Shown: piece by piece, positions 1 through 64,000 of the stretch
How the letters are laid out: each line of letters begins with the position of its first letter
How positions within the stretch are numbered: the stretch's first letter is position 1
Assembly (NCBI GenBank): GCA_964574655.1
Contig: CAZNOH010000002.1
Span: 108,596 to 172,595, forward strand
DNA length: 64,000 nt
Direction: 5' to 3'
Source of the DNA: an uncultured Candidatus Saccharibacteria bacterium
Lineage (GTDB): Bacteria; Patescibacteriota; JABMPQ01; JAQVVF01
The notes under the pieces: model-generated
The model's input: only the letters and a program-made list of their open reading frames with translations
Database searches by the model: none
What the model was told of the DNA's origin: nothing
Program-made: the position numbers and the translations under genes

Positions 1-468
1 ACATCAAAACCAGTTACTGATAGTCAACCTGGTACTGACCAACCCGGCACTGGCCAGTCAACAGCCGGTACTGTTTGTACTTGTAATAATAATGATACTG
101 ATTCAAGTAAAGATAAAGTTGGTTGCGACACTTTTTGCCAAGGTCAAGGACGTAATGGGGTTAAAACTTTCACACCGCCACAACAAGGCCCTGGACAACA
201 AATATCGGGAACCAGCATCACCAATCCAATCGGAGTTAGTTCGCCGATGGAATTAATCCAAAAAATAATAAATTATGTTTTAGGTATCGTTGGCGCTGTA
301 GCAGTTTTGATTATTATCTATTCAGGCTTTGTCTATATGACATCTCGTGGTAATGAAAAGCAAATAGAATCCGCAAAAAATTCTCTTACTTATGCAATTG
401 TAGGGTTAGTTGTGATTTTTGCTTCAATTATTATTGTTAATGCAGTTATATCGGCTATTGGAGGATAA
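1..468 (+). CDS. 3' part of a larger secreted protein ending in a VirB2/TrbC-like (CPR T4SS-pilin type) two-helix membrane module; 5' end lies outside the window
   Basis: Frame 1 is open from nt 1 to the stop at 466-468. The last ~70 aa carry the IYSGFVYMTSRGNEKQIESAKNSLTYAIVG motif shared with the four downstream pilin genes. The upstream part is Gly/Pro/Thr/Cys-rich. Confidence 0.6.
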   Translation, partial: TSKPVTDSQPGTDQPGTGQSTAGTVCTCNNNDTDSSKDKVGCDTFCQGQGRNGVKTFTPPQQGPGQQISGTSITNPIGVSSPMELIQKIINYVLGIVGAVAVLIIIYSGFVYMTSRGNEKQIESAKNSLTYAIVGLVVIFASIIIVNAVISAIGG

Positions 469-490
469 GAAATAATAATTTTCAATAACC

Positions 491-593
491 AATTTCCAAT
501 TTACAATAAATTTTCAATTCTCAATTTTCAAACTCGAACGGAAAAGGGCTCATTGGAAATTGAGAATTGAAAATTTATTGTAAATTGGAAATT
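491..593. repeat. long inverted repeat: ~37-bp near-perfect arms (aatttccaatttacaataaattttcaattctcaattt / rc), ~29-nt loop with a GC core (aactcgaacgg)
   Basis: Read directly: 491-527 pairs with 557-593. It belongs to the caattt/aaattg word subfamily, also seen at 57081-57217. Confidence 0.85.
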
Positions 594-613
594 GTAAATT
601 ATAACAAAATTAT

Positions 614-1039
614 ATGAAAAAAATATCAATTTTCGTTGCAACATTATTAACAAGTCTTATAACATTTCAAGTAGTCTTTGCAAAATGGGGCCTTGAAAAT
701 TTAGCTGATACAGGCTTGCCACAAGACACACCAGGTGCATTTATCGCTAGAATAGTTAGTTACGCCCTAGGTTTTATTGGCATTATTTTAATAGTAATGA
801 TTATTTACGGCGGATTTTTGTATATGACAGGAGGAGGCAATGAAAAGCAAACAGAAACAGCAAAAAATGTCCTTACCTATGCAATCATTGGCGCTGTTGT
901 AATTTTTTCCGCTTACATTATTGCCAGACTAGTTATTTCTGCTTTGACCTCCGGAGCTACACCAGCTCCAACCACGCAGGAAACAACGCCACCAGCAACA
1001 ACATTGCCGACTACTACGCCACCGGCAACAACACCCTAG
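614..1039 (+). CDS. VirB2/TrbC-like T4SS pilin-module protein with a Thr/Pro-rich C-terminal tail
   Basis: Signal peptide MKKISIFVATLLTSLITFQVVFA. Two hydrophobic helices flank the loop YMTGGGNEKQTETAKNVLTYAIIG. The C-terminus is TPAPTTQETTPPATT. Confidence 0.7.
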   Translation: MKKISIFVATLLTSLITFQVVFAKWGLENLADTGLPQDTPGAFIARIVSYALGFIGIILIVMIIYGGFLYMTGGGNEKQTETAKNVLTYAIIGAVVIFSAYIIARLVISALTSGATPAPTTQETTPPATTLPTTTPPATTP

Positions 1040-1075
1040 TCTAGTCAATTTTAGTCCGTCAATCAAAGTTCTAGT

Positions 1076-1834
1076 TTGCAACAATTAAAAAGAATGTTTA
1101 AAAAAATAATTTTCATTTTCTTATTTATCTTAGTTTTGGGTAACTTATTAGTTCCTCATTTTTCTTTTGCTCAATATGGCTTAGAAGAGGGTCAAAAAAT
1201 TCAAGGATTATCACAAAGCGCGCCAGAAATATTCGTTGGCAGAATAATAAAGGCAGTATTATTAGTTATTGGCGTTATTTTGATAGTCTTAATAATCTAT
1301 GGCGGTTTTACCTATGCGACAGCAATGGGGAACGAACAAAAAATTGAAACAGGCAAAAAAATACTGGTTTACGCTATCATTGGCACGATCATAATCGCTT
1401 TAGCATACGCAATTACTACTTTAGTCATTAATGTTTTATTTCCAAAAGACAAAACAGGAACAACACAAACTCAAGATCCAACAAAAACCGAAGGCCAAGG
1501 GCAAGGCCTTAAGGATCTTCCGGGCTCAAACATGACCATTGATCCTTTTTCTGAAGAAACATGCGTAAAAGTAGGCGAAAAATGTCTTTTTTCTCCGGAA
1601 GCTTCAGTCGAAGATGGAACATTGCATGTTCAAGGCGCAACACCTGCTAATATTTGTTGTAGCGGCCTAGATTGCAATCTCAGCACTCAAACCTGCGTCA
1701 AAAAATGCGCTAATAATGGTGAAAGCTTTGTTAGAGAAACATTAACCAAAAGAGAATATATCCCTTGTTGTTCAGCTGATTTAGTCAGAAACACAGATCT
1801 AAGCAATCCGATATGCTATAAACCAAAATTATAG
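1076..1834 (+). CDS. pilin-module protein with a C-terminal Cys-rich (about 14 Cys) extracellular extension
   Basis: Signal peptide plus IYGGFTYATAMGNEQKIETGKKILVYAIIG motif, then a Cys-rich domain (CVKVGEKC...CCSGLDCN...CVKKC...CCSADL...CY). Confidence 0.65.
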   Translation: MQQLKRMFKKIIFIFLFILVLGNLLVPHFSFAQYGLEEGQKIQGLSQSAPEIFVGRIIKAVLLVIGVILIVLIIYGGFTYATAMGNEQKIETGKKILVYAIIGTIIIALAYAITTLVINVLFPKDKTGTTQTQDPTKTEGQGQGLKDLPGSNMTIDPFSEETCVKVGEKCLFSPEASVEDGTLHVQGATPANICCSGLDCNLSTQTCVKKCANNGESFVRETLTKREYIPCCSADLVRNTDLSNPICYKPKL

Positions 1835-1873
1835 CATATAGCAAAGCCATGATTTTTAATTCTTGATGAATTT

Positions 1874-2278
1874 ATGAATATAGTAAAGAACATAAAAACA
1901 ATATTAATTTGTCTAGTCATATTTTTTAGTTTTCAGATGTTATTGCCAGCACAAGTCTTTTCAGCCGACGATACAGGTGTTCCCGAAATAAATCAACAAA
2001 TGGAGGAATTTGGTTCAACAACTCCAGTCTCAACAGCAGATCTTCCAACATTCGTTGGCAGAATAATAAAATGGGTTATACTAATCATCGGCGTTATTCT
2101 AATCACAGTGATTATTTATGGAGGATTGACCTATGCTACTGCTGCTGGGAGCCAAGAAAAAACAGAGTCAGCCAAAAAGATTTTAGTTTATGCTATAATT
2201 GGTGTGATCATCATTGCCTTGGCCTATGTTCTGACTGATTTTATTATCAATGCTTTATTTGAATCTAGGTCTACATAA
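1874..2278 (+). CDS. VirB2/TrbC-like T4SS pilin-module protein
   Basis: Signal peptide, then IYGGLTYATAAGSQEKTESAKKILVYAIIGVIIIALAYVLTDFIINALF. Confidence 0.7.
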   Translation: MNIVKNIKTILICLVIFFSFQMLLPAQVFSADDTGVPEINQQMEEFGSTTPVSTADLPTFVGRIIKWVILIIGVILITVIIYGGLTYATAAGSQEKTESAKKILVYAIIGVIIIALAYVLTDFIINALFESRST

Positions 2279-2416
2279 AATCCTAAGCTCAAAATCCTAA
2301 AATTCCTAATGTTCAAAACATGGCAATCAATTTATTAGTTATTTAGAATTTTGAATTTATTTAGAATTTTGGATTTAGGATTTAGTATTTTAATTTTAAG
2401 AAAGGGGGTGATAGAA

Positions 2417-2803
2417 TTGACAAAAATATTTGCAAGCATAGCGATCTGCGCAATACTAGTATTATGTGTTGCTCCAGTTTTGGCTGCTCCAGCAAGATCA
2501 AATCCTGGTGATTCAGGACCGCAGAATGCTTTGGAAAACCTTAGAAATGAAGCCAATTATACCACCACTGATTTAATAACATTCATTGGTAGAATCATTA
2601 AATGGGTATTGGGAATAATCGGTGTAGTTATGATTGCTTTATTCGTTTACGGCGGTGTTACATACGCAACTTCAGCTGGTTCTGAAGAAAAAATTGAGAA
2701 TGGTAAGAAAATTATGGTTTACACAATCATTGGTGTTATCATAATTGCTTTGGCATATGTTCTGACAGACTTCATTATTTCAGCTTTATTCCCAACATTC
2801 TAA
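2417..2803 (+). CDS. VirB2/TrbC-like T4SS pilin-module protein (probable TTG start after a strong SD)
   Basis: SD aaagggggtga is followed by in-frame TTG at 2417. Signal peptide LTKIFASIAICAILVLCVAPVLA. Motif VYGGVTYATSAGSEEKIENGKKIMVYTIIG. The track ORF starting at 2351 is probably over-extended. Confidence 0.65.
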   Translation: MTKIFASIAICAILVLCVAPVLAAPARSNPGDSGPQNALENLRNEANYTTTDLITFIGRIIKWVLGIIGVVMIALFVYGGVTYATSAGSEEKIENGKKIMVYTIIGVIIIALAYVLTDFIISALFPTF

Positions 2804-2832
2804 GGCATAATAAAAATATATTTTTATTCAAG

Positions 2833-2868
2833 ACAGGCCACTATCAATTTAGCGAGCCTGTTTTTATT
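2833..2868 (+). terminator. intrinsic terminator hairpin (acaggc...gcctgt plus T-run) after the pilin array
   Basis: Stem 2833-2838 / 2856-2861 followed by ttttatt. Confidence 0.5.
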
Positions 2869-2988
2869 ATGGTAAAATATAATACGAATACGAGTACGAA
2901 TGATGCGAATGATACAAATTACGAATCGACGCATTCGTAATTCGCAATATTCGCATTATTCGTATTGTCATTCGTATTATATTTAGAC
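2869..2988. repeat. intergenic palindromic element, tacgaat/attcgta word subfamily
   Basis: aatacgaatacgagtacgaatgatgcgaatg...acgaatcgacgcattcgtaattcgcaatattcgcattattcgtattg. It shares ttcgcattattcgta and the terminal cattcgtattat with the copies at 32420-32556 and 57887-58020. Confidence 0.8.
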
Positions 2989-4650
2989 ATGTTCAAAAAA
3001 CAGCCCATAATATTAGCAATGGCCATAATTATTTACGTAGCATTTTTCACAATGTTATGTTTTTTGAAATACGACAATTTTTTATATCAAGAATTAGATT
3101 TAGGCATAATTAATCAAGTTTTTTACAATTTAGCAAACAATATTTCATTTTACTCGGCAATACAAAATCAAAGCTATCTTGGCGACCATTTTTCGCCAAT
3201 CATCATTATATTATTGCCATTTTATTATTTTTTTCAAAGTCCAAAAACATTATTGATTTTGCAGACTATTATTTTAAGTTTAGCAGCAATTCCAATCTAT
3301 CTGATTGCAAAAGAAAAACTCAAAAACAAAAATCTAGCACTAATTGCCGGTCTAATTTTCTTAGCTAATCCAGCATTGCATAGCGTTAATTTATATGAGT
3401 TTAGTTTTTTGTCTTTTGCCGTTTTTTTATTGCTAGTTACATATCATTCATTCCAGAAGAAAGTGTTTTCTTATTTTCTTGTTTTCTTATTGCTATGTTT
3501 GCTAGTTCGTGAAGATCTCGCTCTAATTATATTCATGTTTGGAATCTATGCTTTATTAAAAAAACGCCAACTAAAATGGATTCTGCCACCAATGATTATA
3601 AGCATTATTTACTTTATTTTAAGTTTAAAAATAATTAGTTATTTTAATGTTGATAATAGTTACAAATTTATAATTCACTATTCATGGCTGGGGAATAGCA
3701 TCAGGGATTTATTCATTAATTTTTTTCTAAAATTTCCAGATATCTTTTTACACTTTCTAAATTTAGAAAACATAATATTTATTTTATACTTATTAATTCC
3801 AGTTTTTTTCTTACCAGTTTTTGGAAAAAAGACGCTTATATTTTTTATTCCAATTCTACTCCAATTTGGCTTGGCAAATTCTGGATTTAAAGGCATCTTT
3901 TTTACTCATTATCTATCATTATTTGTTCCATTTATTTTTATATCCGCAATCTATGGTGTTTCTCTAATTCTATCTCCAATACGTCTAATGCCATCTCGAA
4001 TTCAGTCATCAAAGATTTATAAGAAAATTTGTTTTGGTAAAATAAAAATAAATTTAGGCAGAAAAGAATACATTTTAATTTTATTTCTATTAATTTTTAT
4101 AACAATTTCTAGCAATATTGGTTTTAGTCCCTCATACAATTTGCCCAAAAAGCTAATAAAAGTTGATTCAGAAAAAGGTAAAAACAAACAAAATCTAGTT
4201 GATGAAATTCCAAAATGCCGATGCTCTAAAAATTACATTTTAGCCACAAATGATTTCTTGCCAGTCTTATCTAACAACGAAAATTTATACTCAGCTTTTT
4301 ATTTGGTAAAAGGAAAAAAGCAATATTCAAATCAGGATTATGATATTCCAAAATTAAATTATGCTTTAATCAATTATGAGCAATTTATTAAGAGCTGTCA
4401 GAATCAAGAAAATTTATCGCAGAATAAAAACATTTGTAAACAGGCAAAAAAGAGATTAAAAAATGTATTATTGCAAAACAAGCTTTCGCCAAAAAAAATA
4501 ATTGAAAATAATGTTTTATATTCTAGCAATTATCAATCTGAAAAAACATTTCAATCTTTGCAAAAAAAAGAATCAGATATTATCATTAATCTAAGCAAAA
4601 AGAAATATAATGTTATGCTTGACGAATCATCATTAGAAATTGAAAATTAA
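2989..4650 (+). CDS. polytopic membrane protein, DUF2079-like (putative GT-C-type envelope glycosyltransferase)
   Basis: At least 10 hydrophobic segments. N-terminal motifs LDLGIINQVFYNL and YLGDHFSPIIIILLP resemble the DUF2079 family. ATG 2989 is preferred because the upstream TTG start lies inside the palindromic element. Confidence 0.5.
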   Translation: MFKKQPIILAMAIIIYVAFFTMLCFLKYDNFLYQELDLGIINQVFYNLANNISFYSAIQNQSYLGDHFSPIIIILLPFYYFFQSPKTLLILQTIILSLAAIPIYLIAKEKLKNKNLALIAGLIFLANPALHSVNLYEFSFLSFAVFLLLVTYHSFQKKVFSYFLVFLLLCLLVREDLALIIFMFGIYALLKKRQLKWILPPMIISIIYFILSLKIISYFNVDNSYKFIIHYSWLGNSIRDLFINFFLKFPDIFLHFLNLENIIFILYLLIPVFFLPVFGKKTLIFFIPILLQFGLANSGFKGIFFTHYLSLFVPFIFISAIYGVSLILSPIRLMPSRIQSSKIYKKICFGKIKINLGRKEYILILFLLIFITISSNIGFSPSYNLPKKLIKVDSEKGKNKQNLVDEIPKCRCSKNYILATNDFLPVLSNNENLYSAFYLVKGKKQYSNQDYDIPKLNYALINYEQFIKSCQNQENLSQNKNICKQAKKRLKNVLLQNKLSPKKIIENNVLYSSNYQSEKTFQSLQKKESDIIINLSKKKYNVMLDESSLEIEN

Positions 4651-4653
4651 TTT

Positions 4654-6246
4654 ATGTTAAGTAGCATTACGAAAAAAGAATGGCTCGTAGTTTCATTAAT
4701 TGCTTTAATAACAATTACTATTGTTATTGCGCCATATTTATTTGGCTATTTTACTACTCCTCAAAACATGATTTTTACTGGCGTTACTTTTGATCAGGAT
4801 TATTCCTATTTCTCCATGATGGAGCAAGCAAAAGAAGGAAAAATACTATTCAAAAATCTTTATACGTCAGAAGACCATCAGGCAATTTTTTTCAGGCCGT
4901 TGTTTTTATTTATGGGGCTATTTGCAAAATTTTTGCATCTGTCCAATTTTTTTGTTTTCCATTTATTTAAAATAATTTTTGTTGCCATTTTTATATTTTT
5001 GGCTTACAAGTTCATCTCAATCTTCTTTAGCGAAAAAATAAATCGCATAATTTGTTTGATAATTCTTCTATTTTCATCAGGTTTTGGTTTTTTAGGGCAG
5101 AGATTATTTAGTTATCTATCAACAGATCTTTGGATACCAGAATCACAGACCTTTGCTTCATTTTTCACTCAGCCTCATTTTGTTTTATCGCAAATTTTAA
5201 TTCTAGTTTGTTTTATTTGTTTATTAAAGAAAGAGCTTCGTTTTGCTCTCTTGGCAGGTCTGGCAAATTTTATTTTAGGTTTAGAGCATCCATTCGATTT
5301 GCCTGTCACGCTTTTAGTCCCATTTATTTATTTCATAATTTTATTCTTCTGGAAAAAAGAAAACAGAATTATGAATTATCTAATTTATTGCGCTATCTCA
5401 GTCGTACCAGTTATCTATCAATATTGGACAATGAAGATTGAGCCTATTGCCAAAGCCTGGAATGATCAAAACATTTTGAAATCGCCAGAAATTTTAGCCT
5501 GGATAGTCGGTTATGGCATCATCACAATCTTTGCAATTATTGGTTTCTTAAAATTTTTCAAAAATAAAAATAAAAATTTATTATTAATTAATATTTGGGC
5601 AATTGTTAATGTCTGTTTGCTATATTTGCCAGTCAATTTTCAAAGGCGAATGTCTGAAGGCTTGCATATTCCCTTGACTATTTTGGCAACTTTCGGTATT
5701 CTCATGGTTTATAATTTTTTGAATAAAAAAAGCATTAAGCACAAAATTCACACCCATATTCCAAAGATTGCTTTTTTATGGGTAATCGCTTTATCTCTGC
5801 CTTTTAGCAATATAAATCGCGTTGCTAATTATTTCAATAATTATGCTAAAGCAAAAGCATTGCCTTATTATTTCAGCCAGGACTTTTTTCAAGCTACAAA
5901 ATACTTTAACGACAATAAAATATTTGATCAAACAATTTTGGCTTCGCAAAAAAATGGTCCATTCATTTCAGGTCTGACAACAAACAGAGTTTATCTTGGA
6001 TTTGTTTTTCAGACCAAAGATTATTCTATCAAAAAAGATACTGTTGCATGGTTCTTCAAAGATAATCAGAAAATTAAACAAAAACAAGAATTTTTGCAGA
6101 AGAGAAATATCAAATATATCTTGTACGGTCCAGAAGAAAAAAAGCTTGGCAAAATTAATTTAGACAAAAAAGACTTCTTGGAAAAAGTCTATCAGAATGG
6201 TAGTTATGCTATTTACAAGATAAATGACAAAAAAACAAAAACTTAA
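4654..6246 (+). CDS. polytopic membrane protein with a C-terminal soluble domain (GT-C-like glycosyltransferase candidate)
   Basis: Many transmembrane segments followed by a hydrophilic ~150-aa tail. It lies 4 nt after the previous gene. Confidence 0.45.
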   Translation: MLSSITKKEWLVVSLIALITITIVIAPYLFGYFTTPQNMIFTGVTFDQDYSYFSMMEQAKEGKILFKNLYTSEDHQAIFFRPLFLFMGLFAKFLHLSNFFVFHLFKIIFVAIFIFLAYKFISIFFSEKINRIICLIILLFSSGFGFLGQRLFSYLSTDLWIPESQTFASFFTQPHFVLSQILILVCFICLLKKELRFALLAGLANFILGLEHPFDLPVTLLVPFIYFIILFFWKKENRIMNYLIYCAISVVPVIYQYWTMKIEPIAKAWNDQNILKSPEILAWIVGYGIITIFAIIGFLKFFKNKNKNLLLINIWAIVNVCLLYLPVNFQRRMSEGLHIPLTILATFGILMVYNFLNKKSIKHKIHTHIPKIAFLWVIALSLPFSNINRVANYFNNYAKAKALPYYFSQDFFQATKYFNDNKIFDQTILASQKNGPFISGLTTNRVYLGFVFQTKDYSIKKDTVAWFFKDNQKIKQKQEFLQKRNIKYILYGPEEKKLGKINLDKKDFLEKVYQNGSYAIYKINDKKTKT

Positions 6247-6355
6247 AAAACAAACAAAACACAAATAACAAAAAACAAACTATAATTCAAAGTTTGTTTT
6301 TTTTGTAGTTTGTAATTTGGAATTTGTTTGTTTTTTGTCTTTTTGTAATTTTATT
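6247..6355. repeat. intergenic palindromic element, acaaaca/tgtttgt word subfamily
   Basis: aaaaacaaacaaaacacaaataacaaaaaacaaact...agtttgttttttttgtagtttgtaatttggaatttgtttgttttttg. Same subfamily as 31454-31597. Confidence 0.75.
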
Positions 6356-6358
6356 TTT

Positions 6359-7945
6359 TTATTTCAGTTTATAAATTCTGCAATATTTTGAATCAAATAC
6401 TTTTTCAAATCTATCATCATCATTAAACATACTAAAAACTTTCTTATTCTTATTATTAACTAAAACATAATTAGATTTAAAGTCGTTTTTTATAGTCAAA
6501 TAAGCATCATCTTCTTCTTTTGAAATATTTTGCCATTTATTATACAAATCCAGATTATAATTATAAGTAAAAGTAGGGTCTAAGCCAAAGCCATAATAAT
6601 TTTCACTATTATTCAAAAATAATGGTGGAAAATCGCTCCAATCTAGATTCAAAATAATAGTATTTTTGGGTGTATTATTTTTAATCCAAAGAGCAGCTTT
6701 CTCTAAATCTGGCACATTTTTGGCCGAAGAATTGCCAATGCTGGCTTGTGCAGAAATCATATTGCTTACCCCAATAGAGATGATAGCAACTAAAACAAAA
6801 AGAAAAGCAAAAGACTTAAAAAATAAAAGAAAATATTGTTTTAGCCATGTTCTAATAGAATAAAAATGTTGTTTATTTTCTAAGACAATCAAAATTTGCT
6901 TAAACCATTTTTGATAATCTATTCTCTCCAATAAATCGCTCAAACAAAAAGCGCCAAAAAGTAAACAAAGAGGAACCATTAATTCAACAAATCTTTGTGA
7001 TCGCAGAGTCAAAGCAAAAAACAAAGTTGAAATAACAAAAAGAGTTATTTTAAAAGCAAATAGCTCTTTTTTTATTTTGTATTTTTTCAAAATAATATCT
7101 ATTATCAAAACAACAATTCCAGCAACATATGCGACAACTGCTAAAAAATTATTGGTCAAAAAATCCCAATCTTTGAACGGAGACCATTCTGCCCCAACTG
7201 GAATTTTTGTAAATGGCCCAGTTCCCAAAACTTGAATTTTCAAAAAAGAATAGAAATTTCTAGCATAGGGATTAGTCAAAATACTTAAAACAATTGCGCC
7301 TAAACAAATCAATATTTCTTTCCATTCAAATCTTTTTACAAAAATTAATCTAGTTAAATAAAAAATAAAAGCAAAAATAATTAAAAATATAAAACCGCCA
7401 TATAGCCAAACATAAAAGAAAGAAAACAAGGCAATCAAAAAATATTTCAGCCATTTAATTTTAAAATCATAATAAAAGCTAAACAAAATCATAATCAAAA
7501 AAAACAAAGATAAGGCAGGCACGCGGATCAAAATCATTCTAAACAAAAAAGAGCTTGAACTAAACAATAATAAAATCGCCCACCAAAAAGAAAAAGAAAT
7601 CTTATTTTTTTCTAGAATTAAATAAAAAGCCAGAACAGCTAAAGACGCAAACAGAATATCAGCAATCTTTGCGCCAATTATTGGATCTATTGCAACGAAA
7701 GGGATTAACAGAATATGAAACAAAAAATGATGATCAACGTAATGATCTTTCAAGGTAGAGAATTGCATCCACGGAAAATCTTGAAAAACAAATTTTCCGT
7801 CAATCATCATCTCCGTAATTTTGACATGATAATAAGAATCAGGACACAAAAATAATTCCAGCGAAAATTGCAGAATAGAAAAAACAGTTACAGCAATTAA
7901 GAAAACTAAAATATACTTTAAAATTTTGAAATTTCTTTGTTTCAT
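6359..7945 (-). CDS. polytopic membrane protein, ArnT/PMT-like GT-C glycosyltransferase candidate
   Basis: 12+ hydrophobic segments and a C-terminal periplasmic-type domain. Family assignment is by architecture only. Confidence 0.45.
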   Translation of the reverse strand: MKQRNFKILKYILVFLIAVTVFSILQFSLELFLCPDSYYHVKITEMMIDGKFVFQDFPWMQFSTLKDHYVDHHFLFHILLIPFVAIDPIIGAKIADILFASLAVLAFYLILEKNKISFSFWWAILLLFSSSSFLFRMILIRVPALSLFFLIMILFSFYYDFKIKWLKYFLIALFSFFYVWLYGGFIFLIIFAFIFYLTRLIFVKRFEWKEILICLGAIVLSILTNPYARNFYSFLKIQVLGTGPFTKIPVGAEWSPFKDWDFLTNNFLAVVAYVAGIVVLIIDIILKKYKIKKELFAFKITLFVISTLFFALTLRSQRFVELMVPLCLLFGAFCLSDLLERIDYQKWFKQILIVLENKQHFYSIRTWLKQYFLLFFKSFAFLFVLVAIISIGVSNMISAQASIGNSSAKNVPDLEKAALWIKNNTPKNTIILNLDWSDFPPLFLNNSENYYGFGLDPTFTYNYNLDLYNKWQNISKEEDDAYLTIKNDFKSNYVLVNNKNKKVFSMFNDDDRFEKVFDSKYCRIYKLK

Positions 7946-7963
7946 AAAATATATTCTAACATA

Positions 7964-8013
7964 AAAAAATCAACAAAAAAATCAACAAAAAAATCAACAA
8001 AAATGTTGATTTA
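7964..8013 (-). terminator. 3x 12-nt tandem repeat (aaaaaaatcaac) ending in an aaatcaac/gttgattt hairpin; terminator of the GC-rich operon
   Basis: On the minus strand it reads as stem aaatcaac-attttt-gttgattt followed by a T-rich run, with two extra gttgattttttt copies. Confidence 0.55.
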
Positions 8014-8838
8014 ACCAATGAGCCATTTTGGAGAAGAATGAAATTTTGGATCTTCGTGTTTAAAGCTAACCTCTACTGGAAATTCCTGTCCGTTGTCCCT
8101 GAAACGAAAGACAATTTTTCGGGTAAGTTCATAATAAGCTCTCAGTTTTTTATTTTCTTCTGCTCTTTCGAAGTCGTCACGAGTAACCGGTTTCTCACCA
8201 TACCATTTTGAAATAAAGCCATGAAAAACGCCGTTGGCAAGAACATCATCTACGGCAACTGTAACAACATAACTAATTTGTTGATCATTATGCAGAACTA
8301 AAGAATCAATTAATTTATCGTGCAGATAAACATCTAAAAAAATACCTTCCCACAAATGAGTTGCATCATTAAATCTATATAGTCTTAACAGTATCATCCT
8401 TACAGCGTTTTCTCCATCAACAACTCGATTAGTAATTTTTTTAATTACACGAACTTTTTCATCGAGAGCTAGACTATGTATCTTATGTCCTTTTTTTACA
8501 TCAGTACTGCCATTTTTCTTCGGATGTGCTTTCTTTTCGACAGGAATATCAAGATAAAGAGCATTATTACCTGCAAATACCCCCTTTGAATCAAAAACAA
8601 AAGCATCTGCGTGCACTCCGCAAACATCATTTGGAATAAGAATATAATCTGTTACCGCTTCTCCTGTCTCATCTGTCGTAATCGTTGTTACAATTTTACC
8701 ATCAATTTTTATAATCACATCTTTATTTACACAGGGAATGCCTTCGTCAGAAAACAGTAACACAGACAAATAGATTCTCCACTTTTCCAGTTGCGAATCC
8801 CATTCGTTTTTTAGATGTCTTAATTGTATTCGCATCAT
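8011..8838 (-). CDS. hypothetical protein, last gene of the GC-rich operon
   Basis: 275-aa ORF with clearly higher GC than its surroundings. It overlaps the upstream gene by 4 nt (ATGA). I see no recognisable motif. Confidence 0.55.
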   Translation of the reverse strand: MMRIQLRHLKNEWDSQLEKWRIYLSVLLFSDEGIPCVNKDVIIKIDGKIVTTITTDETGEAVTDYILIPNDVCGVHADAFVFDSKGVFAGNNALYLDIPVEKKAHPKKNGSTDVKKGHKIHSLALDEKVRVIKKITNRVVDGENAVRMILLRLYRFNDATHLWEGIFLDVYLHDKLIDSLVLHNDQQISYVVTVAVDDVLANGVFHGFISKWYGEKPVTRDDFERAEENKKLRAYYELTRKIVFRFRDNGQEFPVEVSFKHEDPKFHSSPKWLIG

Positions 8839-9950
8839 TGCCTCCTTTGAGCCTCTAGTTGCTCTATGGCTCGACTTACTCTTCTCGCCTCATAATCTGC
8901 TCCGGCAGAGCTTTTTTCTGCCAAGACCTTTCTTGCCAGGGTAGTCAGTAAATTATTCAAAAAACCAGACTCAATATTAGATTTAGGCAAATATTTTAAA
9001 ACACCATCAATGTTTCTTGAAATTGCTCTTTGTAACACTTCTTGTCCAAGATACAATCTTCCATGAATTAAGCAAAAAATACCAAACATTGTCATAAAAT
9101 AAATATCTTGCTGATATCTTTTTCGCAAAATAACAAAAAAATAATTAGTAATTTTGTTCGCATAAATTCCCAAATCTTTTTCAACTATCATTCTTAATAA
9201 AAATTCAGGATTTTCTGACAAAAAATCAAAGAAAGATTCAAGAATATTATGTCCTGCTAGAATTCCATAATGAAACCATTCATAAGCAGAATCTAGCGTG
9301 TATTCTTCGCGTAAAGCCTGATTAGCATAATCAACAGCTTGCTTATAATTTCCTCTAGAATATTCTATTCGTGACAAAAACAATAAAGCTTTGCTTTTAC
9401 AATCCGGAGTTTTTGCATTTGACACCGCTCTTTGAAAAGAAATATGGGCATCATCAAAAAAACCACTTTGCAAAAAACACATTGCTAGATCAATATCAAT
9501 GCAATAATCAGTTGGATTTAATTCTTGATCCAATCTAAATAGCCTTAATGCTTCTTTGACATTTCCTCGCGCAAAAGCAATTTCTCCTAGCTTCTTTTTT
9601 TGTTCAGCTGAAATCTCATCCGGTCTGCTTAAAATATCGGAAATTCTTAACAATTCAGCTATTTGTTTTTGATGTTCCAAGATCAAAGCGCTGTGCGACC
9701 AACGTAAAAATCCTTCAATGCTTTCCAGTTTTTCAATCATATCTAATTTCAATGATGCTAATTCATCTGCCAAAAGAGTTTGGTCTGGAATTTCTACCAC
9801 AATTCGTGAAGTATCGCTAGGTGAATTTGCATTTAAAGTTGCAACAATTCCTTTTTGAGAGGCAATCAGCCTTCCTGTTCTTTCGCAATTTGGGCAAGTA
9901 AAAATATTCCAGCCATCATGTGATGAACCGCAAGAAAAACAATGGGACAT
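8835..9950 (-). CDS. N-terminal zinc-ribbon (CxxC...CxxC) protein with TPR-like helical repeats
   Basis: MSHCFSCGSS...FTCPNCERTG, then repeated helical hairpins (ARGNVKEALRLF, SRGNYKQAVDYANQAL). GC elevated. Confidence 0.55.
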   Translation of the reverse strand: MSHCFSCGSSHDGWNIFTCPNCERTGRLIASQKGIVATLNANSPSDTSRIVVEIPDQTLLADELASLKLDMIEKLESIEGFLRWSHSALILEHQKQIAELLRISDILSRPDEISAEQKKKLGEIAFARGNVKEALRLFRLDQELNPTDYCIDIDLAMCFLQSGFFDDAHISFQRAVSNAKTPDCKSKALLFLSRIEYSRGNYKQAVDYANQALREEYTLDSAYEWFHYGILAGHNILESFFDFLSENPEFLLRMIVEKDLGIYANKITNYFFVILRKRYQQDIYFMTMFGIFCLIHGRLYLGQEVLQRAISRNIDGVLKYLPKSNIESGFLNNLLTTLARKVLAEKSSAGADYEARRVSRAIEQLEAQRRQ

Positions 9951-10118
9951 TTCTCCACCTCCTCTTTGGATTTGGTTGTAAAAGGACGATCAGTAATTGA
10001 CAGCGTATCATAATGGTTATTAATTATTTTGTCAACATTTACGAACGCATTTATATTCATTTTCCATAAAAAAACAGGTCAGTGACTCGCTTTCGCAAGT
10101 TTGACCTGTCAAAGAACG

Positions 10119-11039
10119 TCAATAAACAACATATTCAATGGCGAAGCCTCCGGAATTATCCTCCCACCACTCGGGATGGAAGTGATTCTCCCTGTCAGCT
10201 GTCGCCTCATTTACGGTCATAAGAATGTTGGCATCCTCGTTACCTGCATTTGCGACTTCACAGCCGTTTCCGCAGTACTGCCAAGGCCCAGGATTAACCT
10301 TGACACACAACGCTAGCCAACTTCCTCCGCATCTATACTGTCTGCCGTCTCGAAGCCAGAGCGGAGGATCAATTCCCCTTGGTCCGCTATTCAAGTCAGC
10401 CATCAAATCCCTTACCTTGCCACTTGCGCTGATCTTCATCTTCTGACCAGCCTTGAGCTTCATTGGCAAGGTAATGCCAGCGTAGTTGGGAGCTACGAAT
10501 GTAGTCTCCTCTCCAGGCTCATGCATCATCTGCTGGAACGGCGAAGGTTGAAGATTGAGACCCTTCTTTTCCAGTTCTTCTCTGCCGCCCTCTCCTTGAA
10601 CCAGTTCTGTTCCATCTTCGGAGCAGAATTTCGTGCCAAGAGAGAACTCTCTTCCGCACATTGGACAAACGGCTTTCACCGATTTCCCAGTCTTAGTATC
10701 AAAGAGTTGCCCCTTGCCCGAGGCAATGGAGACAGGCTTAATGAATGAATAGGGCAGGAAGAACTTGGAAATGCCGATCAAGCAATAGAAGCAGACCGCA
10801 ATCACCACGCCAGTCTTGATATAAGTCTGAGTGATGATCAGGTGCTTCAGAAAAAAATAGACGACGCCGAAGCAGAACAGGAACCCGATTGGTCCAGCCA
10901 GATAGCTGAACCACGAGCCCTTGCCAGTCTGCCAGTCAACAATCGCAACAATAACACGCAATACAATCAAAACCAGAATTGCTGCAACGAAGAGCAGGCC
11001 TTTAGCCTGGCTTCGTTGCTTTTTTGTCATCTTGGCCAT
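10119..11039 (-). CDS. membrane protein (3 TM) with a central zinc ribbon (CPMCGREF...CSEDG) and a Cys/Trp-rich C-terminal domain
   Basis: The N-terminus has hydrophobic helices and the middle has a CxxC-x11-CxxDG ribbon. GC elevated. Confidence 0.55.
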   Translation of the reverse strand: MAKMTKKQRSQAKGLLFVAAILVLIVLRVIVAIVDWQTGKGSWFSYLAGPIGFLFCFGVVYFFLKHLIITQTYIKTGVVIAVCFYCLIGISKFFLPYSFIKPVSIASGKGQLFDTKTGKSVKAVCPMCGREFSLGTKFCSEDGTELVQGEGGREELEKKGLNLQPSPFQQMMHEPGEETTFVAPNYAGITLPMKLKAGQKMKISASGKVRDLMADLNSGPRGIDPPLWLRDGRQYRCGGSWLALCVKVNPGPWQYCGNGCEVANAGNEDANILMTVNEATADRENHFHPEWWEDNSGGFAIEYVVY

Positions 11040-11059
11040 TTCATCCTCCCATATGTTTG

Positions 11060-11695
11060 TCAGCCTGTGATTTTATCCAGTTTATCGCAGAACCAATCCC
11101 AGCCACGCTTGAGCTTGCCAGGACCGGACTTTTTCTTGGGGCAGGGCTCTTCTTCTTCAGACTCCGACGGAGCCTGATCAGAACAGGTCGGCACCTGCTT
11201 TTCAGCTTCTGCTTCAGGCTCTGCCCCTGCCCCTGCCTTGATCTTGGCTTTCGCCGGGGTCTTGGCTCTCGGCTTTGCCTTAGACTCAGTAGGAGTCTTC
11301 TTCTTTCTGCCCTTGCCACCACCAGCCGGTGGGGTAGCAGCAGCCGCGTGAGCGGGTGCAGCAGCGGGAGCAGCCGGAGCGCGAGCAGGCGCAACAACCG
11401 GAGCCGGAGCAGCAGGAGCTACACCCGGACGAGCCGGGCGAGCTGCCACGCGCACCGGAACCGGTGCATCATCGTCGTCATCATCATCGTCGTCGTCAAT
11501 CACAACACCGCCACGCGGTGCAACGACCGGAGCCGCAACCACCAATGCATCCAAATCACCCAAATCCAAATCGCCAGCCGCAGGCTCTGGTGCATCAACG
11601 ACAGCATTACGCTTGTCGCCATTGCAAACCGGACAAATAAAACCACCTCTAAAATCAACATCTGAACCACAAATAGGGCATTGTTCACGTGCCAT
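11060..11695 (-). CDS. zinc-ribbon protein with a poly-Asp run (10 D), an Ala/Pro-rich region and a Lys-rich region; first gene of the GC-rich operon
   Basis: The start ATG at 11693-11695 is preceded by AGGAGGAG. N-terminal CPICGSDVDFRGGFICPVCNG. DDDDDDDDDD is encoded at about 11468-11497. Very GC-rich, GCC/CCG/GCG codons. The track's 11060..11875 version is over-extended. Confidence 0.6.
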   Translation of the reverse strand: MAREQCPICGSDVDFRGGFICPVCNGDKRNAVVDAPEPAAGDLDLGDLDALVVAAPVVAPRGGVVIDDDDDDDDDDAPVPVRVAARPARPGVAPAAPAPVVAPARAPAAPAAAPAHAAAATPPAGGGKGRKKKTPTESKAKPRAKTPAKAKIKAGAGAEPEAEAEKQVPTCSDQAPSESEEEEPCPKKKSGPGKLKRGWDWFCDKLDKITG

Positions 11696-11753
11696 GTTTC
11701 TCCTCCTCGTATTGTGAAGTTTCTTGCCAAATCTTGGACTTTGTAGTATAGCA

Positions 11754-11782
11754 TATGAGCATAAAAAAGTCAATGCAAAATA
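11754..11782 (-). promoter_or_regulatory. near-consensus sigma70 promoter (TTGACT-N17-TATACT) for the GC-rich operon
   Basis: The reverse complement reads ttgacttttttatgctcatatgctatact. This puts a TSS about 50 nt upstream of ATG 11695. Confidence 0.55.
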
Positions 11783-11875
11783 TGAATTAGGGCTTATTTT
11801 AGGAAAAAAAGCCTCAAAATAGCCAAAAAGACTGGATTTTATTAAAGCTTTGAAGTATACTTTGAATATATTCAA

Positions 11876-12010
11876 AATTCTAAACTCTAAATCCTAAATA
11901 AATCCAAAATTCAAATAACCAAAAATAAGAATATCGCCGAACTTTGAAAATTTGGATTTTGAGTTTTTAATTTGTTTAGAGTTTAGAATTTAGTATTTGG
12001 AGTTTTAAAA
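11876..12010. repeat. intergenic palindromic element, ctaaat/atttag word subfamily
   Basis: ttctaaactctaaatcctaaataaatccaaaattcaaataacc...gaatatcgccgaactttg...ttggattttgagtttttaatttgtttagagtttagaatttagtatttggag. Confidence 0.75.
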
Positions 12011-12014
12011 ATGT

Positions 12015-12097
12015 GCGGACGTGGTGAAATGGCAGACATGCTAGCCTTAGGAGCTAGTGGGGTAAAACCCATGAGAGTTCGAGTCTCTCCGTCCGCA
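12015..12097 (+). tRNA. tRNA-Leu (anticodon UAG), class II with a long variable arm
   Basis: Acceptor GCGGACG/CGTCCGC plus discriminator A. Anticodon arm CUAGC-CUUAGGA-GCUAG gives UAG. Variable arm ggg-gtaaaa-ccc. T arm GAGAG-TTCGAGT-CTCTC. CCA is not encoded. Confidence 0.85.
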
Positions 12098-12272
12098 AAT
12101 AAATTAACATAGAGTTTTCCGCAGAACCCTGCCTTCATGGCAGGGCGAGTCTCTTCCTCGGCAACTAATAATTCTCAAATCGAAAATTATTAATGAGTTC
12201 AAATATCAAATTATAATTATCAAAAGAGAAGCGATTAACGCTTCTTTTTCTTGCTCAATAAATTTTACGATT

Positions 12273-12917
12273 TTATCCAATTAGTTTATAAACATCTTTA
12301 AATTCAATTTTTTCAAAACTCTTGCAAATTAAGTCTGCCTTTTTTACATCATTAATATTTCCAGAAGCAAATCCAACAACTTTCATTTTTGCTTTTTTTC
12401 CTGCTTCAACTCCCAAGACCGCATCTTCAAAAACTACACATTCATTAGGTTTAACTTCTAATTCTTTAGCAGCTGTCAAAAATATTTCTGGATTTGGTTT
12501 CGGTTTTTTAAAATCATAACCAGTTATCACTTTGTCAAAGCGATCATAAATTTTTATTTTCTTTAAAATAAATTCTGTATTTTTAGAAGATGATGCAGCT
12601 GCAATTTTAATTTTTTTTCTTTTTAATTGCGTAATAAATTCTCTAAATCCTGGAAATGTTTTTGGCAAATTAGCCTCAATTGCTTCTTTAAAGAATATTT
12701 GTTTTTCTTCCATCATTTTTTTAAGTCTCTCCTTTGGAACTTTCCCCAAAATATTAGTAATCCCATCTTTTCTTGGAATGCCATTCACTTTTTTTTCGTA
12801 ATCGCGTTTAGTTAAATTTACTCCTTGTTGTTTAAAAAATTTTTTCCAAGCTAAAAAATGATGCGGAACCGTATCAGTGATAACACCATCCATGTCAAAA
12901 ATAATTGCTTTAAGCAT
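12273..12917 (-). CDS. HAD-superfamily hydrolase, beta-phosphoglucomutase-like
   Basis: MLKAIIFDMDGVITDT (DxDG motif I) and later DAVLGVEAGKKA. Native low GC. The start is taken at the internal ATG (12915-12917). Confidence 0.7.
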   Translation of the reverse strand: MLKAIIFDMDGVITDTVPHHFLAWKKFFKQQGVNLTKRDYEKKVNGIPRKDGITNILGKVPKERLKKMMEEKQIFFKEAIEANLPKTFPGFREFITQLKRKKIKIAAASSSKNTEFILKKIKIYDRFDKVITGYDFKKPKPNPEIFLTAAKELEVKPNECVVFEDAVLGVEAGKKAKMKVVGFASGNINDVKKADLICKSFEKIEFKDVYKLIG

Positions 12918-13003
12918 AAAGTTTATTAACAATTAATTAATATAAACTAACAAAATAATTAATTTTTGTCAAAGAAAAAACAGCCCAATTGAGCTGTTAT
13001 AGT

Positions 13004-14050
13004 TTAAGAGTGCTTTGCGACCAGTTTTACAATTTCTCCCCACAAAGGAACAATCAGCGAAGGAGCGAGATTTCTTCTCTGAAGAAGTACAATCTCTCTC
13101 AAAAAAGAAGCTGCCAAGTAGAAGTCAAACCTTCTTTCCCAATTTTGATCTTTACCTTGGAGGACATTCGCATTGAACTCAGTTCCAAAGCGTCTGGCTC
13201 CAAGCTGCATTTTTTTACACATTTCCTTATGTCTTACCTGATAATGAAGAGTGACAACGCCGTCGCGACGATCATACCTTGGCGTGCCATCAACCAAGCT
13301 CGTTTTTGACGAACAATATTTTCCAACACGCATTAAAGCTTCACACCAATCAATTCTTCCAGCCCATTCCAGATCAATAATCTTGACACCCCAGCGATTC
13401 CCTCTGCGTACCTTGTAGACCAAGATGTTCTCGCCTTTGAGATCACCGTGTGCCAAAACTGTCCAGGGCAGATCTTCTTCCAAAAATTTCTTCAAAATTT
13501 TAATGCAAGATTGAAGAGATGGATAAGTCTTGCCTCTTACAACAACCGGGCATTCAGTTTCGTTTCCAAAAACACTGCTCAAAGCTGCTACAGTATCTGC
13601 CATCTCCAATCTGATAATCGAATTTTCGCTTTGGCCGCCTTCTTGGACAGTTTGCGACCAGATACTATGCTTTACCTTCAAAATATTCTGATACATTTCC
13701 CAGAACTGATCCGCCGGAATTCCACGATGGTCAGGATCGAAAGCAAGTTCCTTGAATGTCGCCCGAACCTCTTTTACAAATTGGATGATAATGTAATCAT
13801 CTCCAACATGCAAAAGCTCCGGGATTTGATTACCAAAATGTGGCTTCAATAGTTTATAGCCGTGGACTTCCTTTGCAATTCTTGCCGGAGTCCCAACTTT
13901 TACAACGATTGCTCGGCGATCGCCATTGGTCTGATTTAATATGACATGGACAACCTGTGCACCAGTTACGCTGTCATGGGCCAAAGACGTTACGCTTCTT
14001 ACTTTTCTCCCAGGAAAATGATTTCTAATAGCATCATAGATTCTCTGCAT
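13004..14050 (-). CDS. APH/choline-kinase-family phosphotransferase (possibly an anomeric sugar kinase)
   Basis: Kinase-like HGDLKGENILV motif and IIDLEWAG. SD ggaggtaagg lies before the ATG. GC elevated. Confidence 0.65.
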   Translation of the reverse strand: MQRIYDAIRNHFPGRKVRSVTSLAHDSVTGAQVVHVILNQTNGDRRAIVVKVGTPARIAKEVHGYKLLKPHFGNQIPELLHVGDDYIIIQFVKEVRATFKELAFDPDHRGIPADQFWEMYQNILKVKHSIWSQTVQEGGQSENSIIRLEMADTVAALSSVFGNETECPVVVRGKTYPSLQSCIKILKKFLEEDLPWTVLAHGDLKGENILVYKVRRGNRWGVKIIDLEWAGRIDWCEALMRVGKYCSSKTSLVDGTPRYDRRDGVVTLHYQVRHKEMCKKMQLGARRFGTEFNANVLQGKDQNWERRFDFYLAASFLREIVLLQRRNLAPSLIVPLWGEIVKLVAKHS

Positions 14051-14055
14051 TTTCC

Positions 14056-15063
14056 TTACCTCCAGAGAGCGCGCATCATTTCAATCGGAACTATTTTGAT
14101 TCCACGTGCGCAAGAGAGAGGGACATCAGTGATCGTATCATGCTGAATTGCAACCATTCTGCCAAAATTACCAGCTTCCGCAAGACTCAAAGCATGTTTT
14201 GCAAATCTTCTCGCCAAAATGCGATCAAAAGCGTTTGGAAATCCACCGCGCACAGAATCAGCAAGCTGAGTCCAGCGGGTTTCAATGCCAGTTCTCTTTT
14301 GAAGAATATCAGCTAAAGTTTTTGCAACACCTCTTTCACGCAACAACTCATGATCGAATCCATCCAAAGATGTTGTTTCCTTGCATCCAGCAGGTTTTGC
14401 ATTTTCTGCGCAAACAACCAAACCAGATTCGCAATCGTGATCAATGAAATATCTGCACATAGCATCAATGTCAAGAGGGAATTCAGGCAGAACAATCCAA
14501 TCAGCGTGAGATCCAGCACCAGCATACAGAGCAACCCATCCAGCATGTCTGCCCAGAGTTTCGACAACTGCGATTCTCTGATGGGCAAAAGCCGAATCTC
14601 GAGCAGAGAGAATTGCATGGATCGAGTTATCAACAACAGACATGAATCCAATCGAGTAATCAGTTTCTGGCAAATCATTGTCCAAAGTCTTTGGAATCCC
14701 AATTACCGGCAGACCAAGATCTGACAGCTTTGAAGCAACTCCAAGAGTATCTTCACCGCCAATAGCAATCAAGACATCGAAATCACCCAAAACTACCTTA
14801 ATGGTTTCCAAACGATCTTCATTGCCAGGCTTGAATGGATCAAGTCTCGAAGTGCCCAGATAGGATAGAGTAGTAGCAGTAATTGCTACAGCTAGATTTT
14901 TGTCAGACAGATCTGCGTTATTTCCATATTCAGCAAGACCTTTCCAGCCGTTACGAAAGCCAGTCAAATTATGCTCCTGCATGAAAATTATCAGATTTGC
15001 AATCACATCGTTGATCCCTGGACAATGCCCACCGCCCGTAAGCACCGCGATCCGAAGTAACAT
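14056..15063 (-). CDS. 6-phosphofructokinase family protein
   Basis: TGGGHCPGIN, GGEDT (GGDGS-like), PKTLDND and LGRHAGW motifs. The start at MLLRIAV is preceded by aggaaggagga. GC elevated. Confidence 0.7.
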   Translation of the reverse strand: MLLRIAVLTGGGHCPGINDVIANLIIFMQEHNLTGFRNGWKGLAEYGNNADLSDKNLAVAITATTLSYLGTSRLDPFKPGNEDRLETIKVVLGDFDVLIAIGGEDTLGVASKLSDLGLPVIGIPKTLDNDLPETDYSIGFMSVVDNSIHAILSARDSAFAHQRIAVVETLGRHAGWVALYAGAGSHADWIVLPEFPLDIDAMCRYFIDHDCESGLVVCAENAKPAGCKETTSLDGFDHELLRERGVAKTLADILQKRTGIETRWTQLADSVRGGFPNAFDRILARRFAKHALSLAEAGNFGRMVAIQHDTITDVPLSCARGIKIVPIEMMRALWR

Positions 15064-15271
15064 CTTGTCCTCCTTCCTTTTTCCTCCGCGTTTCAATTAT
15101 TTTTAAGGTTCAATGCAGACAATTTTCATATACTATCATATAGGTATATATAATTATAAACGAGTACCCAACCATGCGTCAATATCATGGTGTGGATAAT
15201 TATTCAAAAACAAAAAAAGCCCAAATCCAGGCTTTTACTTTACAAACTTTAAAAACATTATAACTTTAGAA

Positions 15272-16105
15272 CTACGCCCATTCTTTCAAAACTCTTTCAT
15301 AAATTTCTGGCGTGCTGATGTCATACCAATCTCCATCAAAATGATAACCATGCAAATTTCCTTCAGCAGCTAATTTTGGCAACACATCTTCTTCAAGTTT
15401 TGAGTATTCTTTTTTCGGTATCAATTTAATAATCTTTGGATCTATAACAAACACTCCAGCTGAAATTAATCTTGAAAGGTTTGGTTTTTTTTCTGGTTTT
15501 TCCAAAAATCCTAATATTTTACTGCCACGAAGTTTCACTACTCCATAACCTTCAGGATTCGGAACTGAAGTCAAAGCAACTGTTGCCAATCCGCCTTCTT
15601 CCTTATGGAATAAAAGCATATCTTTCAAATCAACTCTTGCCAATGTATCGCCATATAGCATCAAAAATGACTCGTCAGTTAAATATTTTTTAGCTTTTAA
15701 TAATGCTTTCGCAGTTCCGATTTTTTTCTTGCACATTACATAAGTAATTGATACGCCGAATCTTTTGCCGTCGCCAAAATATTTTTTAATTTTTTCAGCC
15801 ATATGGCCAACCAAAATAATAATGTCTTTAATGTCATTATCTCTCAATTGCTCAATGATATGTTGTAGAATTGGCTTACCTTTTACCGGCAACATTGATT
15901 TTGGCATTTCATAAGTAAAAGGACGCATCTTGATTCCTTGTCCAGCTGCAAGAATATAGGCTTTTTTGACTCTTGATCTTAAGCTTTTCAAAATCAAATA
16001 CTCAATCGCGTGGGAGCGGTTTCTTATTTTTTCACCATCAATAACCTTGTCAATTTGTGGCAAAATATCTTTGCGAAGTGTAATTGTTAATCTTGATCTT
16101 TCCAT
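15272..16105 (-). CDS. NDP-sugar pyrophosphorylase (RmlA/GlmU-N-like nucleotidyltransferase) with an N-terminal ribbon-helix-helix domain
   Basis: Residues 1-45, TITLRKDILPQIDKVIDGEKIRNRSHAIEYLILKSL, are RHH-like. The NTase domain then starts KAYILAAGQGIKMRPFTYEMPKSMLPVKGKPIL. Confidence 0.65.
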   Translation of the reverse strand: MERSRLTITLRKDILPQIDKVIDGEKIRNRSHAIEYLILKSLRSRVKKAYILAAGQGIKMRPFTYEMPKSMLPVKGKPILQHIIEQLRDNDIKDIIILVGHMAEKIKKYFGDGKRFGVSITYVMCKKKIGTAKALLKAKKYLTDESFLMLYGDTLARVDLKDMLLFHKEEGGLATVALTSVPNPEGYGVVKLRGSKILGFLEKPEKKPNLSRLISAGVFVIDPKIIKLIPKKEYSKLEEDVLPKLAAEGNLHGYHFDGDWYDISTPEIYERVLKEWA

Positions 16106-16120
16106 ATCATTATTTTATGT

Positions 16121-16143
16121 AGTGAACAAACAATGTTTGTTCA
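16121..16143. promoter_or_regulatory. perfect 11-1-11 palindrome gtgaacaaaca-a-tgtttgttcac, 15 nt upstream of the RHH-NTase start; candidate operator
   Basis: Read directly. It sits in the divergent promoter region between 16105 (-) and 16264 (+). Confidence 0.45.
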
Positions 16144-16263
16144 CAATTATTTTCCGTTGTTTTATACCTTAAATTATACTATCATATAAATAGTTCAACT
16201 TCAATATTTTATGACATTTAAAAATTTTGGATTGCAAAATTTTAAAAAAAATAATAAAAAAGT

Positions 16264-17271
16264 ATGATAAATATCGATAAATCAAATTTTAAAGACGTTG
16301 TTAAAAATTATCCAAAACAATTTGCCAAAGCTTTAAATTTTGCCAAGGATGTCGAAATCAGCGGCGAATTCAGTAATGTTATAGTTTGCGGTATGGGCGG
16401 ATCTGCATTGCCAGCTGATATGGTAATTTCATATCTCAAATCAAAAAATATTAATTTTCCAATCACAGTTTGCCGAAATTATACCTTGCCAGTCGAGGCA
16501 AATGAAAAAAGCTTGATTATTGCTTCATCTTTTTCAGGGTCAACAGAAGAAACAATCTCTTGTCTCAATGAAGCAATAGCTAAAAATTACAAAGTTATTG
16601 GCTTAGCTCGCGGTAAAGACATTTTAGAAATCTGCCAGTCAAAAAATATTCCATATATTCAATATCCAGATGACGGTCCGACATTCCAGCCTCGCTGTGC
16701 TTCCGGTTATATCTTTACATCAATTTTAACAATTTTAAAAAAAATAGGAGTATTAGAAAACATCGAAAACGATTTAATTTCTCTTGGCGAATTTTTAGAC
16801 AGCATAAATTCAGAGCAAGAAATAGCTGGCCAAGAATTAGCCTTAAAAGTCAAAGGAAATGTTCCGCTAGTTTATACAACTGAATTTTATCGAGATTCTG
16901 TAGCCCGCATTTTCAAAATTAAATTTAACGAAAATGCCAAGACTCAAAGTTTCTTTAACTATTTTCCTGAATTGAATCATAATGAAATGGTTGGCTTTAC
17001 CAATTTAGTCGGCAAATATTTCATTATAGTTATGCAAGACGAGGCAGATCATGAAAGAAACAAAAAAAGAATGAATATTTTTAAAGGCCTTCTAGAACAA
17101 AAAGGAATTAGCGTAGAAATTATTATGATGAAAGGAAATTCTGTTTTAGAAAAAATATTTGCAACGTCTCTTTTAGCTGATTGGACATCATATTATTTAG
17201 CTTTAGCTTATAATCTTGATCCAACTCCAGTTGATATGGTTGAAGAATTCAAAGATTCAATGAAAAAATAA
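16264..17271 (+). CDS. bifunctional phosphoglucose/phosphomannose isomerase (archaeal-type SIS-domain PGI/PMI)
   Basis: VCGMGGSALPADMV and IASSFSGSTEET SIS motifs. About 335 aa. Confidence 0.7.
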   Translation: MINIDKSNFKDVVKNYPKQFAKALNFAKDVEISGEFSNVIVCGMGGSALPADMVISYLKSKNINFPITVCRNYTLPVEANEKSLIIASSFSGSTEETISCLNEAIAKNYKVIGLARGKDILEICQSKNIPYIQYPDDGPTFQPRCASGYIFTSILTILKKIGVLENIENDLISLGEFLDSINSEQEIAGQELALKVKGNVPLVYTTEFYRDSVARIFKIKFNENAKTQSFFNYFPELNHNEMVGFTNLVGKYFIIVMQDEADHERNKKRMNIFKGLLEQKGISVEIIMMKGNSVLEKIFATSLLADWTSYYLALAYNLDPTPVDMVEEFKDSMKK

Positions 17272-17298
17272 ATTTAGCAAAATCAATAAGGCGAAAAA

Positions 17299-17326
17299 AT
17301 AGCCTTATTTTTTTGTCTTGTATTGA
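17299..17326 (+). terminator. intrinsic terminator (aaggc...gcctt plus T7)
   Basis: aaggcgaaaaaatagccttattttttt. Confidence 0.55.
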
Positions 17327-17381
17327 CTTTATATGTAAATTTTGTTTTAATTAAGCCAGTACCTTTGACGAGGAGGACAAG

Positions 17382-17600
17382 ATGCGTACTAGCGATATGT
17401 TTCAAAGATCCATTGACTTAATTCGTGCTCAACTAGAAACAGAAGAAGACCCGAAAGTGATTGAACTTGCTGAAAGACTTATTGTAGGCTTGGAGAGAAA
17501 TAAAAACGCAGTTATTGATTCTGGCATTGATATTGATGAAGAGACTGATCCGATCTTTGCCCAACGCAGGTTTTTAAGAGACAATGGACTAATTACCTAA
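17382..17600 (+). CDS. small acidic hypothetical protein (72 aa)
   Basis: Strong SD gaggaggacaag precedes the ATG. Upstream is TTGACT-N17-TTTAAT, and downstream is the hairpin tctagagcagttatgctcttttttt. Confidence 0.5.
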   Translation: MRTSDMFQRSIDLIRAQLETEEDPKVIELAERLIVGLERNKNAVIDSGIDIDEETDPIFAQRRFLRDNGLIT

Positions 17601-17692
17601 AAATTTGAACATTATCTAGAGCAGTTATGCTCTTTTTTTATTTATCAAAATTTAATATAATAAAAGTAATATAAATTAAATAAGGAGGGGAT

Positions 17693-19933
17693 ATGAAAAA
17701 GATTATTTTTATAATTCTTTTCATTATTTTGGGAGGGTTTTTTATTTGGCCAAATTTTCAAGTTTTCGCCAATTCTTATCACGATGTTGTAATCAACGAA
17801 CTGATGTGGATGGGATCGGCTACCTCGTCTAGTGATGAATGGATAGAATTGAAAAATATGACAGATCAAGATATCGATTTTTCAGTAAACAATTGGACAA
17901 TATATAAAAATGATGTTTTGATGGTGACCCTTAATCAAGGAATTATTAAAGCTAATAGTTATTTCTTAATTTCAAAAAATGATAAAGAAAATTCAATTAT
18001 TAACATCGTCCCAGATTTGAAGGTTGCGTCTTTCAAAAACTCTCTTAATAATTCCGATGTTCAGTATAAACTTTATGATAGCCTGATTAATCTAGAAGAG
18101 AATTTAATAGACATAGCTGATGATGGCACTGGTGCTCCATTAGCAGGTTTAAATGGTGCATTTAAAGTTTCTATGGAAAGAAATTCAGAACCAGAAGATG
18201 GTTCCTTAGCTTCAAATTGGCATAACTCTCAAGAACAGATAAATCTTGATTCAAATTCAACAGACTTCGCAACCCCAAAGGATCAAAATAGTGAGAATAT
18301 GCAAACGCCAACAATTTTTCCAGACCAGATATTTATCAATGAAATATTGCCAAATCCGAAGGATTCAGATGATGCAGAATTTATCGAGCTTTACAATAAT
18401 AATTCATTTGACGTTGATTTAACAAATTGGCAGATAGGCGATAGCACAACTTCGCGTTATGCAATTAAAACTTCTGATTTTGCGGATCCAAAAATTAAAG
18501 CCAAAAGCTATTTTCTTCTGCCAAAATCAATTATTAATATTACTTTAAATAATGATTCTGATTCAGTTAAATTATATCAACCAAATCAGAATTTACTTGA
18601 TCAAATTGATTATTCAGAATGTTTTGAAGGTCAAAGTTATAATAAAGTTAGCGATAATAATTGGCAATGGTCAGAGACTTTAACGCCAAATGCTGTAAAT
18701 ATTATTTCTCAAAGCAATAGCCAAGTTAGCGAGCCCAAATCACCAGAAGCAATTATAGAAATTCCAAAGGGTCCATATTTCAAAAAAATTATAATAACCG
18801 AAATTTTGCCAAATCCAAAAGGTTCTGATAATGAGGCTAAAGGCGAATTTATTGAAATAAAAAACATTGGCTTGAAAACAGTTGACCTTTTTGCCTGGTA
18901 TATTGATGATCAAAAAGATGGTTCAACCCCTTATCAAATCAAAGAGCATTTAAAAATCAAACCACAAAAATATTTAGTTTTTTATAAAGGCAAAACAAAA
19001 TTATCTTTAAATAATTCTAATGAGTCAGTCAGAATTTTATGGCCTGACAAAAAAGTTTTACAGGAAATTAAATTTAAAGAATCAGCAAAAGAAGGACAAT
19101 CATTTAGTCTTAAAGACAATAAATGGTCATGGACTTCTTCTATCACGCCTGGCAGAGATAATATTATAAAATCCGCCTCCGCTAAAGCTCCGGCGGACAA
19201 GCAAGAAAACAAAAAAACAACAAAACAAGAAAACAATGAAACAAATCTTTTTAAAATAAAAGAAGTCAGAGGGCTAAAACGTTACGATTCTTTAAAAACA
19301 TCCGGCATTGTTATTGTTCCTCCAAAAACAATTTCGCAGACTTCTTTTTACATTCAAGACGAAACATCTGGCATTCAAGTTTATTTTTCCAAAAAAGATT
19401 TTCCAGATTTAAAGCTTGGTGACAAAATAGAGGTTAGCGGTAAATTATCAGAAGCCTCAAATGAAAAAAGAATTTTAATTTCAAGTAAAGAAGATATTAA
19501 AATAATTAGCAATAATCAAAGTTTAACTGCAACTCAAATTGAAACTGGCAAAGTCAGCGAAGATTTAGAAGGCAAATTAGTTTTAGCTTCTGGACAAATT
19601 GAAAAATTAGCTGGTTCAACATTGTATATTAATGATGGTTCAGGTACTCTAAAAATTTACATACCTGATTCAAATATTGAAAAGCCGAAACTTAAAAAAG
19701 GCGATTGGGTTACCTATCAAGGCATAATCAGCGAAACTTCCAGCGGTTATCGGCTTTTGCCAAGATTTACAAGCGATATAAAGTCCGGAAAATTTTCATT
19801 TACGCCAGCCCAAGGTTTGACTCAAATTCCAAAAGCCGGATCAAATTTAAATTTATTTTTTTCTCTATTAGTTTTTGCTTCCAGTTTTCTTCTTTTTGCA
19901 ATAAAAAAACCTATCAAAATGATAGGAAATTAA
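17693..19933 (+). CDS. secreted, C-terminally membrane-anchored protein with three lamin-tail-domain (LTD) repeats
   Basis: SD aaggagggg. Signal peptide. Three INE(L/I)...EFIEL.N...DL..W motifs (VVINELMWMG..DEWIELKN; FINEILPNPKDSDDAEFIELYNN; ITEILPNPKGSDNEAKGEFIEIKN). Hydrophobic C-terminal anchor. Confidence 0.6.
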   Translation: MKKIIFIILFIILGGFFIWPNFQVFANSYHDVVINELMWMGSATSSSDEWIELKNMTDQDIDFSVNNWTIYKNDVLMVTLNQGIIKANSYFLISKNDKENSIINIVPDLKVASFKNSLNNSDVQYKLYDSLINLEENLIDIADDGTGAPLAGLNGAFKVSMERNSEPEDGSLASNWHNSQEQINLDSNSTDFATPKDQNSENMQTPTIFPDQIFINEILPNPKDSDDAEFIELYNNNSFDVDLTNWQIGDSTTSRYAIKTSDFADPKIKAKSYFLLPKSIINITLNNDSDSVKLYQPNQNLLDQIDYSECFEGQSYNKVSDNNWQWSETLTPNAVNIISQSNSQVSEPKSPEAIIEIPKGPYFKKIIITEILPNPKGSDNEAKGEFIEIKNIGLKTVDLFAWYIDDQKDGSTPYQIKEHLKIKPQKYLVFYKGKTKLSLNNSNESVRILWPDKKVLQEIKFKESAKEGQSFSLKDNKWSWTSSITPGRDNIIKSASAKAPADKQENKKTTKQENNETNLFKIKEVRGLKRYDSLKTSGIVIVPPKTISQTSFYIQDETSGIQVYFSKKDFPDLKLGDKIEVSGKLSEASNEKRILISSKEDIKIISNNQSLTATQIETGKVSEDLEGKLVLASGQIEKLAGSTLYINDGSGTLKIYIPDSNIEKPKLKKGDWVTYQGIISETSSGYRLLPRFTSDIKSGKFSFTPAQGLTQIPKAGSNLNLFFSLLVFASSFLLFAIKKPIKMIGN

Positions 19934-20202
19934 GGAGCTGGTCTTAAAAAACAATCGGCAAATCTTCCAGTAGCTTCAGATGATAGTTTCGCGCGAACAA
20001 TAAAAGTATTTTTAAAATGGAGGAGACAATCTGAATCATGATGACGATCGCAATAAGTGTCGCACGTGCACCATACATCACGTTCTTTTACAGAAGTTAC
20101 TTCGAATGGTCCGATTCCAAACTCTTGAACAATTTTTCTAGTCTTTGGACAATCAATAACAGTTACTCTTTCTCCAACCGTAAACACATGTTTTTCTGCC
20201 AT
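19930..20202 (-). CDS. small Cys-rich hypothetical protein, paralog of 20233-20544
   Basis: MAEKHVFTVGERVTV..GIGPFEVTSVKERDV..CTCDTYCDRHHDSDC. SD aaggagga. Elevated GC. Confidence 0.5.
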   Translation of the reverse strand: MAEKHVFTVGERVTVIDCPKTRKIVQEFGIGPFEVTSVKERDVWCTCDTYCDRHHDSDCLLHFKNTFIVRAKLSSEATGRFADCFLRPAP

Positions 20203-20232
20203 CTCTTCCTCCTTGTCCGTCGGATAACAGAA

Positions 20233-20544
20233 CTAAGGTACTAGTTCAAAATAAACACCATGCAATCCAATTCTTTCTTCGGTTTGCTCTTCTCCTGTTG
20301 AGATAATCGCTACAGATTGAGGATGGCCATAATATTCTACTCGATAGATTCCGCAACTTCTTGGATGTTTGTTTTTGATTGTTCCGCAATCACATTGAGT
20401 TGGAACATCTTTGACATCCACTACTTCGAATGGACCATCGCCATACTTTAGTCGAAATTTCAGTACCTTCATCGAAAGTTGACGGTCAGGAGCTGAAGTC
20501 CAGTTGACCTTTTCACCAATAGCGAATAAATGCTGTTCTGACAT
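20233..20544 (-). CDS. small Cys-rich hypothetical protein, paralog of 19930-20202
   Basis: MSEQHLFAIGEKVNW..GDGPFEVVDVKDVPTQCDCGT...HPRSCG. SD aggaggagg. Elevated GC. Confidence 0.5.
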   Translation of the reverse strand: MSEQHLFAIGEKVNWTSAPDRQLSMKVLKFRLKYGDGPFEVVDVKDVPTQCDCGTIKNKHPRSCGIYRVEYYGHPQSVAIISTGEEQTEERIGLHGVYFELVP

Positions 20545-20581
20545 TTTGTCCTCCTCCTGTTCTTGCCATCAACAACAACTC

Positions 20582-20610
20582 ATTTTATCTCAAAATAATT
20601 AATTTGTCAA
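20582..20610 (-). promoter_or_regulatory. near-consensus sigma70 promoter (TTGACA-N17-TAAAAT) for the paralog pair
   Basis: The reverse complement reads ttgacaaattaattattttgagataaaat, about 35 nt upstream of the SD/ATG at 20544. Confidence 0.5.
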
Positions 20611-20612
20611 TT

Positions 20613-20744
20613 ATGCCAAAAGAATTAGAACAAAAATTGAAAAAACAAGCTAATAAAAAAGGTTTTAAAGGCAAAAGAGCTAACGCTTATATTTTTGGAA
20701 CATTAAGAAAAACTGGCTGGACACCAAAAAGAAAAAAGAAATAA
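20613..20744 (+). CDS. unannotated small basic protein (43 aa)
   Basis: atgccaaaagaattagaa... translates to MPKELEQKLKKQANKKGFKGKRANAYIFGTLRKTGWTPKRKKK*. It is below the ORF-track length cutoff. Confidence 0.4.
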   Translation: MPKELEQKLKKQANKKGFKGKRANAYIFGTLRKTGWTPKRKKK

Positions 20745-20808
20745 TTGACAAAAACTTTTTTTAGCACTATATTAATCAATCAGCACTTTCAAAAACAAGG
20801 AGGGGAGA

Positions 20809-21204
20809 ATGAGCAGAAAAGTAGAAATATTTTTTGTTTCGTTTATTTTTTTGTTAGCAATTGCTTATGTATCTGGCATTATTTTCAAGCTAAACTATCT
20901 ATTAGCTTTAGCTAACTCTGCGCCTACGCCACAACAAACATTAGCATTTCTTGCAATGCTATTTTTAGGGTTTTTGGTTGGCTATGTCGTCATTACCGTG
21001 TTTGTTAATGTTTTTTTGAAAAAATGTGATTGTTGTCGTGGTCGCGGACTTGTAAAAAAAGTCATCTTTGCAGGTCATCATGCAGATGTGAAAACAAAAG
21101 AATACGAGTTTTGCTTTAGATGTCGCATCCAAGAATCATGGAAAAAGCACGAGGAACTTATTCATATGAAAGATTATTCGATCATTCATATTTCTTTGAT
21201 CTAA
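20809..21204 (+). CDS. membrane protein (2 TM) with a C-terminal Cys cluster (CDCCRGRG...CFRCR)
   Basis: SD aaggagggg. Two hydrophobic helices followed by a CxCC...CxxC tail. Confidence 0.5.
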   Translation: MSRKVEIFFVSFIFLLAIAYVSGIIFKLNYLLALANSAPTPQQTLAFLAMLFLGFLVGYVVITVFVNVFLKKCDCCRGRGLVKKVIFAGHHADVKTKEYEFCFRCRIQESWKKHEELIHMKDYSIIHISLI

Positions 21205-21324
21205 CCCAATTTTGTTGGGTTTTTTTATTTTTCAATGATTTATCCACTTTTAAAAATCATAATTTTATGCTATACTATAAGTAAGAAGATAATTTAATTA
21301 TTTATAATTTTTAATTTTACATTT

Positions 21325-22479
21325 ATGCCGGATCAATTCAAAGAGATTAGCCATCAAGGCTATGGATCAAGAATTATGGGATCGTTTGCTGGAATACTTG
21401 TTGGAATCGTTCTGTTCTTTGCCTCTTTTGTTGTGCTCTATTGGAATGAAAGCAGAGTTGATATGTCTCAAATTGCGAAAACATCAGTTGAAGTTCAATC
21501 TAGCAAAGTTGATGCAAGCTTAGATCAAAAATTGATTTCAGTTACTGGTCCGATAACATCAACAGAAAAATTAAGTGACAACTTATTTTTAAGTGAATCA
21601 GACTATATTGCAATTTATCGTAAATCAGAAATGTTTGCTTGGGAGGAAAAAACTGACACTGATACAACAACGCAAACAGGCGGCAGTCAGACAACTGAAA
21701 CAACTTATACTTATGATACTGCTTGGACTTCAAGTCCAGAAAAATCTTCTAGCTTCAAACAGCCAGAAGGCCATGAAAATCCAAATCAATCTATTACAAG
21801 CGAAACTTTCAAGGCCAATGACGCCAAGATTGATCAATACAAATTAGATATGGCGAATTTAAAACTCGATACAAGCTTATTAGTCGGTGCAGAAAAATTA
21901 CAATTAGATTCAGAAAATACTATTTTGACACCTGCTGACAAAATAGTAGAGAATTACTATGTTTATCAAGGAGCAGGAAATATTGCTAACCCTCAAGTTG
22001 GCGACCAAAAAATAAGCTATTATGTTTTACCGCAAAAAGAAATAATTACAGTTTTTGGAAAATTAAGCAGTGGAAAAATTACAACATATTCTGACGAAAA
22101 AAATAATACCTTATTTAGAGTTTTCTTAGGCGATCGAGCATCTGCAATCTCCACAATGCAAACAGAATATACAATCATGACTTGGATTCTTAGACTTGTT
22201 GGATTTCTAATGATGTGGATTGGTCTATCAGCAATGTTTGGTCCAATCAGTGTTGTTCTAGATTTCTTGCCATTCTTAGGCTCTGCTAGTCGTGCAGTTA
22301 TTGGTTTTATTACGTTCATTGTTGCTTTAGCTTTGTCAGTTTTAACGATTTTGATCTCAATGGTAATTCAAAATATAATTGCCTTAATTATAATTTTAGC
22401 TTTGATAATAGTAACTGCTATAATTATTGCAGTAATTTTTATGAAAAAGAAGAAGGGTGCAAAAAAAGCTACGGCTTAA
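21325..22479 (+). CDS. membrane protein: N-terminal TM, an ~230-aa extracellular region, then a C-terminal 4-TM bundle
   Basis: Hydrophobicity pattern only. No confident family assignment. Confidence 0.5.
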   Translation: MPDQFKEISHQGYGSRIMGSFAGILVGIVLFFASFVVLYWNESRVDMSQIAKTSVEVQSSKVDASLDQKLISVTGPITSTEKLSDNLFLSESDYIAIYRKSEMFAWEEKTDTDTTTQTGGSQTTETTYTYDTAWTSSPEKSSSFKQPEGHENPNQSITSETFKANDAKIDQYKLDMANLKLDTSLLVGAEKLQLDSENTILTPADKIVENYYVYQGAGNIANPQVGDQKISYYVLPQKEIITVFGKLSSGKITTYSDEKNNTLFRVFLGDRASAISTMQTEYTIMTWILRLVGFLMMWIGLSAMFGPISVVLDFLPFLGSASRAVIGFITFIVALALSVLTILISMVIQNIIALIIILALIIVTAIIIAVIFMKKKKGAKKATA

Positions 22480-22508
22480 TAGTTAATAATTAAAATTTAA
22501 TAAATTTA

Positions 22509-22532
22509 AAAACGACCAGAAATGGTCGTTTT
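22509..22532 (+). terminator. intrinsic terminator aaaacgaccagaaatggtcgtttt
   Basis: Stem cgacca/tggtcg plus T-run. Confidence 0.6.
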
Positions 22533-22567
22533 GATTTAAATTACCTGGATTAAAGAGGTTGGAATAA

Positions 22568-22645
22568 AGAGGTCCGACCTCTCACTAGAGGTCGGACCTC
22601 TTCAGACCTTAACAATAAAAAAATCCGTCAAAAACGGATTACAAA
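22568..22645. terminator. two hairpins: a 15-bp perfect palindrome (gaggtccgacctct-cacta-gaggtcggacctct), then atccgt...acggat with a T-run on the minus strand (terminator of 22665-22889)
   Basis: Read directly. Confidence 0.55.
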
Positions 22646-22664
22646 GTACAAAAATAAATAATAT

Positions 22665-22889
22665 TTAACAGCTTTTGCTGTGAATGAGAGCAGGATCGAA
22701 GCTGATTTCATCCTGATGGACGTCGGGATTGATTTCGCCGTTTGCCAATCTCACTCGATAATGCATCTCACGTTGTCCATCTTGCCAATCACCAACAATT
22801 GAAACTACATGCCCAGCAAACAATCCAACTCGACAGTTTGTCAATTCAGGATCATGAATCTGATGTATTCCATGTCCTTGTTCGCGCAT
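22665..22889 (-). CDS. small hypothetical protein (74 aa) with its own promoter and terminator
   Basis: SD aaaaggagcg precedes the ATG. Elevated GC. No recognisable motif. Confidence 0.5.
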   Translation of the reverse strand: MREQGHGIHQIHDPELTNCRVGLFAGHVVSIVGDWQDGQREMHYRVRLANGEINPDVHQDEISFDPALIHSKSC

Positions 22890-22939
22890 TTTACGCTCCT
22901 TTTTTCCTCGGGTGCTGTCTGGTTCGCTACCTTGCAGAG

Positions 22940-22967
22940 ATTATAACACTAAATTTATAGAAGTCAA
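22940..22967 (-). promoter_or_regulatory. near-consensus sigma70 promoter (TTGACT-N16-TATAAT)
   Basis: The reverse complement reads ttgacttctataaatttagtgttataat. It sits at the very 3' end of the GH18 gene. Confidence 0.55.
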
Positions 22968-22969
22968 GT

Positions 22970-25567
22970 CTATTTCTTTTGCCTCAGATCAACCACTCCC
23001 GCTCTGTTATTAACATTTTTTGCAACGTCTGGTTCTGTTCTTGTATGTTCTTTTTTTACAGTTTCTTTAACTCTTTTGCCAATCTCTCTTTTCAATCCAG
23101 AGAATATAAAAATATTAATAATTACAATGCTGAACATCACCAGATAAGGCACTGCTTCAGTTGAAATCAACCTTTTGCCAAAAATCATGCCAGCTGCTTT
23201 CAATTTTTCTTGAGATTTATTTAAACTATCATTAATTCTTTGCCACAGGCTATTTGCTTTTGGCGTTACCTCAACTTCCTTAGTTCTGGCGCTTTCATTA
23301 CCGCTTAAATCAATTGCTGAAATTGATACAAAATAGTGATAATTATTTTCCAAATTTTCTAATATATAAATATTTTTTTCAGGTTTTATTTCGATTGCTT
23401 TATAAAAACTTTTTTCTTGCTTATAATATAATTTATAATATGCTAAATCTTTTTCGCTATTTTTATTCCAGCTTGCTTCGATTTTAGAATCGCCAGCTAA
23501 TAATACAGGCGCGCTTGGAATTTTGGGAGGAATCGTATCAATCGTATTAGCCGAAATTATATTTGAAATTAATGATGGATTTTTTTCTTCATCCAATGTT
23601 TTAACAGCAATAAAATACTTAGTTCCAGGAGTTAAAGTTTTTAGTTGTATTTCTTGTAATGATGGGGGAATTAGCAATTCAGGATAAGCCTTGTATTGAG
23701 TAGCTTGATAAAAATTATTTTCATTAATTAAACTTTCAGAATATCTAATGTCATAATAGCTTGCCAAGCCTTGATCAAAATCATCGCCAGACGCTGTCCA
23801 CTCTAAATTAATCGTTGTATCTGTTGGGTTGAAAGCTTTTAGATCTTTAATTGTGTTAGGAAATGCTAAATCAGTCGGTGTTGTCACAACTTGCGGTTCA
23901 AGATTATCTTCATCAATATCATCATTCAACAAAGCATCCCAAGTTAGAGGCAAAATTGAAATATAATATTCTTCATTATTTTCCAAATTTGGAATCAAAA
24001 TTTCAGTTTCTCTGAAAACACTCAAGAATCTTTGTTCACCGCCTTGTTTCTTGAACAAAATTTTATAACCTTTAAAATTTTTGTTGATCGGACTTTCCCA
24101 TGACAATTTTATTTCGGAATCAAGTGGCTCCACTTTAATATTATAAACCGAATCAACTTCTAAGCGTTTTATATTTTTTAATGGATTAAAATTTCCTTGA
24201 TCTTCATTTCCAAGTCGCCAAATAGCTATTCCTGCAATTCCTAATTTTTTAATGACATTAATTTTTTCAGTAATGCTTCTTTCATTTTCAAAATAAACAG
24301 TATGTGGATTTCCTTTATCATCTTTATAATAGAACCAAGGACATTTTGCTTCATCATCCCATTCAACTTCAATATTATTTTCATCAATTATATTTTTTAC
24401 GCCATCATAAACCAAGCCTCTATTTTCGCACATTCCTTCAGTGCACCAGTCATAAGCATAAAAAGGCAAACCAGCAATTACTTTTAACGGATCAACTTTG
24501 CTTTGAGCATAAGTCAAAGCTTTTACCATCCATTTTATTGGCGCAATTGGACCAGGCTGGGTGTTTGTTCTTGAATGATCATAAGTCATTATCCTAATTT
24601 GATCAGCAACCTCGCCTAATTTTTCAAAATCATAGGCTTGTAACCAAGATTCATCATCAGATTGTTTCGCTTGAAGCGTTACCGACAAGATTTTATCAAT
24701 TTGGTGTATTTCCTTGCCTAGTACTTTAATATATTGGCTAAAATCTTCTCTTGCTTTTGCATCCAAATTTTCAAAATCAATATCAATGCCGTCATAATCA
24801 TTTTCTTTAATTTCCGAAATTATCATGTCAATATTTTTTTTTCTCTTTCGCCAATCCATTACAACAGCAGTTCCTTTTGAGTTATCGTCAAAATTATTTG
24901 TAATTGTTGGAATATTTTTTTTATCCGAATTTTTCAATTTCTCCTTCATTTCCTCATCAAAAATATCGCCATGTTTTTTTATTGTGCCATCAGGTTCAAG
25001 GGAATAAATAAAAGGTGATAAACCGGTAAAAACATCAAAATTATTATTCACAGTGTTTTTTTGATCAGGCACATCAATCATAGGCATCCAGCCAATGACT
25101 TGAAACCCATTGCTGTCTGATGAGTTTGGCGCAATGCCTATTTCTTTTGTTGCTTTGCTTTTATTTCCAGCCTTGTCTTGTGCTTGGATGCTGACAAAGT
25201 AAAATGCGCTCGCCAAATCTTTGATTTGATATGAAAAAACATTATTAGCTACGAAAATAGGATCGCTATCTTCCTTTTCCACCGAAGTCCGCAGATTAAT
25301 TAAATATTTATCAACCTCATCTTCTTTGACACTTACTTTCCAATTTAATTCCAAAGCATTATCTAAAGCCTTTACATTAAAGCCTTGAGGAATATGAGGT
25401 GGGTTAGTGTCATCCTTATCTTTAAGTTGCGTATCAGAAGTATTAGTGCTCGTATTTGTGTCATTAGTGTTTGCATTAGTGTGTAACACAAATAACACCT
25501 GAAATATAATTAGGACTAATACAAAACTGCAGATTATTTTTTTGTTTTTTAGTTTTTTCATCTGCAC
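22970..25567 (-). CDS. surface protein with a GH18-like (chitinase-fold) domain and fibronectin-III-like repeats, C-terminal TM anchor
   Basis: Signal peptide. YDGIDIDFENL (the DGxDxDxE catalytic motif with W replaced by F) and IRIMTYDHS (the MxYD motif). Repeated about 90-aa segments of the Fn3 type (LEWTASGDD, ASWNKNSEKD). Confidence 0.55.
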   Translation of the reverse strand: MQMKKLKNKKIICSFVLVLIIFQVLFVLHTNANTNDTNTSTNTSDTQLKDKDDTNPPHIPQGFNVKALDNALELNWKVSVKEDEVDKYLINLRTSVEKEDSDPIFVANNVFSYQIKDLASAFYFVSIQAQDKAGNKSKATKEIGIAPNSSDSNGFQVIGWMPMIDVPDQKNTVNNNFDVFTGLSPFIYSLEPDGTIKKHGDIFDEEMKEKLKNSDKKNIPTITNNFDDNSKGTAVVMDWRKRKKNIDMIISEIKENDYDGIDIDFENLDAKAREDFSQYIKVLGKEIHQIDKILSVTLQAKQSDDESWLQAYDFEKLGEVADQIRIMTYDHSRTNTQPGPIAPIKWMVKALTYAQSKVDPLKVIAGLPFYAYDWCTEGMCENRGLVYDGVKNIIDENNIEVEWDDEAKCPWFYYKDDKGNPHTVYFENERSITEKINVIKKLGIAGIAIWRLGNEDQGNFNPLKNIKRLEVDSVYNIKVEPLDSEIKLSWESPINKNFKGYKILFKKQGGEQRFLSVFRETEILIPNLENNEEYYISILPLTWDALLNDDIDEDNLEPQVVTTPTDLAFPNTIKDLKAFNPTDTTINLEWTASGDDFDQGLASYYDIRYSESLINENNFYQATQYKAYPELLIPPSLQEIQLKTLTPGTKYFIAVKTLDEEKNPSLISNIISANTIDTIPPKIPSAPVLLAGDSKIEASWNKNSEKDLAYYKLYYKQEKSFYKAIEIKPEKNIYILENLENNYHYFVSISAIDLSGNESARTKEVEVTPKANSLWQRINDSLNKSQEKLKAAGMIFGKRLISTEAVPYLVMFSIVIINIFIFSGLKREIGKRVKETVKKEHTRTEPDVAKNVNNRAGVVDLRQKK

Positions 25568-25746
25568 TAATAATATAGCATATTTACAGTTGTTTAGAAA
25601 TTGGTTATTAGAAATTTAATAGACATTAGGAATTGGTAATTAGAAATTCGTAGCGAAGTTATCAACCATTCATAATTGTCCATTTAAACAATTTTTGCTA
25701 TAATATAATAAACGAAAGAAAATCTTAAAACAAAAGACAATTAATC

Positions 25747-26523
25747 ATGAAAAATTTCAAGCCGTTAGGGGATATTTTTCGCTCAACCTGGAATCAGTTT
25801 GAGAAAAATTGGGGTAATTATGTCGGCATATCAGCAATCTTTACAGTTGCTCAGTTTGTCGTTATTTTTGTTATTGTTTTCTCAATAATATTTTTACAAT
25901 TTGCAGGATTATTGGGCAGTATTCCGTTAATGATTAATCAAGATTCAACAACAGCTGGAATCGGTGGATTGTTGATGATTACAGTTATTGTCACCACATC
26001 ATTACTTTTATTTATAATTATTTTTGGCCTTAGTTTTCTTATCAATGCTTGGTTAATGAGTTCCTTAATTACGATTATTGCAAAAAAGCAGGAAGGTAAT
26101 TTAGATTTTATTCAATTCATCAAATCCTGCTGGCCAAAAGTTTGGAAGGTTTTTGGTGCATTAATTTTAATGGGATTAATAATTTTTGCAGGCTTTATCT
26201 GCTTTATTATTCCTGGAATAATATTTGGATTATGGCTTTCTCAAGTTTTATTCCTAATCATTTTAGAAGACTTGTCTATTGGCGAGGCTTTCAAAAAATC
26301 AAAAGAATTAGTCAAAGGCTATATGGGCACTGTTTTTCTGTATAATTTTGTTTTTATCATTGTCTTAGAAGTTGGAATGATGGCTGTTAATATTATTCCT
26401 TTTCTAGGAACTTTAGCTATGCCTTTCTTGAGTATCGTTGCAACTCCGTTAATTGTAATTTTTCAATATCAAATATTTTTAGAACTTAAAAAAACTAAAC
26501 ATGCCACAAACGCCTCAAATTGA
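25747..26523 (+). CDS. polytopic membrane protein (about 6 TM), hypothetical
   Basis: Hydrophobicity only. Confidence 0.5.
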   Translation: MKNFKPLGDIFRSTWNQFEKNWGNYVGISAIFTVAQFVVIFVIVFSIIFLQFAGLLGSIPLMINQDSTTAGIGGLLMITVIVTTSLLLFIIIFGLSFLINAWLMSSLITIIAKKQEGNLDFIQFIKSCWPKVWKVFGALILMGLIIFAGFICFIIPGIIFGLWLSQVLFLIILEDLSIGEAFKKSKELVKGYMGTVFLYNFVFIIVLEVGMMAVNIIPFLGTLAMPFLSIVATPLIVIFQYQIFLELKKTKHATNASN

Positions 26524-29500
26524 AACAAAAGCAAAAACAAGCCAAATAACAGCCATCATTGCTACCGTTGCCGCAGCAATTGGTATTGGCGCACTTATTT
26601 ATTTTGCTGTTAGTAATAACAACATCAAAGTCGCTACCGAAGCAACCTTGCCGTTATTCGAGCAAGAATATCAGCCAAATGTTGAGCCAGTTACTACGAC
26701 AACAACTGACAAAGCTGTAATTGCCGATACTCAAGCAAAATATCAAACAATTGCAAACTCAGTAATGCCAGTTGTTGAAAAGCAAGCACAAACTACAGGC
26801 AAGACTACTGCTCAAATTATCAACGAAACTCAAAAAGATATTCTTGTGCAACAAGTAGCAGAATTAAACATTGCTAAAACATCAACAATAATTCAAGATC
26901 AAGTCATTGCTTTAGCTGATAAGGGCGCTATTGACAGCTTCCAAGTGCAAGCTGCCGAAGAATTAGCCTTAAGTGCGACGTATGATAACCTGACTAACGC
27001 AACCACAAGCAAAGAGGTTGTGAATCCTTATGTTGAGTTTACAAGCGCTCAAGTAAAAGACATCCAAATTGTTGCTGAAAATGTTGCTAATGAAGTTACT
27101 CAACTCAACACTGCTTCATCTTCAGAAATTGCACAGAAAACAGATAGCAACGAAAATGATGTCAATTCCGTAATGACTGTTGAATTTAACACTCAATTAA
27201 ACAATGCAGTAGAAAGTAATAACGTGGTTAATGATTACGAAGTTAACTATGCGATTAATGCTGAAGCTACTGAAAATGCTAACGAATCAGGAACAGCTTT
27301 TTCTGTTTGCAACACAAACACTAATAATTGTGAAATGACTGGTTCCGTGTTTGCAACAAAAGAACAATGTGAAGAATTATATAAGCAACAAGGTTTAGAC
27401 ATCATTTGTTACAATAGCCCTAATGAATGTATGGCCAATACTGCTTGCGGACAGGCGCAAGAGGCAATCGAAACACAATACGAATTTTTTTATTGCAAGG
27501 ATGGAGCATGGACTAGCCAGAATTTTGTAAGTGATCCTGGTGTGATAAAGCCAATAGCAACTGCGCGTGAAAATTGTCAAAACAGTAATAATGTAGAAAT
27601 ATGTTATCTTGAAAATGAGAACAGTTTTCAAGCAGCTAAGGATGCTTGTCAGCCACAAGCAGTAGTCATTGAAGCTGTTGATGAACCAGCACCAGAACAA
27701 ACTAATCTCAGAGTAATTTGTCAAAATCAAGCTTGTGTTGAAACACAAATCCCTATAGATGCCGAGCCTTGTGCAAATGGCGATCCAATAGAAGAAGCCA
27801 AAGCTGGTTGTTATAGCGATATGGCAAGCTGTCAAGATTCTGATTGCGAGCCAAAACAAGATTATTATTACTGTGAAGAAAATGTTGGCTGTCAAATCAC
27901 TTCATCTACTGAAGAAGCTTGTGCTAGACAATATGGAACTTGTTATCCAACAAATGTTGCTGGCTCAGGTGAAAGCTGTAATACTAGCTGTAATAAACAA
28001 GAATTACAAACCTTTGCTACTGTCCAACAGCCCATGAGGCCATTCCAATTTTGCGATAAACAGCAAAAACAATGTGTAATTACCTCAGTATATTACATTA
28101 GTCCTGAGGCTTGCGCTCAAGCAATGGGAGTTGAAAAATGTTATGAAATAAATGATAATGTTTGCCAAGAAGAGCCTGATTGCAAAAAAGAAGATCCAAT
28201 TTTAGATCCAATTAAAGACGAATGCGACAAAAATCTTCCTAATAATCCTTACTGCCAAGAAGAAGTTGTTAGAATAGTTGAAGAACAAATTAATAATCAG
28301 CAACCTGAAGAGCCTGTTACAATTGAAGATCCAAAACTAGCGCTTGCTTCATCAATAATTTATCGCGGATTAGGCAGAGTTATAATCAAGTTTTGGGCTG
28401 ATCCAAATCAACCATTATATTATGATTACACAAGTAAAAAATTAGCTGATGATCATGAAAATAACAAACTTAGAGTTCGGTTCAGCAGTAAAAAAGAAAA
28501 TTTGACTGACATTTTAAAAGTCTACAAAGATCCGCGCAATCCAAACAAATATTATGCAATTGCTTACAAATTAAATATTGATTATCTTTGGCAAAATAAG
28601 GATGGAAATTACAAAAGCCAAAAACATTTTTATCAAGTCAATTCAGATGTTAAAAAATCAGACTTCTTTGATTTCAAATCTCTTCAAAGAGGTGGTGAAG
28701 TTCTATATGTCAAGAACAGATTATACAATGGCAAATATGATTTAAAGAAATATGGGACAATAGAATTAAACTTTAAAAACAAAGGTCAAGTCGCTGATGA
28801 TGTCAAAAAATTAAATAACAAATTAAAAAATTTCGAAAACGGCGGTGTTTACTTCTGGACTGAAAGCTCAAAAGCCTCGCCTTTTGGTTTAAGAACAGCA
28901 ATGGCCGGTGATCAAAGATATAAACAATTTTATAGCATTTTGAAAAGTCTTCAAAAGAAAAACGATATCAATAAAGCTGTCAAAGTTCTCTATAACTATC
29001 ATGATCGTTTGGTTCCAACAAATATCTACAGCCGATATGATCCAGGTTACAAATTTTGGGTAAAGGAAGTAAATAATGGCAACCTTTCATTTAGCAGTAT
29101 GGTTACTTATGTCATGCTAGGAACAGATGAGCCAAGAACAAATCTTCAGCAATTCTGGGGCACTGGCAAACAAGGTTTGAGAAAAGCTGACATTGAACTA
29201 AGCTTTGTTAAATCATTGAGCCGTGGTATTACCCAAATGTCTGATATTTCAAGATTCATGAATGCATCTAAATACGTTTCTACTGCTAGCATTAGAGCAG
29301 ACTTGAGAAATTCGGATGAATTTAGAAGGTTATTGAAGGATGTTTACAAAAGAGGAGGCGCTTCCGATGCTCTTTCATTGCTTTATATAAATATTTTAGG
29401 AAGACCTATTGATCCAGACGGACAGCCATATTTTGTCAACAAGTTTGACAAGCTAAGAAAAGATGGTCTTAGCGCTACTGACGCTTTTATGGAAATCGAC

Positions 29501-29575
29501 AAAGAAATAACTAACAGTACAGAATTCAAGAATGCGCTAATAAGACCAATAAAAACAGAATCAAATGCCAACTAA
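26501..29575 (+). CDS. large surface protein (1024 aa): N-terminal TM, a central Cys-rich region (about 40 Cys), C-terminal DUF4214-like domain
   Basis: The C-terminus LYINILGRPIDPDGQPYFVNKF...STEFKNA matches the DUF4214 signature (LGRxPDxxGxxYW/F...SxEF). Confidence 0.55.
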   Translation: MPQTPQIETKAKTSQITAIIATVAAAIGIGALIYFAVSNNNIKVATEATLPLFEQEYQPNVEPVTTTTTDKAVIADTQAKYQTIANSVMPVVEKQAQTTGKTTAQIINETQKDILVQQVAELNIAKTSTIIQDQVIALADKGAIDSFQVQAAEELALSATYDNLTNATTSKEVVNPYVEFTSAQVKDIQIVAENVANEVTQLNTASSSEIAQKTDSNENDVNSVMTVEFNTQLNNAVESNNVVNDYEVNYAINAEATENANESGTAFSVCNTNTNNCEMTGSVFATKEQCEELYKQQGLDIICYNSPNECMANTACGQAQEAIETQYEFFYCKDGAWTSQNFVSDPGVIKPIATARENCQNSNNVEICYLENENSFQAAKDACQPQAVVIEAVDEPAPEQTNLRVICQNQACVETQIPIDAEPCANGDPIEEAKAGCYSDMASCQDSDCEPKQDYYYCEENVGCQITSSTEEACARQYGTCYPTNVAGSGESCNTSCNKQELQTFATVQQPMRPFQFCDKQQKQCVITSVYYISPEACAQAMGVEKCYEINDNVCQEEPDCKKEDPILDPIKDECDKNLPNNPYCQEEVVRIVEEQINNQQPEEPVTIEDPKLALASSIIYRGLGRVIIKFWADPNQPLYYDYTSKKLADDHENNKLRVRFSSKKENLTDILKVYKDPRNPNKYYAIAYKLNIDYLWQNKDGNYKSQKHFYQVNSDVKKSDFFDFKSLQRGGEVLYVKNRLYNGKYDLKKYGTIELNFKNKGQVADDVKKLNNKLKNFENGGVYFWTESSKASPFGLRTAMAGDQRYKQFYSILKSLQKKNDINKAVKVLYNYHDRLVPTNIYSRYDPGYKFWVKEVNNGNLSFSSMVTYVMLGTDEPRTNLQQFWGTGKQGLRKADIELSFVKSLSRGITQMSDISRFMNASKYVSTASIRADLRNSDEFRRLLKDVYKRGGASDALSLLYINILGRPIDPDGQPYFVNKFDKLRKDGLSATDAFMEIDKEITNSTEFKNALIRPIKTESNAN

Positions 29576-30146
29576 AGTTTCTACAAAAGTTAATGTTACT
29601 GTTTTGACTGGTACGATTTTAGCCGGCATTGCCATGTTTGCCCTCGCTGGATTCGGTTTCCTTAAAAATGAAATAGAGCCAACTATCAAGAATAATCTGC
29701 CAGGCTGGGCATGGAGTTTCCAAAATCCAGATAACTATGAATTTGATAAAGAAAAAATCAGAATTGAAAATTCAGTTGTTGAACTACAGCAAGGACAAGA
29801 ACAAGGAGAAATAAAAAATATCTATCCGTATTCTTATGGCTGTTATCCCAATCCTGCAGTTGGTTTCCTTGCTGATTTAGACGGCGAAGTTACTTTTCAA
29901 ATTAGCAAAGACAATTTGAATTGGTATTATTGGAATAAAAATTCTTGGAAAAATGTTGCTAACATTGATCAAGCAAATACAGCTTCAGACATTAGCAAGC
30001 ATATAGTTGATTTTTATCCGAGAACACAGAATCAGTTTTATTTTAAAGCTATCCTGAATAAAAAAGATAGTCGCTTGAGAGGAATAGAAATAACTTGCGA
30101 TGAATCAACACTGAACAAATTTGAACTCTATCCGAAAAGTCTCTAG
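29565..30146 (+). CDS. N-terminally anchored hypothetical protein
   Basis: One N-terminal hydrophobic helix. Overlaps the upstream gene by 11 nt. Confidence 0.45.
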   Translation: MPTKVSTKVNVTVLTGTILAGIAMFALAGFGFLKNEIEPTIKNNLPGWAWSFQNPDNYEFDKEKIRIENSVVELQQGQEQGEIKNIYPYSYGCYPNPAVGFLADLDGEVTFQISKDNLNWYYWNKNSWKNVANIDQANTASDISKHIVDFYPRTQNQFYFKAILNKKDSRLRGIEITCDESTLNKFELYPKSL

Positions 30147-30213
30147 TTTACATAAAAGCCAGCAAATTAAAATGCTGGTTTTTTTAAATCATGAATGTTA
30201 TATTATCATAATC

Positions 30214-30322
30214 ACCAAGATACAAGATACAAACAAATTTTAAATTAAAATAATCAAACACGACGACGAGTTTGGTCATTGTAATTTAGATATTGAATAT
30301 TGTTTGTTTCTTGTATCTTGGT
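30214..30322. repeat. intergenic palindromic element (caagataca word arms, centre aaacacgacgacgagtttgg)
   Basis: accaagatacaagatacaaacaaatt...attgtttgtttcttgtatcttggt. Confidence 0.75.
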
Positions 30323-30334
30323 TATTAAGTATTA

Positions 30335-31453
30335 ATGTTTATGTATTTATCTTCTCTACAACTTCAAAACTTTAGAAATTATAAAGATTTTGCTAGTAGT
30401 TTCATCAATGGCCTAATTATTTTGACTGGCCCAAATGCTTCCGGAAAAACCAACCTGCTAGAAGCAGTCCAGCTTTTATCTTTATCAAAGTCATTTCGTG
30501 TCAGAAGTGAATATGATTTAGTTTTGTTTGGTATGGATTTTGCAAAAATTTTAGGCACTGTTCAAAAAAATAGCCAGCAAATAAAATTAGATATTACAAT
30601 TGATTCTCTTACATCTAAAAATCAAAAAACAATAAAAATAGATGGTCTTAAAAGTCGCGCTTTTGATTTGATCGGTGAGTTAGTTACAGTTCTTTTTTCT
30701 CCAGAAGATCTCAATTTAATCAATTCTACACCATCACTTCGTCGGCGTTATCTAGATGTTGTTATCTGTCAAATTGATAAAGATTACTGCCGTAATTTAG
30801 CAGAATACAAGAAAGTATTAATAAACCGCAATCAACTTTTACTGAACATTAAAAATGGCTATTCTACTAAGCAAGAGCTCAGTTTTTGGAATGAAAAACT
30901 AATTGATTTAGGTTCAAAAATCATTGCAAAACGCCAGCAAGCTTTAAAATTTTTAAATTCCAGATTGTCGGAAATTTATAATGACATTTGTGCAACCAAA
31001 GATCAAAAACTTCGGATTATTTACAAACCAAACCTACCATTGATTCAAGATTCTGATATTAAAGCATTGTTCGAACAAGAGCTAAATAATAAATACGAAC
31101 GTGAAATTTATAAAACCTATACTTTAGTCGGTCCGCATCGCGATAATTTTGTTTTTGAACTTAATAAAAAAAGACTCGCTGTTTTTGGCTCGCGAGGAGA
31201 ATATCGAAGTTCAATCTTAGCTTTAAAATCAGCTGAGTTAGATTTTATTGAAAAAAGTTTAGGCGAACGCCCAATACTTTTGCTTGATGATGTTTTTTCC
31301 GAATTAGATGAAAAACGCCGAAATCATATGTTTGAATTAGTTAGACGCCAGCAAACATTCATTACCACAGCTGATTTTGTTGGACTTGAAGTTGGATTTG
31401 TCAGAGAAGCACAAGTGCTACAGATTAAGGAAGGTGAAATCACTAATAAATAA
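30335..31453 (+). CDS. recF: DNA replication and repair protein RecF
   Basis: LQLQNFRNY, Walker A GPNASGKTNLLEAV, and C-terminal LLLDDVFSELD. Confidence 0.85.
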   Translation: MFMYLSSLQLQNFRNYKDFASSFINGLIILTGPNASGKTNLLEAVQLLSLSKSFRVRSEYDLVLFGMDFAKILGTVQKNSQQIKLDITIDSLTSKNQKTIKIDGLKSRAFDLIGELVTVLFSPEDLNLINSTPSLRRRYLDVVICQIDKDYCRNLAEYKKVLINRNQLLLNIKNGYSTKQELSFWNEKLIDLGSKIIAKRQQALKFLNSRLSEIYNDICATKDQKLRIIYKPNLPLIQDSDIKALFEQELNNKYEREIYKTYTLVGPHRDNFVFELNKKRLAVFGSRGEYRSSILALKSAELDFIEKSLGERPILLLDDVFSELDEKRRNHMFELVRRQQTFITTADFVGLEVGFVREAQVLQIKEGEITNK

Positions 31454-31597
31454 AAAACAAAAACACAAAAATGCAAAAAACAAACAAATCCCAAAATACA
31501 AAAAACAAAACACAAATCTTTTCTTTCGTTTTTGTAATTTGGGTTTTGTGATTTGTAATTTATTTGTTTTTTGTCTTTTTGTTTTTTTAGCAAAATT
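31454..31597. repeat. intergenic palindromic element, acaaaca/tgtttgt subfamily
   Basis: aaaaacaaaaacacaaaaatgcaaaaaacaaacaaatcccaaaatacaaaaaacaaaacacaaatc...tttttgtaatttgggttttgtgatttgtaatttatttgttttttg. Confidence 0.75.
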
Positions 31598-31897
31598 ATG
31601 TCAATCTTTTCTCTCAAAGATCTTCTGCCCTTATCAATTAATAGAGCAGGCATTGGAACTCAGCTTGAGGCATCTCAGGTTTGTTTAACTTGCGAAAAAT
31701 TAATTAAAGAATTAGATCAAAAAATTTTTCAAGAAATAAAACCAGTCAGTTTCAAAAACAAAACTTTAACAATCCAAGTTCCGTCATCTTCCCACGCCCA
31801 AGAATTATTAATGCATCAACATATCATCAAACAAAAAATCAACCAGCATTTTAAGAAACAGCTGGTTGATCGTATAAGTTATAAAATTAATTTCTAA
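31598..31897 (+). CDS. DUF721-family protein (recF-associated)
   Basis: Immediately downstream of recF. About 100 aa with the LTCEKL...KTLTIQVPSSSHAQEL pattern typical of DUF721. Confidence 0.55.
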   Translation: MSIFSLKDLLPLSINRAGIGTQLEASQVCLTCEKLIKELDQKIFQEIKPVSFKNKTLTIQVPSSSHAQELLMHQHIIKQKINQHFKKQLVDRISYKINF

Positions 31898-32020
31898 TTT
31901 TCAATTTCTAATTTCTATTAAATTTTTAATGCTTAAAGTCCTAAACCATACGACGAATAGGTTTAAAAATTGATTCATTAGTAATTTAATAGAAATTTAA
32001 AATTAAAAATTAGAAATTCA
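31898..32020. repeat. intergenic palindromic element, ttctaattt/aaattagaa subfamily (centre ccatacgacgaatagg)
   Basis: ttctaattttcaatttctaatttctattaaatttttaatg...cattagtaatttaatagaaatttaaaattaaaaattagaaa. Confidence 0.75.
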
Positions 32021-32356
32021 TTAGATCTTTACCATTTTCTCAATATTAACAATAAAAATAGTTGCTCCTCCAATTCTGATCTTTGTTGCTTCATCAACAT
32101 TCATTCCGCTTTCCATGCCATGAGTCATGTAGGCTGGAGCAGAGATTACTTTTTCTTTTGTTTCGCAGTTTTTCTTGATGATCTCTAAAACTTTATCAAT
32201 CTTTCCGTCCTCAACGCCAACTAAAAAAGTGGTGTTTTTTTTCTCTAAAAATCCGCCTTCTGAAGTCAATTTAGTCAAACTAAAATTTCCAGCAACTAAT
32301 TCTGACTTCAATTTTTTCGTATTTTCTTTAGGAGTGATTATTACTAATAGTTTCAT
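32021..32356 (-). CDS. darA: cyclic-di-AMP receptor DarA (PII-like, DUF970)
   Basis: MKLLVIITPKEN...LTKLTSEGGFLEKKNTTFLVGVEDGKIDKVLEII...IGGATIFIVNIE. I align this by eye to B. subtilis DarA ([36 protein letters not shown]...GGATVFVLPV). Confidence 0.75.
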   Translation of the reverse strand: MKLLVIITPKENTKKLKSELVAGNFSLTKLTSEGGFLEKKNTTFLVGVEDGKIDKVLEIIKKNCETKEKVISAPAYMTHGMESGMNVDEATKIRIGGATIFIVNIEKMVKI

Positions 32357-32419
32357 ATTTTTTATTATATCACAAAATAATTGGAAGACAAAGTCTTTTG
32401 CTTTGACAAAAGCTTAGAA

Positions 32420-32556
32420 ATATAATAAAATAATTATAATACGAATAAAGTACGAATAATGCAAATGTTGCGAATTACGAATCGTCGTATTTGCAATTCG
32501 TATCATTTGCATTATTTGTATCTGCATTCGTATTATATTTTACCATTAACTACAGT
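32420..32556. repeat. intergenic palindromic element, tacgaat/attcgta subfamily (centre gcgaattacgaatcgtcgtat)
   Basis: acgaataatgcaaatgttgcgaattacgaatcgtcgtatt is almost identical to 57900-57945. Confidence 0.8.
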
Positions 32557-34515
32557 ATGAACATATCAACTCTGGCAAAAAAATTAGGTTACCATAGCCA
32601 AGAAATGCGTAAAATGATTGAGGCTATGGGTTATCGAATCCGACCAACAGCGTCGAAGATTTCTGATAAGAAAGCCAAAGAAATTACTAAAAAGATTGAA
32701 AAACTTGAAAAAGAAAAACAAGAAGAAAACGCAGAAGAAAAAAAGAAAACAGAAAAAGAAAAAGAGCCCAAAAAACTTTTTGTTTCGCAGACTATTACGG
32801 TAAAAGATTTTTCCCAAGTTTTAGATTTAGAAGTAACAGAAGTTATTAGGCAATTGATTCAAGAGGGAATAATGGCAACGATCAACGAAGAGATCGATTT
32901 TGAAACAGCCTCAATTATCGCCGAAGAACTAGGTTACAAAATAGAATTAAAAAAAGAAGAAAAAGATTTAGTCAAAGAAAAAGGTGTCAGAAAAAAGATC
33001 TTGGAAGATTTGTTATTAGAAGAAGAAAAAAATCTAAAACCACGTCCTCCAATTGTTGTTGTAATGGGTCATGTCGATCATGGTAAGACAAAATTACTTG
33101 ATACTATCAGGGAAACAAATATTATTGCTACTGAAGCAGGAGGAATTACTCAAAAAATTGGTGCTTATCAAGCAAAATGCAACGGCAAAATTATTACTTT
33201 TTTAGATACTCCAGGACACGAAGCTTTCAAAGCAATGCGCGAACGTGGCGCCAAAGTTACTGATTTAGCGATCCTCGTTGTTGCGGCTGACGATGGAGTT
33301 ATGCCTCAAACTGAAGAAGCAATCGCTCATGCTAAAAATGCCGGTGTGCCGATTATTGTCGCAATTAACAAAATAGATAAAGAGGGTGCAGATCCAGAAA
33401 AAGTAAAAAGACAACTAGCTGATTTAGGTTTACAGCCAGAAGATTGGGGTGGAGATACCATCATGGTAGAAATATCAGCCAAAATGAATACAAATATTGA
33501 TAAGCTTTTAGAAATGGTTTTATTGCAAGCAGAAATTCTAGAATTAAAATCCAATCAAGAATCTAAAGCCATTGGCACAATTATTGAATCAAACAAGGAT
33601 CCAAAGAGAGGTCCGGTAGCAACTGTTCTAATCCAAAATGGTACTTTGAATTTAGGTGATTATGTTACTTGCGGAAGTTACTACGGCAAGATAAAAGCCA
33701 TGGAAAATTTCTTAGGCAAAAGGATAAATCATGCCAAGCCAGCAACTCCTGTTCAAATTTTAGGTTTAACATCTGTCCCAGATTCAGGCGATATTTTGCA
33801 AGAAGAAAAATCTAAAGAATCAGCTAAAGAAAAAGTTGCAAAAATTGCAAAAGCGGAAATTAAAATTAAAAGAAATTTAACGCAAGAAGAAGAAAAGAAA
33901 ATTAAAAAACTTAATATTATTTTAATTGCTGATTTTTACGGATCTCTTGAAGCAATTATAGACGAGCTCAACAAGATTGAATCAAAACAAGTCATGCCTC
34001 ATATAATTGATTATTCTGCGGGCAAAATTACCGAATCAAATGTTATGAATGCTCAATCCTCAAATGCAATCATCTTTGGTTTCAATTCTAAGCCGACTAC
34101 AGTTGCATCTCGTTTTGCCGAAGACAAACATGTCAAGATTTTTTCTTTTGATATTATTTATGAATTAGTTGATGAAATCAAAAAACAATTAAGCTCTTTA
34201 ATAGAGCCAGAGATCATCAAAACTAAATTAGGCAAACTAAATGTTTTAGCAATCTTCCGTTCAGAAAAGAAAAGAAAAATTATTGGCGGTAGAGTATTGT
34301 CAGGTTATTTGCCAAAAGATGTAAAAGTCAAAATTTTTAGAGATGAAGAAGAAATCGGTTCAGGCAAGATTTCTAGCGTTCAAAAGCAAATGGCTGATGT
34401 TCAAAAAGCAGAAGCTGGATCAGAATGTGGAATGTCAATAGAAACAACAACAAAGATTAAAGAAGGAGATGTTGTAGAAGCTTGGAAGGAGGAAATAAAG
34501 AAGATAACACTTTAA
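32557..34515 (+). CDS. infB: translation initiation factor IF-2
   Basis: G domain [27 protein letters not shown] and NKIDK. ATG 32557 is preferred because the track's 32491 start lies inside the repeat element. Confidence 0.95.
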
Positions 34516-34631
34516 ATTAGAAACGATGCCAATCTACAAATTTTATGCCAATCTGCGAATTGCGAATCGTCTAAGCATTAGCAATCTGTAGATTGGCATA
34601 AAATTAGCATATTAGCATCATTTTATTTATT
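34516..34631. repeat. intergenic palindromic element (gccaatct/agattggc arms, centre gcgaattgcgaatcgtc)
   Basis: atgccaatctacaaattttatgccaatctgcgaattgcgaatcgtctaagcattagcaatctgtagattggcataaaattagcat. Confidence 0.8.
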
Positions 34632-34964
34632 ATGTCCCATAGACTTGAAAAATTAAACAGCCTAATTCAGCAAGAATTAGGTTTCATTATTAAAGAAGAA
34701 GTAGAATTGCCAATTGACTCATTGATCACAGTTTCCAAAGTTGATACTTCTGTTGACATCAAGCACACAAACGTGTATATTTCTGTGATCCCAAAAAACA
34801 AAGCAGTCAGCGTAATCAAAAAGCTCAATCACAATGTTTATCACCTCCAGCAAGCTTTAAACAAAAAATTAGTAATCCACTTCGTTCCAAAAATCAGATT
34901 TGTCTTAGACCATTCCGAAGAGCATGCCGCTCGCATCGAGGAAATCCTAAGCACAAAATCCTAA
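34632..34964 (+). CDS. rbfA: ribosome-binding factor A
   Basis: About 110 aa, in the conserved position after infB. LNSLIQQELGFIIKEEV...VSKVDTSVDIKHTNVYISV. Confidence 0.8.
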   Translation: MSHRLEKLNSLIQQELGFIIKEEVELPIDSLITVSKVDTSVDIKHTNVYISVIPKNKAVSVIKKLNHNVYHLQQALNKKLVIHFVPKIRFVLDHSEEHAARIEEILSTKS

Positions 34965-35090
34965 ATTCTAAATAAATTTAAAATCAAAAATATAAATGTT
35001 CAAAATCAGACGAAGAAATTTTGAACATTTGGAAATTTGGTTTTTGGATTTATTTAGAGTTTAGAATTTAGGATTTAGAATTTTGTAATC
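34965..35090. repeat. intergenic palindromic element, ctaaat/atttag subfamily
   Basis: ctaaattctaaataaatttaaaatcaaaaatataaatgttcaaaatcagacgaagaaattttgaacatttgg...ttggatttatttagagtttagaatttaggatttagaa. Confidence 0.75.
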
Positions 35091-36071
35091 ATGTTCAATT
35101 TTAATGACATTCAAATAAATCGCGCGCTTTATCTCATAAAGAAATCTCAAAATATTTTGATTATTTGTCATCGCAAGCCAGATGCTGACACTATTGGATC
35201 AGCATTGGCTTTAGGTAATATTTTGGAAAAACAAAATAAGAAAATTGAATATGCCTGCCAGGATCAAATTCCAGCCAAGTTTTTTTTCTTAAAAAATGCA
35301 AACAAAATAAAAAAAATTGATGAGATCTTAAAGGATTTTATTAATTATCAATTGCTGATTACTTTAGATTGCGGAAGCTTTGAACAAACAGGACTTCATA
35401 ATTTTTTCAGCATCAACGAATTTAAAACGCCAATTATAAATATTGATCATCATCATGACAATCCACATTTTGGCAGATTAAATATTATTAAAGCTAATGC
35501 TTCTTCAACTTCTGAAATTGTTCATAATTTTCTAGTAAAAATGAATGTTGATTTGGACAAGAATATTTCAACCAGTTTATTGAGTGGAATTTTTGCAGAC
35601 ACCGATAGTTTTAAAAATCCCAATACTTCTCATCACACTTTGAAAACTACATCCAGTCTTTTAGCTTCAGGCGCCAATCTAAAAGAAATTACAAAAAACA
35701 CTTTGCAAGATAAATCTTTGTCAACACTCAGACTTTGGGGTAAAATATTATCAGAAATAAAAAAGAATAAAACTTTCGGTATTGTTTACGCAGTCATTAT
35801 CAAAAAAGATTTGCAAGAATGTAATGCCAAGTCAGAAGATCTCGAAGGCATAGCAAATTTTTTGAATTCTATTCCTGATGTCAAAGCCTCATTAGTTTTA
35901 TCAGAAAATGAAAAAGGCGAAATCAAAGGTTCTCTTAGAACCTTGCATGATTATATTGATGTTTCCAAATTAGCGCGCAGTTTAGGAGGAGGAGGACACA
36001 AGAAGGCAGCAGGTTTTACAATTCCTGGCAGATTAATTAAGCAGGATAATGAGGTTAAGATAATAATTTAA
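35091..36071 (+). CDS. nrnA: DHH-family phosphoesterase NrnA (nanoRNase / pAp phosphatase)
   Basis: DHH motifs (ICHRKPDADTIGSALAL, DHHHDN) and a DHHA1 GGGGH motif (LGGGGHKKAAGFT). Confidence 0.75.
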   Translation: MFNFNDIQINRALYLIKKSQNILIICHRKPDADTIGSALALGNILEKQNKKIEYACQDQIPAKFFFLKNANKIKKIDEILKDFINYQLLITLDCGSFEQTGLHNFFSINEFKTPIINIDHHHDNPHFGRLNIIKANASSTSEIVHNFLVKMNVDLDKNISTSLLSGIFADTDSFKNPNTSHHTLKTTSSLLASGANLKEITKNTLQDKSLSTLRLWGKILSEIKKNKTFGIVYAVIIKKDLQECNAKSEDLEGIANFLNSIPDVKASLVLSENEKGEIKGSLRTLHDYIDVSKLARSLGGGGHKKAAGFTIPGRLIKQDNEVKIII

Positions 36072-36202
36072 AATCCTAAATCCTAAACTCTAAATTCTAA
36101 ATAAATTCAAATTACAAAATTAAAAATTCAAACAACGACGATTTTGTATTTTGGATTTTAAATTTATTTAGAATTTAGTATTTAGAGTTTAGAATTTAAT
36201 TT
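36072..36202. repeat. intergenic palindromic element, ctaaat/atttag subfamily (centre caaacaacgacgattttg)
   Basis: aaatcctaaatcctaaactctaaattctaaataaattcaaattacaaaat...attttgtattttggattttaaatttatttagaatttagtatttagagtttagaattt. Confidence 0.75.
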
Positions 36203-36964
36203 ATGTTTAGTAGTATCTCCGCCTATTTCTCAACATTTACTTTAATAAATTACATCACAACAATTTTAGACATTGGAATTGTTGCTGTTTTAATTTACTT
36301 TGTTTTTGCTTTTGTCAAAGGTACAAAAGCAACCAGAATTATTTATGGCATAATTATCTTAAGCATAGTTGTTGTCATTGGCAGATTATTAAGTCTGCAA
36401 ACTTTGAATTGGGTGTTGTCGCATTTAACATTATTAATTATTGTTGCAATACCAGTTGTCTTCCAGCCAGAACTAAGGCGTGCTTTGGAGAGACTAGGCC
36501 GTGCAAAATTCATTGGAAGCAACAAAAAAATGTCATTGAATGTTAAGGACATAATTCAGGCAATCGATATTTTAAAGAAAAATAAAATCGGTGCCTTAAT
36601 AGTTTTACAACGCAAGACCGGATTATTGGAATATATAGAATCTGGCACAGAGCTTAATGCCAATTTATCAACGGCATTATTATTAAATATATTTTTCCCA
36701 AATTCTCCGTTGCATGATGGTGCAGTAATTATATCTTCCAACAAAATTTTAGCAGCAGGTTGCATGTTGCCTCTTACAGAAGGCGAATATTCTTTAACTT
36801 ATGGCACTCGCCACAAAGCAGCTATCGGCGTTACCGAAAATACTGATGCTGTTGCTCTAGTTGTCTCTGAAGAAAGAGGAGAAGTATCTATTGCTGTTGA
36901 TGGCCAACTTGAAGAAAAAATAGGTGTTGATAAATTAGCGAACAAATTAGAACAATTAGTCTAA
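36203..36964 (+). CDS. cdaA: diadenylate cyclase CdaA (DAC domain)
   Basis: Three N-terminal TM helices, then DAC motifs GALIVLQRKTG, LHDGAVII and TRHKAAIGVTENTDAVALVVSEERGEVSIA. Confidence 0.85.
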   Translation: MFSSISAYFSTFTLINYITTILDIGIVAVLIYFVFAFVKGTKATRIIYGIIILSIVVVIGRLLSLQTLNWVLSHLTLLIIVAIPVVFQPELRRALERLGRAKFIGSNKKMSLNVKDIIQAIDILKKNKIGALIVLQRKTGLLEYIESGTELNANLSTALLLNIFFPNSPLHDGAVIISSNKILAAGCMLPLTEGEYSLTYGTRHKAAIGVTENTDAVALVVSEERGEVSIAVDGQLEEKIGVDKLANKLEQLV

Positions 36965-37098
36965 AATTTCTAATTTCTAATTTCTATTAAATTTTCATTG
37001 CTTCAATTTCTAAACTCGTCGACGGCGAACAGGTTTGAAAATTTATGCATTATAAATTTAATAAAAATTAGAAATTAGAAATTGAAAATTAAGTAACC
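36965..37098. repeat. intergenic palindromic element, ttctaattt/aaattagaa subfamily (centre aactcgtcgacggcgaacagg)
   Basis: aaatttctaatttctaatttctattaaattttcattgcttcaatttctaaactcgtcgacggcgaacaggtttgaaaatttatgcattataaatttaataaaaattagaaattagaaattgaaaatt. Confidence 0.8.
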
Positions 37099-38298
37099 AT
37101 GTCTAACAACTTTTATCTAAAAATTCTCGCCATAATCTCTGCAATCTTCCTGTGGTTTTTTGTTATCAATGAAGGTTTTCAGGTCAATAATCTTGATACT
37201 GAAATTCAAATCAAGGTTCATAATCTTTCCGAAGATTTGATGGTCACAAATAATTTAGAATCAGTCAAATTAAAACTTCGCGCGCCAACTGATGTCTGGC
37301 AAAAAAAAGATATTGCTAGCAAAATAAATGCCTCGATTGATTTGCAATATTTGGATCAAGGCGAATACGAAGTTGAAGTACAAGTAGAAACTTTAGACAA
37401 AAGCATTCAAATAATTGAACAAGATCCTGAATCAGTCCATGTTCTTCTATCTCCGATTATTTCAACTGAGGAACAGATTGAACTGGAAACATCAGGAAAT
37501 CTAGGCAAAGACTATGTTGCCGATAAACCAAAGTTTTCTCAAGAAAAAGCTAACGTAGAAAGCGCCCAAGTTATTTTAGACAAGATTGTCAAAGTTGTCG
37601 CGCCAATAAAATATGATAATGAAATGTCAGAAATAAAAAGAACAGTTGAATTAGAAGCAAGAGATAAAGATAATAAAAAAATTGATAAAGTAAATATCAC
37701 TCCAAAAACAATAGAAGTTATCATTCCAGTTAGTAAAGAAAATGGCGAAAAAACAGTTGGCGTTAAAGCTAATATAATTGGCAATCTTCCAGCAGGTGCA
37801 ACAATTGAAAAAATTGAGACCAATCCATCAACAGTTGTTATTAAAGGCAAAAATGAAAAAATAAAAAATATTGATACGGTTGAAACTAGTCAAATTAATT
37901 TAAGTGAAATAACTGAAGATGTTAATACAAAAACAGTTGGTTTGGAACTGGCAGAAGGAATAGAAGCAAAAGACAATCCGCAAATTACCGTTACGATTTA
38001 TCTTAGCCAAGAAAAAATTTCCAAATCATTTTCCGGAATTATTAAATATAAAAATCTTAGCGACCGATTTAAAGTTGGAGGCATTATGCCAAGCCGTATC
38101 CAATTGACAATTGAAGGCCCTTCTGCTAAAATCAATAGCTTGAATGAAGATCAAGTTTTTGTGGAAATTGATTTAGCAAATAAATCAGAAGGAACTCCAG
38201 AATTCAATATTTCGCCTGAGAGTATTTCTGTGCCATCGGGTATTTCTGTCAAAAGTGTTGAAACAAAAAATGTTAAGGTGATAATAATCAGAAAATAA
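37099..38298 (+). CDS. cdaR: CdaA regulatory protein CdaR (YbbR-like domain repeats)
   Basis: Immediately after cdaA. N-terminal TM followed by repeated YbbR-type beta modules. Assigned by operon context and architecture. Confidence 0.6.
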   Translation: MSNNFYLKILAIISAIFLWFFVINEGFQVNNLDTEIQIKVHNLSEDLMVTNNLESVKLKLRAPTDVWQKKDIASKINASIDLQYLDQGEYEVEVQVETLDKSIQIIEQDPESVHVLLSPIISTEEQIELETSGNLGKDYVADKPKFSQEKANVESAQVILDKIVKVVAPIKYDNEMSEIKRTVELEARDKDNKKIDKVNITPKTIEVIIPVSKENGEKTVGVKANIIGNLPAGATIEKIETNPSTVVIKGKNEKIKNIDTVETSQINLSEITEDVNTKTVGLELAEGIEAKDNPQITVTIYLSQEKISKSFSGIIKYKNLSDRFKVGGIMPSRIQLTIEGPSAKINSLNEDQVFVEIDLANKSEGTPEFNISPESISVPSGISVKSVETKNVKVIIIRK

Positions 38299-38302
38299 TT
38301 CA

Positions 38303-38331
38303 CGTAGAGACGTTGCAATGCAACGTCTCTA
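38303..38331 (+). terminator. perfect palindrome gtagagacgttgca-a-tgcaacgtctctac
   Basis: Read directly, between cdaR and clpP. Confidence 0.55.
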
Positions 38332-38351
38332 CCAAGAAATAATTTTTAAAC

Positions 38352-38924
38352 ATGCTAATCCCAACAGTCATCGAAAAATCTAACTATGGCGAACGTGCCT
38401 ACGATATTTATTCAAGACTTTTGAAAGATAGAATTGTTTTTTTAGGTGGAGAAATTGATGATAATTTAGCTAATACAGTTATCGCTCAATTATTATTCTT
38501 AGAATCAGAAGATAAAACAAAAGATATAAAACTATATATTAATTCAAATGGCGGATCAGTTAGCGCTGGACTAGCAATTTATGATACAATGCAATATATC
38601 AAGCCAGATGTGTCAACTATTTGTGTTGGCTTAGCTGCATCAATGGGAGCAACACTTTTATTAGCTGGCGCAAAAAATAAAAGACTATCTCTGCCAAATT
38701 CGGAAATAATGCTTCACCAAATCATGGGAGGAGTTCAAGGTCAAGCTTCTGATATTGAAATCACTGCCAAACAAATCCTAAAGCTTAAAGAAAGATTGAA
38801 CAAAATTATTGCCAAGCACACTAATCAAAAATTAAGCCAAATTGAGCAAGATACAGACCGAGATTTTTATATGACTGCCGAAGATGCCAAGAAATATGGC
38901 ATCGTTGATCAAATAATAAAATAA
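38352..38924 (+). CDS. clpP: ATP-dependent Clp protease proteolytic subunit
   Basis: [25 protein letters not shown], catalytic Ser in GLAASMGA, and His in MLHQ. Confidence 0.9.
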
Positions 38925-38926
38925 AA

Positions 38927-39055
38927 ATGAAAAAAATCACCAATATTTTAAGGTCAATGCCAGTCGTTATTATAGGTTTTATTTCTGGTATATTTTTATT
39001 TGGAATCTTGGGTTTGCTTTGGCGAAGAAAGAAGAAGAAAGAAATTAAAAAATAA
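38927..39055 (+). CDS. unannotated small membrane protein (42 aa)
   Basis: MKKITNILRSMPVVIIGFISGIFLFGILGLLWRRKKKKEIKK*. Starts 2 nt after the clpP stop. Below the ORF-track cutoff. Confidence 0.4.
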   Translation: MKKITNILRSMPVVIIGFISGIFLFGILGLLWRRKKKKEIKK

Positions 39056-39071
39056 TTTATTTTATCGCGTA

Positions 39072-39130
39072 GGGGCGGAGTTTATCTCCGCCTTTTTCAA
39101 TAAAAAAAATCTCACCAGGTGGTGAGTTTT
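39072..39130. terminator. convergent terminator pair: ggcggag-tttat-ctccgcc plus T-run (plus strand) and ctcaccaggtggtgag (minus-strand terminator of 39158-39535)
   Basis: Read directly. Confidence 0.55.
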
Positions 39131-39157
39131 ATATTTAAGGTGCATTTTTTAGTTTTT

Positions 39158-39535
39158 TTATCTTGGTACTTCGCGATAAGTAGGTTCACTATGCGGGGTC
39201 AAATCTGCTACAGCAATGATTTTACCATTTTTTCTGCCAATATGAATTGTTACCTGGCATCTTTCTTGCGCTCCGATTATTTCAATAATTTCACGATCAA
39301 AACCTCTCTGTTCCCAACGCGTTCCTCGATAAATACTTACAACAGCTTCATTGCCATCAAAACCAGTAAAGACTCCTTGATAAGACTGAAGATAACCATC
39401 TTTATCAAACTTTCCCATTGATTCTAACTCTTCCGGCGTTCTTGCCCAAAAGGAGCCATCAATGAAAGTTCTTCTTTTAGATTCTGCAAGATGATAAAGA
39501 AAATCCTCATCAATTACAACTTGCAGTTCAGACAC
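39158..39535 (-). CDS. hypothetical protein (125 aa), GTG start
   Basis: SD ggaggaaagaga then GTG. Elevated GC. No recognisable motif. Confidence 0.5.
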   Translation of the reverse strand: MSELQVVIDEDFLYHLAESKRRTFIDGSFWARTPEELESMGKFDKDGYLQSYQGVFTGFDGNEAVVSIYRGTRWEQRGFDREIIEIIGAQERCQVTIHIGRKNGKIIAVADLTPHSEPTYREVPR

Positions 39536-39569
39536 TCTCTTTCCTCCTTTTGTTTCAGACTGGCTTAAA

Positions 39570-39596
39570 TTTATAATATTTTGCCTTAATAGTCAA
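39570..39596 (-). promoter_or_regulatory. sigma70-like promoter (TTGACT ... TATAAA) for 39158-39535
   Basis: The reverse complement reads cttgactattaaggcaaaatattataaattt. Confidence 0.4.
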
Positions 39597-39903
39597 GTTT
39601 GCTTAACCAATCTAACTAGTTTAACTTTTCTAACCAGTCTAACCTTTTAATCTTGCCAAAAAAATTTATTTCTGCTATACTAAAAGAGTTAGATAACAAA
39701 TTCTAACATTATTAAATTAATTAACAGTCGCATCTGTAAATTGTTGAATTAAATCAAAATTTTACTTTAAGAATTATGTTTGATCTTGAAAAACATCTTT
39801 ATTCAAGCCAAAATCACTCAGAAATTACACTTATCAAGCTGATAAGCTCGTTTTAAAACCAAAGAAGAAATTTATTCACTTTTTATGGATGTGATGCAAT
39901 GAA

Positions 39904-41436
39904 ATGAATAGTCTAGTATTAATTGCAGTTGCTTCTGTTCTTGCGCTGGCCTTAGGCCTAGTAATCGGCTACATCTTAAGAAAGCTAATTGCCAAAAGCA
40001 GGCAAGATTCAGTTGAAGCAAAAACTCAAAATTTAGTAGAAACTGCAAAAGTAAAACAAAGAGAAATCCTATTAGAAACAAAGACTCAAGCTCTCGAAAT
40101 TAAAGAAAACGCTGAAAAAGAACAGCGAGAAGGAAGAGCCAAGCTTTTAGATTTTCAAGGAAAATTATCCCAAAGAGAAGGGATTTTGAATCAGAAATTA
40201 GAATCAATATCTCAAAAAGAAGAACAGCTAGAAAAAGGCAATCACACAGTCCAAAGAAAAACTCAAGAATTAGTCGAAATCCGCAAAAAGCAAATGGCAA
40301 CATTAGAAAAAGTTGCTTCTTTATCACGAGAAAAAGCCAAGGAAGTTCTTTTAGAAATGGTTGAAAAAGATCAGCAAGATCGTGTTTTAGAAATTGTCAA
40401 AAGAGCGGAAGACCGTGCCAAGGACGAGGCAGATACAAAGGCTCGCAATATTATTTCCCAAGCTATTGAAAAATATGCTCGATCTCAAGCTTCCGAATCA
40501 ACAGCTACAACCGTATCTTTGCCTTCTGATGAAATGAAGGGCAGAATTATCGGTCGTGAAGGCAGGAACATCAAGAAAATAGAAGAGCTTTGCGGTATTG
40601 AAATTGTTGTTGATGACACGCCAGAGGCAATCGTCATTTCTGGGTTCAATCCAATCAGGCGCCACGTAGCCAAGAGAACATTAGAAAAATTAATTCAAGA
40701 TGGTCGTATTCATCCAGCCAAAATTGAAGAAACAGTTGAGCAGGTCAAAAAAGAGATTGCTCGTGAAATCAAAGAAGCTGGCGAGCAAACAGTTTACGAA
40801 CTTGGTATTGCCGACTTAGATACAAAATTAGTTCAGTTATTAGGTCGTTTGCAATTCAGATCATCTTATGGCCAAAATGTTTTAAAGCACTCAATTGAAG
40901 TTGCGAATTTTTCCAAAATAATCGCTTCCGAGTTAGGAGCTGATGTTGAAATTGCTAAAAGAGCTGGCTTGCTTCATGATATTGGCAAGGCTGTTGATCA
41001 TGAAATTGAAGGAACGCATATTGAAATTGGTAAAAATATCTTGAAAAAGTTTGGCGTTTCCGAAGCAATCATTCATGCAATGGAATGTCATCATGAAGAT
41101 TATGAGCCAAAAACAGTTGAAGCAGTAATCGTTAAAGCTGCTGATGGAATTTCAGGTGCCAGACCAGGAGCTCGAAAAGACACTTATGAAAATTACATAA
41201 AACGTTTAACTGATCTTGAAAACATTGCGTTAAGTTTTGAAGGCGCTGAAAAAGCTTATGCTATTCAAGCTGGCCGTGAAGTTCGTGTTTTTGTCACTCC
41301 TGACCAAGTTGATGATTTAGCGGCTAAGAAATTATCTCAGAACATTGCTGACAAAATAGAAAAAGAATTAAAATATCCAGGCGAAATTAAAATCAGTGTA
41401 ATCCGTGAAACTAGAGCTGTGGATTTTGCTAGATAA
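39904..41436 (+). CDS. rny: ribonuclease Y
   Basis: N-terminal TM, coiled coil, KH domain (GRIIGREGRNIKKIEELCG) and HD domain (LHDIGKAVDHE). Confidence 0.9.
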   Translation: MNSLVLIAVASVLALALGLVIGYILRKLIAKSRQDSVEAKTQNLVETAKVKQREILLETKTQALEIKENAEKEQREGRAKLLDFQGKLSQREGILNQKLESISQKEEQLEKGNHTVQRKTQELVEIRKKQMATLEKVASLSREKAKEVLLEMVEKDQQDRVLEIVKRAEDRAKDEADTKARNIISQAIEKYARSQASESTATTVSLPSDEMKGRIIGREGRNIKKIEELCGIEIVVDDTPEAIVISGFNPIRRHVAKRTLEKLIQDGRIHPAKIEETVEQVKKEIAREIKEAGEQTVYELGIADLDTKLVQLLGRLQFRSSYGQNVLKHSIEVANFSKIIASELGADVEIAKRAGLLHDIGKAVDHEIEGTHIEIGKNILKKFGVSEAIIHAMECHHEDYEPKTVEAVIVKAADGISGARPGARKDTYENYIKRLTDLENIALSFEGAEKAYAIQAGREVRVFVTPDQVDDLAAKKLSQNIADKIEKELKYPGEIKISVIRETRAVDFAR

Positions 41437-41567
41437 AAAAATAACTCGCTAATAGTTTGCGAATATTTGCTAATCTTTTGCTAATAAAGTTTATTTCATG
41501 GTCATTGTCTTTTACTTTATTCGCAAACTATTCGCAAATATTAGCAAATTATTAGCGATCAACTTTT
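41437..41567. repeat. intergenic palindromic element, tagcaaat/atttgcta subfamily
   Basis: It shares tcattgtcttttactttatt and ttagcaaattattagcgat with the copy at 43582-43745. Confidence 0.8.
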
Positions 41568-42359
41568 ATGATAATCTTATTCTTCGGCGATATCGTTGGC
41601 CGTTCAGGACGTAGTGCCATCAAAAAAATATTGCCGGAATTGAAAGCAAAATATAATCCTGATTTAGTAATAGCCAATGGCGAAAATCTCGCCCATGGTC
41701 TTGGCATAACCAAAAAAACTGTCCAAGAAGTTTTAGACGCCGGCGTTGATATTTTAACTTCTGGAAATCATGTCTATGACAAAACAGAAGGGGTTGAAAT
41801 GTTAGACCAAGACAAAGATTTGCCAATCGTTAGACCAGCCAATTATCCAAAAGAAAATCCAGGCAAGTCATACATCATCAAGCAGGTCCGCACCAAAAAA
41901 GTTTTGGTCACTAATGTTCTAGGCCGTGTTTTCATGAAAGAAGATTTAGACTGCCCATTCAAAACTGTTGACTCCATTTTAGAAGAGACAAAAAACGAAA
42001 AAATAGATTTTAGCATTGTAGATTTTCACAAAGAAGCTACGTCAGAAGTAAAAGCATTGGGTTTTTATTTGGACGGAAAAGTTTCTGCTGTCTTAGGTAC
42101 TCATACCCATGTTCAAACTTCTGATGAGGAAGTATTAGAAAAAGGTACTGCCTACATTACTGATGTTGGCATGGTTGGAATCAAGGATTCTGTTTTAGGC
42201 GTTCAAAAAGAAAAAGTCATCAGCCAATTTATGACTCAAATGACTCACAGATGGGAAGTTGATGAAACTGGGAATTGCATTGTTAATGCTGTTGTTCTGG
42301 AATTAGATAAAGATAATAAAACAAAAATTACCAGAATCAATGAAGAAGTAGAGATTTAA
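41568..42359 (+). CDS. ymdB: YmdB-family metallophosphoesterase (TIGR00282, 2',3'-cyclic-nucleotide phosphodiesterase)
   Basis: MIILFFGDIVGRSGR...ANGENLAHGLGIT...TSGNHVYDK. Conserved position after rny. Confidence 0.8.
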   Translation: MIILFFGDIVGRSGRSAIKKILPELKAKYNPDLVIANGENLAHGLGITKKTVQEVLDAGVDILTSGNHVYDKTEGVEMLDQDKDLPIVRPANYPKENPGKSYIIKQVRTKKVLVTNVLGRVFMKEDLDCPFKTVDSILEETKNEKIDFSIVDFHKEATSEVKALGFYLDGKVSAVLGTHTHVQTSDEEVLEKGTAYITDVGMVGIKDSVLGVQKEKVISQFMTQMTHRWEVDETGNCIVNAVVLELDKDNKTKITRINEEVEI

Positions 42360-42510
42360 AGAATAAAAATTCTAAATTCTAAATCCCAAACTCTAAATAA
42401 ATTCAAAATTTAAATTTCCAAAAGTTTCAAAAATTTAGAATTTTGGATTTTATATTTATTTAGAATTTAGAATTTAGTGTTTAGGATTTTTTTTAAAATA
42501 AAAATAATTT
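42360..42510. repeat. intergenic palindromic element, ctaaat/atttag subfamily
   Basis: aaattctaaattctaaatcccaaactctaaataaattcaaaatttaaatttccaaaagtttcaaaaatttagaattttggattttatatttatttagaatttagaatttagtgtttaggatt. Confidence 0.75.
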
Positions 42511-43581
42511 ATGTCAAATAAAACAAATCAACATCCATCAGAATTACGCCAAGACATTGTTTCTAAAAACTGGGTTGTCATTGCATCTGGAAGATCTAAG
42601 AGGCCAAAATCTTATGAAGGTCTTAAATCAGCAGTTTTAGAACAACCAAAAAAAGATTGTCCATTTTGTAATTTCGATAAACAGCAAGATGTCCAAGTCT
42701 CTTTAATCCATAAATTATCACAAAATGATCCTTATGTTAGCGAATTAAAAAAAGAAGGTAATCCTTTGCCGACTTGGAAAAAAGAGCCTTATAGCATTAT
42801 AGATATCCAAAACAAATTTCCTGCTTTTGTGAAAAATGTAAATTTTAAAGAAAAACAAGTTGGGCCGTATAAGGTATTGCCAGGCTATGGTTATCACGAA
42901 GTCATAATTCCAGCATCTCATGACAAAACTTATGGCCAGTTGCCTAATCAGAGAGTGAAAGAAATTATTGATGTTTTTCAAGCTCGCTATCTAGCTTTAG
43001 CAAAAGAACCGCACATTGATTATATTTCCATAATTCATAATCATCGGCCAGAAGCCGGCGCATCTATTGCTCATCCTCATTCACAGCTTTTTGCAATTCC
43101 AGTAATTCCCAAAGACATTAGAAATTCTCTGCATGGTTCTAGGAAATATTTTGAAGAACATGGCAAATGTCCGCATTGTGAAATATTAGAATGGGAAAGA
43201 AAAGAAAAAGCTCGTGTTATTTATGAAAACGAAGATTTTATCTGCGTTTGTCCGTTCACTTCAGTTGTTGCTTTTGAAGTAAGAATTTATCCCAAGCTCC
43301 ACTCGCCATATTTTGAAAGAATTGAAGATAACGAAAAGATAAGTTTAGCTAAAGCCTTGAAAGCTAGTTTAAGCAAAATTTTCAAGGCTTTGAATGATCC
43401 GCCATTCAATTTTTTCATACATACAGCGCCAGCTGATGAGCAAAATCATGATCATTATCATTGGCATATTGAGATATTGCCGAAAGTTACAATTTGGGCA
43501 GGATTTGAATTATCAACCGGAATTGAAATATCAACCGTTGAACCAGAACAAGCAGCAAAAACATTACGCGAGATTAAGTAA
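42511..43581 (+). CDS. galT: galactose-1-phosphate uridylyltransferase-family (HIT-like) enzyme
   Basis: Zinc site CPFCNFD, and later HPHSQLFAIP (the H-P-H-x-Q nucleotidyl-His motif). A second His cluster is HDHYHWHIE. Confidence 0.7.
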   Translation: MSNKTNQHPSELRQDIVSKNWVVIASGRSKRPKSYEGLKSAVLEQPKKDCPFCNFDKQQDVQVSLIHKLSQNDPYVSELKKEGNPLPTWKKEPYSIIDIQNKFPAFVKNVNFKEKQVGPYKVLPGYGYHEVIIPASHDKTYGQLPNQRVKEIIDVFQARYLALAKEPHIDYISIIHNHRPEAGASIAHPHSQLFAIPVIPKDIRNSLHGSRKYFEEHGKCPHCEILEWERKEKARVIYENEDFICVCPFTSVVAFEVRIYPKLHSPYFERIEDNEKISLAKALKASLSKIFKALNDPPFNFFIHTAPADEQNHDHYHWHIEILPKVTIWAGFELSTGIEISTVEPEQAAKTLREIK

Positions 43582-43745
43582 GAAAGTTATTAACATTTGA
43601 TCATTTGCTATTATATTTTGGCTTAGTTATAATAAAAACAACTTCGCTAATCATTTGCTAATACTTGCGAATAATTTGCTAATAAAAATTATTTTATGAT
43701 CATTGTCTTTTACTTTATTAGCAAATTATTAGCGATTAATGAAGG
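43582..43745. repeat. intergenic palindromic element, tagcaaat/atttgcta subfamily (sister copy of 41437-41567)
   Basis: cgctaatcatttgctaatacttgcgaataatttgctaataaaaattattttatgatcattgtcttttactttattagcaaattattagcgat. Confidence 0.8.
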
Positions 43746-43757
43746 GTGGTGATAAAC

Positions 43758-44039
43758 ATGACAAAAATGGCTTTAATTGAAAAATTATCCGCCAAATTAG
43801 GAATCTCAAAAAGAGAAACAGATAAATACATTTCAACATTCATTGAAATTGTTACTGAAGAATTAAAACAAGACAATAAAGTTGCTGTCACTGGTTTCGG
43901 TACTTTCTCAGTTTCAGATAGAAAAGCAAGAGAAGGTGTTAATCCACAAAATCCAAAACAAAGAATCACAATTCCTGCTATGAAATTACCAAAATTTACA
44001 GCCGGAAAAACGCTTAAAGATAATTTACGTGCTATTTAA
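43758..44039 (+). CDS. hup: HU-family DNA-binding protein
   Basis: SD gggtggtga. MTKMALIEKLSAKLGISKRETDKYISTFIEIVTEELK...GFGTFSVSDRKAREGVNPQNPKQRITIPAMKLPKFTAGKTLKD. Confidence 0.85.
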   Translation: MTKMALIEKLSAKLGISKRETDKYISTFIEIVTEELKQDNKVAVTGFGTFSVSDRKAREGVNPQNPKQRITIPAMKLPKFTAGKTLKDNLRAI

Positions 44040-44095
44040 AACTTAAAATTTTAATATATTTTTAAAGACGAGAATTTGCTTCTCGTCTTTTTAAT

Positions 44096-44190
44096 TATTG
44101 CGTTCCGACCCCTGCCATGGGCAGGGTAGAATTTTCGCCCACTTGTCAAAAAAATAGCAACTTCTACCCTCCCCATGGGAGGGGTAAAGA
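44096..44190. terminator. GC-rich compound hairpin region: ccctgcc-atg-ggcaggg, gggtagaa...ttctaccc, ccctccc-cat-gggaggg
   Basis: Read directly. The same ccctgcc/ggcaggg stem occurs after tRNA-Leu at 12128-12146. Confidence 0.5.
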
Positions 44191-44232
44191 AAGTTTTTTT
44201 AGTTTTTTAATTTTTTATGTTAAAATCATTTC

Positions 44233-46422
44233 ATGAATCAAATCCTAGATCAACTTAATCCAATTCAACGCGAGGCTGTTTTGCATCAAAATGGTCCTCT
44301 TTTAATTTTAGCTGGTGCCGGTTCTGGCAAAACAAAAACACTCACTCATCGCATTGCTTATCTGGTTTCGCAAGGCGTTTCGCCTTACCACATTTTAGCA
44401 GTTACTTTTACCAATAAAGCTGCGCAAGAGATGAAAAGCCGTGTTAGTAAATTAATGCGAGGAATTCAGAATAGAGAAAAGAGAATAGAGAAAAAATTCC
44501 CAATCTTGCCAACCTTGCCTATTGGCCAGGCAGGCAACAGACAAGTTCTCAATTCTCAATTCTCAATTCCGTTTCTTGGCACCTTTCATTCAGTTTGCGT
44601 TAAAATATTGCATCATGAAATTCATCATCTCGGTTATAGCAGAAATTTCAATATTTACGATTCCGAAGACCAGCTGTCGGCAATCAAACAATCAATGCGC
44701 AAATTGAATTATAATACTAACGAAATAAATCCAAGAATTATTCACTCAATAATTTCTAGTGCTAAGAATGACCTTTTAGATTTTAATGATTTGAAGAATA
44801 GATCTAACGAATTTATTGAAGAGGTTGCCGGAGAAACTTATGCCGTTTATCAAGCTTTTTTGAAAGAAAATAATGCTTTAGATTTTGATGATTTGATTAT
44901 GATGACAATCAAAATTTTCCAGAAATTTCCAAAAATATTAGCAAAATATCAAAATCAATTCAAATATATTTTAGTCGATGAATATCAGGATACCAACAAA
45001 GCGCAATATTTATTAATTAATCTTTTATCAAAACGCTATCAAAACATTACTGTTGTTGGTGATGACTGGCAATCAATTTATAGCTGGCGCGGCGCTGATA
45101 TTTCTAATATTTTAAATTTTGAAAAAGATTTTAAAAAAGCAAAAACATTAAAACTAGAACAAAATTATCGTTCTACTCAAAATATTCTGGATGTTGCGCA
45201 TTGCATAATCTCCAAAAATAAAAATAAAAAAAACAAAAAATTATGGACAGATAATGAAAAAGGAGATAAGCCAGTTTTGTTTGAAGCCGAAGACGAACGA
45301 GAAGAAGCAAATTACATAATAAACGAAATAAAAGATTCACAACAGCAATATAACAGATTTGTTGTTTTGTATCGCACCAATGCCCAATCACGATCTTTGG
45401 AAGAAAATTTTTTAAAGCATAACATTCCATACAAAATAATCGGTGGCTTAAAATTTTACGAACGAAAGGAAATCAAAGATATTCTTGCTTATCTTAGAGT
45501 TATCAATTCTTTCAAAGACACAGTTGGATTAAGCCGGATAATCAATACTCCGCCAAGAAGAATTGGCGCTAAAACTTTGGGAGCATTAGAAAAATATGCT
45601 AAACAAAATAAAATTGATTATATCAAAGCTTCAATCGCTTCTGAAAATATCTCAGGAGTATCAGCTCAAACCAAAAATAATCTCAACCAATTTGGCTTGA
45701 TTATGGAATATTTGAATAAGAAATCAAAAACAATTAACCTAACTTCTTTAATTGACCTATTATTAGCAAAAATAAATTACAAAGAATTTATTTTAGATGG
45801 AACAGAAGAAGGGGAATATCGTTGGGAGAATGTTCAAGAATTAAAAACTGTTGCTTCAAAATTTGATAAAAACACAGAAGGCTTGTCCAAATTTCTAGAA
45901 GAAGTTGCGCTAGTTTCAGATACAGATGAAGTTAATGACAAAAACAATGCTGTCACTTTAATGACTATGCATGCTACAAAAGGACTGGAATTTAGTAATG
46001 TTTTTATTGTCGGATTAGAAGAAAATCTTTTTCCTCATTCAAGAGCTTTAGCATCGCAAGAAGAGCTTGAAGAGGAGAGAAGATTGTGTTATGTTGCTAT
46101 GACCCGTGCCAAAGAAAAATTATACCTAACTTTTGCTAGAACGCGCGAGATTTATGGTCAAATGCAATCCAATCCGCAATCTCGTTTTATTGAGGATATT
46201 CCCAAAAAAAATCTTAATAGCCATTCAAAAAGTTTTAATGCAAAAACAATTTATCAAGACAATAAAAAAGATTGTGAATTTAAGTCCGGAGACAAGGTCA
46301 GGCATTCGCAATTTGGCAAAGGATTAGTTATTGGCTTTTCCGAAGATTTGATAACAGTAATATTCGAAAAAATTGGAATAAAGAAACTTGCACTTGAATA
46401 TGCCAAGTTGAAAAAATTTTGA
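44233..46422 (+). CDS. pcrA: ATP-dependent DNA helicase PcrA/UvrD family
   Basis: LNPIQREAV, Walker A AGAGSGKTKTLTHRIA, TFTNKAAQEM, GTFHS, VDEYQDTN. It contains an about 29-aa insertion between motifs I and Ia (see findings). Confidence 0.9.
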   Translation: MNQILDQLNPIQREAVLHQNGPLLILAGAGSGKTKTLTHRIAYLVSQGVSPYHILAVTFTNKAAQEMKSRVSKLMRGIQNREKRIEKKFPILPTLPIGQAGNRQVLNSQFSIPFLGTFHSVCVKILHHEIHHLGYSRNFNIYDSEDQLSAIKQSMRKLNYNTNEINPRIIHSIISSAKNDLLDFNDLKNRSNEFIEEVAGETYAVYQAFLKENNALDFDDLIMMTIKIFQKFPKILAKYQNQFKYILVDEYQDTNKAQYLLINLLSKRYQNITVVGDDWQSIYSWRGADISNILNFEKDFKKAKTLKLEQNYRSTQNILDVAHCIISKNKNKKNKKLWTDNEKGDKPVLFEAEDEREEANYIINEIKDSQQQYNRFVVLYRTNAQSRSLEENFLKHNIPYKIIGGLKFYERKEIKDILAYLRVINSFKDTVGLSRIINTPPRRIGAKTLGALEKYAKQNKIDYIKASIASENISGVSAQTKNNLNQFGLIMEYLNKKSKTINLTSLIDLLLAKINYKEFILDGTEEGEYRWENVQELKTVASKFDKNTEGLSKFLEEVALVSDTDEVNDKNNAVTLMTMHATKGLEFSNVFIVGLEENLFPHSRALASQEELEEERRLCYVAMTRAKEKLYLTFARTREIYGQMQSNPQSRFIEDIPKKNLNSHSKSFNAKTIYQDNKKDCEFKSGDKVRHSQFGKGLVIGFSEDLITVIFEKIGIKKLALEYAKLKKF

Positions 46423-46425
46423 ATA

Positions 46426-46513
46426 TTCTACCTGGCTTTAGCCAAGGGGTTAAAGGACTTTAGTCCTCGTTGGAGCTAAAGCTCCACGACCCTTCGGCTA
46501 AAGCCGAGTAGAA
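46426..46513. other. structured element: four consecutive mini-hairpins with cTTTAg/cTAAAg loops, enclosed by the outer stem ttctac/gtagaa
   Basis: ggctttagcc, ggactttagtcc, ggagctaaagctcc, cggctaaagccg. Hairpins 1/4 and 2/3 are mutual reverse complements. Confidence 0.6.
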
Positions 46514-46524
46514 AAATTTACATT

Positions 46525-47310
46525 ATGTTTCCCAACAAATTTCTCGGACAAAATTTTTTAGAAAATGAAGAAGTCGTTGACAAGATATTATCAGTCGCTG
46601 ATTTGTCATCTCAAGATACTGTATTGGAAGTTGGTCCAGGACAAGGCGCGATTACAGAAAAGTTATGCCCAAAAGTTAAACAAGTTATCGCAATAGAAAA
46701 AGATAAAGAATTAGTTGAATATTTACAAAACAAATTTAAAAGCACAAAAAACCTAAAAATTATCGCAGGCGATATTTTACAACAGCAATATTCAATATTT
46801 AATATTAAAGATTATAAGATAATATCGAACTTGCCATTTTATCTTACCTCGCGTTTTTTACGAATATTTCTTGAATTAGAAAACAAGCCAACCATGATGG
46901 TTTTAATAATTCAAAAAGAAGTTGCTCAGAGAATCTGCGACGAAGCTCCGCAGGCTAGTCTTCTTTCAAATTCTGTCCAATTCTATGCCAAGCCAGAAAT
47001 TATCGCTTTTGTATCAAAGAAAAATTTTAATCCAGCTCCAGAAGTTGATACTGCAATTATAAAAATAAATGTTTTACAAGAGCCGAGAATAAAAGTTGAC
47101 GATGTAAATAAATTTTTTAAAATATTAAAAATTGGCTTTTCTCAAAAGAGAAAACAACTTCATAACAATTTTTCTTCAGGTCTGCATATTAGCAAAGAAG
47201 AAACAAAAGAATTATTGCAAAAAGCAGGCATTGATTCAGAAAGAAGAGCTCAAACATTGAGTTTAGAAGAGTGGGCAAAATTATATCGAATATTGAATAT
47301 TAAAGATTAA
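46525..47310 (+). CDS. rsmA: 16S rRNA (adenine1518-N6/adenine1519-N6)-dimethyltransferase RsmA/KsgA
   Basis: LGQNFLENEEVVDKIL, SAM-binding VLEVGPGQGAITEKL, and ISNLPFYLTS. Confidence 0.85.
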   Translation: MFPNKFLGQNFLENEEVVDKILSVADLSSQDTVLEVGPGQGAITEKLCPKVKQVIAIEKDKELVEYLQNKFKSTKNLKIIAGDILQQQYSIFNIKDYKIISNLPFYLTSRFLRIFLELENKPTMMVLIIQKEVAQRICDEAPQASLLSNSVQFYAKPEIIAFVSKKNFNPAPEVDTAIIKINVLQEPRIKVDDVNKFFKILKIGFSQKRKQLHNNFSSGLHISKEETKELLQKAGIDSERRAQTLSLEEWAKLYRILNIKD

Positions 47311-47485
47311 ATATTATAGTTATACACACCTATCAAAAATCAAAGTAATTATTAATCTATTTAGGCTTTAACAAGGAAAAATAACTAATATTCAATATTA
47401 AATATTCAGTATTCTCGTCTTTGACACAAATTGGTAAAATTGGTATTATTAAGCCAAGCAAAAAAATCTTTAAAACAAAAAACAA

Positions 47486-48529
47486 ATGGCAAAAAGAAAG
47501 TTCAAGCTATTTCTGCTTGTTATTTCCGGCCTGTTTATCTTTGGCGTAGGCTATATTTTTGCGCAAAAATATCAAAACAATGATTCAAGTTCTCAGAGCT
47601 CTATTTTCCAATCCAGTCTTGATTCAGATGACGATGGAATAATTGATGATCAAGAAAGAAAGCTTGGCACCAATCCTTATCTGGCTGATTCAGATACAGA
47701 TGGCTTTACTGACAAACAAGAGATGGACACAAAACATGACCCAAACAAAGCCGAATCAAAAGATTTAATTGATCAAGATAATGATGGCTTGATAGGCAGT
47801 GATGAAGAAAAATATGGCACTGATCAAAATAGCGCTGATACTGATTTCGATGGCTATGCTGATGGCGAAGAAATTGCCAATGGATTTGATCCAACAGTTG
47901 CCAACTTATCAAATATCAAAGCTTTGCTTAGCCAAATTCCAGATGACAAAAAACAAGAAGCAAAGGATATTACTGGTGTCGATTTTACATCTAGCTCGTC
48001 AGTTGATTCCTTAGAAGGAGTTTTAAATTCAGAGCAAGCCGGGGAATTACAAAAATACGTTGATCAAATAGTGAGCTCCACTAATCAGGAATTAACTCTA
48101 GTAGAAGTGCCAGATTCTGAAATAAAAATATCCGAAGAGTCTGCTAATACTTCAAGCAAGAATAGCTATTTTGAATCTTTCAATAATATTACAAAACAAA
48201 ACTTAAATTTCATAATTGATCCAAATATTCAAGATGAGATGATTGCTGAATATGGTGATATAGAGACTGCTAATCAAATTTCGCAATCTTTTGAAAAAAC
48301 AGCCAATGAATTAGAAAAAGTTGCAGTTCCAAATGATTCAGAGTTCATTGCTGTCCACAAAAAAACAATTTCTGTTTTCAAAACTTTATCTCAAAAATAT
48401 GATATTCTTGCCAATTCTCAGAACAATAATATGTCAACTCTTTCTCAGGCCTTGAGAGACATTTTGTCTTTAAATAAAATTTTATATGAAGATATTTTTG
48501 TTAAAATAAAAGAATTATCAAACTATTAA
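47486..48529 (+). CDS. membrane-anchored secreted protein with thrombospondin-type-3-like Ca-binding Asp repeats
   Basis: N-terminal TM, then DSDDDGIIDDQE, DSDTDGFTDKQE, DQDNDGLIGSDEE and DTDFDGYADGEE (DxDxDG motifs). Confidence 0.5.
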   Translation: MAKRKFKLFLLVISGLFIFGVGYIFAQKYQNNDSSSQSSIFQSSLDSDDDGIIDDQERKLGTNPYLADSDTDGFTDKQEMDTKHDPNKAESKDLIDQDNDGLIGSDEEKYGTDQNSADTDFDGYADGEEIANGFDPTVANLSNIKALLSQIPDDKKQEAKDITGVDFTSSSSVDSLEGVLNSEQAGELQKYVDQIVSSTNQELTLVEVPDSEIKISEESANTSSKNSYFESFNNITKQNLNFIIDPNIQDEMIAEYGDIETANQISQSFEKTANELEKVAVPNDSEFIAVHKKTISVFKTLSQKYDILANSQNNNMSTLSQALRDILSLNKILYEDIFVKIKELSNY

Positions 48530-49371
48530 TGTTAAAAAAGCTTTCCGTATTATTTTTAATCTTAGCACTATTCATTACCTACAATGCTACTCTTTTAACT
48601 GTAAAAAAAGCCGATGCAATCCCAGTCACAGTCCTTGCTGACGTTCCAAGAGATACGGTTGATCGTATTGGAATTACATTATGGAAAATGATTGGTTATC
48701 CTCTTTTGAGAGATCAGGTGATTAATTTTGTTACAACTGGTGATTTTAAGATGAGCTGGAGCAGTGTTAAATATTGGCTTATTCATGATCTCGCTTTTCA
48801 GACTGCCAATCTTATTTTGAAAGATTACATTGGCTTTGATCTTTGTACAACAATTAGTGGAGACATTATTTTTGCTCTTGGGCAAATGTATGCTCCCAAC
48901 TATCCAGGGCCTGATTGTACATTCGACCAAAGTCAGCTTGCTCAAACCGCTGAAAAATTATTTACCGGAGATTCAGATCAAGCTTGGCAAGACGTAAAAA
49001 ATTATTATTATCAAAATTTTCACATGAGCCTTTATGGCGAGGCTAATCAATTTGGCACGTGGTTCAAAATTCGTGATAACATTGATACCCAAATTAACCA
49101 AAAACAGCAGAATTTTCGTTTTGAAATGCTAATCAATGATGGATTCTTAGGCAATTATGATTGCGCAGGTGTTCCAGAAAGTCAGCGTCCAGACAATTGC
49201 CGTCTTCTGACACCAGGAATGATTGTTGCTGATGTAGTCAAAACTAGCATCAGTGCCCCGATGGATTCAGCTCTAAAGGCTCAGATGATCAATGACGTGG
49301 CCGCTTTAGCTGGAGTTGTTGTAGATATGCTAAAAAATAAGTTTATTTATTCTGTTTATGAAAAAATGTAA
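48529..49371 (+). CDS. secreted hypothetical protein
   Basis: Signal peptide MLKKLSVLFLILALFITYNATLLTVKKADA. No recognisable motif. Confidence 0.5.
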   Translation: MLKKLSVLFLILALFITYNATLLTVKKADAIPVTVLADVPRDTVDRIGITLWKMIGYPLLRDQVINFVTTGDFKMSWSSVKYWLIHDLAFQTANLILKDYIGFDLCTTISGDIIFALGQMYAPNYPGPDCTFDQSQLAQTAEKLFTGDSDQAWQDVKNYYYQNFHMSLYGEANQFGTWFKIRDNIDTQINQKQQNFRFEMLINDGFLGNYDCAGVPESQRPDNCRLLTPGMIVADVVKTSISAPMDSALKAQMINDVAALAGVVVDMLKNKFIYSVYEKM

Positions 49372-49455
49372 AATTTAAAGATAGTTTTATTAGATTCCTG
49401 CGTCTTAAACGCTCACATTTCTAACGCAGAATCAAAAATTATCATAACAAAATTT

Positions 49456-51846
49456 TTGACGCAAAATATTACGCAGAAATACGTTGAAAAAAATAGCCAT
49501 ATCAATTTGTTAAAAAATAAAGCAAAAATTAAAAAAATACTAATTATTGCAATCTCGCTTGCTTTGATTTTAATACCAACTATTTTTGTTTTTGCGCAAG
49601 GAGCTAGCACACCAACTCCTGAGGGAGCTGGAGCTATCGGAGGAGGTGTTTTGTGGTTGGTGAATTTAATTGTTGGTGGCCTTTGCTACATTTCCGTGGC
49701 AGTGATTTCCTTATTCTTATGGTTGATTGGTACAATCTTTGATTGGATTATTGGTGGCACAACAATAAATGCCAGCGCCATGAATGAAATCGTCACAGCC
49801 GGCTGGGTTATTGTTCGAGACATTCTTAACATTATTTTTGTTCTAGCATTATTAGGAATTGCTTTTGCTACAATCCTAAGAATTGAGTCGTATCATTTTA
49901 AGGCTTTATTGCCAAAATTATTAGTCGCTGCCTTATTAGTTAATTTCAGCAAGACAATTGCTTTAACATTGGTTGATTTTTCAAACGCCATCATGAGCGG
50001 CATAATGGGAACGCAAAATGGCGCCACAGCTTCTGCTTCGCTTTTAGCCTTATTTAATATTTCGAACTTTTTTGAGCTAAGCGCCGTTTTAGGCAAACAG
50101 CTGACTGTATCAAGCACTGAGCCTGCAGTATTGGCAACAAACGTCGCAATTGTAATGTTTTTGGCTATGTTCACGATGGCTTTGGCAGGATTAGCAGTCT
50201 TATTAGTTATCCGTACTGTTGTTTTAATGATTTTAACAGTTTTCTCGCCAGTTGCTTTTGTTTTAAATGTATTGCCAGTAACACAAAAATACGCTTCAAA
50301 ATGGTGGGAAGAATTTACAAAATATTTATTTGTTGGACCAGTAGTTTGTATTTGTTACCTTTTAGCTTTACTTTTTGCTGTCAAATTCTCGCAAGGTGGC
50401 GGTATGCAGGGTCTTAGTAACAATCTCACCTCGCAAGCTTCAAGCAATGTTGGCATGTCTGCAGGCACTATCGGTCAATTTTTTGGTCTAGCCATTGCTT
50501 GTGGAATTATGTTTGTCGGATTTACTTTTGCCAAAGAAGCTGCCGGCGGTCTTGCTGGAGCAGCGATGGGATTAGTGAAAAAGGGATTGTTAGGAGCCGG
50601 TGCCTTGGCTGGTGGATTTGCTTGGAGAAAAGGAAATGAGTCGTTGGCTAGCGGTTCAAAAGGCGCGCTAGGCAGGCTTACTTCTTTAATTGGACAAAAA
50701 GTCTTCAGACGTTCGGCAGAAAAATCTGACAAGTTTGCTGATAATACAAAATTATTAAGTCCAACAGTGCTTGCTGGAATGTGGAAAGAAAGACAAGCTA
50801 TCAGAACATCTAGAGCTATGTCAGGCGCAGCTGGTTTTGCTCATAGCAAATTTAATAAGATTACTAATCGGCTATGGGGTATGGGCGAAGATACAGCTGA
50901 TTATGAACGCCGAGGCCAGCTTGAATCTGTTGATCATCATATGGCAGAAGGAAAGAAATATGGCAAGGGTAATCATTCATATTATCGAAAAGAGCAACGC
51001 GAGGCTTTAGAAAGCAAAGATTACGACAAGGCAGAAGCCATGGACAATTTACTTGCCCAAGATGGCAATATAAATGAAGCGCATAGAGAAGAGGAATTGG
51101 GTAGCAATGTTTCTAACTTTGAATATGATGAAAATGGGGATCCAATAAAAGATTCTGCAGGAAATGCAATTAAAATTCCAGAGAGACAAATTGGAAAAGA
51201 TGCAAGTGGAAAACCAATTATGGTCGGTGGCAATGTTCGAAGCTTTAATAAGGAAGCCTATATAGATCGTTTGATTACCACTTTTGGCAAAAAGAGAGGT
51301 ATTGAAATTATGGCTGGTCAAAACGAGAGTCATCGAAGAAATGGCAACTGGGCTTTTGCCGAAATTGTCGATGTAGATGAAAAAGGGGAATTAAAAATAA
51401 ATGCAAAACAAGCAGACAATTCTGCTGGAGAATGGAATAAAAAAGCAGGCCGGCAAGGTTTGGATGGACAAAGATTTCCACTGTTCAAGGAAAGCTATGG
51501 CACCGATGGCAGTGTAGTTGATGTCCAAGTTGATCCAGTGCTTATAGCAAAAATCAAAAATTCTGGTATTGGCGAAGACTGGACAAAGAATATCGGTTTT
51601 GCGCCTGATGCCAACAAGAGAATGCTAAATCAATTTAGAGGAAAATTGTACAAACAAATACAAGATACTGCCATGCCTCAGTCACATAAGGATTCCGCCG
51701 TAAAAATGATTCAAGCGGCAGTAAAAGCAACCGGCGGGGCAGGAAAGGCTGTCCATTATAAAGGAGTTAAAATGACTTCTGATGAGCTAGATGCCGAAAT
51801 TGATTTTGATGCAATTCTACCTCCAACGCCACCTCCAACGCCTTAA
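49456..51846 (+). CDS. polytopic membrane protein with a long hydrophilic C-terminal region; VirB6/TrbL-like T4SS channel candidate
   Basis: About 8 hydrophobic segments in the first 400 aa, then a 400-aa soluble tail. Its position at the head of the VirB3/VirB4 cluster is why I suggest VirB6. I see no sequence motif I can name. Confidence 0.4.
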   Translation: MTQNITQKYVEKNSHINLLKNKAKIKKILIIAISLALILIPTIFVFAQGASTPTPEGAGAIGGGVLWLVNLIVGGLCYISVAVISLFLWLIGTIFDWIIGGTTINASAMNEIVTAGWVIVRDILNIIFVLALLGIAFATILRIESYHFKALLPKLLVAALLVNFSKTIALTLVDFSNAIMSGIMGTQNGATASASLLALFNISNFFELSAVLGKQLTVSSTEPAVLATNVAIVMFLAMFTMALAGLAVLLVIRTVVLMILTVFSPVAFVLNVLPVTQKYASKWWEEFTKYLFVGPVVCICYLLALLFAVKFSQGGGMQGLSNNLTSQASSNVGMSAGTIGQFFGLAIACGIMFVGFTFAKEAAGGLAGAAMGLVKKGLLGAGALAGGFAWRKGNESLASGSKGALGRLTSLIGQKVFRRSAEKSDKFADNTKLLSPTVLAGMWKERQAIRTSRAMSGAAGFAHSKFNKITNRLWGMGEDTADYERRGQLESVDHHMAEGKKYGKGNHSYYRKEQREALESKDYDKAEAMDNLLAQDGNINEAHREEELGSNVSNFEYDENGDPIKDSAGNAIKIPERQIGKDASGKPIMVGGNVRSFNKEAYIDRLITTFGKKRGIEIMAGQNESHRRNGNWAFAEIVDVDEKGELKINAKQADNSAGEWNKKAGRQGLDGQRFPLFKESYGTDGSVVDVQVDPVLIAKIKNSGIGEDWTKNIGFAPDANKRMLNQFRGKLYKQIQDTAMPQSHKDSAVKMIQAAVKATGGAGKAVHYKGVKMTSDELDAEIDFDAILPPTPPPTP

Positions 51847-51870
51847 TATTTAGTAATTTCTCTGACCAAA

Positions 51871-53286
51871 ATGTTAAAAATAGACCCAAACAATTTAAAA
51901 AATCCACAAGAATTTGAAAAAATATCCAAAGAAGCGCAGGAGTGCGATCATTTTAATTATGTTGGTGAATATGGAGTGAGATCTTATCAAACAATGTTAG
52001 CAATTGACGAAGCTCTAGAAAAAAATCCTCAATTCAAAAATGAAGACCAAGAACTATACAAAAAATATTGCGATCTTAGTCTTTATCTAAAATTTCATAA
52101 TTTAGAACGCTTACCAGAAGATAATAATGTTTTAGAATTACTAGAAAAAAATTTTTGTGATGCTTTAAAGAAAAATCTTAATTTAGAAGAATGGCTCAGA
52201 GCAAAAGTAATGATGATCGGTCTTCCTTTTCGAAATGAATTTCTCGAAAAGACACTTTCTGCCATCAAAAAAAATCTGCAAAAAATTGGCACAAAAAACA
52301 TTATAATTAGCAATAAAGAAGTAGAACCAACTATTCAAAATTGGATCAAAGATTATGAATATACTTCTGAGCCAGGCATTCACTCTTTGCTTGAACGCAA
52401 TGACTATTTTATCCATTCTAAAAACGTTAGAAATTTAAATGAAGATGAAAAAAAGCAAATCAAAATGCTTTTGCAACTTTATGATAAATTACATCTGAAA
52501 GTAACTGATATTGGAGGCTTGGGGAGCTATCCGCCGTCAATGTACGGCATTGATCTAAAAAAGCCAGTTGCAGTCGAAGATTTTACTACTAAAGAATTAC
52601 AAAAAGTTAACAAATCAGTTCAGGAATCAGCCGGAACTGTTCATCCCATTCCTTTTCCAACTTCAAAAACAGAAAAACGAGAAAAAATGCTAGCTGAAAA
52701 CAAAAAAGAAGCTGAAAAAGCAATGCAAGGCGCTGTTGATATAAAAAAGCTAGAAGCACAAGAGCCAGGAAATAAATTTATCACGTCTTTGAAAAAAATT
52801 GGCAAACCAAGAAAAAAAAATGAAAAAATAAAAACAGCAGAAACAAAAGTAATTAAAGCAGTGCCTGAAAAAGAAGTTGTTGAGGAAATTTCAAAACCAG
52901 AAACAGAGCTACCAAATCCTCCTAAAAAAGTTTTTCATAAAGAACACAAAGTTTTAACATCCTCAAAGCCAGTTTCAGCAGAAATCAGCAAAATTAAAAA
53001 TATAAATTTGCTAGAATTCAAAAAACTTGGCGCAACAGCAAAACAAGCTGCTCAAGTTTTGCTTAACAATATCCGCGAAGTTGCGAAAACTCATGATGAG
53101 CGAAAAGCAGCGCAAGAAAATTTTATGAAAAGTCCTTTATTCAAATTATACGAAGCAATCGCAAATCAAAGCACATCAGAAAAGAAATCAGTCAGTCAGA
53201 TAGCAGAGGATAGAAAAAAACAAGGAACAGAGTTTCTTACTGAAGACGAATATATTGCGGTTAAAAGCATCAGTAAGCTAATTTAA
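51871..53286 (+). CDS. hypothetical charged (K/E-rich) protein in the T4SS-like cluster
   Basis: 471-aa ORF, no recognisable motif. Confidence 0.5.
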   Translation: MLKIDPNNLKNPQEFEKISKEAQECDHFNYVGEYGVRSYQTMLAIDEALEKNPQFKNEDQELYKKYCDLSLYLKFHNLERLPEDNNVLELLEKNFCDALKKNLNLEEWLRAKVMMIGLPFRNEFLEKTLSAIKKNLQKIGTKNIIISNKEVEPTIQNWIKDYEYTSEPGIHSLLERNDYFIHSKNVRNLNEDEKKQIKMLLQLYDKLHLKVTDIGGLGSYPPSMYGIDLKKPVAVEDFTTKELQKVNKSVQESAGTVHPIPFPTSKTEKREKMLAENKKEAEKAMQGAVDIKKLEAQEPGNKFITSLKKIGKPRKKNEKIKTAETKVIKAVPEKEVVEEISKPETELPNPPKKVFHKEHKVLTSSKPVSAEISKIKNINLLEFKKLGATAKQAAQVLLNNIREVAKTHDERKAAQENFMKSPLFKLYEAIANQSTSEKKSVSQIAEDRKKQGTEFLTEDEYIAVKSISKLI

Positions 53287-53458
53287 AATTTCGAATTTTA
53301 AATTTTAAATAAATTTCGAAATAAGAATTTTAAAATTCGTTGCAGAGTTTTAAGCTACTGGTTCTGCATAAAATGGTAAAGAAGCAAGTAGTAGTCATTA
53401 GAAATTAAAGAATTTAAAATTTATTTTAAATTTGAAATTATAAATTTGAAATTAACGT
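53287..53458. repeat. intergenic palindromic element, aaattt/ttaaaat word subfamily
   Basis: aaaatttcgaattttaaattttaaataaatttcgaaataagaattttaaaattcg...attagaaattaaagaatttaaaatttattttaaatttgaaattataaatttgaaatt. Confidence 0.7.
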
Positions 53459-53893
53459 ATGCAATACCCAATTCCACAATTTGTTGAAATAGAGGACCAG
53501 ATTATTGGCCCGCTCACTCTCAAACAGTTTTTCTTTTTGCTTGGTGGTGGAATATTTCTATTGATTTCCTGGTCTTTTGTTGATCTCGCATTATTTATTT
53601 TTTTAGCAGTTATCGTTGGTTTCATAGTCGTGCCATTGGCTTTTGTCAAGCCATACGGACGTCCGTTGACAAATTATCTTTCCGCAGTTTTTAAATATAT
53701 ACTTGGCCCAAAGATACTAGTCTGGCACAAAAGTAGCAGAGCTCCAAGAGTAAAAGCTTATGATCTTGCAAATAAAAAGAAAGGTCCTGAAAAAATTACA
53801 ATCGGCGAAAAAAAGTATACACCGAGCAGTATTCACCGATTGGCAAGGCAATTAGATTTTAAGACAGTAATGAGCGAAGACGAAAAGAAGTAA
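53459..53893 (+). CDS. PrgI-family / VirB3-like small T4SS membrane protein
   Basis: MQYPIPQFVEIEDQIIGPLTLKQFFFLLGGGIFLLI, then a second TM. This matches the PrgI-family N-terminal signature and precedes VirB4. Confidence 0.55.
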   Translation: MQYPIPQFVEIEDQIIGPLTLKQFFFLLGGGIFLLISWSFVDLALFIFLAVIVGFIVVPLAFVKPYGRPLTNYLSAVFKYILGPKILVWHKSSRAPRVKAYDLANKKKGPEKITIGEKKYTPSSIHRLARQLDFKTVMSEDEKK

Positions 53894-53956
53894 TTTTAAA
53901 TTTCGAATTTTAAATTTTAAATAAATTTTAAAGTTTCTAATTTTAAAATAATATAA
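53894..53956. repeat. short intergenic palindromic element (ttttaaattt words)
   Basis: aattttaaatttcgaattttaaattttaaataaattttaaagtttctaattttaaaat. Confidence 0.6.
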
Positions 53957-54313
53957 ATGCTTAAAGAAAAAGATAAGCAATACGATTTAGAAGAAAGAAC
54001 CGCAAAATTTGCAGAAGGCATAATCGATCTTTGCCAAGGCCTACCGCAAACAGCAATTACTAAGTCAACGATAAGCCAGATAATTCGTTCAAGCTCAAGT
54101 ATCGGCGCAAACTATTGCGAAGCAAACGGCGCAAGCTCAAAAAAAGATTTTAGGAACAAAATATTTATCTGTAAGAAAGAAGCTCAGGAAACACGATATT
54201 GGATAAGAATATTGGCTAAATGTTTACCAAACAAAAAAGAAGACTTGCGAAATCATTGGAAGGAGTGTCAAGAATTAACACTAATTTTTGGTAAAATTGC
54301 ATCAAAGTTATAG
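53957..54313 (+). CDS. four-helix-bundle protein (TIGR02436, 23S-rRNA-IVS-type family)
   Basis: About 118 aa. EERTAKFAEGIIDLCQGLP...IIRSSSSIGANYCEANGASSKKDFRNKIFICKKEAQETRYWIRIL. Confidence 0.7.
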   Translation: MLKEKDKQYDLEERTAKFAEGIIDLCQGLPQTAITKSTISQIIRSSSSIGANYCEANGASSKKDFRNKIFICKKEAQETRYWIRILAKCLPNKKEDLRNHWKECQELTLIFGKIASKL

Positions 54314-54377
54314 CAATTTAAAATTAAGTAATTTGAAATTTAATTAAAATTCGAAATTTTAAATTTAAAATTGAGTA
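54314..54377. repeat. short intergenic palindromic element
   Basis: caatttaaaattaagtaatttgaaatttaattaaaattcgaaattttaaatttaaaattg. Confidence 0.6.
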
Positions 54378-55121
54378 ATGCTTAAAAAAGAAAAAAAAGA
54401 AGAAAAGAAAGTTGAAGTAAAACAAGAAGAAGAAACAATGCTTTCAAGTAAAGCAGCAAAGAAAGAAGAAGAGTCAACTCAGAAATTTTTGAATGTCGCT
54501 GGAATCAGAGATGGAATTATAATTCTAAAAAACAAAGCATTGCGGGCAATAGTGATGTGTTCATCAATTAATTTTGCTTTGATGTCTGAAGATGAACAAA
54601 AAGCTAAGGTTTTTGGCTATCAAGATTTTTTAAATTCATTAAATTTTCCAGTGCAAATCGTTATCCAAACTAGAAAGCTAAACATCGCAGGCTATCTAGA
54701 AAAAGTCAAAGAAGCTGAAAGAATGCAAGACAATGAATTGTTAAGAATGCAGACAGCTGAATACGCTGAATTTATAAAATCAATGGTAGAATTAGGAAAT
54801 ATTACTACTTCTCATTATTATGTTTCAATACCTTATTCTCCAGCTGGAATTGAAGCAACTGAATCAATAATGGATAAAATCAAAGGAATTATTTCGCCAG
54901 CGTCAAAAATAAAAGAAGAACAAGTTGGTTTCCAAAAACAACAAGAGGAGCTTTTGCTTCGCGTAAATACAGTAATCAGCGGACTTGGAGGAGTTGGAAT
55001 TCAATCCGCGCAACTTAATACTCAAGAAGTAGTTGAGCTCTTGTATTCATGGTATAATCCAGATGAAAGCACTACTGAAATACTTGGAGAATTGGAAAAG
55101 CTTAAGATTGAACAAGCCTAA
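54378..55121 (+). CDS. VirB4/TrbE/CagE-family protein, N-terminal domain only (split gene, part 1)
   Basis: FLNVAGIRDGIIILKNKALRAIVMCSSINFALMSEDEQKAKVFGYQDFLNSLNFPVQIVIQTRKL resembles the VirB4 N-terminal (CagE_TrbE_VirB) region. The ORF ends at a stop before the repeat element. Confidence 0.55.
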   Translation: MLKKEKKEEKKVEVKQEEETMLSSKAAKKEEESTQKFLNVAGIRDGIIILKNKALRAIVMCSSINFALMSEDEQKAKVFGYQDFLNSLNFPVQIVIQTRKLNIAGYLEKVKEAERMQDNELLRMQTAEYAEFIKSMVELGNITTSHYYVSIPYSPAGIEATESIMDKIKGIISPASKIKEEQVGFQKQQEELLLRVNTVISGLGGVGIQSAQLNTQEVVELLYSWYNPDESTTEILGELEKLKIEQA

Positions 55122-55244
55122 GAACAATTTTAAATTATAAAATTTTAAAACTAGAAAAACGAAACTAGTCAAAAAATGGTTTTGAAATTAAATATTTAAA
55201 ATTTATTTGAAATTTGAAATTGAAAATTTGAAATTAGCAAAACT
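55122..55244. repeat. intergenic palindromic element separating the two VirB4 parts
   Basis: caattttaaattataaaattttaaaactagaaaaacgaaactagtcaaaaaatggttttgaaattaaatatttaaaatttatttgaaatttgaaattgaaaatttgaaatt. Confidence 0.7.
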
Positions 55245-57080
55245 ATGCAAGATAAAGACTTACCAATCGGTAAAAAAAATATTGAAAATATAAGTCAAGC
55301 CGAGCAAGAAGAGATTCTTAAGGCTGAAGAAATTTACAGAAAGGGTCTGGTTTCGATTCGCGATATTATTGCGCCAAGTGCTTTGCAAGTCAATCCAAAT
55401 TATCTTAAATTAGGTGATAAGTTCGTCAGAACTATATTCATTTTTACTTATCCTCGTTTTGTCAATACTGGCTGGTTTGCTCCAGTCATTAATATGAATA
55501 TTGAAGCTGATATGGCAATGTATATTTCACCTGTTGAATCAGAAAAAATATTAAAAACATTAAAAAATAAAGTAGGACAAATTCAGTCAACTATTGCCGG
55601 AAAACAGGAAAAAGGTGATGTCCGAGATCCAATGCTAGAAACAGCATTAAATGATGTTGAAGAACTTCGTGATCGTTTAATTCAGGGCACAGAAAGATTT
55701 TTCCATTTTGCATTATATATCACTCTTTATGAGAATTCTGAAAAAAAACTAGATAAAACCACCAAAGAAATAGAGGATCTATTAGGTCAAAGACTGATCT
55801 ATTCAAAGCGAGCATTTTTTCAAGCTGAACAAGGATTTAATACCACAACGCCATTAGGTCTTGACGAGCTTGGCGTTCTTAACAATTTTAATACTTCACC
55901 TTTATCAACTAGTTTTCCATTTGTTTCTTCGGAATTGACTTCTGATGAAGGCATTCTTTATGGAATCAACCGCCACAATAATAGCTTGATTTTATTTGAT
56001 CGTTTCTCCTTGCCAAATGCCAATTCAGTAGTATTCGCCACATCTGGTGCTGGTAAAAGTTACGCCGTTAAATTAGAAATATTAAGGTCTTTAATGTTTG
56101 GTACAGAAGTTATAGTCATTGATCCAGAAAATGAATATAAATATTTATGTGAATCAGTCGGCGGAACATTTTTGAAAATGTCTCTAGAGTCAGAATACAG
56201 ATTGAATCCTTTTGATCTGCCATCTGCAATTTCTGGAATGAAAACCAAAGATATTATTCGGTCAGCAGTTATTAATATAAAAGGTTTGCTTAGAATTATG
56301 CTTGGTCGTTTGACAAAAGAAGAAGATGCTTTGCTTGATAGCGCAATTATTCAAACTTACGCCAAAAAAGATATAACTCCAGATTCTGATTTATCAAAAA
56401 TAGAAGTTCCAACAATGAAAGATTTGCAAGAAATTCTTGAAGGCATGCAAGGAGCAGAAGACATTGTTCCAAGAATAAAAAAATATACAGAAGGAACTTT
56501 TGCCGGTCTTTTGAATCAGGCAACCAATGTCCAAATTGACAATCCATTTGTTGTTTTTAGCATTAGAGATTTAGAGGACGAGTTACGTCCAATTGCCATG
56601 TATGTTATTTTAAATCACATCTGGAATATCGTCAGAGCTCAAATGAAAAAAAGAATTCTAGTTGTCGATGAAGCATGGTGGATGATGCAATATGAAGAAT
56701 CAGCCAGATTTATGTATGGCATTGCCAAAAGAGGAAGAAAATATTATCTAGGCACAACAACAATTTCTCAAGATGTTAATGATTTCTTAACATCAGATTA
56801 TGGAAAAGCAATCGTAACAAATTCCGCATTGCAATTGTTATTAAAGCAGTCTCCAGCCTCTATTGATTTATTAAAAAAAACTTTTTATTTAACTGAAGAA
56901 GAAAAATATTTATTATTAGAATCAGATGTTGGTGAAGGAATTTTCTTTGCAGGTTCAAAACATGTTGCAATAAAAATAGTTGCCTCATATTCTGAAGATC
57001 AGATTATTACAACAGATCCAAAACAATTACTAGAGCTAGAACAGGCTAAGAAAAATTACGAAGAAGAGCAAAACGCATAA
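55245..57080 (+). CDS. VirB4/TrbE-family T4SS ATPase, central and C-terminal ATPase part (split gene, part 2)
   Basis: IIAPSALQVNPNYLKLGDKFVRTIFIFTYPRFV, Walker A FATSGAGKSYAV, Walker B ILVVDEAWWMM. Confidence 0.65.
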   Translation: MQDKDLPIGKKNIENISQAEQEEILKAEEIYRKGLVSIRDIIAPSALQVNPNYLKLGDKFVRTIFIFTYPRFVNTGWFAPVINMNIEADMAMYISPVESEKILKTLKNKVGQIQSTIAGKQEKGDVRDPMLETALNDVEELRDRLIQGTERFFHFALYITLYENSEKKLDKTTKEIEDLLGQRLIYSKRAFFQAEQGFNTTTPLGLDELGVLNNFNTSPLSTSFPFVSSELTSDEGILYGINRHNNSLILFDRFSLPNANSVVFATSGAGKSYAVKLEILRSLMFGTEVIVIDPENEYKYLCESVGGTFLKMSLESEYRLNPFDLPSAISGMKTKDIIRSAVINIKGLLRIMLGRLTKEEDALLDSAIIQTYAKKDITPDSDLSKIEVPTMKDLQEILEGMQGAEDIVPRIKKYTEGTFAGLLNQATNVQIDNPFVVFSIRDLEDELRPIAMYVILNHIWNIVRAQMKKRILVVDEAWWMMQYEESARFMYGIAKRGRKYYLGTTTISQDVNDFLTSDYGKAIVTNSALQLLLKQSPASIDLLKKTFYLTEEEKYLLLESDVGEGIFFAGSKHVAIKIVASYSEDQIITTDPKQLLELEQAKKNYEEEQNA

Positions 57081-57217
57081 TGAATTTACAATCTTCAATA
57101 ATCAATTTTCAATAAATTTCCAATTTACAATTTCCAAATCGCGAAAGTTTTTGAAAAATTGATCATTGATAATTTATTGAAAATTGGTAATTGAAAATTA
57201 GAAATTAATTTATAACT
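57081..57217. repeat. intergenic palindromic element, caattt/aaattg subfamily (sister of 491-593)
   Basis: caattttcaataaatttccaatttacaatttccaaatcgcgaaagtttttgaaaaattgatcattgataatttattgaaaattggtaattgaaaattag. Confidence 0.8.
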
Positions 57218-57886
57218 ATGTTCAAAAAATCTTATGTTGTCATTTTAATCGCATTTTTAGCGTTAACAACAACTGCCTTTGGCTGTAAAAAAGCAACGCC
57301 TCCAGCTAATAGTCAGACAGCTAATCAAAATACAAATGTTGTTGCCAACAACACAGCTACGACTGGAAATGAAAACGAATTTCCAATTGTCAATGCCAAT
57401 GAGGTAGCAAATGCAAACATAAATGCCGAGCTAAACATTAATACGCCAGAAAATACTGGCAGTGAAAATATAAATGCAATCGAAAATCAAGGCGAAATAA
57501 AAGTAGAAGAAGATCAAGAAAAAACAGTTTTAGCTCTTGCTTCAAAAATTGCTGAAATCTATGGCACTTTTACCAATAAAGACAAAGAAGCCTACAAGAA
57601 TTTAAAAACAATCAAAACATATTCTACTGACAAAATGAAAAGCTGGATTGATGATCAAGTTGCCAAGCCCATAGATCCAAAAGCCGCTTTCTACGGCGCA
57701 ACAACAAAAACAATCAGCACTGGAATCTCAGATACAAAAGATAAAGAAATGACAGCAATCGTAACCTGCAAAAGAGAAGAAATTACTGCTCAAAACAATA
57801 AGCCAACAGTAAAATATCAAATCTTAAAACTTGAATTTTCTAAAGTCGGAGAAGAATGGAAAGTAAACGGCGCCTATTGGTTATAA
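57218..57886 (+). CDS. lipoprotein (lipobox TTAFG-C) in the T4SS-like cluster
   Basis: MFKKSYVVILIAFLALTTTAFGCKK, an Asn/Ala-rich linker, then a globular domain. Confidence 0.55.
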   Translation: MFKKSYVVILIAFLALTTTAFGCKKATPPANSQTANQNTNVVANNTATTGNENEFPIVNANEVANANINAELNINTPENTGSENINAIENQGEIKVEEDQEKTVLALASKIAEIYGTFTNKDKEAYKNLKTIKTYSTDKMKSWIDDQVAKPIDPKAAFYGATTKTISTGISDTKDKEMTAIVTCKREEITAQNNKPTVKYQILKLEFSKVGEEWKVNGAYWL

Positions 57887-58020
57887 AAATAATAATACGA
57901 ATGCGGATACGAATAATGCAAATGTTGCGAATTGCGAATCGTCGTATTCGTAATTCGTATCATTCGCATCATTCGCATTATTCGTACGTTTATTCGTATT
58001 ATGTATAGACGATTTATAAA
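57887..58020. repeat. intergenic palindromic element, tacgaat/attcgta subfamily (centre gcgaattgcgaatcgtcgtattcg)
   Basis: taatacgaatgcggatacgaataatgcaaatgttgcgaattgcgaatcgtcgtattcgtaattcgtatcattcgcatcattcgcattattcgtacgtttattcgtattat. Confidence 0.8.
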
Positions 58021-58046
58021 AAACAGACATATTTTACAAGGAAAGC

Positions 58047-58697
58047 ATGAAAAATATATCTAGCAATATTAACAGAGAACTATTTTATTATGAAAAACTA
58101 AAGGAGATTAAACACAAAAAAAAATCATCCCCTGATTTTGGGAATTACAAAAACTCTTTTTCAACTAATTATGGAGCGCATCTCATTAATCAAAAAAACA
58201 TTATTAAATTTGATGGCGCTGAAGCAGTTGAGGATTATGAGCAAGATGTAGAATCAATGCCCAATACTGTTGCCAGAGGTCAAGAAGGTGGTAATTATGA
58301 GCAATTCAATCGGCTGAAGAACGAAGCAATGAAAAGAGCAAAAAAAAGCAAAGGCGCAACTGAAAAAGCCACGAAAGTTGCCAAAGCTGCAAAACAGCTT
58401 AAGAGCATGAAAAATATAAAAAATTTATATAATTTAGTAAAAATTGCCTTTACCGTTGATCTTGTAACAGTTGTAGTCACATTAGTAATTATGTTCATTC
58501 AATTCTTCGGTGGAAATGTTTTTAAATCAAAATACATTCCTCCGCTTGGTAAAATAGAATTGCTTCTCTTTATTCCAATTCTACTCTCTGCTTCAGCCTC
58601 TACGCTTGTTTTTGTACTACCGACGATTATAGGCACAGGATTGCTTGGCAGTGCCTATGCAGGCCTTGCAAATTTAATTGGTAATGTTGGTATATAA
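58047..58697 (+). CDS. hypothetical protein with C-terminal TM helices (T4SS-like cluster)
   Basis: Lys-rich middle. C-terminal hydrophobic segments VTVVVTLVIMFIQFF and LLLFIPILLSASASTLVFVLPTIIGTGLLG. Confidence 0.5.
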   Translation: MKNISSNINRELFYYEKLKEIKHKKKSSPDFGNYKNSFSTNYGAHLINQKNIIKFDGAEAVEDYEQDVESMPNTVARGQEGGNYEQFNRLKNEAMKRAKKSKGATEKATKVAKAAKQLKSMKNIKNLYNLVKIAFTVDLVTVVVTLVIMFIQFFGGNVFKSKYIPPLGKIELLLFIPILLSASASTLVFVLPTIIGTGLLGSAYAGLANLIGNVGI

Positions 58698-58700
58698 AAT

Positions 58701-60185
58701 ATGAACAAAAACAAAATAATCATTTTTCTAGGTCTATTATTGTTATTAATAGGCTTCAACCAATCCTTCGCGCAAGAAGAAGGCGAGTTTGTGGTGCCTG
58801 ATGAGTTCAAAAAGATTATCAATATTGATCCAAACAACATAACTGGCAAGGATATCATAAGCATCATGCCCTTGAGTGTTACGCTAGACTATTCACCACA
58901 GCCAGTTTCTGCAACTAGCCCAGTTAAAGTAACAGCCCAAGTAATTAGTAGCACTAAATCAGATGGTGTTAGTTTTCGTTGGTTTTTGGATGGTCAAGAA
59001 AAAAAAGCTAGCAATTCTGTTTTTCAGTTTAATATGAACGAGGGGTTAGTGAATCAAGACTTGCGTTGTGGCGATTATCGGGAAGTGAAAGTTGAAGCAA
59101 TAAATTCTAATACCAAAGAAAAAGCTATTTCTATTTTAAAAATTCCAATTGGATTAAATCTATCATTTAACAAGAGATCTATTGGCGTTGCTGACCAAAA
59201 CAATCCAAATACCATAAATTTTAATTTATACAAAGCTGATATATCAACTGACAGTATTGCTTTGCAAGTTCCTGATATTTTTCTAAAACCAACGTCTACT
59301 CAAAATCAATTTCGTTTCAGTGACATTGTGCAAGTTGAAGCCATTGATTTGAGAAATACATACAATAATCAGGCTTGCGGTTCAACATCAAGTTATACTA
59401 ATTTAGATAGCTATTTAAATAGTCTTACTTATCAATGGTCTTATAATGGAACTTCACAGCAAGGAAAAAGTGGAAAAGGCGAAAATTTTAAGAAAGCTTC
59501 ATTCGTTATTAGCACTTTGCCATCGCAATTAATTCAAAATGACTTAGCATCCTGCGGTGCTTCAGAATCTCAGAATATTAATATCGTTGGTCTGACAATT
59601 ACTGATTCTTATGGCAAGGTATTGGCCCAAAAAGAAGAATCTCTAGATGTTATTGCTCCTCAAATCAATGTCAAGCCTATTTGTGGCGCATTTGGAAAGA
59701 ATATTCAATGCGTTAATATCAATTCCACAAACCTAAAATCATCTTACGGTGTTTCCCAAAGTTATCAGCTCAATCCAAATCAAGAAATCAATTTGCAAGC
59801 AAGTTTAGGTAGCTTTCAACCTTCTCAAAAATTAGATATAACATGGAAGGTTAATAACCAAGAGATTGATAATAAAATAGTTGAAGATCCCAATACGCCA
59901 TATTTTACTTCACCAAGCATCAAGATGGGAAGTCAAATTCAAATTGTTGAAGTAAGCGTTATAAATAGTGTTTATAACTCTAATCAAACAGAAAATGCTT
60001 CCCAAAAAATTGTCTTAACGCCAAGCCAAGAAAGAGCGCAGGTATCTACAGCTGGAACACTTGGGTCACTGCAAAAATTCTTGCCGAAAAACTTTAAAAG
60101 TTTATATAATTATATTGCAGTTGCCGGTTTGTTAGGAATAATTATTTTATTAATAACCATAAAAGAAAAGAAAAAAAATGGATAG
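58701..60185 (+). CDS. secreted protein with a C-terminal TM anchor (T4SS-like cluster)
   Basis: Signal peptide MNKNKIIIFLGLLLLLIGFNQSFA and C-terminal IAVAGLLGIIILLITI. Confidence 0.5.
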   Translation: MNKNKIIIFLGLLLLLIGFNQSFAQEEGEFVVPDEFKKIINIDPNNITGKDIISIMPLSVTLDYSPQPVSATSPVKVTAQVISSTKSDGVSFRWFLDGQEKKASNSVFQFNMNEGLVNQDLRCGDYREVKVEAINSNTKEKAISILKIPIGLNLSFNKRSIGVADQNNPNTINFNLYKADISTDSIALQVPDIFLKPTSTQNQFRFSDIVQVEAIDLRNTYNNQACGSTSSYTNLDSYLNSLTYQWSYNGTSQQGKSGKGENFKKASFVISTLPSQLIQNDLASCGASESQNINIVGLTITDSYGKVLAQKEESLDVIAPQINVKPICGAFGKNIQCVNINSTNLKSSYGVSQSYQLNPNQEINLQASLGSFQPSQKLDITWKVNNQEIDNKIVEDPNTPYFTSPSIKMGSQIQIVEVSVINSVYNSNQTENASQKIVLTPSQERAQVSTAGTLGSLQKFLPKNFKSLYNYIAVAGLLGIIILLITIKEKKKNG

Positions 60186-61419
60186 AAAAAGAATTTTAAT
60201 TATTATCGGAATAATTGCATTGATTATTGCTTTCGCAGTAACAATTTATTTTGTAATTTTTCGTCAACAAAAAAAAGTAGCTTCAGATCTTCCGCCTTTG
60301 ACAACAGAAGAGCAACAAAGATTAAAATTAACAACTGAAGAAAGGCAAGCAGGCATCACTGAAGATAAAAAAATTCAGCAATATGTCGCTGAAAAAAGGC
60401 AGGAAATTGCCGTACAAAAAGCAGTAACTGATACAAACAAGTACAAAGTCATTCCAGTCTTAAACCAAAAAACAATCAGTCCAACATTATCAGCTGATTT
60501 CAGCAAGCTTATTTTTTATAGTCCAGAAAATAAAGATTTTTATGTCGCAAATTTAGACGGCAGCCAGCCGTCTCCAATTACATCAAGCGGAATTGACAAA
60601 GTCTATGATATATCATGGTCCAAGAAAAAAGATCGCGCAGTAATGACATTGTCTGACAATCAGGGTTTGACTAGAAATTATTTAATCTTTGACATTAATA
60701 ATCAAAAACAAACAACAGTTGATTCCAGTATCAAATCTCCGACATTGTCGCCTGATGGTGAAAAAATCGCTTATTTATTCTTAGATAAAGCATCCGGCAC
60801 CTCAAATATTTCTGTCTCAAACCTTGACGGTTCTAACTGGAACAGCGTTTCTCCTTTTGAAGGCGAATTTCCAATTATCAATTGGAATTTAGAATCAAAA
60901 TTAATTTATTATAGTAAGCCTGATACTCAAAATAATGCCATTGCCTTTGCCGCCAATATTATTGGCAAGAGCTTCAATCAGTTAGTTAGCAATTATGGTC
61001 TTAATGTCAATGTATCAAATGATGGTAATAAAATTGTTTATTCTGGTCAAAATGTTGCAAGTGCGACAACAACGAATTTGCAATTTTATGATATGCAGGC
61101 TAGCAAAAATATTGATTTAGGCGTTCAAACTTTTGCTGATAAGTGTACTTGGTTGCCAGATAACAAAAATTTAATTTGCGCTATCCCAGAAAATTTAAGC
61201 AAATGTATGATTATGCCAGATGCCTATAATAATTATAATTTTATTTCCAAAGATTCTTTCTATATAGTTGATACTCAAAATAATAAGACCACAAAATTAG
61301 CAAGTACTAGTCAATTCTCGCAAGACTATGATGTCTACAAGCCTTTTATGCTTGGCGAAAAAATAATGTATTTCACAAGACGGCAGGATGGATTATTGTA
61401 TGCGTTTGTAATACCATGA
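60178..61419 (+). CDS. N-terminally anchored protein with a TolB/PD40-like beta-propeller-type periplasmic domain
   Basis: TM at residues 6-27. Repeated segments such as LSPDGEKIAYLF, NLDGSNWNSVSP and VSNDGNKIVYSG resemble PD40 blades. Confidence 0.45.
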   Translation: MDRKRILIIIGIIALIIAFAVTIYFVIFRQQKKVASDLPPLTTEEQQRLKLTTEERQAGITEDKKIQQYVAEKRQEIAVQKAVTDTNKYKVIPVLNQKTISPTLSADFSKLIFYSPENKDFYVANLDGSQPSPITSSGIDKVYDISWSKKKDRAVMTLSDNQGLTRNYLIFDINNQKQTTVDSSIKSPTLSPDGEKIAYLFLDKASGTSNISVSNLDGSNWNSVSPFEGEFPIINWNLESKLIYYSKPDTQNNAIAFAANIIGKSFNQLVSNYGLNVNVSNDGNKIVYSGQNVASATTTNLQFYDMQASKNIDLGVQTFADKCTWLPDNKNLICAIPENLSKCMIMPDAYNNYNFISKDSFYIVDTQNNKTTKLASTSQFSQDYDVYKPFMLGEKIMYFTRRQDGLLYAFVIP

Positions 61420-61558
61420 AGTTAAAACACAAAATCCTAAATTCTAAATACTAAACAAATTCAAATTAAAAAAATAAAAATCCAAAAGTTGTTTTATATT
61501 TTGAGTTTTGGACATTTAGATTTGTTTAGGATTTAGAATTTAGTGCTTAGGATTTTTT
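61420..61558. repeat. intergenic palindromic element, ctaaat/atttag subfamily
   Basis: aaatcctaaattctaaatactaaacaaattcaaattaaaaaaataaaaatccaaaagttgttttatattttgagttttggacatttagatttgtttaggatttagaatttagtgcttaggatt. Confidence 0.75.
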
Positions 61559-63208
61559 TTGGATATGATCACAAAGCTCAAAAAATTAATTTATACATTA
61601 ATAATATTTCTATATATTCTTCTTTTTGTATCTCCTTTTCTTTCTGCCCAAGCTGCTTGTCCACAAGGAAAAGTAGTATTAGTCGGAGATTCGGTTACAA
61701 ATGCTTATGGACCTGTCTTTAAGTCGCAATGTCCTGATGCTCAAGTTGATATTTATGCAACTGATGGTCAATCAACAAGCAGTATGCGATCATCATTTGA
61801 TAGCAACATATTGAATAAGGGTTACAGCCAAGTAATCATACTGGGTGGTGTAAACAATATCGGAAATGTCAGTGCAGTTGAAAATGATCTTCAATATATG
61901 TACAGCAAAGCAAAACAATCTGGTATTGCTGTTACAGCTGTAACAATCACTCCGTGGAAAGGTTATAGCACTTGGAGCGACGACAAACAAAGAAATACCG
62001 AGAATATTAATAATTGGATTTTAGGGTCGGCTAAGGATGTTGATAATAGAGTTAATGCTTATCAATCATTAGTAGATCCTAATAATCCTGGTGCTTTACG
62101 ACCAGAATATACTACAGATAAGCTACATCCAAATACTTCAGCTGGAAAACAAGCTCTATCTTCAACAATCTCTGGTTCATCTTTTTCAGCTCCAACCGGT
62201 CAGACTCAATCACCAATTCCTGGCACTGATGGTACAGCGCCAATTACAGCAACAGATACAACAGCCGCGCCGCCTACCTATGAACGGACATCAACATTGA
62301 TTTCTGGTAATAGCGCTTGCGAAATCTGGAAGAACGCATTTAATCTAGGCATCTCATTCATCGGCGTTATTGCATTAGCTGGAGTAATTTGGGGCGGATT
62401 TGGTTATATTACTTCTTATGGCAATCAGGAAAAAGTAACTTCTGCAAAAGAAACAATTTGGGGATCAGTTACTGGATTATTTATTGGACTTTTTGCTTAT
62501 GTCTTATTCTCAATGATTAATCCTTATGTTTTACAATGTAAAATAGAAGCGCCGTTTAAATTGAGTAAAAACGGGTCTGGGACTAATAATCCTTCTGGAA
62601 ATAATGGAACAGATACGGGACCTGGCGCAACGCCCACGACAGGAGAAATAAAAGATTGTGAAAATGCTTTTGTTGTAAAATTGCCTTATGACACTGTAAT
62701 AAAGCAAGCTGCAGAAGCAAACAGAATTGATCCGCATTTTTTGAAAGCTATAATAAGAATAGAATCAGGCTTTGGCGCAAACATTGGTCCTTCTAGTGCT
62801 GGAGCTTATGGTATTTCTCAATTTATGCCAGGCACTTTTGCTGGCATGGCACCTTCTGGAGTTCCTGACTCTTGCAAAAAAAAATCTGGCCAAAGTACAG
62901 CTATCGGTGGCTATTGCGTAAATGAAAAAGGTAGAAATCCAGCTTGTTGCCAAGCAAGTCCAAAAAGCTGTCAGCAGGAATATGCACCGGATTGTATGGC
63001 TTGGATAAAAAATCATCCTAACGAAATGATATATGTATCAGCAAAATTACTAGCTATAAACAAAAGGAATTCAAATGGTAGCTATTTTGATGCTGCTGCA
63101 AAATATAATGGCGGTGCTGGTTATTATCGGCAAGCTGGTCCGCAAGGCTATGCCCGAAGTGCTGCCAATTACGATGCTACGTATTGCAAGCAATCAGGCG
63201 GACAGTAA
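61559..63208 (+). CDS. composite protein: SGNH/GDSL-like hydrolase, internal pilin-type two-helix membrane module, and a C-terminal lytic-transglycosylase (SLT, VirB1-like) domain
   Basis: GDSVTNAYG (GDS(L) motif). The internal module is VIWGGFGYITSYGNQEKVTSAKETIWGSVTGLFIG. The SLT signature is IIRIESGFGANIGPSSAGAYGISQFMPGTF. Confidence 0.6.
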   Translation: MDMITKLKKLIYTLIIFLYILLFVSPFLSAQAACPQGKVVLVGDSVTNAYGPVFKSQCPDAQVDIYATDGQSTSSMRSSFDSNILNKGYSQVIILGGVNNIGNVSAVENDLQYMYSKAKQSGIAVTAVTITPWKGYSTWSDDKQRNTENINNWILGSAKDVDNRVNAYQSLVDPNNPGALRPEYTTDKLHPNTSAGKQALSSTISGSSFSAPTGQTQSPIPGTDGTAPITATDTTAAPPTYERTSTLISGNSACEIWKNAFNLGISFIGVIALAGVIWGGFGYITSYGNQEKVTSAKETIWGSVTGLFIGLFAYVLFSMINPYVLQCKIEAPFKLSKNGSGTNNPSGNNGTDTGPGATPTTGEIKDCENAFVVKLPYDTVIKQAAEANRIDPHFLKAIIRIESGFGANIGPSSAGAYGISQFMPGTFAGMAPSGVPDSCKKKSGQSTAIGGYCVNEKGRNPACCQASPKSCQQEYAPDCMAWIKNHPNEMIYVSAKLLAINKRNSNGSYFDAAAKYNGGAGYYRQAGPQGYARSAANYDATYCKQSGGQ

Positions 63209-63230
63209 ACACGTTTTTTAATCAAAAAAT

Positions 63231-64000
63231 ATGAAGATAAGATCAAAAATTTTAATAATTTCAATTGTACTTCTTATTACGGTAATAATAGGATCTTTAG
63301 TGATACAATATTTTTTTAAAAACAGAAGTGAAAATCAGCTAAATGCCGCATTGGAACAAGTCAATAGCGGCAACCCATTATCTGTAGAGGAAAATAATAT
63401 AATAAAGCGCTTGGTATCTGGCGAATCAATTTATTATCCAAATTTATCAAACGATGGAAAAGAGCTCGTTTATTTTTCAAACGATAAAAATAATTTTGTA
63501 ATTGCAAACCTAGATACAAAAAAAAGTCTTCTCCCTATGCCATTCGAAAAAATTGATAAAATTCTTGACATTACCTGGCTAGCAAATAATAAAATTGCTT
63601 TAGTAAAAAGTGCGAAAGAAAATTTAGAAGAAGGAACAGCTACACAAGAGTATTCAATTTACGATTTAAATAACAAAAAAAGGATTTCTTTGACGAATTT
63701 TAACAACGGATTAATAATTAATGATTCTCAATTCATTTATCAAAATTCAGAAGACGGTGCATTATATCTTTCTGATTACGAACAACAAAATCCCGAAGTG
63801 CTTATCAGATTTAATAATCCAGAGGATGCATTAAAAATTGTTTTTATCAGTACAAATAGCCAGTTCCTTTATTATTTGTATCCAGCTCAAGGCTCAGATA
63901 AATATAGTTTGCATCGTTTTGAATATGCCAACAGGGAGGATAAGATAATCACCGAAAATATCAATGCCACGCTATCTGACAAAAGTGGCACAAAAATATT
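63231..64000 (+). CDS. 5' part of a paralog of 60178-61419 (TM plus PD40-like repeats); runs off the window
   Basis: MKIRSKILIISIVLLITVIIGSLVI, then LSNDGKELVYFS. Open to nt 64000. Confidence 0.5.
   Translation, partial: MKIRSKILIISIVLLITVIIGSLVIQYFFKNRSENQLNAALEQVNSGNPLSVEENNIIKRLVSGESIYYPNLSNDGKELVYFSNDKNNFVIANLDTKKSLLPMPFEKIDKILDITWLANNKIALVKSAKENLEEGTATQEYSIYDLNNKKRISLTNFNNGLIINDSQFIYQNSEDGALYLSDYEQQNPEVLIRFNNPEDALKIVFISTNSQFLYYLYPAQGSDKYSLHRFEYANREDKIITENINATLSDKSGTKI

Follow-up and report, generated by a model that had tools for sequence, protein, structure and literature searches.

The locus at the start of the 64 kb stretch of DNA analysed here (the window) raises the question of whether its run of small membrane-protein genes encodes pilins assembled by a T4SS, and what the additional domains carried by several of them, and the membrane proteins encoded downstream, may contribute.

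Five pilin-module genes in tandem

Five consecutive ORFs, all on the + strand, were found in positions 1–2803, as a sequence-only reading of this DNA had described, and each encodes a pilin module scoring above the cut-off of the Pfam family T4SS_pilin (PF18895).

<1..468, + strand: g1, pilin-module gene running in from outside the window; 155 codons of its 3' part visible
614..1039, + strand: g2, 141 aa; signal peptide, pilin hairpin and 31-residue Thr/Pro-rich C-terminal tail
1094..1834, + strand: g3, 246 aa; signal peptide, pilin hairpin, Thr/Gln linker and ~90-aa 10-Cys domain
1874..2278, + strand: g4, 134 aa; minimal, signal peptide and hairpin
2417..2803, + strand: g5, minimal pilin-module protein

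The ORF of g3 itself opens at TTG 1076, and the ATG at 1094 was used as the start. The g5 ORF opens at 2351; judged from the sequence, the start is probably TTG 2417, which lies 8 nt past the Shine-Dalgarno-like run AAAGGGGG, and the g5 orthologue o5 begins at the equivalent position. No terminator was detected on the + strand from g1 to M530, a membrane-protein gene further downstream. The five genes make up the 3' portion of a conserved, operon-like VirB2/T4SS_pilin array on the chromosome of an ultra-small Patescibacteria (CPR) bacterium.

Pilin family and hairpin topology

The gathering score of PF18895 (26.6 bits) was passed by all five proteins (g1 54.6, g2 44.9, g3 34.3, g4 43.0 and g5 48.5 bits; E 1e-8 to 1e-14), bearing out the proposed pilin family. 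A match to the TrbC model had also been expected, and this part held for g1 only (TrbC/VirB2, PF04956; 29.2 bits vs 27.9 GA). Similarly, NCBIfam model NF045849 gave 43 bits for g1 against a cut-off of 40, and 27–35 bits over the full model for g2–g5. Solved VirB2 or TraA pilins were not matched by sequence using a profile of 70 modules.

A cleavable signal followed by a single TM helix had been named as the outcome that would count against pilins, but g2–g5 were each found to have an N-terminal signal-like hydrophobic segment and two TM helices (segments 4–20, 42–58 and 86–102 in g2), and the pilin identity stood. The AlphaFold (AF2) model of g3 includes a helical hairpin (residues 49–82 and 87–121), and in each product the loop connecting the helices is short and Lys/Glu-rich. 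The loop motif YGG-x-T/Y-x-T-x-x-G-N/S-E-x-K...K-K/N is common to the 70 modules, with the Gly invariant and the Thr and Lys near-invariant. The module motif as first written is strictly fitted by g3–g5 but only loosely by g1 and g2.

An HMM built from the modules of g1–g5 found exactly six copies in a six-frame translation of the 64 kb, with E-values of 1e-37 to 1e-41 for the array genes and 1e-11 for a sixth copy, which is embedded, as had been claimed, in the VirB1-like protein encoded at 61559–63208; the best non-module match had an E-value of 0.4. It is scarcely credible that these are unrelated small membrane proteins that resemble the pilin models by composition. The models are short and hydrophobic, and many weak matches to unrelated membrane families occur in the same scans, but all five proteins exceed a curated cut-off, the shared loop motif is not hydrophobic, and the HMM separates the six copies from everything else in the 64 kb. 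Spurious similarity was rejected on these three results.

Payloads and a portable module

The payloads attached to the module differ between the genes. A large N-terminal domain had been attributed to g1, and the part of it that can be seen is the last 74 residues, the gene being cut by the window edge. Thr, Gly, Gln and Pro are abundant in this visible region, which has a single 4-Cys CxC...CxxxC motif, and the module is C-terminal; the orthologue o1 (in locus L001), of 315 aa, has three such 4-Cys repeats. The Thr/Pro character of the g2 tail was confirmed (13 Thr and 8 Pro among 31 residues), as was the minimal form of g4 and g5, which have no payload. The g3 domain was said to be a knot-like domain with 14 Cys. 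However, the actual count is 10, all invariant across seven homologues that all begin MFKK, and AF2 gave pLDDT <50 over the Cys domain, for which a knot or other fold could not be modelled. A search among 1.84 billion representatives found this domain only in its own family. The Cys-rich domains fused to the pilin module appear to be lineage-restricted. Disulfide-rich payloads are consistent with an extracytoplasmic position. The termini of the pilin are on the outside of the F-pilus filament (PMC5018250), and N- or C-terminal additions would therefore be exposed.

Elsewhere in CPR, the module was found at the head of 600–3457 aa proteins with Big_5/TIG Ig-like domains, and repeated 2–3 times inside single ORFs in three loci (L043, L062 and L065). 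The VirB1-like protein, with the order GDSL, pilin module, SLT, retains the module in 6/6 true homologues (P0130–P0135; 48–52 bits). The earlier suggestion of a portable anchor or display scaffold is thus supported, with fusions to Cys-rich domains, Thr/Pro tails, cell-wall enzymes and Ig-like giants.

Old paralogues or antigenic variants

The array had been proposed to be antigenically variable, in which case the paralogues would be alternative, fast-diversifying forms of the pilus, with switching or exchange between them serving to escape recognition or to suit different hosts. Module identity among the five is 31–67%, their exposed parts differ, the linkers and tails also vary between orthologues, and tandem VirB2 genes in Bartonella and Anaplasma have been interpreted in this way, an interpretation extended to Patescibacteria (PMC12102498). 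However, a syntenic array is present in L001 and L003 in which every gene from g1 to g5 has a 1:1 orthologue with 64–80% identity (71% for o1, 64% for o2, 73% for o4 and 80% for o5), and even the most similar paralogues are further apart than any orthologue pair. As 1:1 orthologues are retained at this level in related genomes, antigenic variation is argued against. The payload types are also kept across genomes (the 10 invariant Cys in g3; the Cys repeats in g1 and o1), and the most similar modules are those of adjacent genes, as expected of old tandem duplication. DNA identity between the copies is just 60–70%, with no near-identical tracts found that could serve gene conversion, and no silent cassettes or truncated silent copies were found, each array gene being complete with its own signal peptide. 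We consider antigenic variation very unlikely; the orthology shows all five to be old paralogues, each retained in its own right.

Membrane proteins encoded downstream

Three genes for polytopic membrane proteins follow the array, the first on the same strand as g5 and 161 bp downstream of it.

2965..4650, + strand: DUF2079 membrane protein (PF09852, 204 bits), predicted GT-C glycosyltransferase fold
4654..6246, + strand: M530, polytopic membrane protein, distant homologue of M528
6359..7945, - strand: M528, polytopic membrane protein, distant homologue of DUF2079 and M530

The DUF2079 protein is predicted to carry a GT-C fold from its AF2 model (pLDDT 91.3, pTM 0.92). When this model was compared with the PDB using Foldseek, the best 23 matches were all GT-C enzymes (E down to 2.9e-6), including STT3, PglB, AglB, ALG9, DPY19 and ArnT, with the protein-glycosylating STT3, PglB and AglB ranked first; the TM-scores are moderate (0.37–0.49). 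Across 98 DUF2079 sequences, residues D45, H75, Y87, Q100 and E183 do not vary. No sequence match to solved GT-C enzymes was found, and a WWDYG-type motif is absent.

All three neighbours had been described as GT-C-like. This is supported for DUF2079, the only one of the three with a family match, by its modelled fold, and M530 and M528 are tied to it by profile-profile comparison only, through which they may be distant GT-C-like relatives. Using hhalign, M528 matched DUF2079 (86%, E 5e-6, 341 columns) and M530 (97.4%, E 1.3e-11). D36 of M528, which follows TM1, is invariant. No Pfam family was matched by M528 or in 10 family members of M530, and M530 gave a sub-threshold match to STT3 (E 0.3).

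A conserved cassette around the arrays

The gene order around the array is that of a cassette consisting of an NTP-transferase gene, an SBP_bac_1 gene, the pilin array, and DUF2079 with its two distant homologues. GT-C-like genes were found downstream of 22/46 arrays and upstream of 0/54, and an SBP gene was upstream of 25/57. Where both flanks were visible (n=40), 17 arrays had both SBP and GT-C genes and 18 had neither. In many CPR loci a DUF2079 homologue immediately follows the pilin array, and homologues of M530 (25–35% identity) are also found downstream of arrays; in L005, L006, L007 and L009, those of M528 are located 51–136 bp past the final pilin gene. When DUF2079 homologues were chosen regardless of pilins, 5/6 had a pilin array upstream. 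These data support a pilin-glycosyltransferase linkage that is preserved, with its direction, in distantly related CPR lineages, and is stronger than the simple adjacency first noted. Streamlined CPR genomes can keep gene order without a direct functional link.

Glycosylation of the pilins by the GT-C enzymes of the cassette is a supported hypothesis, drawn from this synteny and the modelled fold. The exposed tails are 30–38% Ser+Thr+Pro, against a background of 16%, but as this richness is similar whether or not an array has GT-C neighbours, the tail test lends glycosylation no specific support.

The T4SS gene cluster

Genes related to T4SS components were found in the distal part of the window.

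49456..51846, + strand: candidate VirB6-like channel subunit, 796 aa, ~9 TM segments
53459..53893, + strand: PrgI/VirB3-like T4SS component (PF12666 PrgI, 35.9 bits)
55245..57080, + strand: VirB4-type ATPase (PF19044, 92.1 bits; PF03135 CagE_TrbE_VirB, 25.9 bits; Walker A at residue 265)
61559..63208, + strand: VirB1-like protein; signal peptide, GDSL/SGNH at 43–193, hairpin at ~252–319, SLT at 380–431

The VirB1-like protein matched PF01464 (40.4 bits), PF13472 (30.4 bits) and PF18895 (26.6 bits, equal to GA), and its hairpin (nt 62312–62515) scored 39.5 bits with the HMM from g1–g5 and 55.2 bits with a broader module HMM. The 796-aa protein had no Pfam match; its homologues co-occur with VirB4 beside pilin arrays in six Saccharibacteria loci (L062, L065, L067, L068, L070 and L076), and in Saccharibacteria loci arrays adjoin VirB4. 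The VirB4 gene encodes the cluster's only identified ATPase domain of a T4SS family, and VirB5, VirB11 and VirD4 homologues were not found in scans of the cluster ORFs. It lies ~52 kb from the array and not 45 kb as had been given.

The cassette was without VirB4 in every locus examined, and arrays adjacent to VirB4 were without the cassette, including its SBP and GT-C genes. This, together with the ~50 kb gap to the T4SS genes, indicates that coupling of the array to the T4SS is indirect. A surface coat independent of the T4SS would fit the same pattern. The hairpin would then be only a two-helix membrane anchor, not polymerised by the T4SS, and the NTP-transferase, SBP, hairpin proteins, GT-C enzymes and PGI would make an envelope glycoprotein/glycan layer. 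Retention of the cassette as a unit, the distance from VirB4, and the lack of a sequence match to solved pilins are in keeping with a coat, as are module fusions to enzymes or Ig-like giants and ORFs with 2–3 copies, which are hard to fit into pilus packing. However, all five proteins score above the cut-off of T4SS_pilin (and g1 above that of TrbC), the same module occurs in the VirB1-like protein of this genome's own T4SS cluster, the minimal g4 and g5 have nothing to anchor, and the Saccharibacteria arrays in the literature are essential and sit within T4SS clusters. A coat of this kind is considered rather unlikely.

Proposed assembly and glycosylation

The preferred reading, to which we give moderate confidence as a whole, is that the array encodes pilins that are assembled by the T4SS, display the payloads and are glycosylated by the downstream GT-C enzymes. 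From the topology and the F-pilus structure, Sec export and signal cleavage would leave the hairpin ends and payloads facing outward and the loop in the cytoplasm. VirB2 is known to be extracted by VirB4 and recruited by VirB3 and VirB6. Here, a monoderm-type T4SS (VirB3/PrgI, VirB4, the VirB6-like protein and the hairpin-bearing VirB1-like enzyme) would pull the hairpins out of the membrane to build a pilus or a stalk-like structure on the cell surface, with g4 and g5 as bulk subunits and the payload paralogues as sparse or terminal subunits that present binding domains to the host cell. A 90-aa domain or 3000-aa adhesin would be difficult to accommodate in a helical filament of the VirB2 type if every subunit bore one. 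DUF2079, M530 and M528, given the conserved synteny and the fold, may glycosylate exposed Ser/Thr/Pro-rich segments on the outside of the membrane using lipid-linked sugar donors. The upstream NTP-transferase could supply activated sugar, and the upstream SBP_bac_1 protein may be a carbohydrate-binding partner.

Relationship to known systems

The VirB2/TrbC/TraA pilins of diderm T4SS likewise pass from a signal peptide to a two-helix hairpin with a basic loop and form a membrane subunit pool, and their VirB3, VirB4 and VirB6-type partners are also present in this genome. However, only g1 passes the TrbC model and solved pilins are unmatched by profile, the present host is monoderm and has no outer-membrane core complex, classical VirB2 has no known large fused domains, and polymerisation here is putative. 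The Mbov_0395 family of Mycoplasma ICEs (NF045849) is also a small two-helix pilin-like protein, found in monoderm, wall-less hosts with MPF-FATA-type conjugation, but it is single-copy, located in a mobile element and without payload, whereas the present array is chromosomal and multi-copy with only g1 above the cut-off. Divergent tandem virB2 copies with proposed surface variation are likewise known in Bartonella and Anaplasma phagocytophilum (cited in PMC12102498), but these are diderm intracellular pathogens in which variation is read as immune evasion, whereas the present paralogues are individually conserved across genomes.

A pilin-glycosylating GT-C enzyme is encoded beside its pilin in the Pseudomonas aeruginosa group IV pilA-tfpW locus (bioRxiv 10.1101/2020.04.19.049825), where, as here, a pilin gene is immediately followed by one for a GT-C-fold membrane glycosyltransferase. 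The same chemistry is predicted, namely transfer from a lipid-linked sugar to Ser/Thr in the exposed part of the pilin, taking place on the outside of the cytoplasmic membrane. However, the TfpW substrate is a type IV (T2SS-related) pilin and not VirB2-type, TfpW and DUF2079 have no sequence relation, and the present locus has three GT-C-like genes and several candidate substrates. With the GT-C systems (STT3/PglB/AglB, PMT, DPY19, ArnT), DUF2079 shares the predicted fold and, in its first outward-facing loop, an Asp that does not vary, but differs in the sequence features noted above, and its activity is putative. Three-component extracytoplasmic systems combine a polyprenyl-phosphate GT2, a flippase and a GT-C enzyme; a GT2 gene was also found among the GT-C genes in L087, and a GT87 gene in L084.

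Arrays of tandem VirB2-like pilin genes are known from Patescibacteria, with 441 arrays of 2–11 genes published (Quinonero-Coronel et al. 2025, PMC12102498). They resemble the present one in family (PF18895/PF04956), phylum and tandem same-strand divergent genes, and in both cases the genome has a monoderm-type T4SS without relaxase. The essential pilin series of Southlakia epibionticum is part of its T4SS cluster (Wang et al. 2023, PMC10633639), whereas the present array is ~50 kb away in a separate cassette. The combination of pilins, sugar-binding protein and GT-C-fold glycosyltransferases is apparently undescribed; the text of PMC12102498 contains neither 'glycosyl' nor 'DUF2079' and does not mention the cassette. 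The stability of the array paralogues and the portability of the module also appear to be new, the payload fusions and 1:1 paralogue orthology described here not being described there, and module identity within the present array reaches 67%, compared with a maximum of 54% in that study.

The tandem genes encode T4SS pilin-family proteins

The presence of a five-gene array on the forward strand at the start of the window (positions 1 to 2803) was confirmed, and its members are referred to here as g1 to g5:

g1: + strand, ORF of 155 codons in frame 1, start cut by the window edge
g2: 614 to 1039, + strand, ORF
g3: + strand, ORF opening at TTG 1076, start at ATG 1094, where MFKK is the N-terminus of all homologues
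g4: 1874 to 2278, + strand, ORF
g5: + strand, ORF opening at 2351, start most likely TTG 2417, as this matches the orthologue start and a AAAGGGGG run lies 8 nt before it

Successive genes are separated by 145, 36, 39 and 72 bp. A scan revealed no + strand terminator from g1 to M530, and promoter matches were uninformative, the DNA being AT-rich.

All five products scored above the gathering threshold (26.6 bits) of the PF18895 T4SS_pilin model, at 54.6, 44.9, 34.3, 43.0 and 48.5 bits for g1 to g5, respectively, with coverage ranging from positions 2–71 to 11–71 of the 71-position model, in agreement with the assignment of these genes to the pilin family in the sequence-only reading. The TrbC/VirB2 model proposed there as a second check (PF04956, threshold 27.9 bits) recovered g1 (29.2 bits), but g2 fell below the threshold (22.5 bits) and g3 to g5 gave no match at E 0.1 or better. 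The g1 product also exceeded the 40-bit cut-off of NF045849 (Mbov_0395, a Mycoplasma ICE pilin-like family) at 43.0 bits, with g2 to g5 below it at 31.5, 27.2, 33.2 and 35.4 bits. This match to a Mycoplasma ICE equivalog bears on the origin of the pilins of Patescibacteria (CPR) and on the published claim that MPF-FATA systems are without VirB2 homologues.

A hydropathy scan revealed a signal-like N-terminal hydrophobic segment in each of g2 to g5, closed by a small-x-small site (VFA/K, SFA/Q, VFS/A and VLA/A, respectively) and followed by two TM helices. In an AlphaFold model of g3, the helices form a hairpin (residues 49–82 and 87–121). As the PF18895 matches are accompanied by a signal-like segment with two TM helices, neither of the findings that would speak against a pilin (no match to a pilin model, or a signal followed by a single TM helix) was obtained.

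When a profile HMM of the five modules was run against the six-frame translation, it identified six copies in the whole 64 kb: one in each array gene (E 1e-37 to 1e-41) and a sixth, at E 1e-11, in the gene for a VirB1-like protein at 61559 to 63208. There was no seventh, the best remaining match being no better than E 0.4. The VirB1-like protein scored 26.6 bits with PF18895, exactly at the threshold, and 55.2 bits with an HMM of 70 CPR module sequences, in which the loop motif G-N/S-E-x-K...K is conserved. A search of PDB sequences with the 70-module profile returned no VirB2 or TraA chain. Matches to designed "Pizza" propellers were judged spurious, since they were built from six repeats, each of them insignificant (i-E about 600).

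Relationship to published arrays

Homologues were all from metagenome-assembled genomes of Patescibacteria. A large part of bacterial diversity belongs to this group, whose members live attached to other microorganisms, and individually conserved pilin paralogues, each with its own outward payload, would offer testable handles on how the host-contact surface is built.

A published study (PMC12102498, 2025) applied the two Pfam models used here to 3035 Patescibacteria genomes and reported 441 VirB2 arrays of 2–11 genes in 383 assemblies. Drawing on the cases of Bartonella and Anaplasma, it proposed that the arrays reflect adaptation to different hosts. The window falls within the array definition in use (at least two pilin genes in tandem, or with one non-pilin gene between them, in Patescibacteria with VirB4). 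A predicted pilin series in the T4SS cluster of S. epibionticum is essential (Wang et al. 2023, PMC10633639), and the role of the T4SS and pilin array has been described as "completely unknown", though essential in the sole species tested (PMC11665869). The core array therefore adds one more example to a kind already published; what appears new here is the combination of its cassette context with the GT-C fold of DUF2079 and with stable paralogues that carry payloads.

The paralogues are individually conserved

Module identity within the array ranged from 31 to 67%, dropping with distance along it (g4-g5 67%, g3-g4 61%, g1-g2 49%, g2-g3 49%), and DNA identity among the copies was 60–70%, indicating that the tandem duplications are old. 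No long identical DNA tracts were found between the copies, all of which are complete genes.

A syntenic array was found on a 645-kb contig of a related genome (locus L001), with 1:1 orthologues of g1 (71% identity), g2 (64%), g3 (65%), g4 (73%) and g5 (80%). All orthologue pairs were closer than any paralogue pair in this comparison, and payload types were likewise conserved between orthologues. A sixth, larger module-bearing gene lies upstream of the g1 position in L001 and in a second relative, L003, thus the window probably holds only part of the array.

The comparison across related genomes that had been suggested therefore revealed individual conservation and not turnover, and the earlier proposal of antigenically variable copies is not borne out by 1:1 orthologues at 64–80% identity and by DNA copies that are 60–70% identical and lack long identical tracts. 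Stable 1:1 paralogues with conserved payload types instead argue for sub-functionalised subunits.

Cys-rich and Thr/Pro-rich payloads

The g3 product had been credited with 14 cysteines, but 10 were counted, all invariant in the seven known homologues. Structure prediction of this protein from a 7-sequence alignment gave a modelled hairpin but a pLDDT of 49.5 for the whole model and below 50 for the Cys domain. When 1.84 billion representatives were searched exhaustively with a profile, one protein beyond the domain's own family was found: P0008, a eukaryote-like Cys-repeat protein. The common part is only a ~30-residue C-x-G-x-x-C-D-x-x-T-Q-x-C motif, and the match was considered uninformative. 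By these searches the g3 Cys domain appears to be an orphan.

Only 74 residues of the N-terminal region of g1 are inside the window, so the large Cys-bearing domain described for it can be seen in part; its L001 orthologue has 315 aa and carries a 4-Cys motif (CxC...CxxxC) three times in this region. One copy of the same motif (CxC, 10–30 residues, CxxxC) lies in the part of g1 that can be seen (residues 26–46, nt 76–138), and, besides the three in the g1 orthologue (L001 7976–8923), two g3 homologues (P0006 and P0007) each have one inserted behind the hairpin. It appears to recur as a shuffled mini-module.

The Thr/Pro tail noted for g2 was confirmed, with 13 Thr and 8 Pro in the C-terminal 31 residues. 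Array protein tails have a Ser/Thr/Pro content of 30–38% versus a background of 16%. However, this enrichment was equal whether or not an array had GT-C neighbours (p = 0.35), and tail richness therefore gives glycosylation no specific support. By eye, candidate N-glycosylation sequons were seen ahead of the g3 Cys domain (N-M-T) and in g5 (E-A-N-Y-T).

The hairpin is carried by other proteins

At least two module genes were present in 66 of 83 loci (the window and 82 fetched), with a maximum of 12 in one locus. The module was also found at the N-terminus of proteins of 600–3457 aa with Big_5 and TIG Ig-like domains and at the C-terminus of others (240–670 aa). In the VirB1-like protein, the order GDSL/SGNH esterase, hairpin, SLT lytic transglycosylase was kept in six of six true homologues, and the hairpin is the best-conserved part of the family. 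The earlier view of the module as both a pilin and a portable scaffold is supported. Its reuse to anchor enzymes and giant adhesins is a second testable handle on the host-contact surface.

A hairpin behind a signal peptide would place both enzyme domains of the VirB1-like protein outside the membrane, and we infer that their pairing recalls peptidoglycan de-O-acetylation ahead of lytic transglycosylase action. Three homologues (P0130, P0132 and P0135) have an extra Cys-containing insert.

Hairpin-headed giants of 1575–3457 aa were seen in other CPR genomes (L034 9755–19825, L061 9827–20197, L069 9836–19069, L016 9827–14551 and L027 1077–6446), their genes frequently paired side by side; both giants scanned with Pfam (L016 and L027) contain Big_5/TIG Ig-like domains. 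Some ORFs have two or three modules in series (L043 7435–8487 and 8491–9573; L062 9111–9833; L065 9102–9815).

A recurrent cassette surrounds many arrays

The array is followed in the window by genes for three polytopic membrane proteins:

2965 to 4650, + strand: DUF2079 protein
4654 to 6246, + strand: M530
6359 to 7945, - strand: M528

In CPR loci of distant relationship, homologues of these proteins recur directly behind the final pilin gene, often 51–800 bp from it, at identities of only 25–37%. In a census of 67 arrays, counting those with a flank of at least 3 kb downstream, or a comparable one upstream, at least one of the three was found downstream in 22 of 46 arrays and upstream in none of 54. 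A homologue of SBP_bac_1, preceded by an NTP-transferase gene, was located directly upstream in 25 of 57. Where both flanks were visible (40 arrays), 17 had both neighbours, though 3 of the 17 had been fetched via DUF2079 itself; 4 had SBP only, 1 GT-C only and 18 neither.

In the reverse direction, six DUF2079 homologues were chosen solely by DUF2079 similarity and contig size, and a T4SS_pilin array was found upstream in five. These five loci also contained more membrane proteins of 520–550 aa, GT87 and a GT2 among them, and then PGI. The exception was the most distant homologue (Levybacteria), which adjoins a GT2.

A cassette of NTP-transferase, SBP_bac_1, T4SS_pilin array, DUF2079 and other GT-C-like membrane proteins, then PGI, thus recurs across distant CPR lineages. 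As the NTP-transferase and SBP genes are directly upstream of the array in the closest relatives (L001 and L003), the window array probably has the same upstream content.

Cassette loci: window 1–7945; L001, L003, L005–L012, L017, L022, L023, L025, L030, L045, L048, L049, L057, L078, L083–L085, L087, L088

VirB4 was never found inside the cassette among the loci examined, and the six fetched arrays that adjoin VirB4, all from Saccharibacteria, had neither an SBP nor a GT-C neighbour. The cassette is distinct from the VirB4-linked Saccharibacteria arrays. A large array class tied to a sugar-binding protein and GT-C glycosyltransferases, and not to VirB4, provides a further testable handle. The cassette, glycosyltransferases and DUF2079 are not mentioned in PMC12102498, and in the literature searched a single paper refers to DUF2079, under its Pfam accession.

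The downstream membrane proteins

An AlphaFold model of DUF2079 (98-sequence alignment; pLDDT 91.3, pTM 0.92) was compared with the PDB using Foldseek, and ranks 1–23 were all GT-C glycosyltransferases (E 2.9e-6 to 5.9e-3, probability 1.00, TM-scores 0.37–0.49), the STT3, PglB and AglB oligosaccharyltransferases first, then ALG9, ALG12, DPY19 and ArnT. GT-C enzymes need an acidic residue in the first outward loop. In DUF2079, D45, right after TM1 (helix 8–39), is invariant in the 98 sequences, and Lys11-Lys12 before TM1 suggest that the D45 loop faces outward. H75, Y87, Q100 and E183 are also invariant, and D74 and D184 are conserved.

Profiles of DUF2079, M530 and M528 found nothing significant among PDB sequences, and Pfam searches of all M530 and M528 family members gave no consistent family. 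Using hhalign, M528 was related to DUF2079 (86%, E 5e-6) and M530 to M528 (97.4%, E 1.3e-11), with a weak relationship between M530 and DUF2079 (21.6%). D36 of M528 is invariant after TM1.

Of the three neighbours described earlier as GT-C-like, DUF2079 is therefore well supported by the fold of its model, M528 is plausible through its alignment with DUF2079, and M530 is plausible only by transitivity through M528. This gives DUF2079 and two unannotated membrane-protein families a probable fold and a class of candidate substrates. At positions 427–471 of the M530 profile, two distinct STT3 sequences gave sub-threshold matches (E 0.3 and 3.4), which were not relied on; the equivalent region of yeast Stt3 we take to lie near the WWDYG motif.

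Possible assembly and glycosylation

The array proteins would be Sec-exported with both hairpin ends probably facing outward, hence N- or C-terminal payloads would be displayed. VirB2-like subunits would be recruited by VirB3 and VirB6 and extracted by VirB4, the minimal g4 and g5 being natural candidates for bulk subunits and g1 to g3 for display subunits that are sparse or terminal. Exposed Ser/Thr/Pro-rich segments of the array proteins would be glycosylated by the GT-C enzymes, which are best placed for this. The closest precedent is TfpW, a GT-C enzyme encoded beside a type IV pilin, which it arabinosylates. The idea of pilin glycosylation is strengthened as a hypothesis.

A broader model, put forward tentatively and with the odds somewhat against it, is that non-Saccharibacteria CPR use the cassette of NTP-transferase, SBP_bac_1, hairpin array, DUF2079 and other GT-C-fold enzymes to make a VirB2-type filament or coat on the surface that is glycosylated. 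The hairpin would be a general module by which adhesins and cell-wall enzymes are exported and displayed, with assembly possibly uncoupled from the classical T4SS cluster. If so, this would be the first instance in which dedicated GT-C protein glycosyltransferases modify pilins of the VirB2 family. The main rival is that the hairpin may serve only as a membrane anchor in a T4SS-independent surface-glycan or glycoprotein cassette. This stays alive because the cassette never includes VirB4, tail enrichment is not linked to GT-C neighbours and the payloads are bulky, a VirB2-type helical lattice being a poor fit for large payloads.

The T4SS cluster and other genes in the window

The window is chromosomal, carrying IF-2, RNase Y, KsgA, UvrD, PFK and PGI. 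The T4SS cluster includes:

49456 to 51846: candidate VirB6-like (extended) protein, 796 aa, ~9 TM segments, no Pfam match
53459 to 53893: PrgI/VirB3
55245 to 57080: VirB4, sole T4SS-family ATPase domain detected in the cluster
61559 to 63208: VirB1-like protein (GDSL, hairpin and SLT)

The 796-aa protein is considered a VirB6-like candidate as its homologues in Saccharibacteria loci accompany VirB4 and pilin arrays. VirB4 is ~52 kb from the array, further than the 45 kb given previously for the ATPase cluster, and VirB3/PrgI, VirB4 and the VirB6-like candidate are all 47–52 kb away.

A gene for a 23S_rRNA_IVP (PF05635) four-helix-bundle protein is located between PrgI and VirB4 (53957–54313). 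A 40%-identical copy lies between the g2 and g3 orthologues in L001 (9557–9934) and in L002, where the window has a gap of 36 bp, and this looks like a sporadically inserted small gene. A GC-rich island (10119–11875, - strand; 48% versus about 32%) beside tRNA-Leu (12014–12098) is due to two zinc-ribbon-containing ORFs, one with long Ala/Pro/Asp low-complexity runs, and had no Pfam or Rfam matches. The 746-aa protein encoded at 17693–19933 combines an OB-fold nucleic-acid-binding domain with three lamin-tail domains (LTD), and may be a DNA-binding or nuclease-type protein that acts outside the cell.

Follow-up and report, generated by a model that had tools for sequence, protein, structure and literature searches.

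Dispersed palindromic repeats between the genes of a Saccharibacteria genome, possible ORF-less counterparts of PF05635 cassettes

Many intergenic spacers in a 64,000-nucleotide stretch of an uncultured Candidatus Saccharibacteria genome (the window) consist of long AT-rich inverted repeats, which raises the question of what these palindromes are and how they came to lie between genes. The 23 intervals given in the initial annotation were folded with ViennaRNA against 100 dinucleotide shuffles each, and the long inverted repeats that it described proved to be real: 16 intervals (starting at 491, 2869, 11876, 30214, 31454, 31898, 32420, 34516, 34965, 36072, 36965, 41437, 42360, 57081, 57887 and 61420) form one long hairpin with z-scores of -4.5 to -14.6, far beyond shuffled AT-rich sequence. 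Folding is intermediate in three (6247, z -2.6; 53287, z -3.4; 55122, z -3.1), the first of which, widened to 6222-6359, has 58-nt arms with a 76% match. Four fold weakly: 2279 (z -1.1), a degenerate copy; 43582 (z -2.3), which holds a truncated copy at 43643-43738; and 53894 (z -1.0) and 54314 (z -0.7), listed as separate copies (53894-53956 and 54314-54377) although they have no palindromes of their own and are the two arms of one cassette.

A gapless inverted-repeat search of the window, five local shuffles and 1.84 Mb of other loci identified 20 long inverted repeats in the window, of which 18 are AT-rich and two GC-rich, versus none or one per shuffle, and 43 AT-rich repeats in the other loci (approximately 0.23 per 10 kb), a density about 12 times lower than that of AT-rich repeats in the window. 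The elements are 60-140 nt long (many 100-140 nt), and several arms overlap the last few codons of the gene upstream (e.g. 34942-34964). They cluster in three regions (0-6, 30-44 and 53-62 kb), and of the 42 spacers that measure 40 nt or more about half contain one, so that the initial wording, nearly every spacer, was too strong for the window as a whole. The spacers are repetitive and have only 15-32% GC, as chance low-complexity sequence would, but a chance origin is refuted by the shuffle z-scores, the inverted-repeat density and the conservation of orthologous copies, and its probability is practically nil.

Each arm is a tandem array of short words, most of them heptamers, that recurs in inverted orientation in the other arm: arm autocorrelation is maximal at lag 7 (0.504 vs 0.366 shuffled), with period 7 in 14 of 20 elements, period 9 in family A (TACGAAT words) and period 11, approximately, in family F (TAGCAAAT words), which bears out the word subfamilies recognized earlier. 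The GC-rich centre is a tendency and not a rule: CpG frequency per nt is 0.048 across the 30 central nt and 0.014 in the arms, and among 39 elements from the window and relatives, 25 have a CG in the centre and 12 have CGACG or CGTCG there. Towards the left end of the window lie a family C palindrome (490-594, CAATTT words) with 42-nt arms that are 98% complementary (z -14.6), the degenerate family B copy (2279-2382, CTAAAT words) between pilin-like genes, a family A palindrome (2861-2998, core 2875-2984), a family E palindrome (6222-6359, ACAAACA words) between convergent genes, and a family B palindrome (11870-12001) immediately ahead of tRNA-Leu (12014-12098). Elements on the plus strand include those of family F between rny and ymdB (41446-41558), family B between ymdB and galT (42362-42494), the truncated family F copy (43643-43738, 84% identical to 41446-41558, non-repetitive loop included), family C (57079-57210), family A (57892-58002, 89% identical to 32435-32537 across 82 nt) and family B (61431-61551).

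Different loci align over the full length of the element, loops included, with 81-89% identity in family A, 81% in D, 76% in E, 84% in F and 70-79% in B; thus, the copies of a family descend from common sources, and the elements are dispersed repeats in families. Families seen in the window also occur in three other loci (L001, L003 and L137), and palindromes of TACGAAT words are found even in one Azambacteria rpoB-rpoC spacer. The initial annotation had proposed a REP/MITE-like structured family of conserved architecture and differing arm words, which is borne out as a dispersed superfamily, and had attributed the architecture to selection or a shared mechanism rather than simple common descent, which is half right: pairing is maintained by compensatory changes, but family copies share ancestry. 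No description of this superfamily was found in the searchable literature, where the sole related statement concerns CPR phyla, some of which reach the highest density of inverted repeats among all phyla (PMC13155455).

Comparison with relatives (L001, IF-2 89% identical; L137 and L081, CdaA 88% and IF-2 91% identical) indicates insertion polymorphism, a given stop-start junction being empty in one genome and occupied in another, or occupied by different families. The palindrome upstream of recF (30209-30327, CAAGATA words), flanked by a classical terminator on one side and the recF start codon on the other, is absent from L001; the recF-dciA spacer, occupied by a family E palindrome (31459-31588), is 5 nt long in L001; and the family A palindrome of the infB leader (32435-32537, plus strand) is absent from L001 and replaced by a different family (TAGTAAC) in L081 and L137. 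A family D palindrome between convergent genes (31885-32022, TTCTAATTT) corresponds to unrelated sequence in L001. Differing families fill the infB-rbfA, rbfA-nrnA, cdaA-ybbR and rny-ymdB junctions among the window, L001 and L137/L081: the infB-rbfA element (34520-34624, plus strand, GCCAATCT/TAGCA words) has a CCAAAT-family counterpart in L001 and L137 and 4 nt in its place in L002, and a family C element lies between rny and ymdB in L001.

Three plus-strand elements have orthologous copies in L001: those of family B between rbfA and nrnA (34942-35083, 91% identical, with compensatory changes) and between nrnA and cdaA (36071-36197, 83-84% identical; a PF05635 cassette occupies this junction in L137-L141), and that of family D between cdaA and ybbR (36956-37092, 93-94% identical, with an identical loop). 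Their identity of 84-93% compares with 0.54 at four-fold sites (n=1018), 0.58-0.76 at adjacent third codon positions and 0.74-0.78 in non-palindromic spacers, and there are three compensatory double changes, of the T-A to C-G type. Purifying selection acts on the retained copies, and their arms co-vary. Loop sequences are conserved as well, which a model of the element purely as a stem for RNase III does not explain.

These observations could suggest that the palindromes are host-made intercistronic RNA signals that arose in place, by heptamer slippage and inverted duplication or template switching, to form hairpins that terminate, attenuate, stabilize or are processed, and that PF05635 genes merely landed in the loops of pre-existing hairpins. 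In agreement with this, retained copies co-vary and change at a rate far below that of synonymous sites, orthologs differ by word-level indels, showing that slippage takes place, and the rbfA-nrnA junction has a palindrome of some family, with differing sequences, in the window, L001, L002, L003 and L137. Host-made signals are nevertheless unlikely: non-repetitive loops and full-length order shared between loci (76-89%) require dispersal rather than independent origin, arms and the PF05635 ORF travel together across genomes and contexts, junctions are empty in close relatives, G·U bias is absent, and the AT-rich palindromes lack terminator features in a genome that has classical terminators elsewhere.

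The palindromes sit within operons, between boundary promoters and terminators. Classical GC-stem/T-run terminators are found at operon boundaries (30159-30178, 39111-39126 and 44064-44090), the second being a bidirectional hairpin that is probably the end of the infB...clpP operon. The best promoter of the region, sigma-70-like (32403-32431, plus strand, TTGACA-17-TAAAAT, 11 of 12 positions matching consensus, kept in L001 and L081), lies just upstream of the infB-leader palindrome and may be the context in which that palindrome is transcribed. Promoter-like sites are not enriched (82 vs 69.6 +/- 7.8), and upon scoring, none of the AT-rich palindromes qualifies as a terminator, although a T run follows about three of the listed ++ elements. 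Thus, the elements do not replace conventional terminators and promoters, as had been supposed: ordinary ones are located at operon ends, the palindromes are internal, and relatives lack an element at the same junction. On folding, the helix base would lie a median of approximately 4 nt from the upstream stop codon and 9 nt from the downstream start codon.

If the sense RNA were under selection, G·U should outnumber A·C mismatches, yet neither the elements in co-directional contexts (40 G·U-type vs 39 A·C-type) nor the cassettes (29 vs 24) have a wobble strand bias, and fold energies are equal on both strands; the maintained symmetry therefore looks DNA-level or two-stranded. The elements might accordingly be cruciforms or protein-binding sites composed of inverted heptad arrays, recognized by a nucleoid protein such as HU (43746-44039) or a heptad-polymerizing repressor, with a role in supercoil management, domain organization or replication. 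Heptad periodicity, conserved CpG-containing centres and the conservation of sequence as well as pairing between orthologs are in keeping with such sites, as is the strand symmetry, but the word families, at least seven and mutually unrelated, would demand equally many binding specificities, a role in chromatin or replication would not lead one to expect either the strict stop-start placement between genes of one direction or the shared orientation of cassettes and operons, junctions in relatives can be empty, and no partner protein was identified. A DNA-level function is quite unlikely as the explanation.

The cassette in the window (53894-54377, plus strand) consists of a gene (53957-54313) encoding a 118-aa four-helix-bundle "23S rRNA IVS protein" (PF05635) between a left arm (53894-53956) and a right arm (54314-54377). 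Such cassettes, approximately 480-500 nt long with word-built inverted arms, are invariably co-directional with the host operon. Inverted word arrays match from flank to flank (z 5-18) around 10 of 14 distinct PF05635 genes in the compared loci, with two further genes marginal and two to four lacking flanking arms; in four distinct genomes the PF05635 gene is alone among 20-24 genes in having such flanks. The ORF and both arms are common to six cassettes that come from differing CPR genomes and contexts, and homology among them ends at the arm ends. The adjoining ORF-less family G element (53274-53459, plus strand), with 43-nt arms around 100 nt, is 97% identical to the cassette in its left arm (38 nt) and 85% in its right (52 nt); the spacers near the cassette all carry family G words, as does the weak palindrome and word array (55126-55244, plus strand) in the spacer of a split VirB4 gene, between its two parts, and so the flank match of the cassette is not unique in the window. 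ORF-bearing counterparts were found only for families G and C/D and GTTAGAC words; families A, B, E and F yielded none. The initial annotation had missed the link to PF05635 cassettes of the rRNA-IVS type.

Ordinary MITEs, deletion derivatives that spread by cut-and-paste from a DDE-transposase insertion sequence elsewhere in the genome, would likewise have terminal inverted repeats, multiple families, intergenic locations and insertion polymorphism, the link to PF05635 being incidental. This is improbable because target-site duplications are not detectable (3.9 vs a null of 3.5 +/- 1.4), the inverted repeat covers the whole element and not short ends, no transposase is present in the 64-kb window (which has no other mobility gene either) or in approximately 60 kb of close relatives, and PF05635 is the only ORF found repeatedly between such arms.

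The explanation preferred here, at a probability of roughly 0.55, is that the spacer elements are MITE-like, IVS-like fold-back mobile elements, the ORF-less counterparts of PF05635 cassettes. A superfamily of whole-length palindromic repeats occupies the spacers, and its members are gained, lost and exchanged inside operons at the few nucleotides that separate a stop codon from the next start. Presumably transcribed with the operon, the element would fold back, bringing stop and start near the helix base and restoring a compact junction. By analogy with rRNA intervening sequences, the stem would probably be cut by RNase III, which would punctuate the polycistronic mRNA or just remove the insert, and might thereby make insertion nearly harmless and in places useful.

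Among known systems, ERIC/IRU, YPAL and the Correia elements of Neisseria are palindromic MITE-like repeats, 100-170 bp long and transcribed, whose mRNA copies fold and are processed by RNases, with one consensus per family and a TA target duplication (Correia elements also having 26-bp ends and an IHF site). The present elements resemble them as whole-length imperfect palindromes of similar size in transcribed operon spacers, present or absent by strain, but differ in having no duplication, heptamer-built arms, many word families and a link to PF05635 cassettes. The early mRNA of phage T7, with intercistronic RNase III hairpins between nearly every pair of cistrons, offers a possible functional analogue, although the T7 sites are short, unique, non-repetitive and immobile and lack word structure. 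Palindromic repeat invasions of organelles (Volvox, sponge RHE, Fusarium palindromic microsatellites) similarly fill intergenic regions in small genomes with AT-rich hairpins, some of microsatellite-like build, but they concern other hosts, have no PF05635 link and are not limited to stop-start junctions. REP/BIME sequences, with their RAYT transposases (none seen here), are also high-copy intergenic palindromes inside operons without target duplication, but REPs measure 20-40 nt, are rich in GC and bear a GTAG or CGTC tag, against 60-140 nt and 15-32% GC for the present elements. REP/BIME sequences have been proposed to act in mRNA stability and in DNA topology (PMC3333891, PMC3733652). The window also contains a separate set of GC-rich GTAG...CTAC hairpins, closer to REPs than the AT-rich palindromes are.

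Intervening sequences of 23S and 16S rRNA genes are known with or without an S23p ORF in Leptospira, Coxiella and Salmonella and among CPR insertions. Their terminal inverted repeats form a stem cleaved by RNase III, with the S23p (PF05635) ORF in the loop, and they have tandem heptamers of variable number and a sporadic distribution (PMC4990558); CPR rRNA insertions also contain PF05635 ORFs (PMC11270868). The elements differ from these in that they are hosted by mRNA operons and not by rRNA, insert at stop-start junctions instead of helices 9, 25 or 45, and reach a very high copy number, approximately three per 10 kb, with many coexisting word families; RNase III excision is proposed by analogy. 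They share with rRNA intervening sequences the inverted ends that pair into a long stem, the existence of versions with an ORF and short versions without one, a loop-encoded protein of the same family, the variable-number heptamer repeats, the sporadic occurrence among close relatives and the position within, and co-orientation with, the host transcript, and may represent a type of small mobile cassette until now known mainly as the "intervening sequence" of ribosomal RNA genes.

The long AT-rich inverted repeats between genes of the window are a genuine and striking feature. Sixteen of the 23 intervals proposed in the initial annotation fold into a single long hairpin, with z of -4.5 to -14.6 relative to dinucleotide shuffles, and the others give intermediate (three) or weak (four) values; a repeat finder gives arms of 40-66 nt with 71-98% complementarity, and the elements measure 60-140 nt at 15-32% GC. 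A gapless scan detects 20 long inverted repeats in the 64 kb, 18 of them AT-rich, versus 0-1 in local shuffles, and 43 AT-rich ones in 1.84 Mb of other loci, with high density confined among the compared loci to close relatives and some other Patescibacteria. Autocorrelation of the arms is maximal at lag 7 (0.504 versus 0.366), and period 7 is found in 14 of 20 elements. The structure described in the initial annotation, hairpins with word-built arms, is correct; the GC-rich centre containing cgacg holds as a tendency (CpG per nucleotide 0.048 in centres versus 0.014) but not as a rule (CGACG or CGTCG present in 12 of 39 elements). Two intervals, 53894-53956 and 54314-54377, are no palindromes by themselves, and pair with each other across a gene.

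Grouped by arm word, copies from different loci align within a family over their full length, loop included, with identities between copies of 81-89% in family A (TACGAAT), 84% in family F (which has a non-repetitive loop in common), 81% in family D, 76% in family E (ACAAACA) and 70-79% in family B (CTAAAT); families C (CAATTT), D and G are related to one another. The families of the window are found again in loci of other genomes (L001, L003, L137), and an Azambacteria contig has TACGAAT-word palindromes in its rpoB-rpoC spacer. To judge from these alignments, the elements are dispersed repeat families rather than independent local inventions. The earlier view of REP/MITE-like dispersed repeats stands for small, inverted elements in many dispersed copies, but not for the strict MITE and REP/BIME classes.

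The genes of the window are housekeeping genes of a Patescibacteria (CPR) bacterium, namely recF, dciA, a c-di-AMP receptor gene, infB, rbfA, a DHH/DHHA1 phosphoesterase gene (nrnA), cdaA, ybbR, clpP, rny, ymdB, galT, hupA, pcrA/uvrD and ksgA, and type-IV-secretion-like genes and pilin paralogues are also encoded. Among genome records, the MAG 'Patescibacteria group bacterium STF1_73' (L001; IF-2 89% identical) comes nearest and is collinear with the window over 26.7-42.4 kb at a nucleotide identity of about 80-83%; other close relatives are a 645-kb contig (L081/L137), which encodes IF-2 and CdaA 91% and 88% identical to those of the window, and L002 and L003, at 76% and 58%. At 614-2803, a small T4SS-pilin-like protein, secreted or membrane-bound, is encoded by four paralogues in tandem, some with palindromes between them, which have the conserved core 'GGxxYxTAxG...KILxYAIIG' in common. 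At 8000-16000, GC reaches 0.35-0.48, GC skew is strongly negative, palindromes are few and the genes have strong Shine-Dalgarno sites; this block may have been acquired laterally. A 125-aa ORF on the reverse strand (39158-39535), which has a strong Shine-Dalgarno site and matches no Pfam family, is not in the collinear region of L001 and represents an insertion between clpP and rny. After clpP, a small ORF read by eye from the DNA (38927 to about 39055) starts with MKKITNILRS and is hydrophobic in its middle part; alignment with L001 shows good conservation of its DNA, and it probably encodes an unannotated membrane peptide. About 200 nt 5' of the annotated rny start (approximately 39700-39903; L001 approximately 16600-16811) are about 90% conserved and could represent either a structured leader or additional N-terminal sequence of RNase Y.

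Despite the collinearity of the window with L001, several junctions differ among the window, L001, L137/L081 and L002. Between recF and dciA, the window has a 130-nt palindrome, L001 a 5-nt spacer and L137/L081 a CCAAAT-family palindrome; upstream of recF, the window palindrome is matched by none in L001 and by a GTTAGAC-word palindrome in L137/L081; and in the infB leader, family A is found in the window, no palindrome in L001 and a TAGTAAC-word palindrome in L137/L081. The infB-rbfA junction has GCCAATCT/TAGCA words in the window, the CCAAAT family in both L001 and L137/L081, and a 4-nt spacer in L002, which does not cover the three preceding junctions or rny-ymdB. At rny-ymdB, the window has family F, L001 family C, and L137/L081 a different arrangement with an extra gene. 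Between nrnA and cdaA, a family B palindrome is present in the window and in L001, and a PF05635 gene in L137-L141. The elements turn over quickly and are sporadic among close relatives, as expected of intervening sequences (IVS) of rRNA genes. Upstream of recF and infB, where L001 has no palindrome, it carries near-identical T-rich word arrays (L001 7850-7882 and 10005-10042), TTGACTTTTTAATTTT...TTTTTTAAC, immediately 5' of ATG, which could be half-elements or a common promoter for leaderless mRNAs (TTGACT-17-TACTTT/GATTTT, 5-6 nt, ATG).

Copies that are retained are strongly constrained by purifying selection. Three palindromes orthologous between the window and L001 are 91%, 83-84% and 93-94% identical, with identical loops in two of the three, versus 54% at four-fold degenerate sites (n=1018) and 74-78% in spacers without palindromes. 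Recent recombination was considered as the source of this conservation and rejected, because third codon positions within 150 nt on either side of the palindromes are only 0.58-0.76 identical, having diverged like the rest of the genes. Compensatory replacement of both bases of a pair (T-A to C-G) is found three times in the consensus stems, and eight changes on one side only preserve standard pairing through a Watson-Crick/wobble exchange; RNAalifold on family B paralogues gives one clear covarying pair only, because the paralogues align poorly.

A second class of hairpin, GC-rich and REP-like, is found at 38304-38332, 44108-44185, 46426-46513 and approximately 22550-22610 of the window, and at 12459-12574 of comparison locus L065. 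Three of these (38304, 44108 and 46426) have GTAGA...TCTAC-type ends and CTAAAG/CTTTAG sub-palindromes; the one at 38304 is a clean 37-nt insertion relative to the 16-nt ybbR-clpP spacer of L001, and the one at 46426 resembles an element in a Moraniibacteriota contig. Nested elements in L003 (12463-12564) and L137 (18617-18870), each with a GC-rich hairpin at the centre of an AT-rich word palindrome, suggest that palindrome centres are preferred insertion sites.

All AT-rich copies are located between protein-coding genes or beside a tRNA, and no rRNA is encoded in the window. Their stems begin a median of about 4 nt past the stop codon, at times within the last codons, and end a median of about 9 nt ahead of the next ATG. 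The region's best promoter, at 32403-32431 and conserved in both L001 and L081, is just 5' of the infB-leader palindrome, and classical terminators are at 30159-30178, 39111-39126 and 44064-44090; from these positions, infB to clpP is most simply a single transcription unit with five AT palindromes inside it. The proposal that palindromes replace conventional terminators and promoters fails here: ordinary ones are present, no AT palindrome in the window has the GC-rich stem with adjoining T run that marks an intrinsic terminator, or scores as one, and promoter-like sites show no enrichment. Some 3' arms contain TTTAGA-17-TAGAAT (9/12), but a promoter there producing leaderless mRNAs was rejected for inconsistent distances to ATG and the same lack of enrichment. 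Nor do the palindromes substitute for Shine-Dalgarno sites, which are missing from most window genes whether or not a palindrome precedes them. Gene starts fall into two classes, a majority without any Shine-Dalgarno site and a minority with a very strong GGAGG (8011-11039, 13004, 17382-20809, 22665 and 39158), many of the latter being short ORFs or in the higher-GC 8-16 kb region.

The most informative new point is the tie between the palindromes and IVS-type cassettes. The gene at 53957-54313 encodes a four-helix-bundle '23S rRNA intervening sequence protein' (PF05635/TIGR02436; nearest solved chain 2rld), and its flanks are inverted copies of each other. Inverted short-word arrays bracket 10 of 14 distinct PF05635 genes across all compared loci (z 5-18 versus shuffles), with two more marginal, and the PF05635 gene is the sole one of 20-24 genes with such flanks in L014, in L137 and in L104/L037, a single contig taken from two collections. 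The alignment of six cassettes from different CPR genomes and contexts runs across the ORF and the two arms (left ATTTTGAATTTCGAATTTTGAAT..., with the right arm its complement), and homology goes no further than the arm ends. Cassettes are situated between ftsE and ftsX, before rpoB, in a pil operon, and before a HIT-family gene followed by aspS, always co-oriented with the host operon. Arms also connect cassettes with ORF-less palindromes: the ORF-less element 53274-53459 matches the arms of the adjacent cassette at 97% over 38 nt on the left and at 85% over 52 nt on the right; GTTAGAC-word arms, which surround a PF05635 gene in L140/L141, make up a palindrome without an ORF in L137; and CAATTTT-word arms, found on either side of a PF05635 gene in L014, also build the ORF-less families C and D of the window. 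An ACGACGA centre motif as a remnant of sequence upstream of the PF05635 start is seen in L137 only and is therefore not general.

A protein search returns thousands of close PF05635 homologues in CPR genomes. As for phage vectors, a single-protein scan of viral contigs was empty, and a profile scan found one distant PF05635 gene, likewise with flanking word arms. A Portnoybacteria contig (L148/L150) has three PF05635-family genes (311-916, 4001-4369 and 7904-8293) within 8 kb of a pilM/pilO/pilB operon, only one with word-built arms, and that one marginal. Next to the window cassette, a VirB4-type ATPase is split into two ORFs (54378-55121 and 55245-57080, corresponding to positions 97-283 and 276-893 of model NF045975), and the 123-nt spacer carries a family G palindrome; either the gene underwent fission where an element inserted, or the split is ancestral and TrsD/TrsE-like.

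The elements would be co-transcribed with the host operon, their folding back would bring stop and start side by side again, and RNase III may cut in the stem. G·U-type and A·C-type mismatches number 40 versus 39 (29 versus 24 in cassettes), so that there is no G·U excess on the sense strand; selection on sense-strand RNA was rejected on these counts, which lend no support to RNase III excision. Because G·U bias is absent and loops are conserved as well, arm symmetry may be maintained at the DNA level, via a mobility mechanism or arm-to-arm correction, and a DNA-level role of the elements, with which strand-symmetric mismatches agree, is a live rival.

Tentatively, and with a probability of roughly 0.3 for the whole, the PF05635 cassettes and their ORF-less derivatives could be an unrecognised class of mobile element, 'transcript-embedded fold-back elements', that has dispersed within Patescibacteria and, in the guise of IVS, reached the rRNA genes of many bacteria. 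Such elements would insert exactly at sites where a hairpin in the transcript is tolerated (stop-start junctions, tips of rRNA helices), leaving no target duplication, and in the RNA they would be rendered harmless by folding and RNase III. Mobility or maintenance would fall to the Avd-like PF05635 pentamer, and some CPR lineages would have adopted the derivatives as their normal punctuation between cistrons, maintained by selection. To our knowledge, the origin and mode of movement of rRNA IVS and the role of the very abundant PF05635 'four helix bundle' proteins have been standing questions since about 1990. If the palindromes are of the same kind, such genomes hold dozens of copies, in both forms, at defined polymorphic sites, opening mobility, RNA processing and protein-arm binding to direct test. 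For CPR gene expression, long hairpins may punctuate operons in minimal genomes where most genes are without Shine-Dalgarno sites. The repeats also account for the breaking of such MAGs at repeats and for the lead of CPR phyla in surveys of inverted-repeat density. No prior description of a PF05635/IVS-type tie or of such elements in CPR was found in the literature searched, the sole related note being that inverted-repeat densities are highest in CPR phyla (PMC13155455).

Among known systems, integron attC sites, CRISPR-like arrays and Rfam families find no support in the window as the identity of the elements: unlike an attC array, the window holds syntenic housekeeping genes (recF, infB, rbfA, cdaA, clpP, rny) and no integrase, and no element matches Rfam at gathering score, a tRNA-Leu being the only hit in the window. 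REP/BIME elements are 20-40-nt GC-rich palindromes with a GTAG or CGTC tag and RAYT association, unlike these longer, AT-rich elements, and no RAYT was seen. The elements resemble MITEs in their terminal inverted repeats, small size and many dispersed copies, but are not classical MITEs, because there is no target-site duplication above the null (best flanking direct repeat 3.9 nt versus 3.5 +/- 1.4, with fuzzy AT-rich boundaries at which one of TA size is possible) and no transposase in the window, the ORF-bearing counterpart encoding PF05635 rather than a known transposase. Published accounts treat rRNA IVS (Coxiella, Leptospira and others) as selfish elements with a sporadic distribution: their terminal inverted repeats pair into a stem that RNase III cuts, the loop carries an S23p (PF05635) ORF, and tandem heptamer repeats vary in number between strains (PMC4990558); CPR rRNA genes also carry PF05635 ORFs and short ORF-less insertions (PMC11270868). 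Because copies are outside rRNA genes, the elements are not strict rRNA IVS, and on sequence they are best filed as IVS- or MITE-like fold-back repeats. Like rRNA IVS, they are bounded by inverted repeats that form a stable stem, and occur in PF05635 ORF-bearing and short ORF-less forms (53894-54377 and 53274-53459, with both arms in common); their host transcript is an operon mRNA and their site a stop-start junction, but all other structural features match.

Follow-up and report, generated by a model that had tools for sequence, protein, structure and literature searches.

Repeated intergenic cores in a Saccharibacteria genome as arms of a predicted hairpin element class widespread in Patescibacteria

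Near-identical short sequences recur tens of kilobases apart in the spacers of a 64,000-nucleotide stretch of DNA from an uncultured Candidatus Saccharibacteria bacterium (the window), raising the question of what these cores are and how they came to resemble each other. The first-pass annotation had read them as parts of a multicopy, recently proliferating element, an interpretation that our analysis supports in part. The repeated 12-40-mers that it listed are real, about 4 nt from where it had placed them. Its pairing of 32448-32490 with 57905-57945 matches at 40 of 41 positions (in fact 32452-32491 and 57909-57948), with exact-match checks locating the 25-mer acgaataatgcaaatgttgcgaatt at 32452 and 57909 and cgaatcgtcgtatt at 32478 and 57935. 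A core attributed jointly to 2869-2988, 32420-32556 and 57887-58020 holds for two copies only: ttcgcattattcgta is exact at 2950 and 57972 alone, with two mismatches in the 32.5-kb copy, and cattcgtattat lies on the + strand at 2969 and 32525 and only on the - strand at the third locus (57892). The 11-mer attcgtattat is found at the ends of all three elements, on both strands. The pairs proposed for 41437-41567 with 43582-43745 and for 491-593 with 57081-57217 were recovered exactly, as tcattgtcttttactttatt (41502, 43700) and ttagcaaattattagcgat (41541, 43718) in the former and aatttccaatttacaat (491, 57115, and 577 on the - strand) in the latter. Allowing at most one mismatch, ATTCGTATTAT matches 18 times against 2.45 expected; 178 distinct 15-mers are repeated more than 200 nt apart, compared with 25-44 in third-order Markov simulations, and exact repeats reach 31 nt (53286/53898), compared with a maximum of 16-20 nt in the simulations.

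We found that the cores are pieces of the arms of imperfect palindromes, about 24 in number and amounting to 4.9% of the window (Table 1). These hairpin-forming, non-coding elements are 100-190 bp long and belong to at least seven sequence families. Eighteen palindromes score 22 or higher, whereas block shuffles yield none (maximum 18.4); RNA-fold z-scores range from -3.5 to -13.8, and the predicted RNA stems are AU-rich, with 31-60 base pairs. Their arms consist of phased units of 7 nt, or of 9-11 nt in some families, frequently with a CG-containing apex. Autocorrelation at 7 nt reaches 0.5-0.67 in 12 elements and is weaker in one further element, and its peak lies at 9 nt in the TACGAAT family and at 11 nt in the TTGCTAAT family. 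Homology had been thought limited to 20-40 nt within otherwise unconstrained AT-rich spacers; instead, whole elements match over their full length (100-140 nt) at 70-88% identity within families, and the spacers are almost wholly element. The long inverted repeat around every core had gone unnoticed in the first-pass annotation.

Table 1. Palindromic elements and solo arms in the window (window coordinates).
Element	Position	Strand	Context
CAATTT-family palindrome	472..613		core stem 490-594, 98% complementary, z = -13.8
TCTAAAT-family palindrome, copy a, weaker	2276..2392		
TACGAAT-family palindrome, copy a	2875..2984		next ATG start codon at 2989
ACAAAAA-family palindrome, copy a	6220..6372		convergent genes on either side
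TCTAAAT-family palindrome, copy b	11861..12010		core stem ends 13 nt before tRNA-Leu (12014-12098)
Solo arm, G-type, like TTTCTAAT right arm	25585..25655		no partner arm; divergent promoter region
AAGATAC palindrome	30205..30331		upstream of recF, after canonical terminator (30154-30185)
ACAAAAA-family palindrome, copy b	31452..31590		recF-dciA spacer
TTTCTAAT-family palindrome, copy a	31869..32035		between convergent dciA and c-di-AMP receptor gene
TACGAAT-family palindrome, copy b	32432..32540		directly 3' of conserved promoter TTGACA-17-TAAAAT (32403-31)
GCCAATCT palindrome, related to TACGAAT units	34513..34629		infB-rbfA spacer
TCTAAAT-family palindrome, copy c	34942..35083		inverted relative to copies d/e/f
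TCTAAAT-family palindrome, copy d	36063..36204		nrnA-cdaA spacer
TTTCTAAT-family palindrome, copy b	36956..37092		cdaA-ybbR spacer
Solo arm, GTCTAAC-type units	39568..39643		upstream of rny; matches L029 X-recF palindrome
TTGCTAAT-family palindrome, copy a	41436..41567		exact fill of rny-ymdB spacer
TCTAAAT-family palindrome, copy e	42362..42494		ymdB-galT spacer
TTGCTAAT-family palindrome, copy b	43640..43748		between conserved hup promoter (43605-33) and hup SD/ATG
TTTAAAT-family palindrome, copy a	53274..53459		about 100 nt in loop
ORF-bearing version	53892..54372	+	inverted arms 53892-53956, 54308-54372 around PF05635 gene 53957-54313
TTTAAAT-family element, copy d, weak palindrome	55122..55244		
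CAATTT-family palindrome, copy b	57079..57210		between virB4-like gene and next gene
TACGAAT-family palindrome, copy c	57889..58006		
TCTAAAT-family palindrome, copy f	61405..61575		

The elements are not confined to this genome, the families reaching distantly related Patescibacteria. The TACGAAT family is present in Roizmanbacteria, Paceibacterota, Colwellbacteria and other Patescibacteria MAGs, a Saccharibacteria MAG carries a related 233-bp palindrome of the TACGAAT unit type, and other families likewise occur outside the window genome. We compared a 20-kb locus of the syntenic relative L029, whose genes are about 80% identical to those of the window at the nucleotide level. Terminators, promoters and Shine-Dalgarno (SD) sites are conserved between the two, whereas in eight of nine shared spacers the element belongs to another family, and the L029 elements are matched best by window copies at non-orthologous positions. 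The only spacer element with a recognizable homologue at the orthologous site is that between recF and dciA (31452..31590), where the differences are mostly unit indels. Since the flanks are conserved and yet the families are reshuffled from one orthologous spacer to another, the elements appear to have been copied or replaced in the course of evolution. Copying rather than convergence, as the first-pass annotation had argued, is further supported by the end-to-end alignment of family members, by a non-repetitive, non-palindromic apical loop common to paralogues, by the recurrence of such loops and of asymmetric bulges in family members at unlinked loci and in different genomes, and by another genome with two 100%-identical copies, one at each junction of infC-rpmI-rplT. 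The sequences thus support the view that the cores are homologous copies. That proliferation was recent is not supported: the copies in the window are old, at only 70-88% identity.

Window elements span gene gaps from stop codon to start codon, the median distance of these codons from the stem base being about 2 nt (d5) and 9 nt (d3); in other MAGs, the gaps between element and flanking codons are 0-6 nt. They stay outside reading frames except for the last few codons: the left arm of the element at 34942..35083 supplies the final seven codons of rbfA together with its stop, and the stem base of that at 36063..36204 takes in a stop codon and the AT of an ATG. A pilin-like gene whose stop is at 468 precedes the element at 472..613, and the next gene starts at 614. 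Such placement could mean that, through the stem, the stop codon of one gene is brought close to the start of an SD-less gene downstream; a ribosome terminating there would either open the base of the stem, making the start site accessible, or pass over the hairpin to it. The proximity of both codons to the stem base would fit this translational coupling or shunt, as would the lack of an SD in most genes that follow elements and, in a Roizmanbacteria-type subfamily, the ATTT+ATG found after the 3' end in 7 of the 12 copies with an ATTT tail. However, that spacing is not kept in the window's own TACGAAT copies, most window genes with no preceding element are equally SD-less, and other elements separate convergent genes, precede a tRNA or lie on either side of promoters. 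Moreover, spacers that lack an element measure 0-25 nt in this compact genome, and any tolerated insertion would adjoin both codons. We therefore regard coupling as improbable.

The conserved promoters TTGACA-17-TAAAAT (32403-31) and TTGCTA-17-TATAAT (43605-33) lie immediately upstream of elements, and copy b of the TACGAAT family, which starts right after the former, would therefore constitute the 5' UTR of infB. Canonical terminators with a GC stem and T-tract (30154-30185, 2836-2873 and 44064-44090) are separate from the elements, some of them adjoining palindromes; the element at 2875..2984 is preceded by one of these (2836-2873) and by a TGnTAAAAT box. A host function is conceivable, in which immobile hairpins evolve in place as terminators or attenuators, as 5' or 3' mRNA-stabilizing structures or as inter-gene insulators, and copies resemble each other because they use the same low-complexity units and are now and then subject to gene conversion. 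In this sense, almost all palindrome-holding window spacers hold a palindrome of another family in L029, as a need for some hairpin would predict; a few elements end in a T-run (42362, 61405), those that start at predicted transcription start sites could protect the mRNA with a 5' hairpin, and the unit indels between recF and dciA fit slippage. Against this, the true terminators are separate and conserved between species while most palindromes lack a T-tract, and palindromes sit within universally co-transcribed units (infB-rbfA, cdaA-ybbR, infC-rpmI-rplT). The loops and asymmetric bulges common to unlinked loci and different genomes, together with the permutation of family identity, also speak against evolution in place. 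Nor are G.U pairs enriched on the sense strand: arm mismatches there comprise 49 A.C and 43 G.U, with no RNA strand bias, and the one family alignment examined contains a single compensatory pair, so that there is no positive evidence of selection on RNA pairing, which also weighs against the reading that we favor below. Overall, a host regulatory role seems unlikely, if better placed than the other alternatives.

The symmetry of the palindromes at the DNA level and the same absence of RNA strand bias would suit arrays of protein-binding sites or cruciforms, for instance for nucleoid proteins or replication factors phased at 7 or about 10 bp, as would the regular phasing (9-11 bp for TRCNAAT, close to one helical turn) and the solo arms that lack a partner. 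Such arrays would nevertheless require many binding specificities for the many unrelated units of one genome and would have to accommodate frequent family replacement at each site; a 7-bp phase does not keep sites on one helix face, and no candidate binding protein was identified. We consider this reading highly improbable.

The first-pass annotation had suggested looking for a cognate transposase or Y1/HUH gene; neither this nor any other mobilizing enzyme is encoded among the approximately 47 ORFs of the window or in the 20-kb L029 locus (precomputed Pfam for L029), and we could delimit neither a clear target-site duplication nor an empty site. If a Y1/HUH transposase from another part of the genome moved the elements as single-stranded DNA, as in REP/RAYT or IS200/IS605-type systems, this would account for multicopy intergenic repeats that form hairpins, and replication-tied transposition could produce the orientation bias of the bulge AAAGAAAT, which lies in the 5' arm on the sense strand in all ten aligned copies of the Roizmanbacteria-type subfamily. 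Yet, besides the absence of such a gene from the window and the L029 locus, the elements are single symmetric palindromes rather than distinct left-end and right-end subterminal hairpins, they are three to five times the length of REPs with no end resembling the conserved REP 5' tetranucleotide, and copy c of the TCTAAAT family is inverted relative to copies d, e and f although all lie between + strand genes. This origin is quite improbable.

A further clue comes from the PF05635 '23S rRNA intervening-sequence protein' (IVP) gene, which is bracketed by 65-nt inverted arms. Their inverted-repeat score of 37 exceeds the shuffle maximum of 24, although TTCGAA units, being self-complementary, confound this case (scores of 32.6 for inverted and 24.5 for direct repeats), and the left arm shares its 31-nt exact repeat with 53286-53316. 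A small four-helix-bundle IVP gene occupies a hairpin loop in five of the seven contexts tested; complementary heptamer-unit arms surround the IVP genes of L029, L005 and L032 and, more weakly, those of L035, L038 and L008, whereas the L041 gene has none. In L029, an IVP-bearing hairpin lies in a spacer whose window counterpart holds an ORF-less one. We know of no catalytic activity of IVP. The loops of ORF-less elements contain no IVP remnants and no termini are common to all families, which therefore need not all share a single origin with the IVP-bearing form; an evolutionary link between the two forms is nonetheless plausible. The 23S rRNA intervening sequence (IVS) of Coxiella, which RNase III excises, is bounded by inverted repeats at its termini, encodes S23p in its loop and contains heptamers repeated in tandem (PMC4990558). 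CPR rRNA genes are reported to contain insertions of two sorts, some that encode IVP and short ones that lack an ORF and lie where IVS are known to insert (PMC11270868).

Collectively, these observations make it probable that the elements are MITE/IVS-like selfish hairpin DNA, co-transcribed and probably processed by RNase III, and the sequence comparisons point to a hairpin element class widespread in Patescibacteria whose arms are the repeated cores. With the selfish behavior of MITEs or REPs, they would take nearly every permissive intergenic gap of a compact genome, being copied from gap to gap by a putative machinery and replacing one another in the course of evolution. Placed downstream of a promoter and ahead of a start codon, or separating two cistrons, they would be transcribed along with their neighbors, and the AU-rich stems formed in the RNA would then be cleaved by RNase III.

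Among known repeats, the Correia/NEMIS elements of Neisseria are similarly abundant intergenic inverted repeats of 100-150 bp that can supply stop codons or lie in 5' UTRs and, as predicted here, are co-transcribed with neighbors as long RNA hairpins; in Neisseria, these hairpin RNAs are RNase III substrates. Correia hallmarks are a 26-bp TIR, an IHF site and a TA duplication; none could be demonstrated in our elements, which show no Correia sequence similarity and differ in their phased 7-11-nt unit arms, their many families and their host clade. REP/BIME and REPIN with RAYT are likewise extragenic palindromes inside operons of compact genomes that evolve as families within a genome, but they are shorter, begin with their own 5' tetranucleotide and have no RAYT counterpart near our elements, in which one family often gives way to another at a fixed site. 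ERIC/IRU, RUP and Rickettsia palindromic elements are also imperfect, non-coding, dispersed and about 100-150 bp long, and sometimes overlap gene 3' ends, as at rbfA; their sequences are unrelated, and to our knowledge they have neither unit-periodic arms nor a CG-containing apex. Integron attC sites (such as the Vibrio cholerae repeats) are imperfect palindromes of 60-140 bp between co-oriented genes and also keep structure more than sequence, whereas our elements are flanked by core housekeeping genes in conserved synteny rather than by cassettes, with no integrase found and no consistent R''/R' core sites. The closest parallels are with the 23S rRNA IVS of Coxiella and Leptospira (PMC4990558): like the elements here, these are stem-loops inserted as selfish DNA, with inverted repeats at their termini, heptamers repeated in tandem along the arm region, short ORF-less forms and a sporadic occurrence across lineages, and their loop can house a four-helix-bundle PF05635 gene. 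IVS are inserted in 23S helices 9/25/45, while the elements described here lie between protein-coding genes (one before a tRNA), mostly lack an ORF, comprise many families in one genome and have stems far longer than the 28 bp of the Coxiella IVS. RNase III excision is established for the latter; if our elements are cleaved in the same way, they would be mRNA counterparts of the 23S rRNA IVS.

The best-supported reading of the repeats in the window is that they belong to a Patescibacteria-wide class of hairpins resembling MITEs and rRNA intervening sequences (IVS), co-transcribed and probable substrates of RNase III. The shared cores reported by the first-pass annotation proved to be parts of long palindromes, recovered by an inverted-repeat search and by a palindrome-alignment scan, which we used because MFE-based hairpin counting was not discriminating and exact 6-mer chaining was too strict. 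The window (AT-rich, about 32% GC) holds 18 strong palindromes, against 0 in composition-preserving block shuffles, and about 24 elements when some six weaker ones are included, for a total of 3.1 kb or 4.9% of its length. These ORF-less elements measure 100-190 bp, have arms that are 71-98% complementary, and as RNA are predicted to form single stems with 31-60 base pairs (-31 to -54 kcal/mol; z = -3.5 to -13.8). Every element is found between protein-coding genes or ahead of a tRNA. Median distances from the stem base are about 2 nt to the stop codon upstream and about 9 nt to the ATG downstream, and the base at times takes in the last codons of a gene (rbfA) or part of the ATG; the first-pass description of the surrounding DNA as unconstrained spacer fails, since a palindrome typically fills the spacer. 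The arms consist of phased short units, with a 7-nt periodicity that is clear in 12 elements and weak in one more, and with periodicity peaks at 9 nt in the TACGAAT family and at 11 nt in the TTGCTAAT family. The apex often bears a CG-containing motif (CGTCG/CGACG) amid AT-only sequence.

An exact-match check found all of the repeated motifs of the first-pass annotation in the window, and repetition there exceeds chance: where Markov simulations give 25-44 distinct repeated 15-mers, the window has 178, and its longest exact repeat measures 31 nt, compared with 16-20 nt in the simulations. Sharing across three loci was narrower than had been claimed: ttcgcattattcgta has an exact copy in only two of the three, and cattcgtattat occurs in the third locus on the opposite strand only. 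All-against-all blastn of the elements, as had been proposed, groups them into families: TCTAAAT (six copies), TTTAAAT (four), TACGAAT (three, plus the related GCCAATCT), ACAAAAA (two, plus AAGATAC), and TTGCTAAT, TTTCTAAT and CAATTT (two each). Each family has 2-6 copies in 64 kb, which are 70-88% identical across their whole length, and paralogues have non-palindromic loop sequence in common (alignment A1); the copies are therefore homologous but not young. Of the proposed recently proliferating multicopy element, copying and multiplicity stand, and the evidence does not show recent activity; the analysis bears the observation out and greatly extends it, and its interpretation was partly right.

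Positions of repeats, palindromes and neighbouring features in the window and in other loci (L029, syntenic locus of a related species; L028, another locus)
Feature	Sequence	Positions	Remarks
40/41-nt match	window	32452-32491; 57909-57948	
TTGCTAAT pair	window	41502/43700; 41541/43718	
CAATTT 17-mer	window	491; 57115	
Palindromes matching pre-miRNA models	window	490-594; 31473-31574	MIR5185, mir-727 and other models, at permissive thresholds
Solo arms	window	25585-25655; 39568-39643	each upstream of a gene
Solo arm	L028	2196-2253	upstream of a gene
GC-rich palindromes/structures	window	22560-22610; 38299-38340; 44108-44185; 46423-46524	second spacer class
GC-rich palindrome/structure	L029	18676-18848	second spacer class
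Extended -10 box TGTTAAAAT, 6 nt (CATTTC), ATG	window	44210-44235	upstream of uvrD; conserved
Extended -10 box TGTTAAAAT, 6 nt (CATTTC), ATG	L029	19325-19349	upstream of uvrD; conserved
Block with clustered strong GGAGG-type SD sites	window	8011-15063	minus strand; GC higher, 35-48%
Neighbouring genes with such SD sites	window	17693; 20233; 20809	
Tandem 12-mer AAAAAAATCAAC, three times	window	7966-8003	spacer between two minus-strand genes
PF05635 (IVP) gene	window	53957-54313	E = 7e-18; between inverted arms
Extra small genes in three spacers	L029	5114-5485; 9565-9942; 15953-16588	window has palindrome only there

Comparison with L029, a 20.7-kb syntenic stretch whose genes are about 80% identical in nucleotides to those of the window, revealed extensive turnover. 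The spacers of L029 conserve canonical terminators, promoter boxes and Shine-Dalgarno (SD) sites, but not the palindromes: in eight of the nine shared spacers a different family lies within conserved flanks, and only the spacer between recF and dciA keeps a recognisable homologue. The elements of L029 find their best matches in non-orthologous window copies, as with the ymdB|galT element, which is 84-91% identical to the cdaA|ybbR element of the window. The same pattern recurs in the rny|ymdB spacer, where the window and three further relatives (L023, L025 and L026) differ in their element, and between two Roizmanbacteria-type genomes. No clean empty orthologous site was found in these comparisons. 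In-place drift would be the alternative account of such differences, and the shared family repertoire at permuted locations argues instead for copying or replacement; we consider it likely that the elements are mobile repeats.

Other structures also occupy the spacers. Solo arms, that is, unit arrays without a complementary arm, are present, as is a class of GC-rich palindromes and structures, one of which, a three-way structure lying between uvrD and ksgA, is very stable (-50.6 kcal/mol). Where the window has its TTGCTAAT element in the hup 5' UTR, L029 has a GC-rich structured insert instead. Among the extra small genes of L029, one encodes a '23S rRNA intervening-sequence protein' (IVP, or S23p; PF05635) and two have no Pfam match, and the three spacers concerned appear to be general insertion sites.

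The elements extend well beyond the window. A scan of the TACGAAT termini against one genome per species returned 21 loci, about 16 of them real hairpins, in Roizmanbacteria, Paceibacterota, Colwellbacteria and other Patescibacteria MAGs; one match in a Saccharibacteria MAG falls inside a related 233-bp palindrome with the same unit type. Two MAGs with matches are labelled 'Gammaproteobacteria' and have a GC content of 33-37%. For the first, CAYHOJ (L007, L009, L014, L015, L019 and L021), the label looks wrong, because this MAG shares synteny, and 64-73% protein identity, with a Roizmanbacteria MAG; the second, CAYZAZ (L017), carries the same element family. In other MAGs, too, an element starts 0-5 nt after the stop codon and is followed within 0-6 nt by the ATG. 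At infC-rpmI-rplT each of the two junctions has a copy, and these copies are 100% identical; a Roizmanbacteria-like MAG has at least nine copies across sampled loci totalling about 40 kb. The TCTAAAT family also has members in one Roizmanbacteria MAG, CAATTT is present in a different MAG, and a metagenome scan with a 25-mer core gave one locus, a solo arm 91-93% identical to window arms. Phage and plasmid blastn and two viral-contig pattern scans gave no matches to the elements, so that nothing points to a vector of viral or plasmid origin. In Rfam, only tRNA exceeds the gathering threshold in the window and no element family was returned; at E <= 1, the sole matches of the elements are to eukaryotic models of pre-miRNA hairpins, with scores well short of the thresholds of those models, a likely source of false annotation. 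The literature that we searched contains no description of these elements in Patescibacteria (CPR) and no paper linking CPR rRNA insertions or IVS to intergenic palindromes.

The genes of the window (recF, dciA, infB, rbfA, a DHH phosphoesterase, cdaA, ybbR, clpP, rny, ymdB, galT, hup, uvrD, ksgA and a type-IV-secretion-like/pilin cluster) have their nearest protein relatives in Patescibacteria/Parcubacteria MAGs, and there are no rRNA genes among them. Conserved promoter-like sequences stand immediately upstream of the elements before infB (TTGACA-17-TAAAAT) and hup (TTGCTA-17-TATAAT), so that the mRNA would have the element at its 5' end. Other elements separate the cistrons of conserved operons, precede tRNA-Leu or stand between convergent genes, and the one between hup and uvrD is upstream of a promoter. 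At uvrD itself, the short distance between a conserved extended -10 box and the ATG suggests a leaderless or near-leaderless mRNA.

Several conventional roles were considered for the palindromes. An intrinsic terminator needs a U-tract immediately after a short, GC-rich stem, whereas these stems are long and AU-rich and most lack a T-run; since separate terminators with a GC stem and a T-tract were found by scanning and are conserved in L029, the palindromes are not the ordinary terminators of this genome. A general promoter function of the arms was likewise rejected, promoter-like sites showing no enrichment (85 versus 73.5 +/- 10.5 in shuffles). SD sequences are absent from most window genes, and we rejected a link between this absence and the hairpins because most genes lack an SD whether or not a hairpin precedes them. 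The strong SD sites cluster in a minus-strand block that may be foreign or may be a gene set with different expression, and the intergenic spacers of this block contain no palindromes.

There is no sign of RNA-specific selection on the elements. Arm mismatches show no sense-strand RNA bias (43 G.U versus 49 A.C), folding energies of the plus and minus strands are equal, with no sense bias, and ten aligned copies of one Roizmanbacteria-type subfamily differ mainly by CpG transitions, with one compensatory pair. Changes between CG and CA/TG dominate variation within the units of the Roizmanbacteria-type TACGAAT copies (alignment A2), a pattern that would fit CpG methylation and deamination or a CG-specific process. 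An apparent orientation signal, in which the C-type arm comes first, is an artefact, because a palindrome is identical on both strands; true orientation markers are in the sense direction in 10 of 10 cases in one Roizmanbacteria-type subfamily and in both orientations in the TCTAAAT family of the window.

A connection with IVS is suggested by the IVP genes. The flanks of the window IVP gene (63 and 64 nt), each about half the typical element length, together form a 65-nt inverted repeat with a score of 37 (shuffles reach 24 at most), a case partly confounded by self-complementary TTCGAA units. A 31-nt exact repeat is common to the left flank and an ORF-less element lying 600 nt upstream. In the nrnA|cdaA spacer of L029, complementary arms enclose an IVP gene (inverted-repeat score 20.5 versus 6 for direct repeats); the window has an ORF-less palindrome in this spacer. 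In other CPR lineages, complementary heptamer-unit arms around IVP genes are clear in two loci (L005 and L032), weaker in three (L035, L038 and L008) and absent from one (L041). Most elements have no ORF, and IVP is the only ORF found within matching arms. To our knowledge, IVP has no transposase activity. IVP identity across CPR lineages (63-75%) is above that of YmdB and CdaA (49-62%), which suggests horizontal spread; at E <= 1e-8, PF05635 matched 7,998 of the 8,000 candidates scored. The family is extremely abundant and unusually conserved across CPR lineages, and members among the protein hits P0241-P0360 lie between housekeeping genes, for instance before rpoB or between ftsE and ftsX. 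Since a tblastn search of ORF-less loops recovered no trace of an IVP gene, the support for this link comes from architecture, placement and one repeat in common.

The IVS of Coxiella has been described as a selfish stem-loop that RNase III excises, bearing terminal inverted repeats and tandem heptameric repeats and carrying S23p in its loop (PMC4990558). CPR rRNA genes are reported to contain both IVP-encoding insertions and short ORF-less ones, the latter at known IVS sites (PMC11270868). We regard the IVS and RNase III part of our reading as tentative, a possibility somewhat short of probable. A broader proposal, which we think unlikely, is that these are Patescibacteria-wide 'messenger-RNA intervening sequences': selfish rRNA-IVS elements, spread into nearly all intergenic gaps, that would punctuate polycistronic transcripts for RNase III, as tRNAs do mitochondrial transcripts, and yield SD-less, near-leaderless mRNAs. 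The orphan four-helix-bundle protein IVP (PF05635, Avd-like fold) would be encoded by the elements to promote their copying or replacement.

Hairpins make up about 5% of the window and most of its intergenic DNA, and related Patescibacteria lineages carry the same families. If the elements are selfish, genome-streamlined epibionts would be heavily colonised by a mobile element without a recognisable transposase; if they are processed, the hairpins would shape operon expression in a phylum for which there is hardly any work on promoters, SD usage or RNA processing. A true IVS link would give the abundant, functionless S23p/IVP family a genomic context and a testable role, and would partly explain the unusual rRNA insertions of CPR. 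In practice, such elements will fragment assemblies, lead gene-start calling astray and pass for pre-miRNA-like hairpins in annotation pipelines.

Among known systems, REP/RAYT palindromes span about 20-40 nt and have a conserved GTAG-like 5' tetranucleotide and a flanked Y1 gene; the present elements are 100-190 bp long, with no common tetranucleotide evident at the family termini. The Y1/HUH transposase suggested by the first-pass annotation was not borne out, as there is no Y1 gene in the window and no transposase in L029. Integron attC sites were also rejected: the neighbours of the elements are syntenic housekeeping genes rather than cassettes, the window lacks an integrase, and no R''/L''-L'/R'-like core motif common to the families was evident in the terminal sequences inspected. 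MITEs are closer, being short (under about 500 bp), non-coding sequences with terminal inverted repeats and multiple dispersed homologous copies, all of which apply here. Their insertion polymorphism has a counterpart in orthologous sites filled by different families, whereas no consistent target-site duplication was seen, although the AT-rich flanks and the termini ATAAT...ATTAT could hide a TA duplication, and the roughly 47 window ORFs (by Pfam) include no transposase of an autonomous partner. An IVS sits in 23S rRNA helices 9, 25 or 45, whereas these elements lie outside rRNA genes; as in an IVS, however, terminal inverted repeats form a long enclosing stem, and the optional S23p/IVP ORF occupies the loop in the window, L029, L005 and L032. 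The predicted long double-stranded RNA stem looks like a substrate of RNase III, the enzyme that excises an IVS from its transcript.
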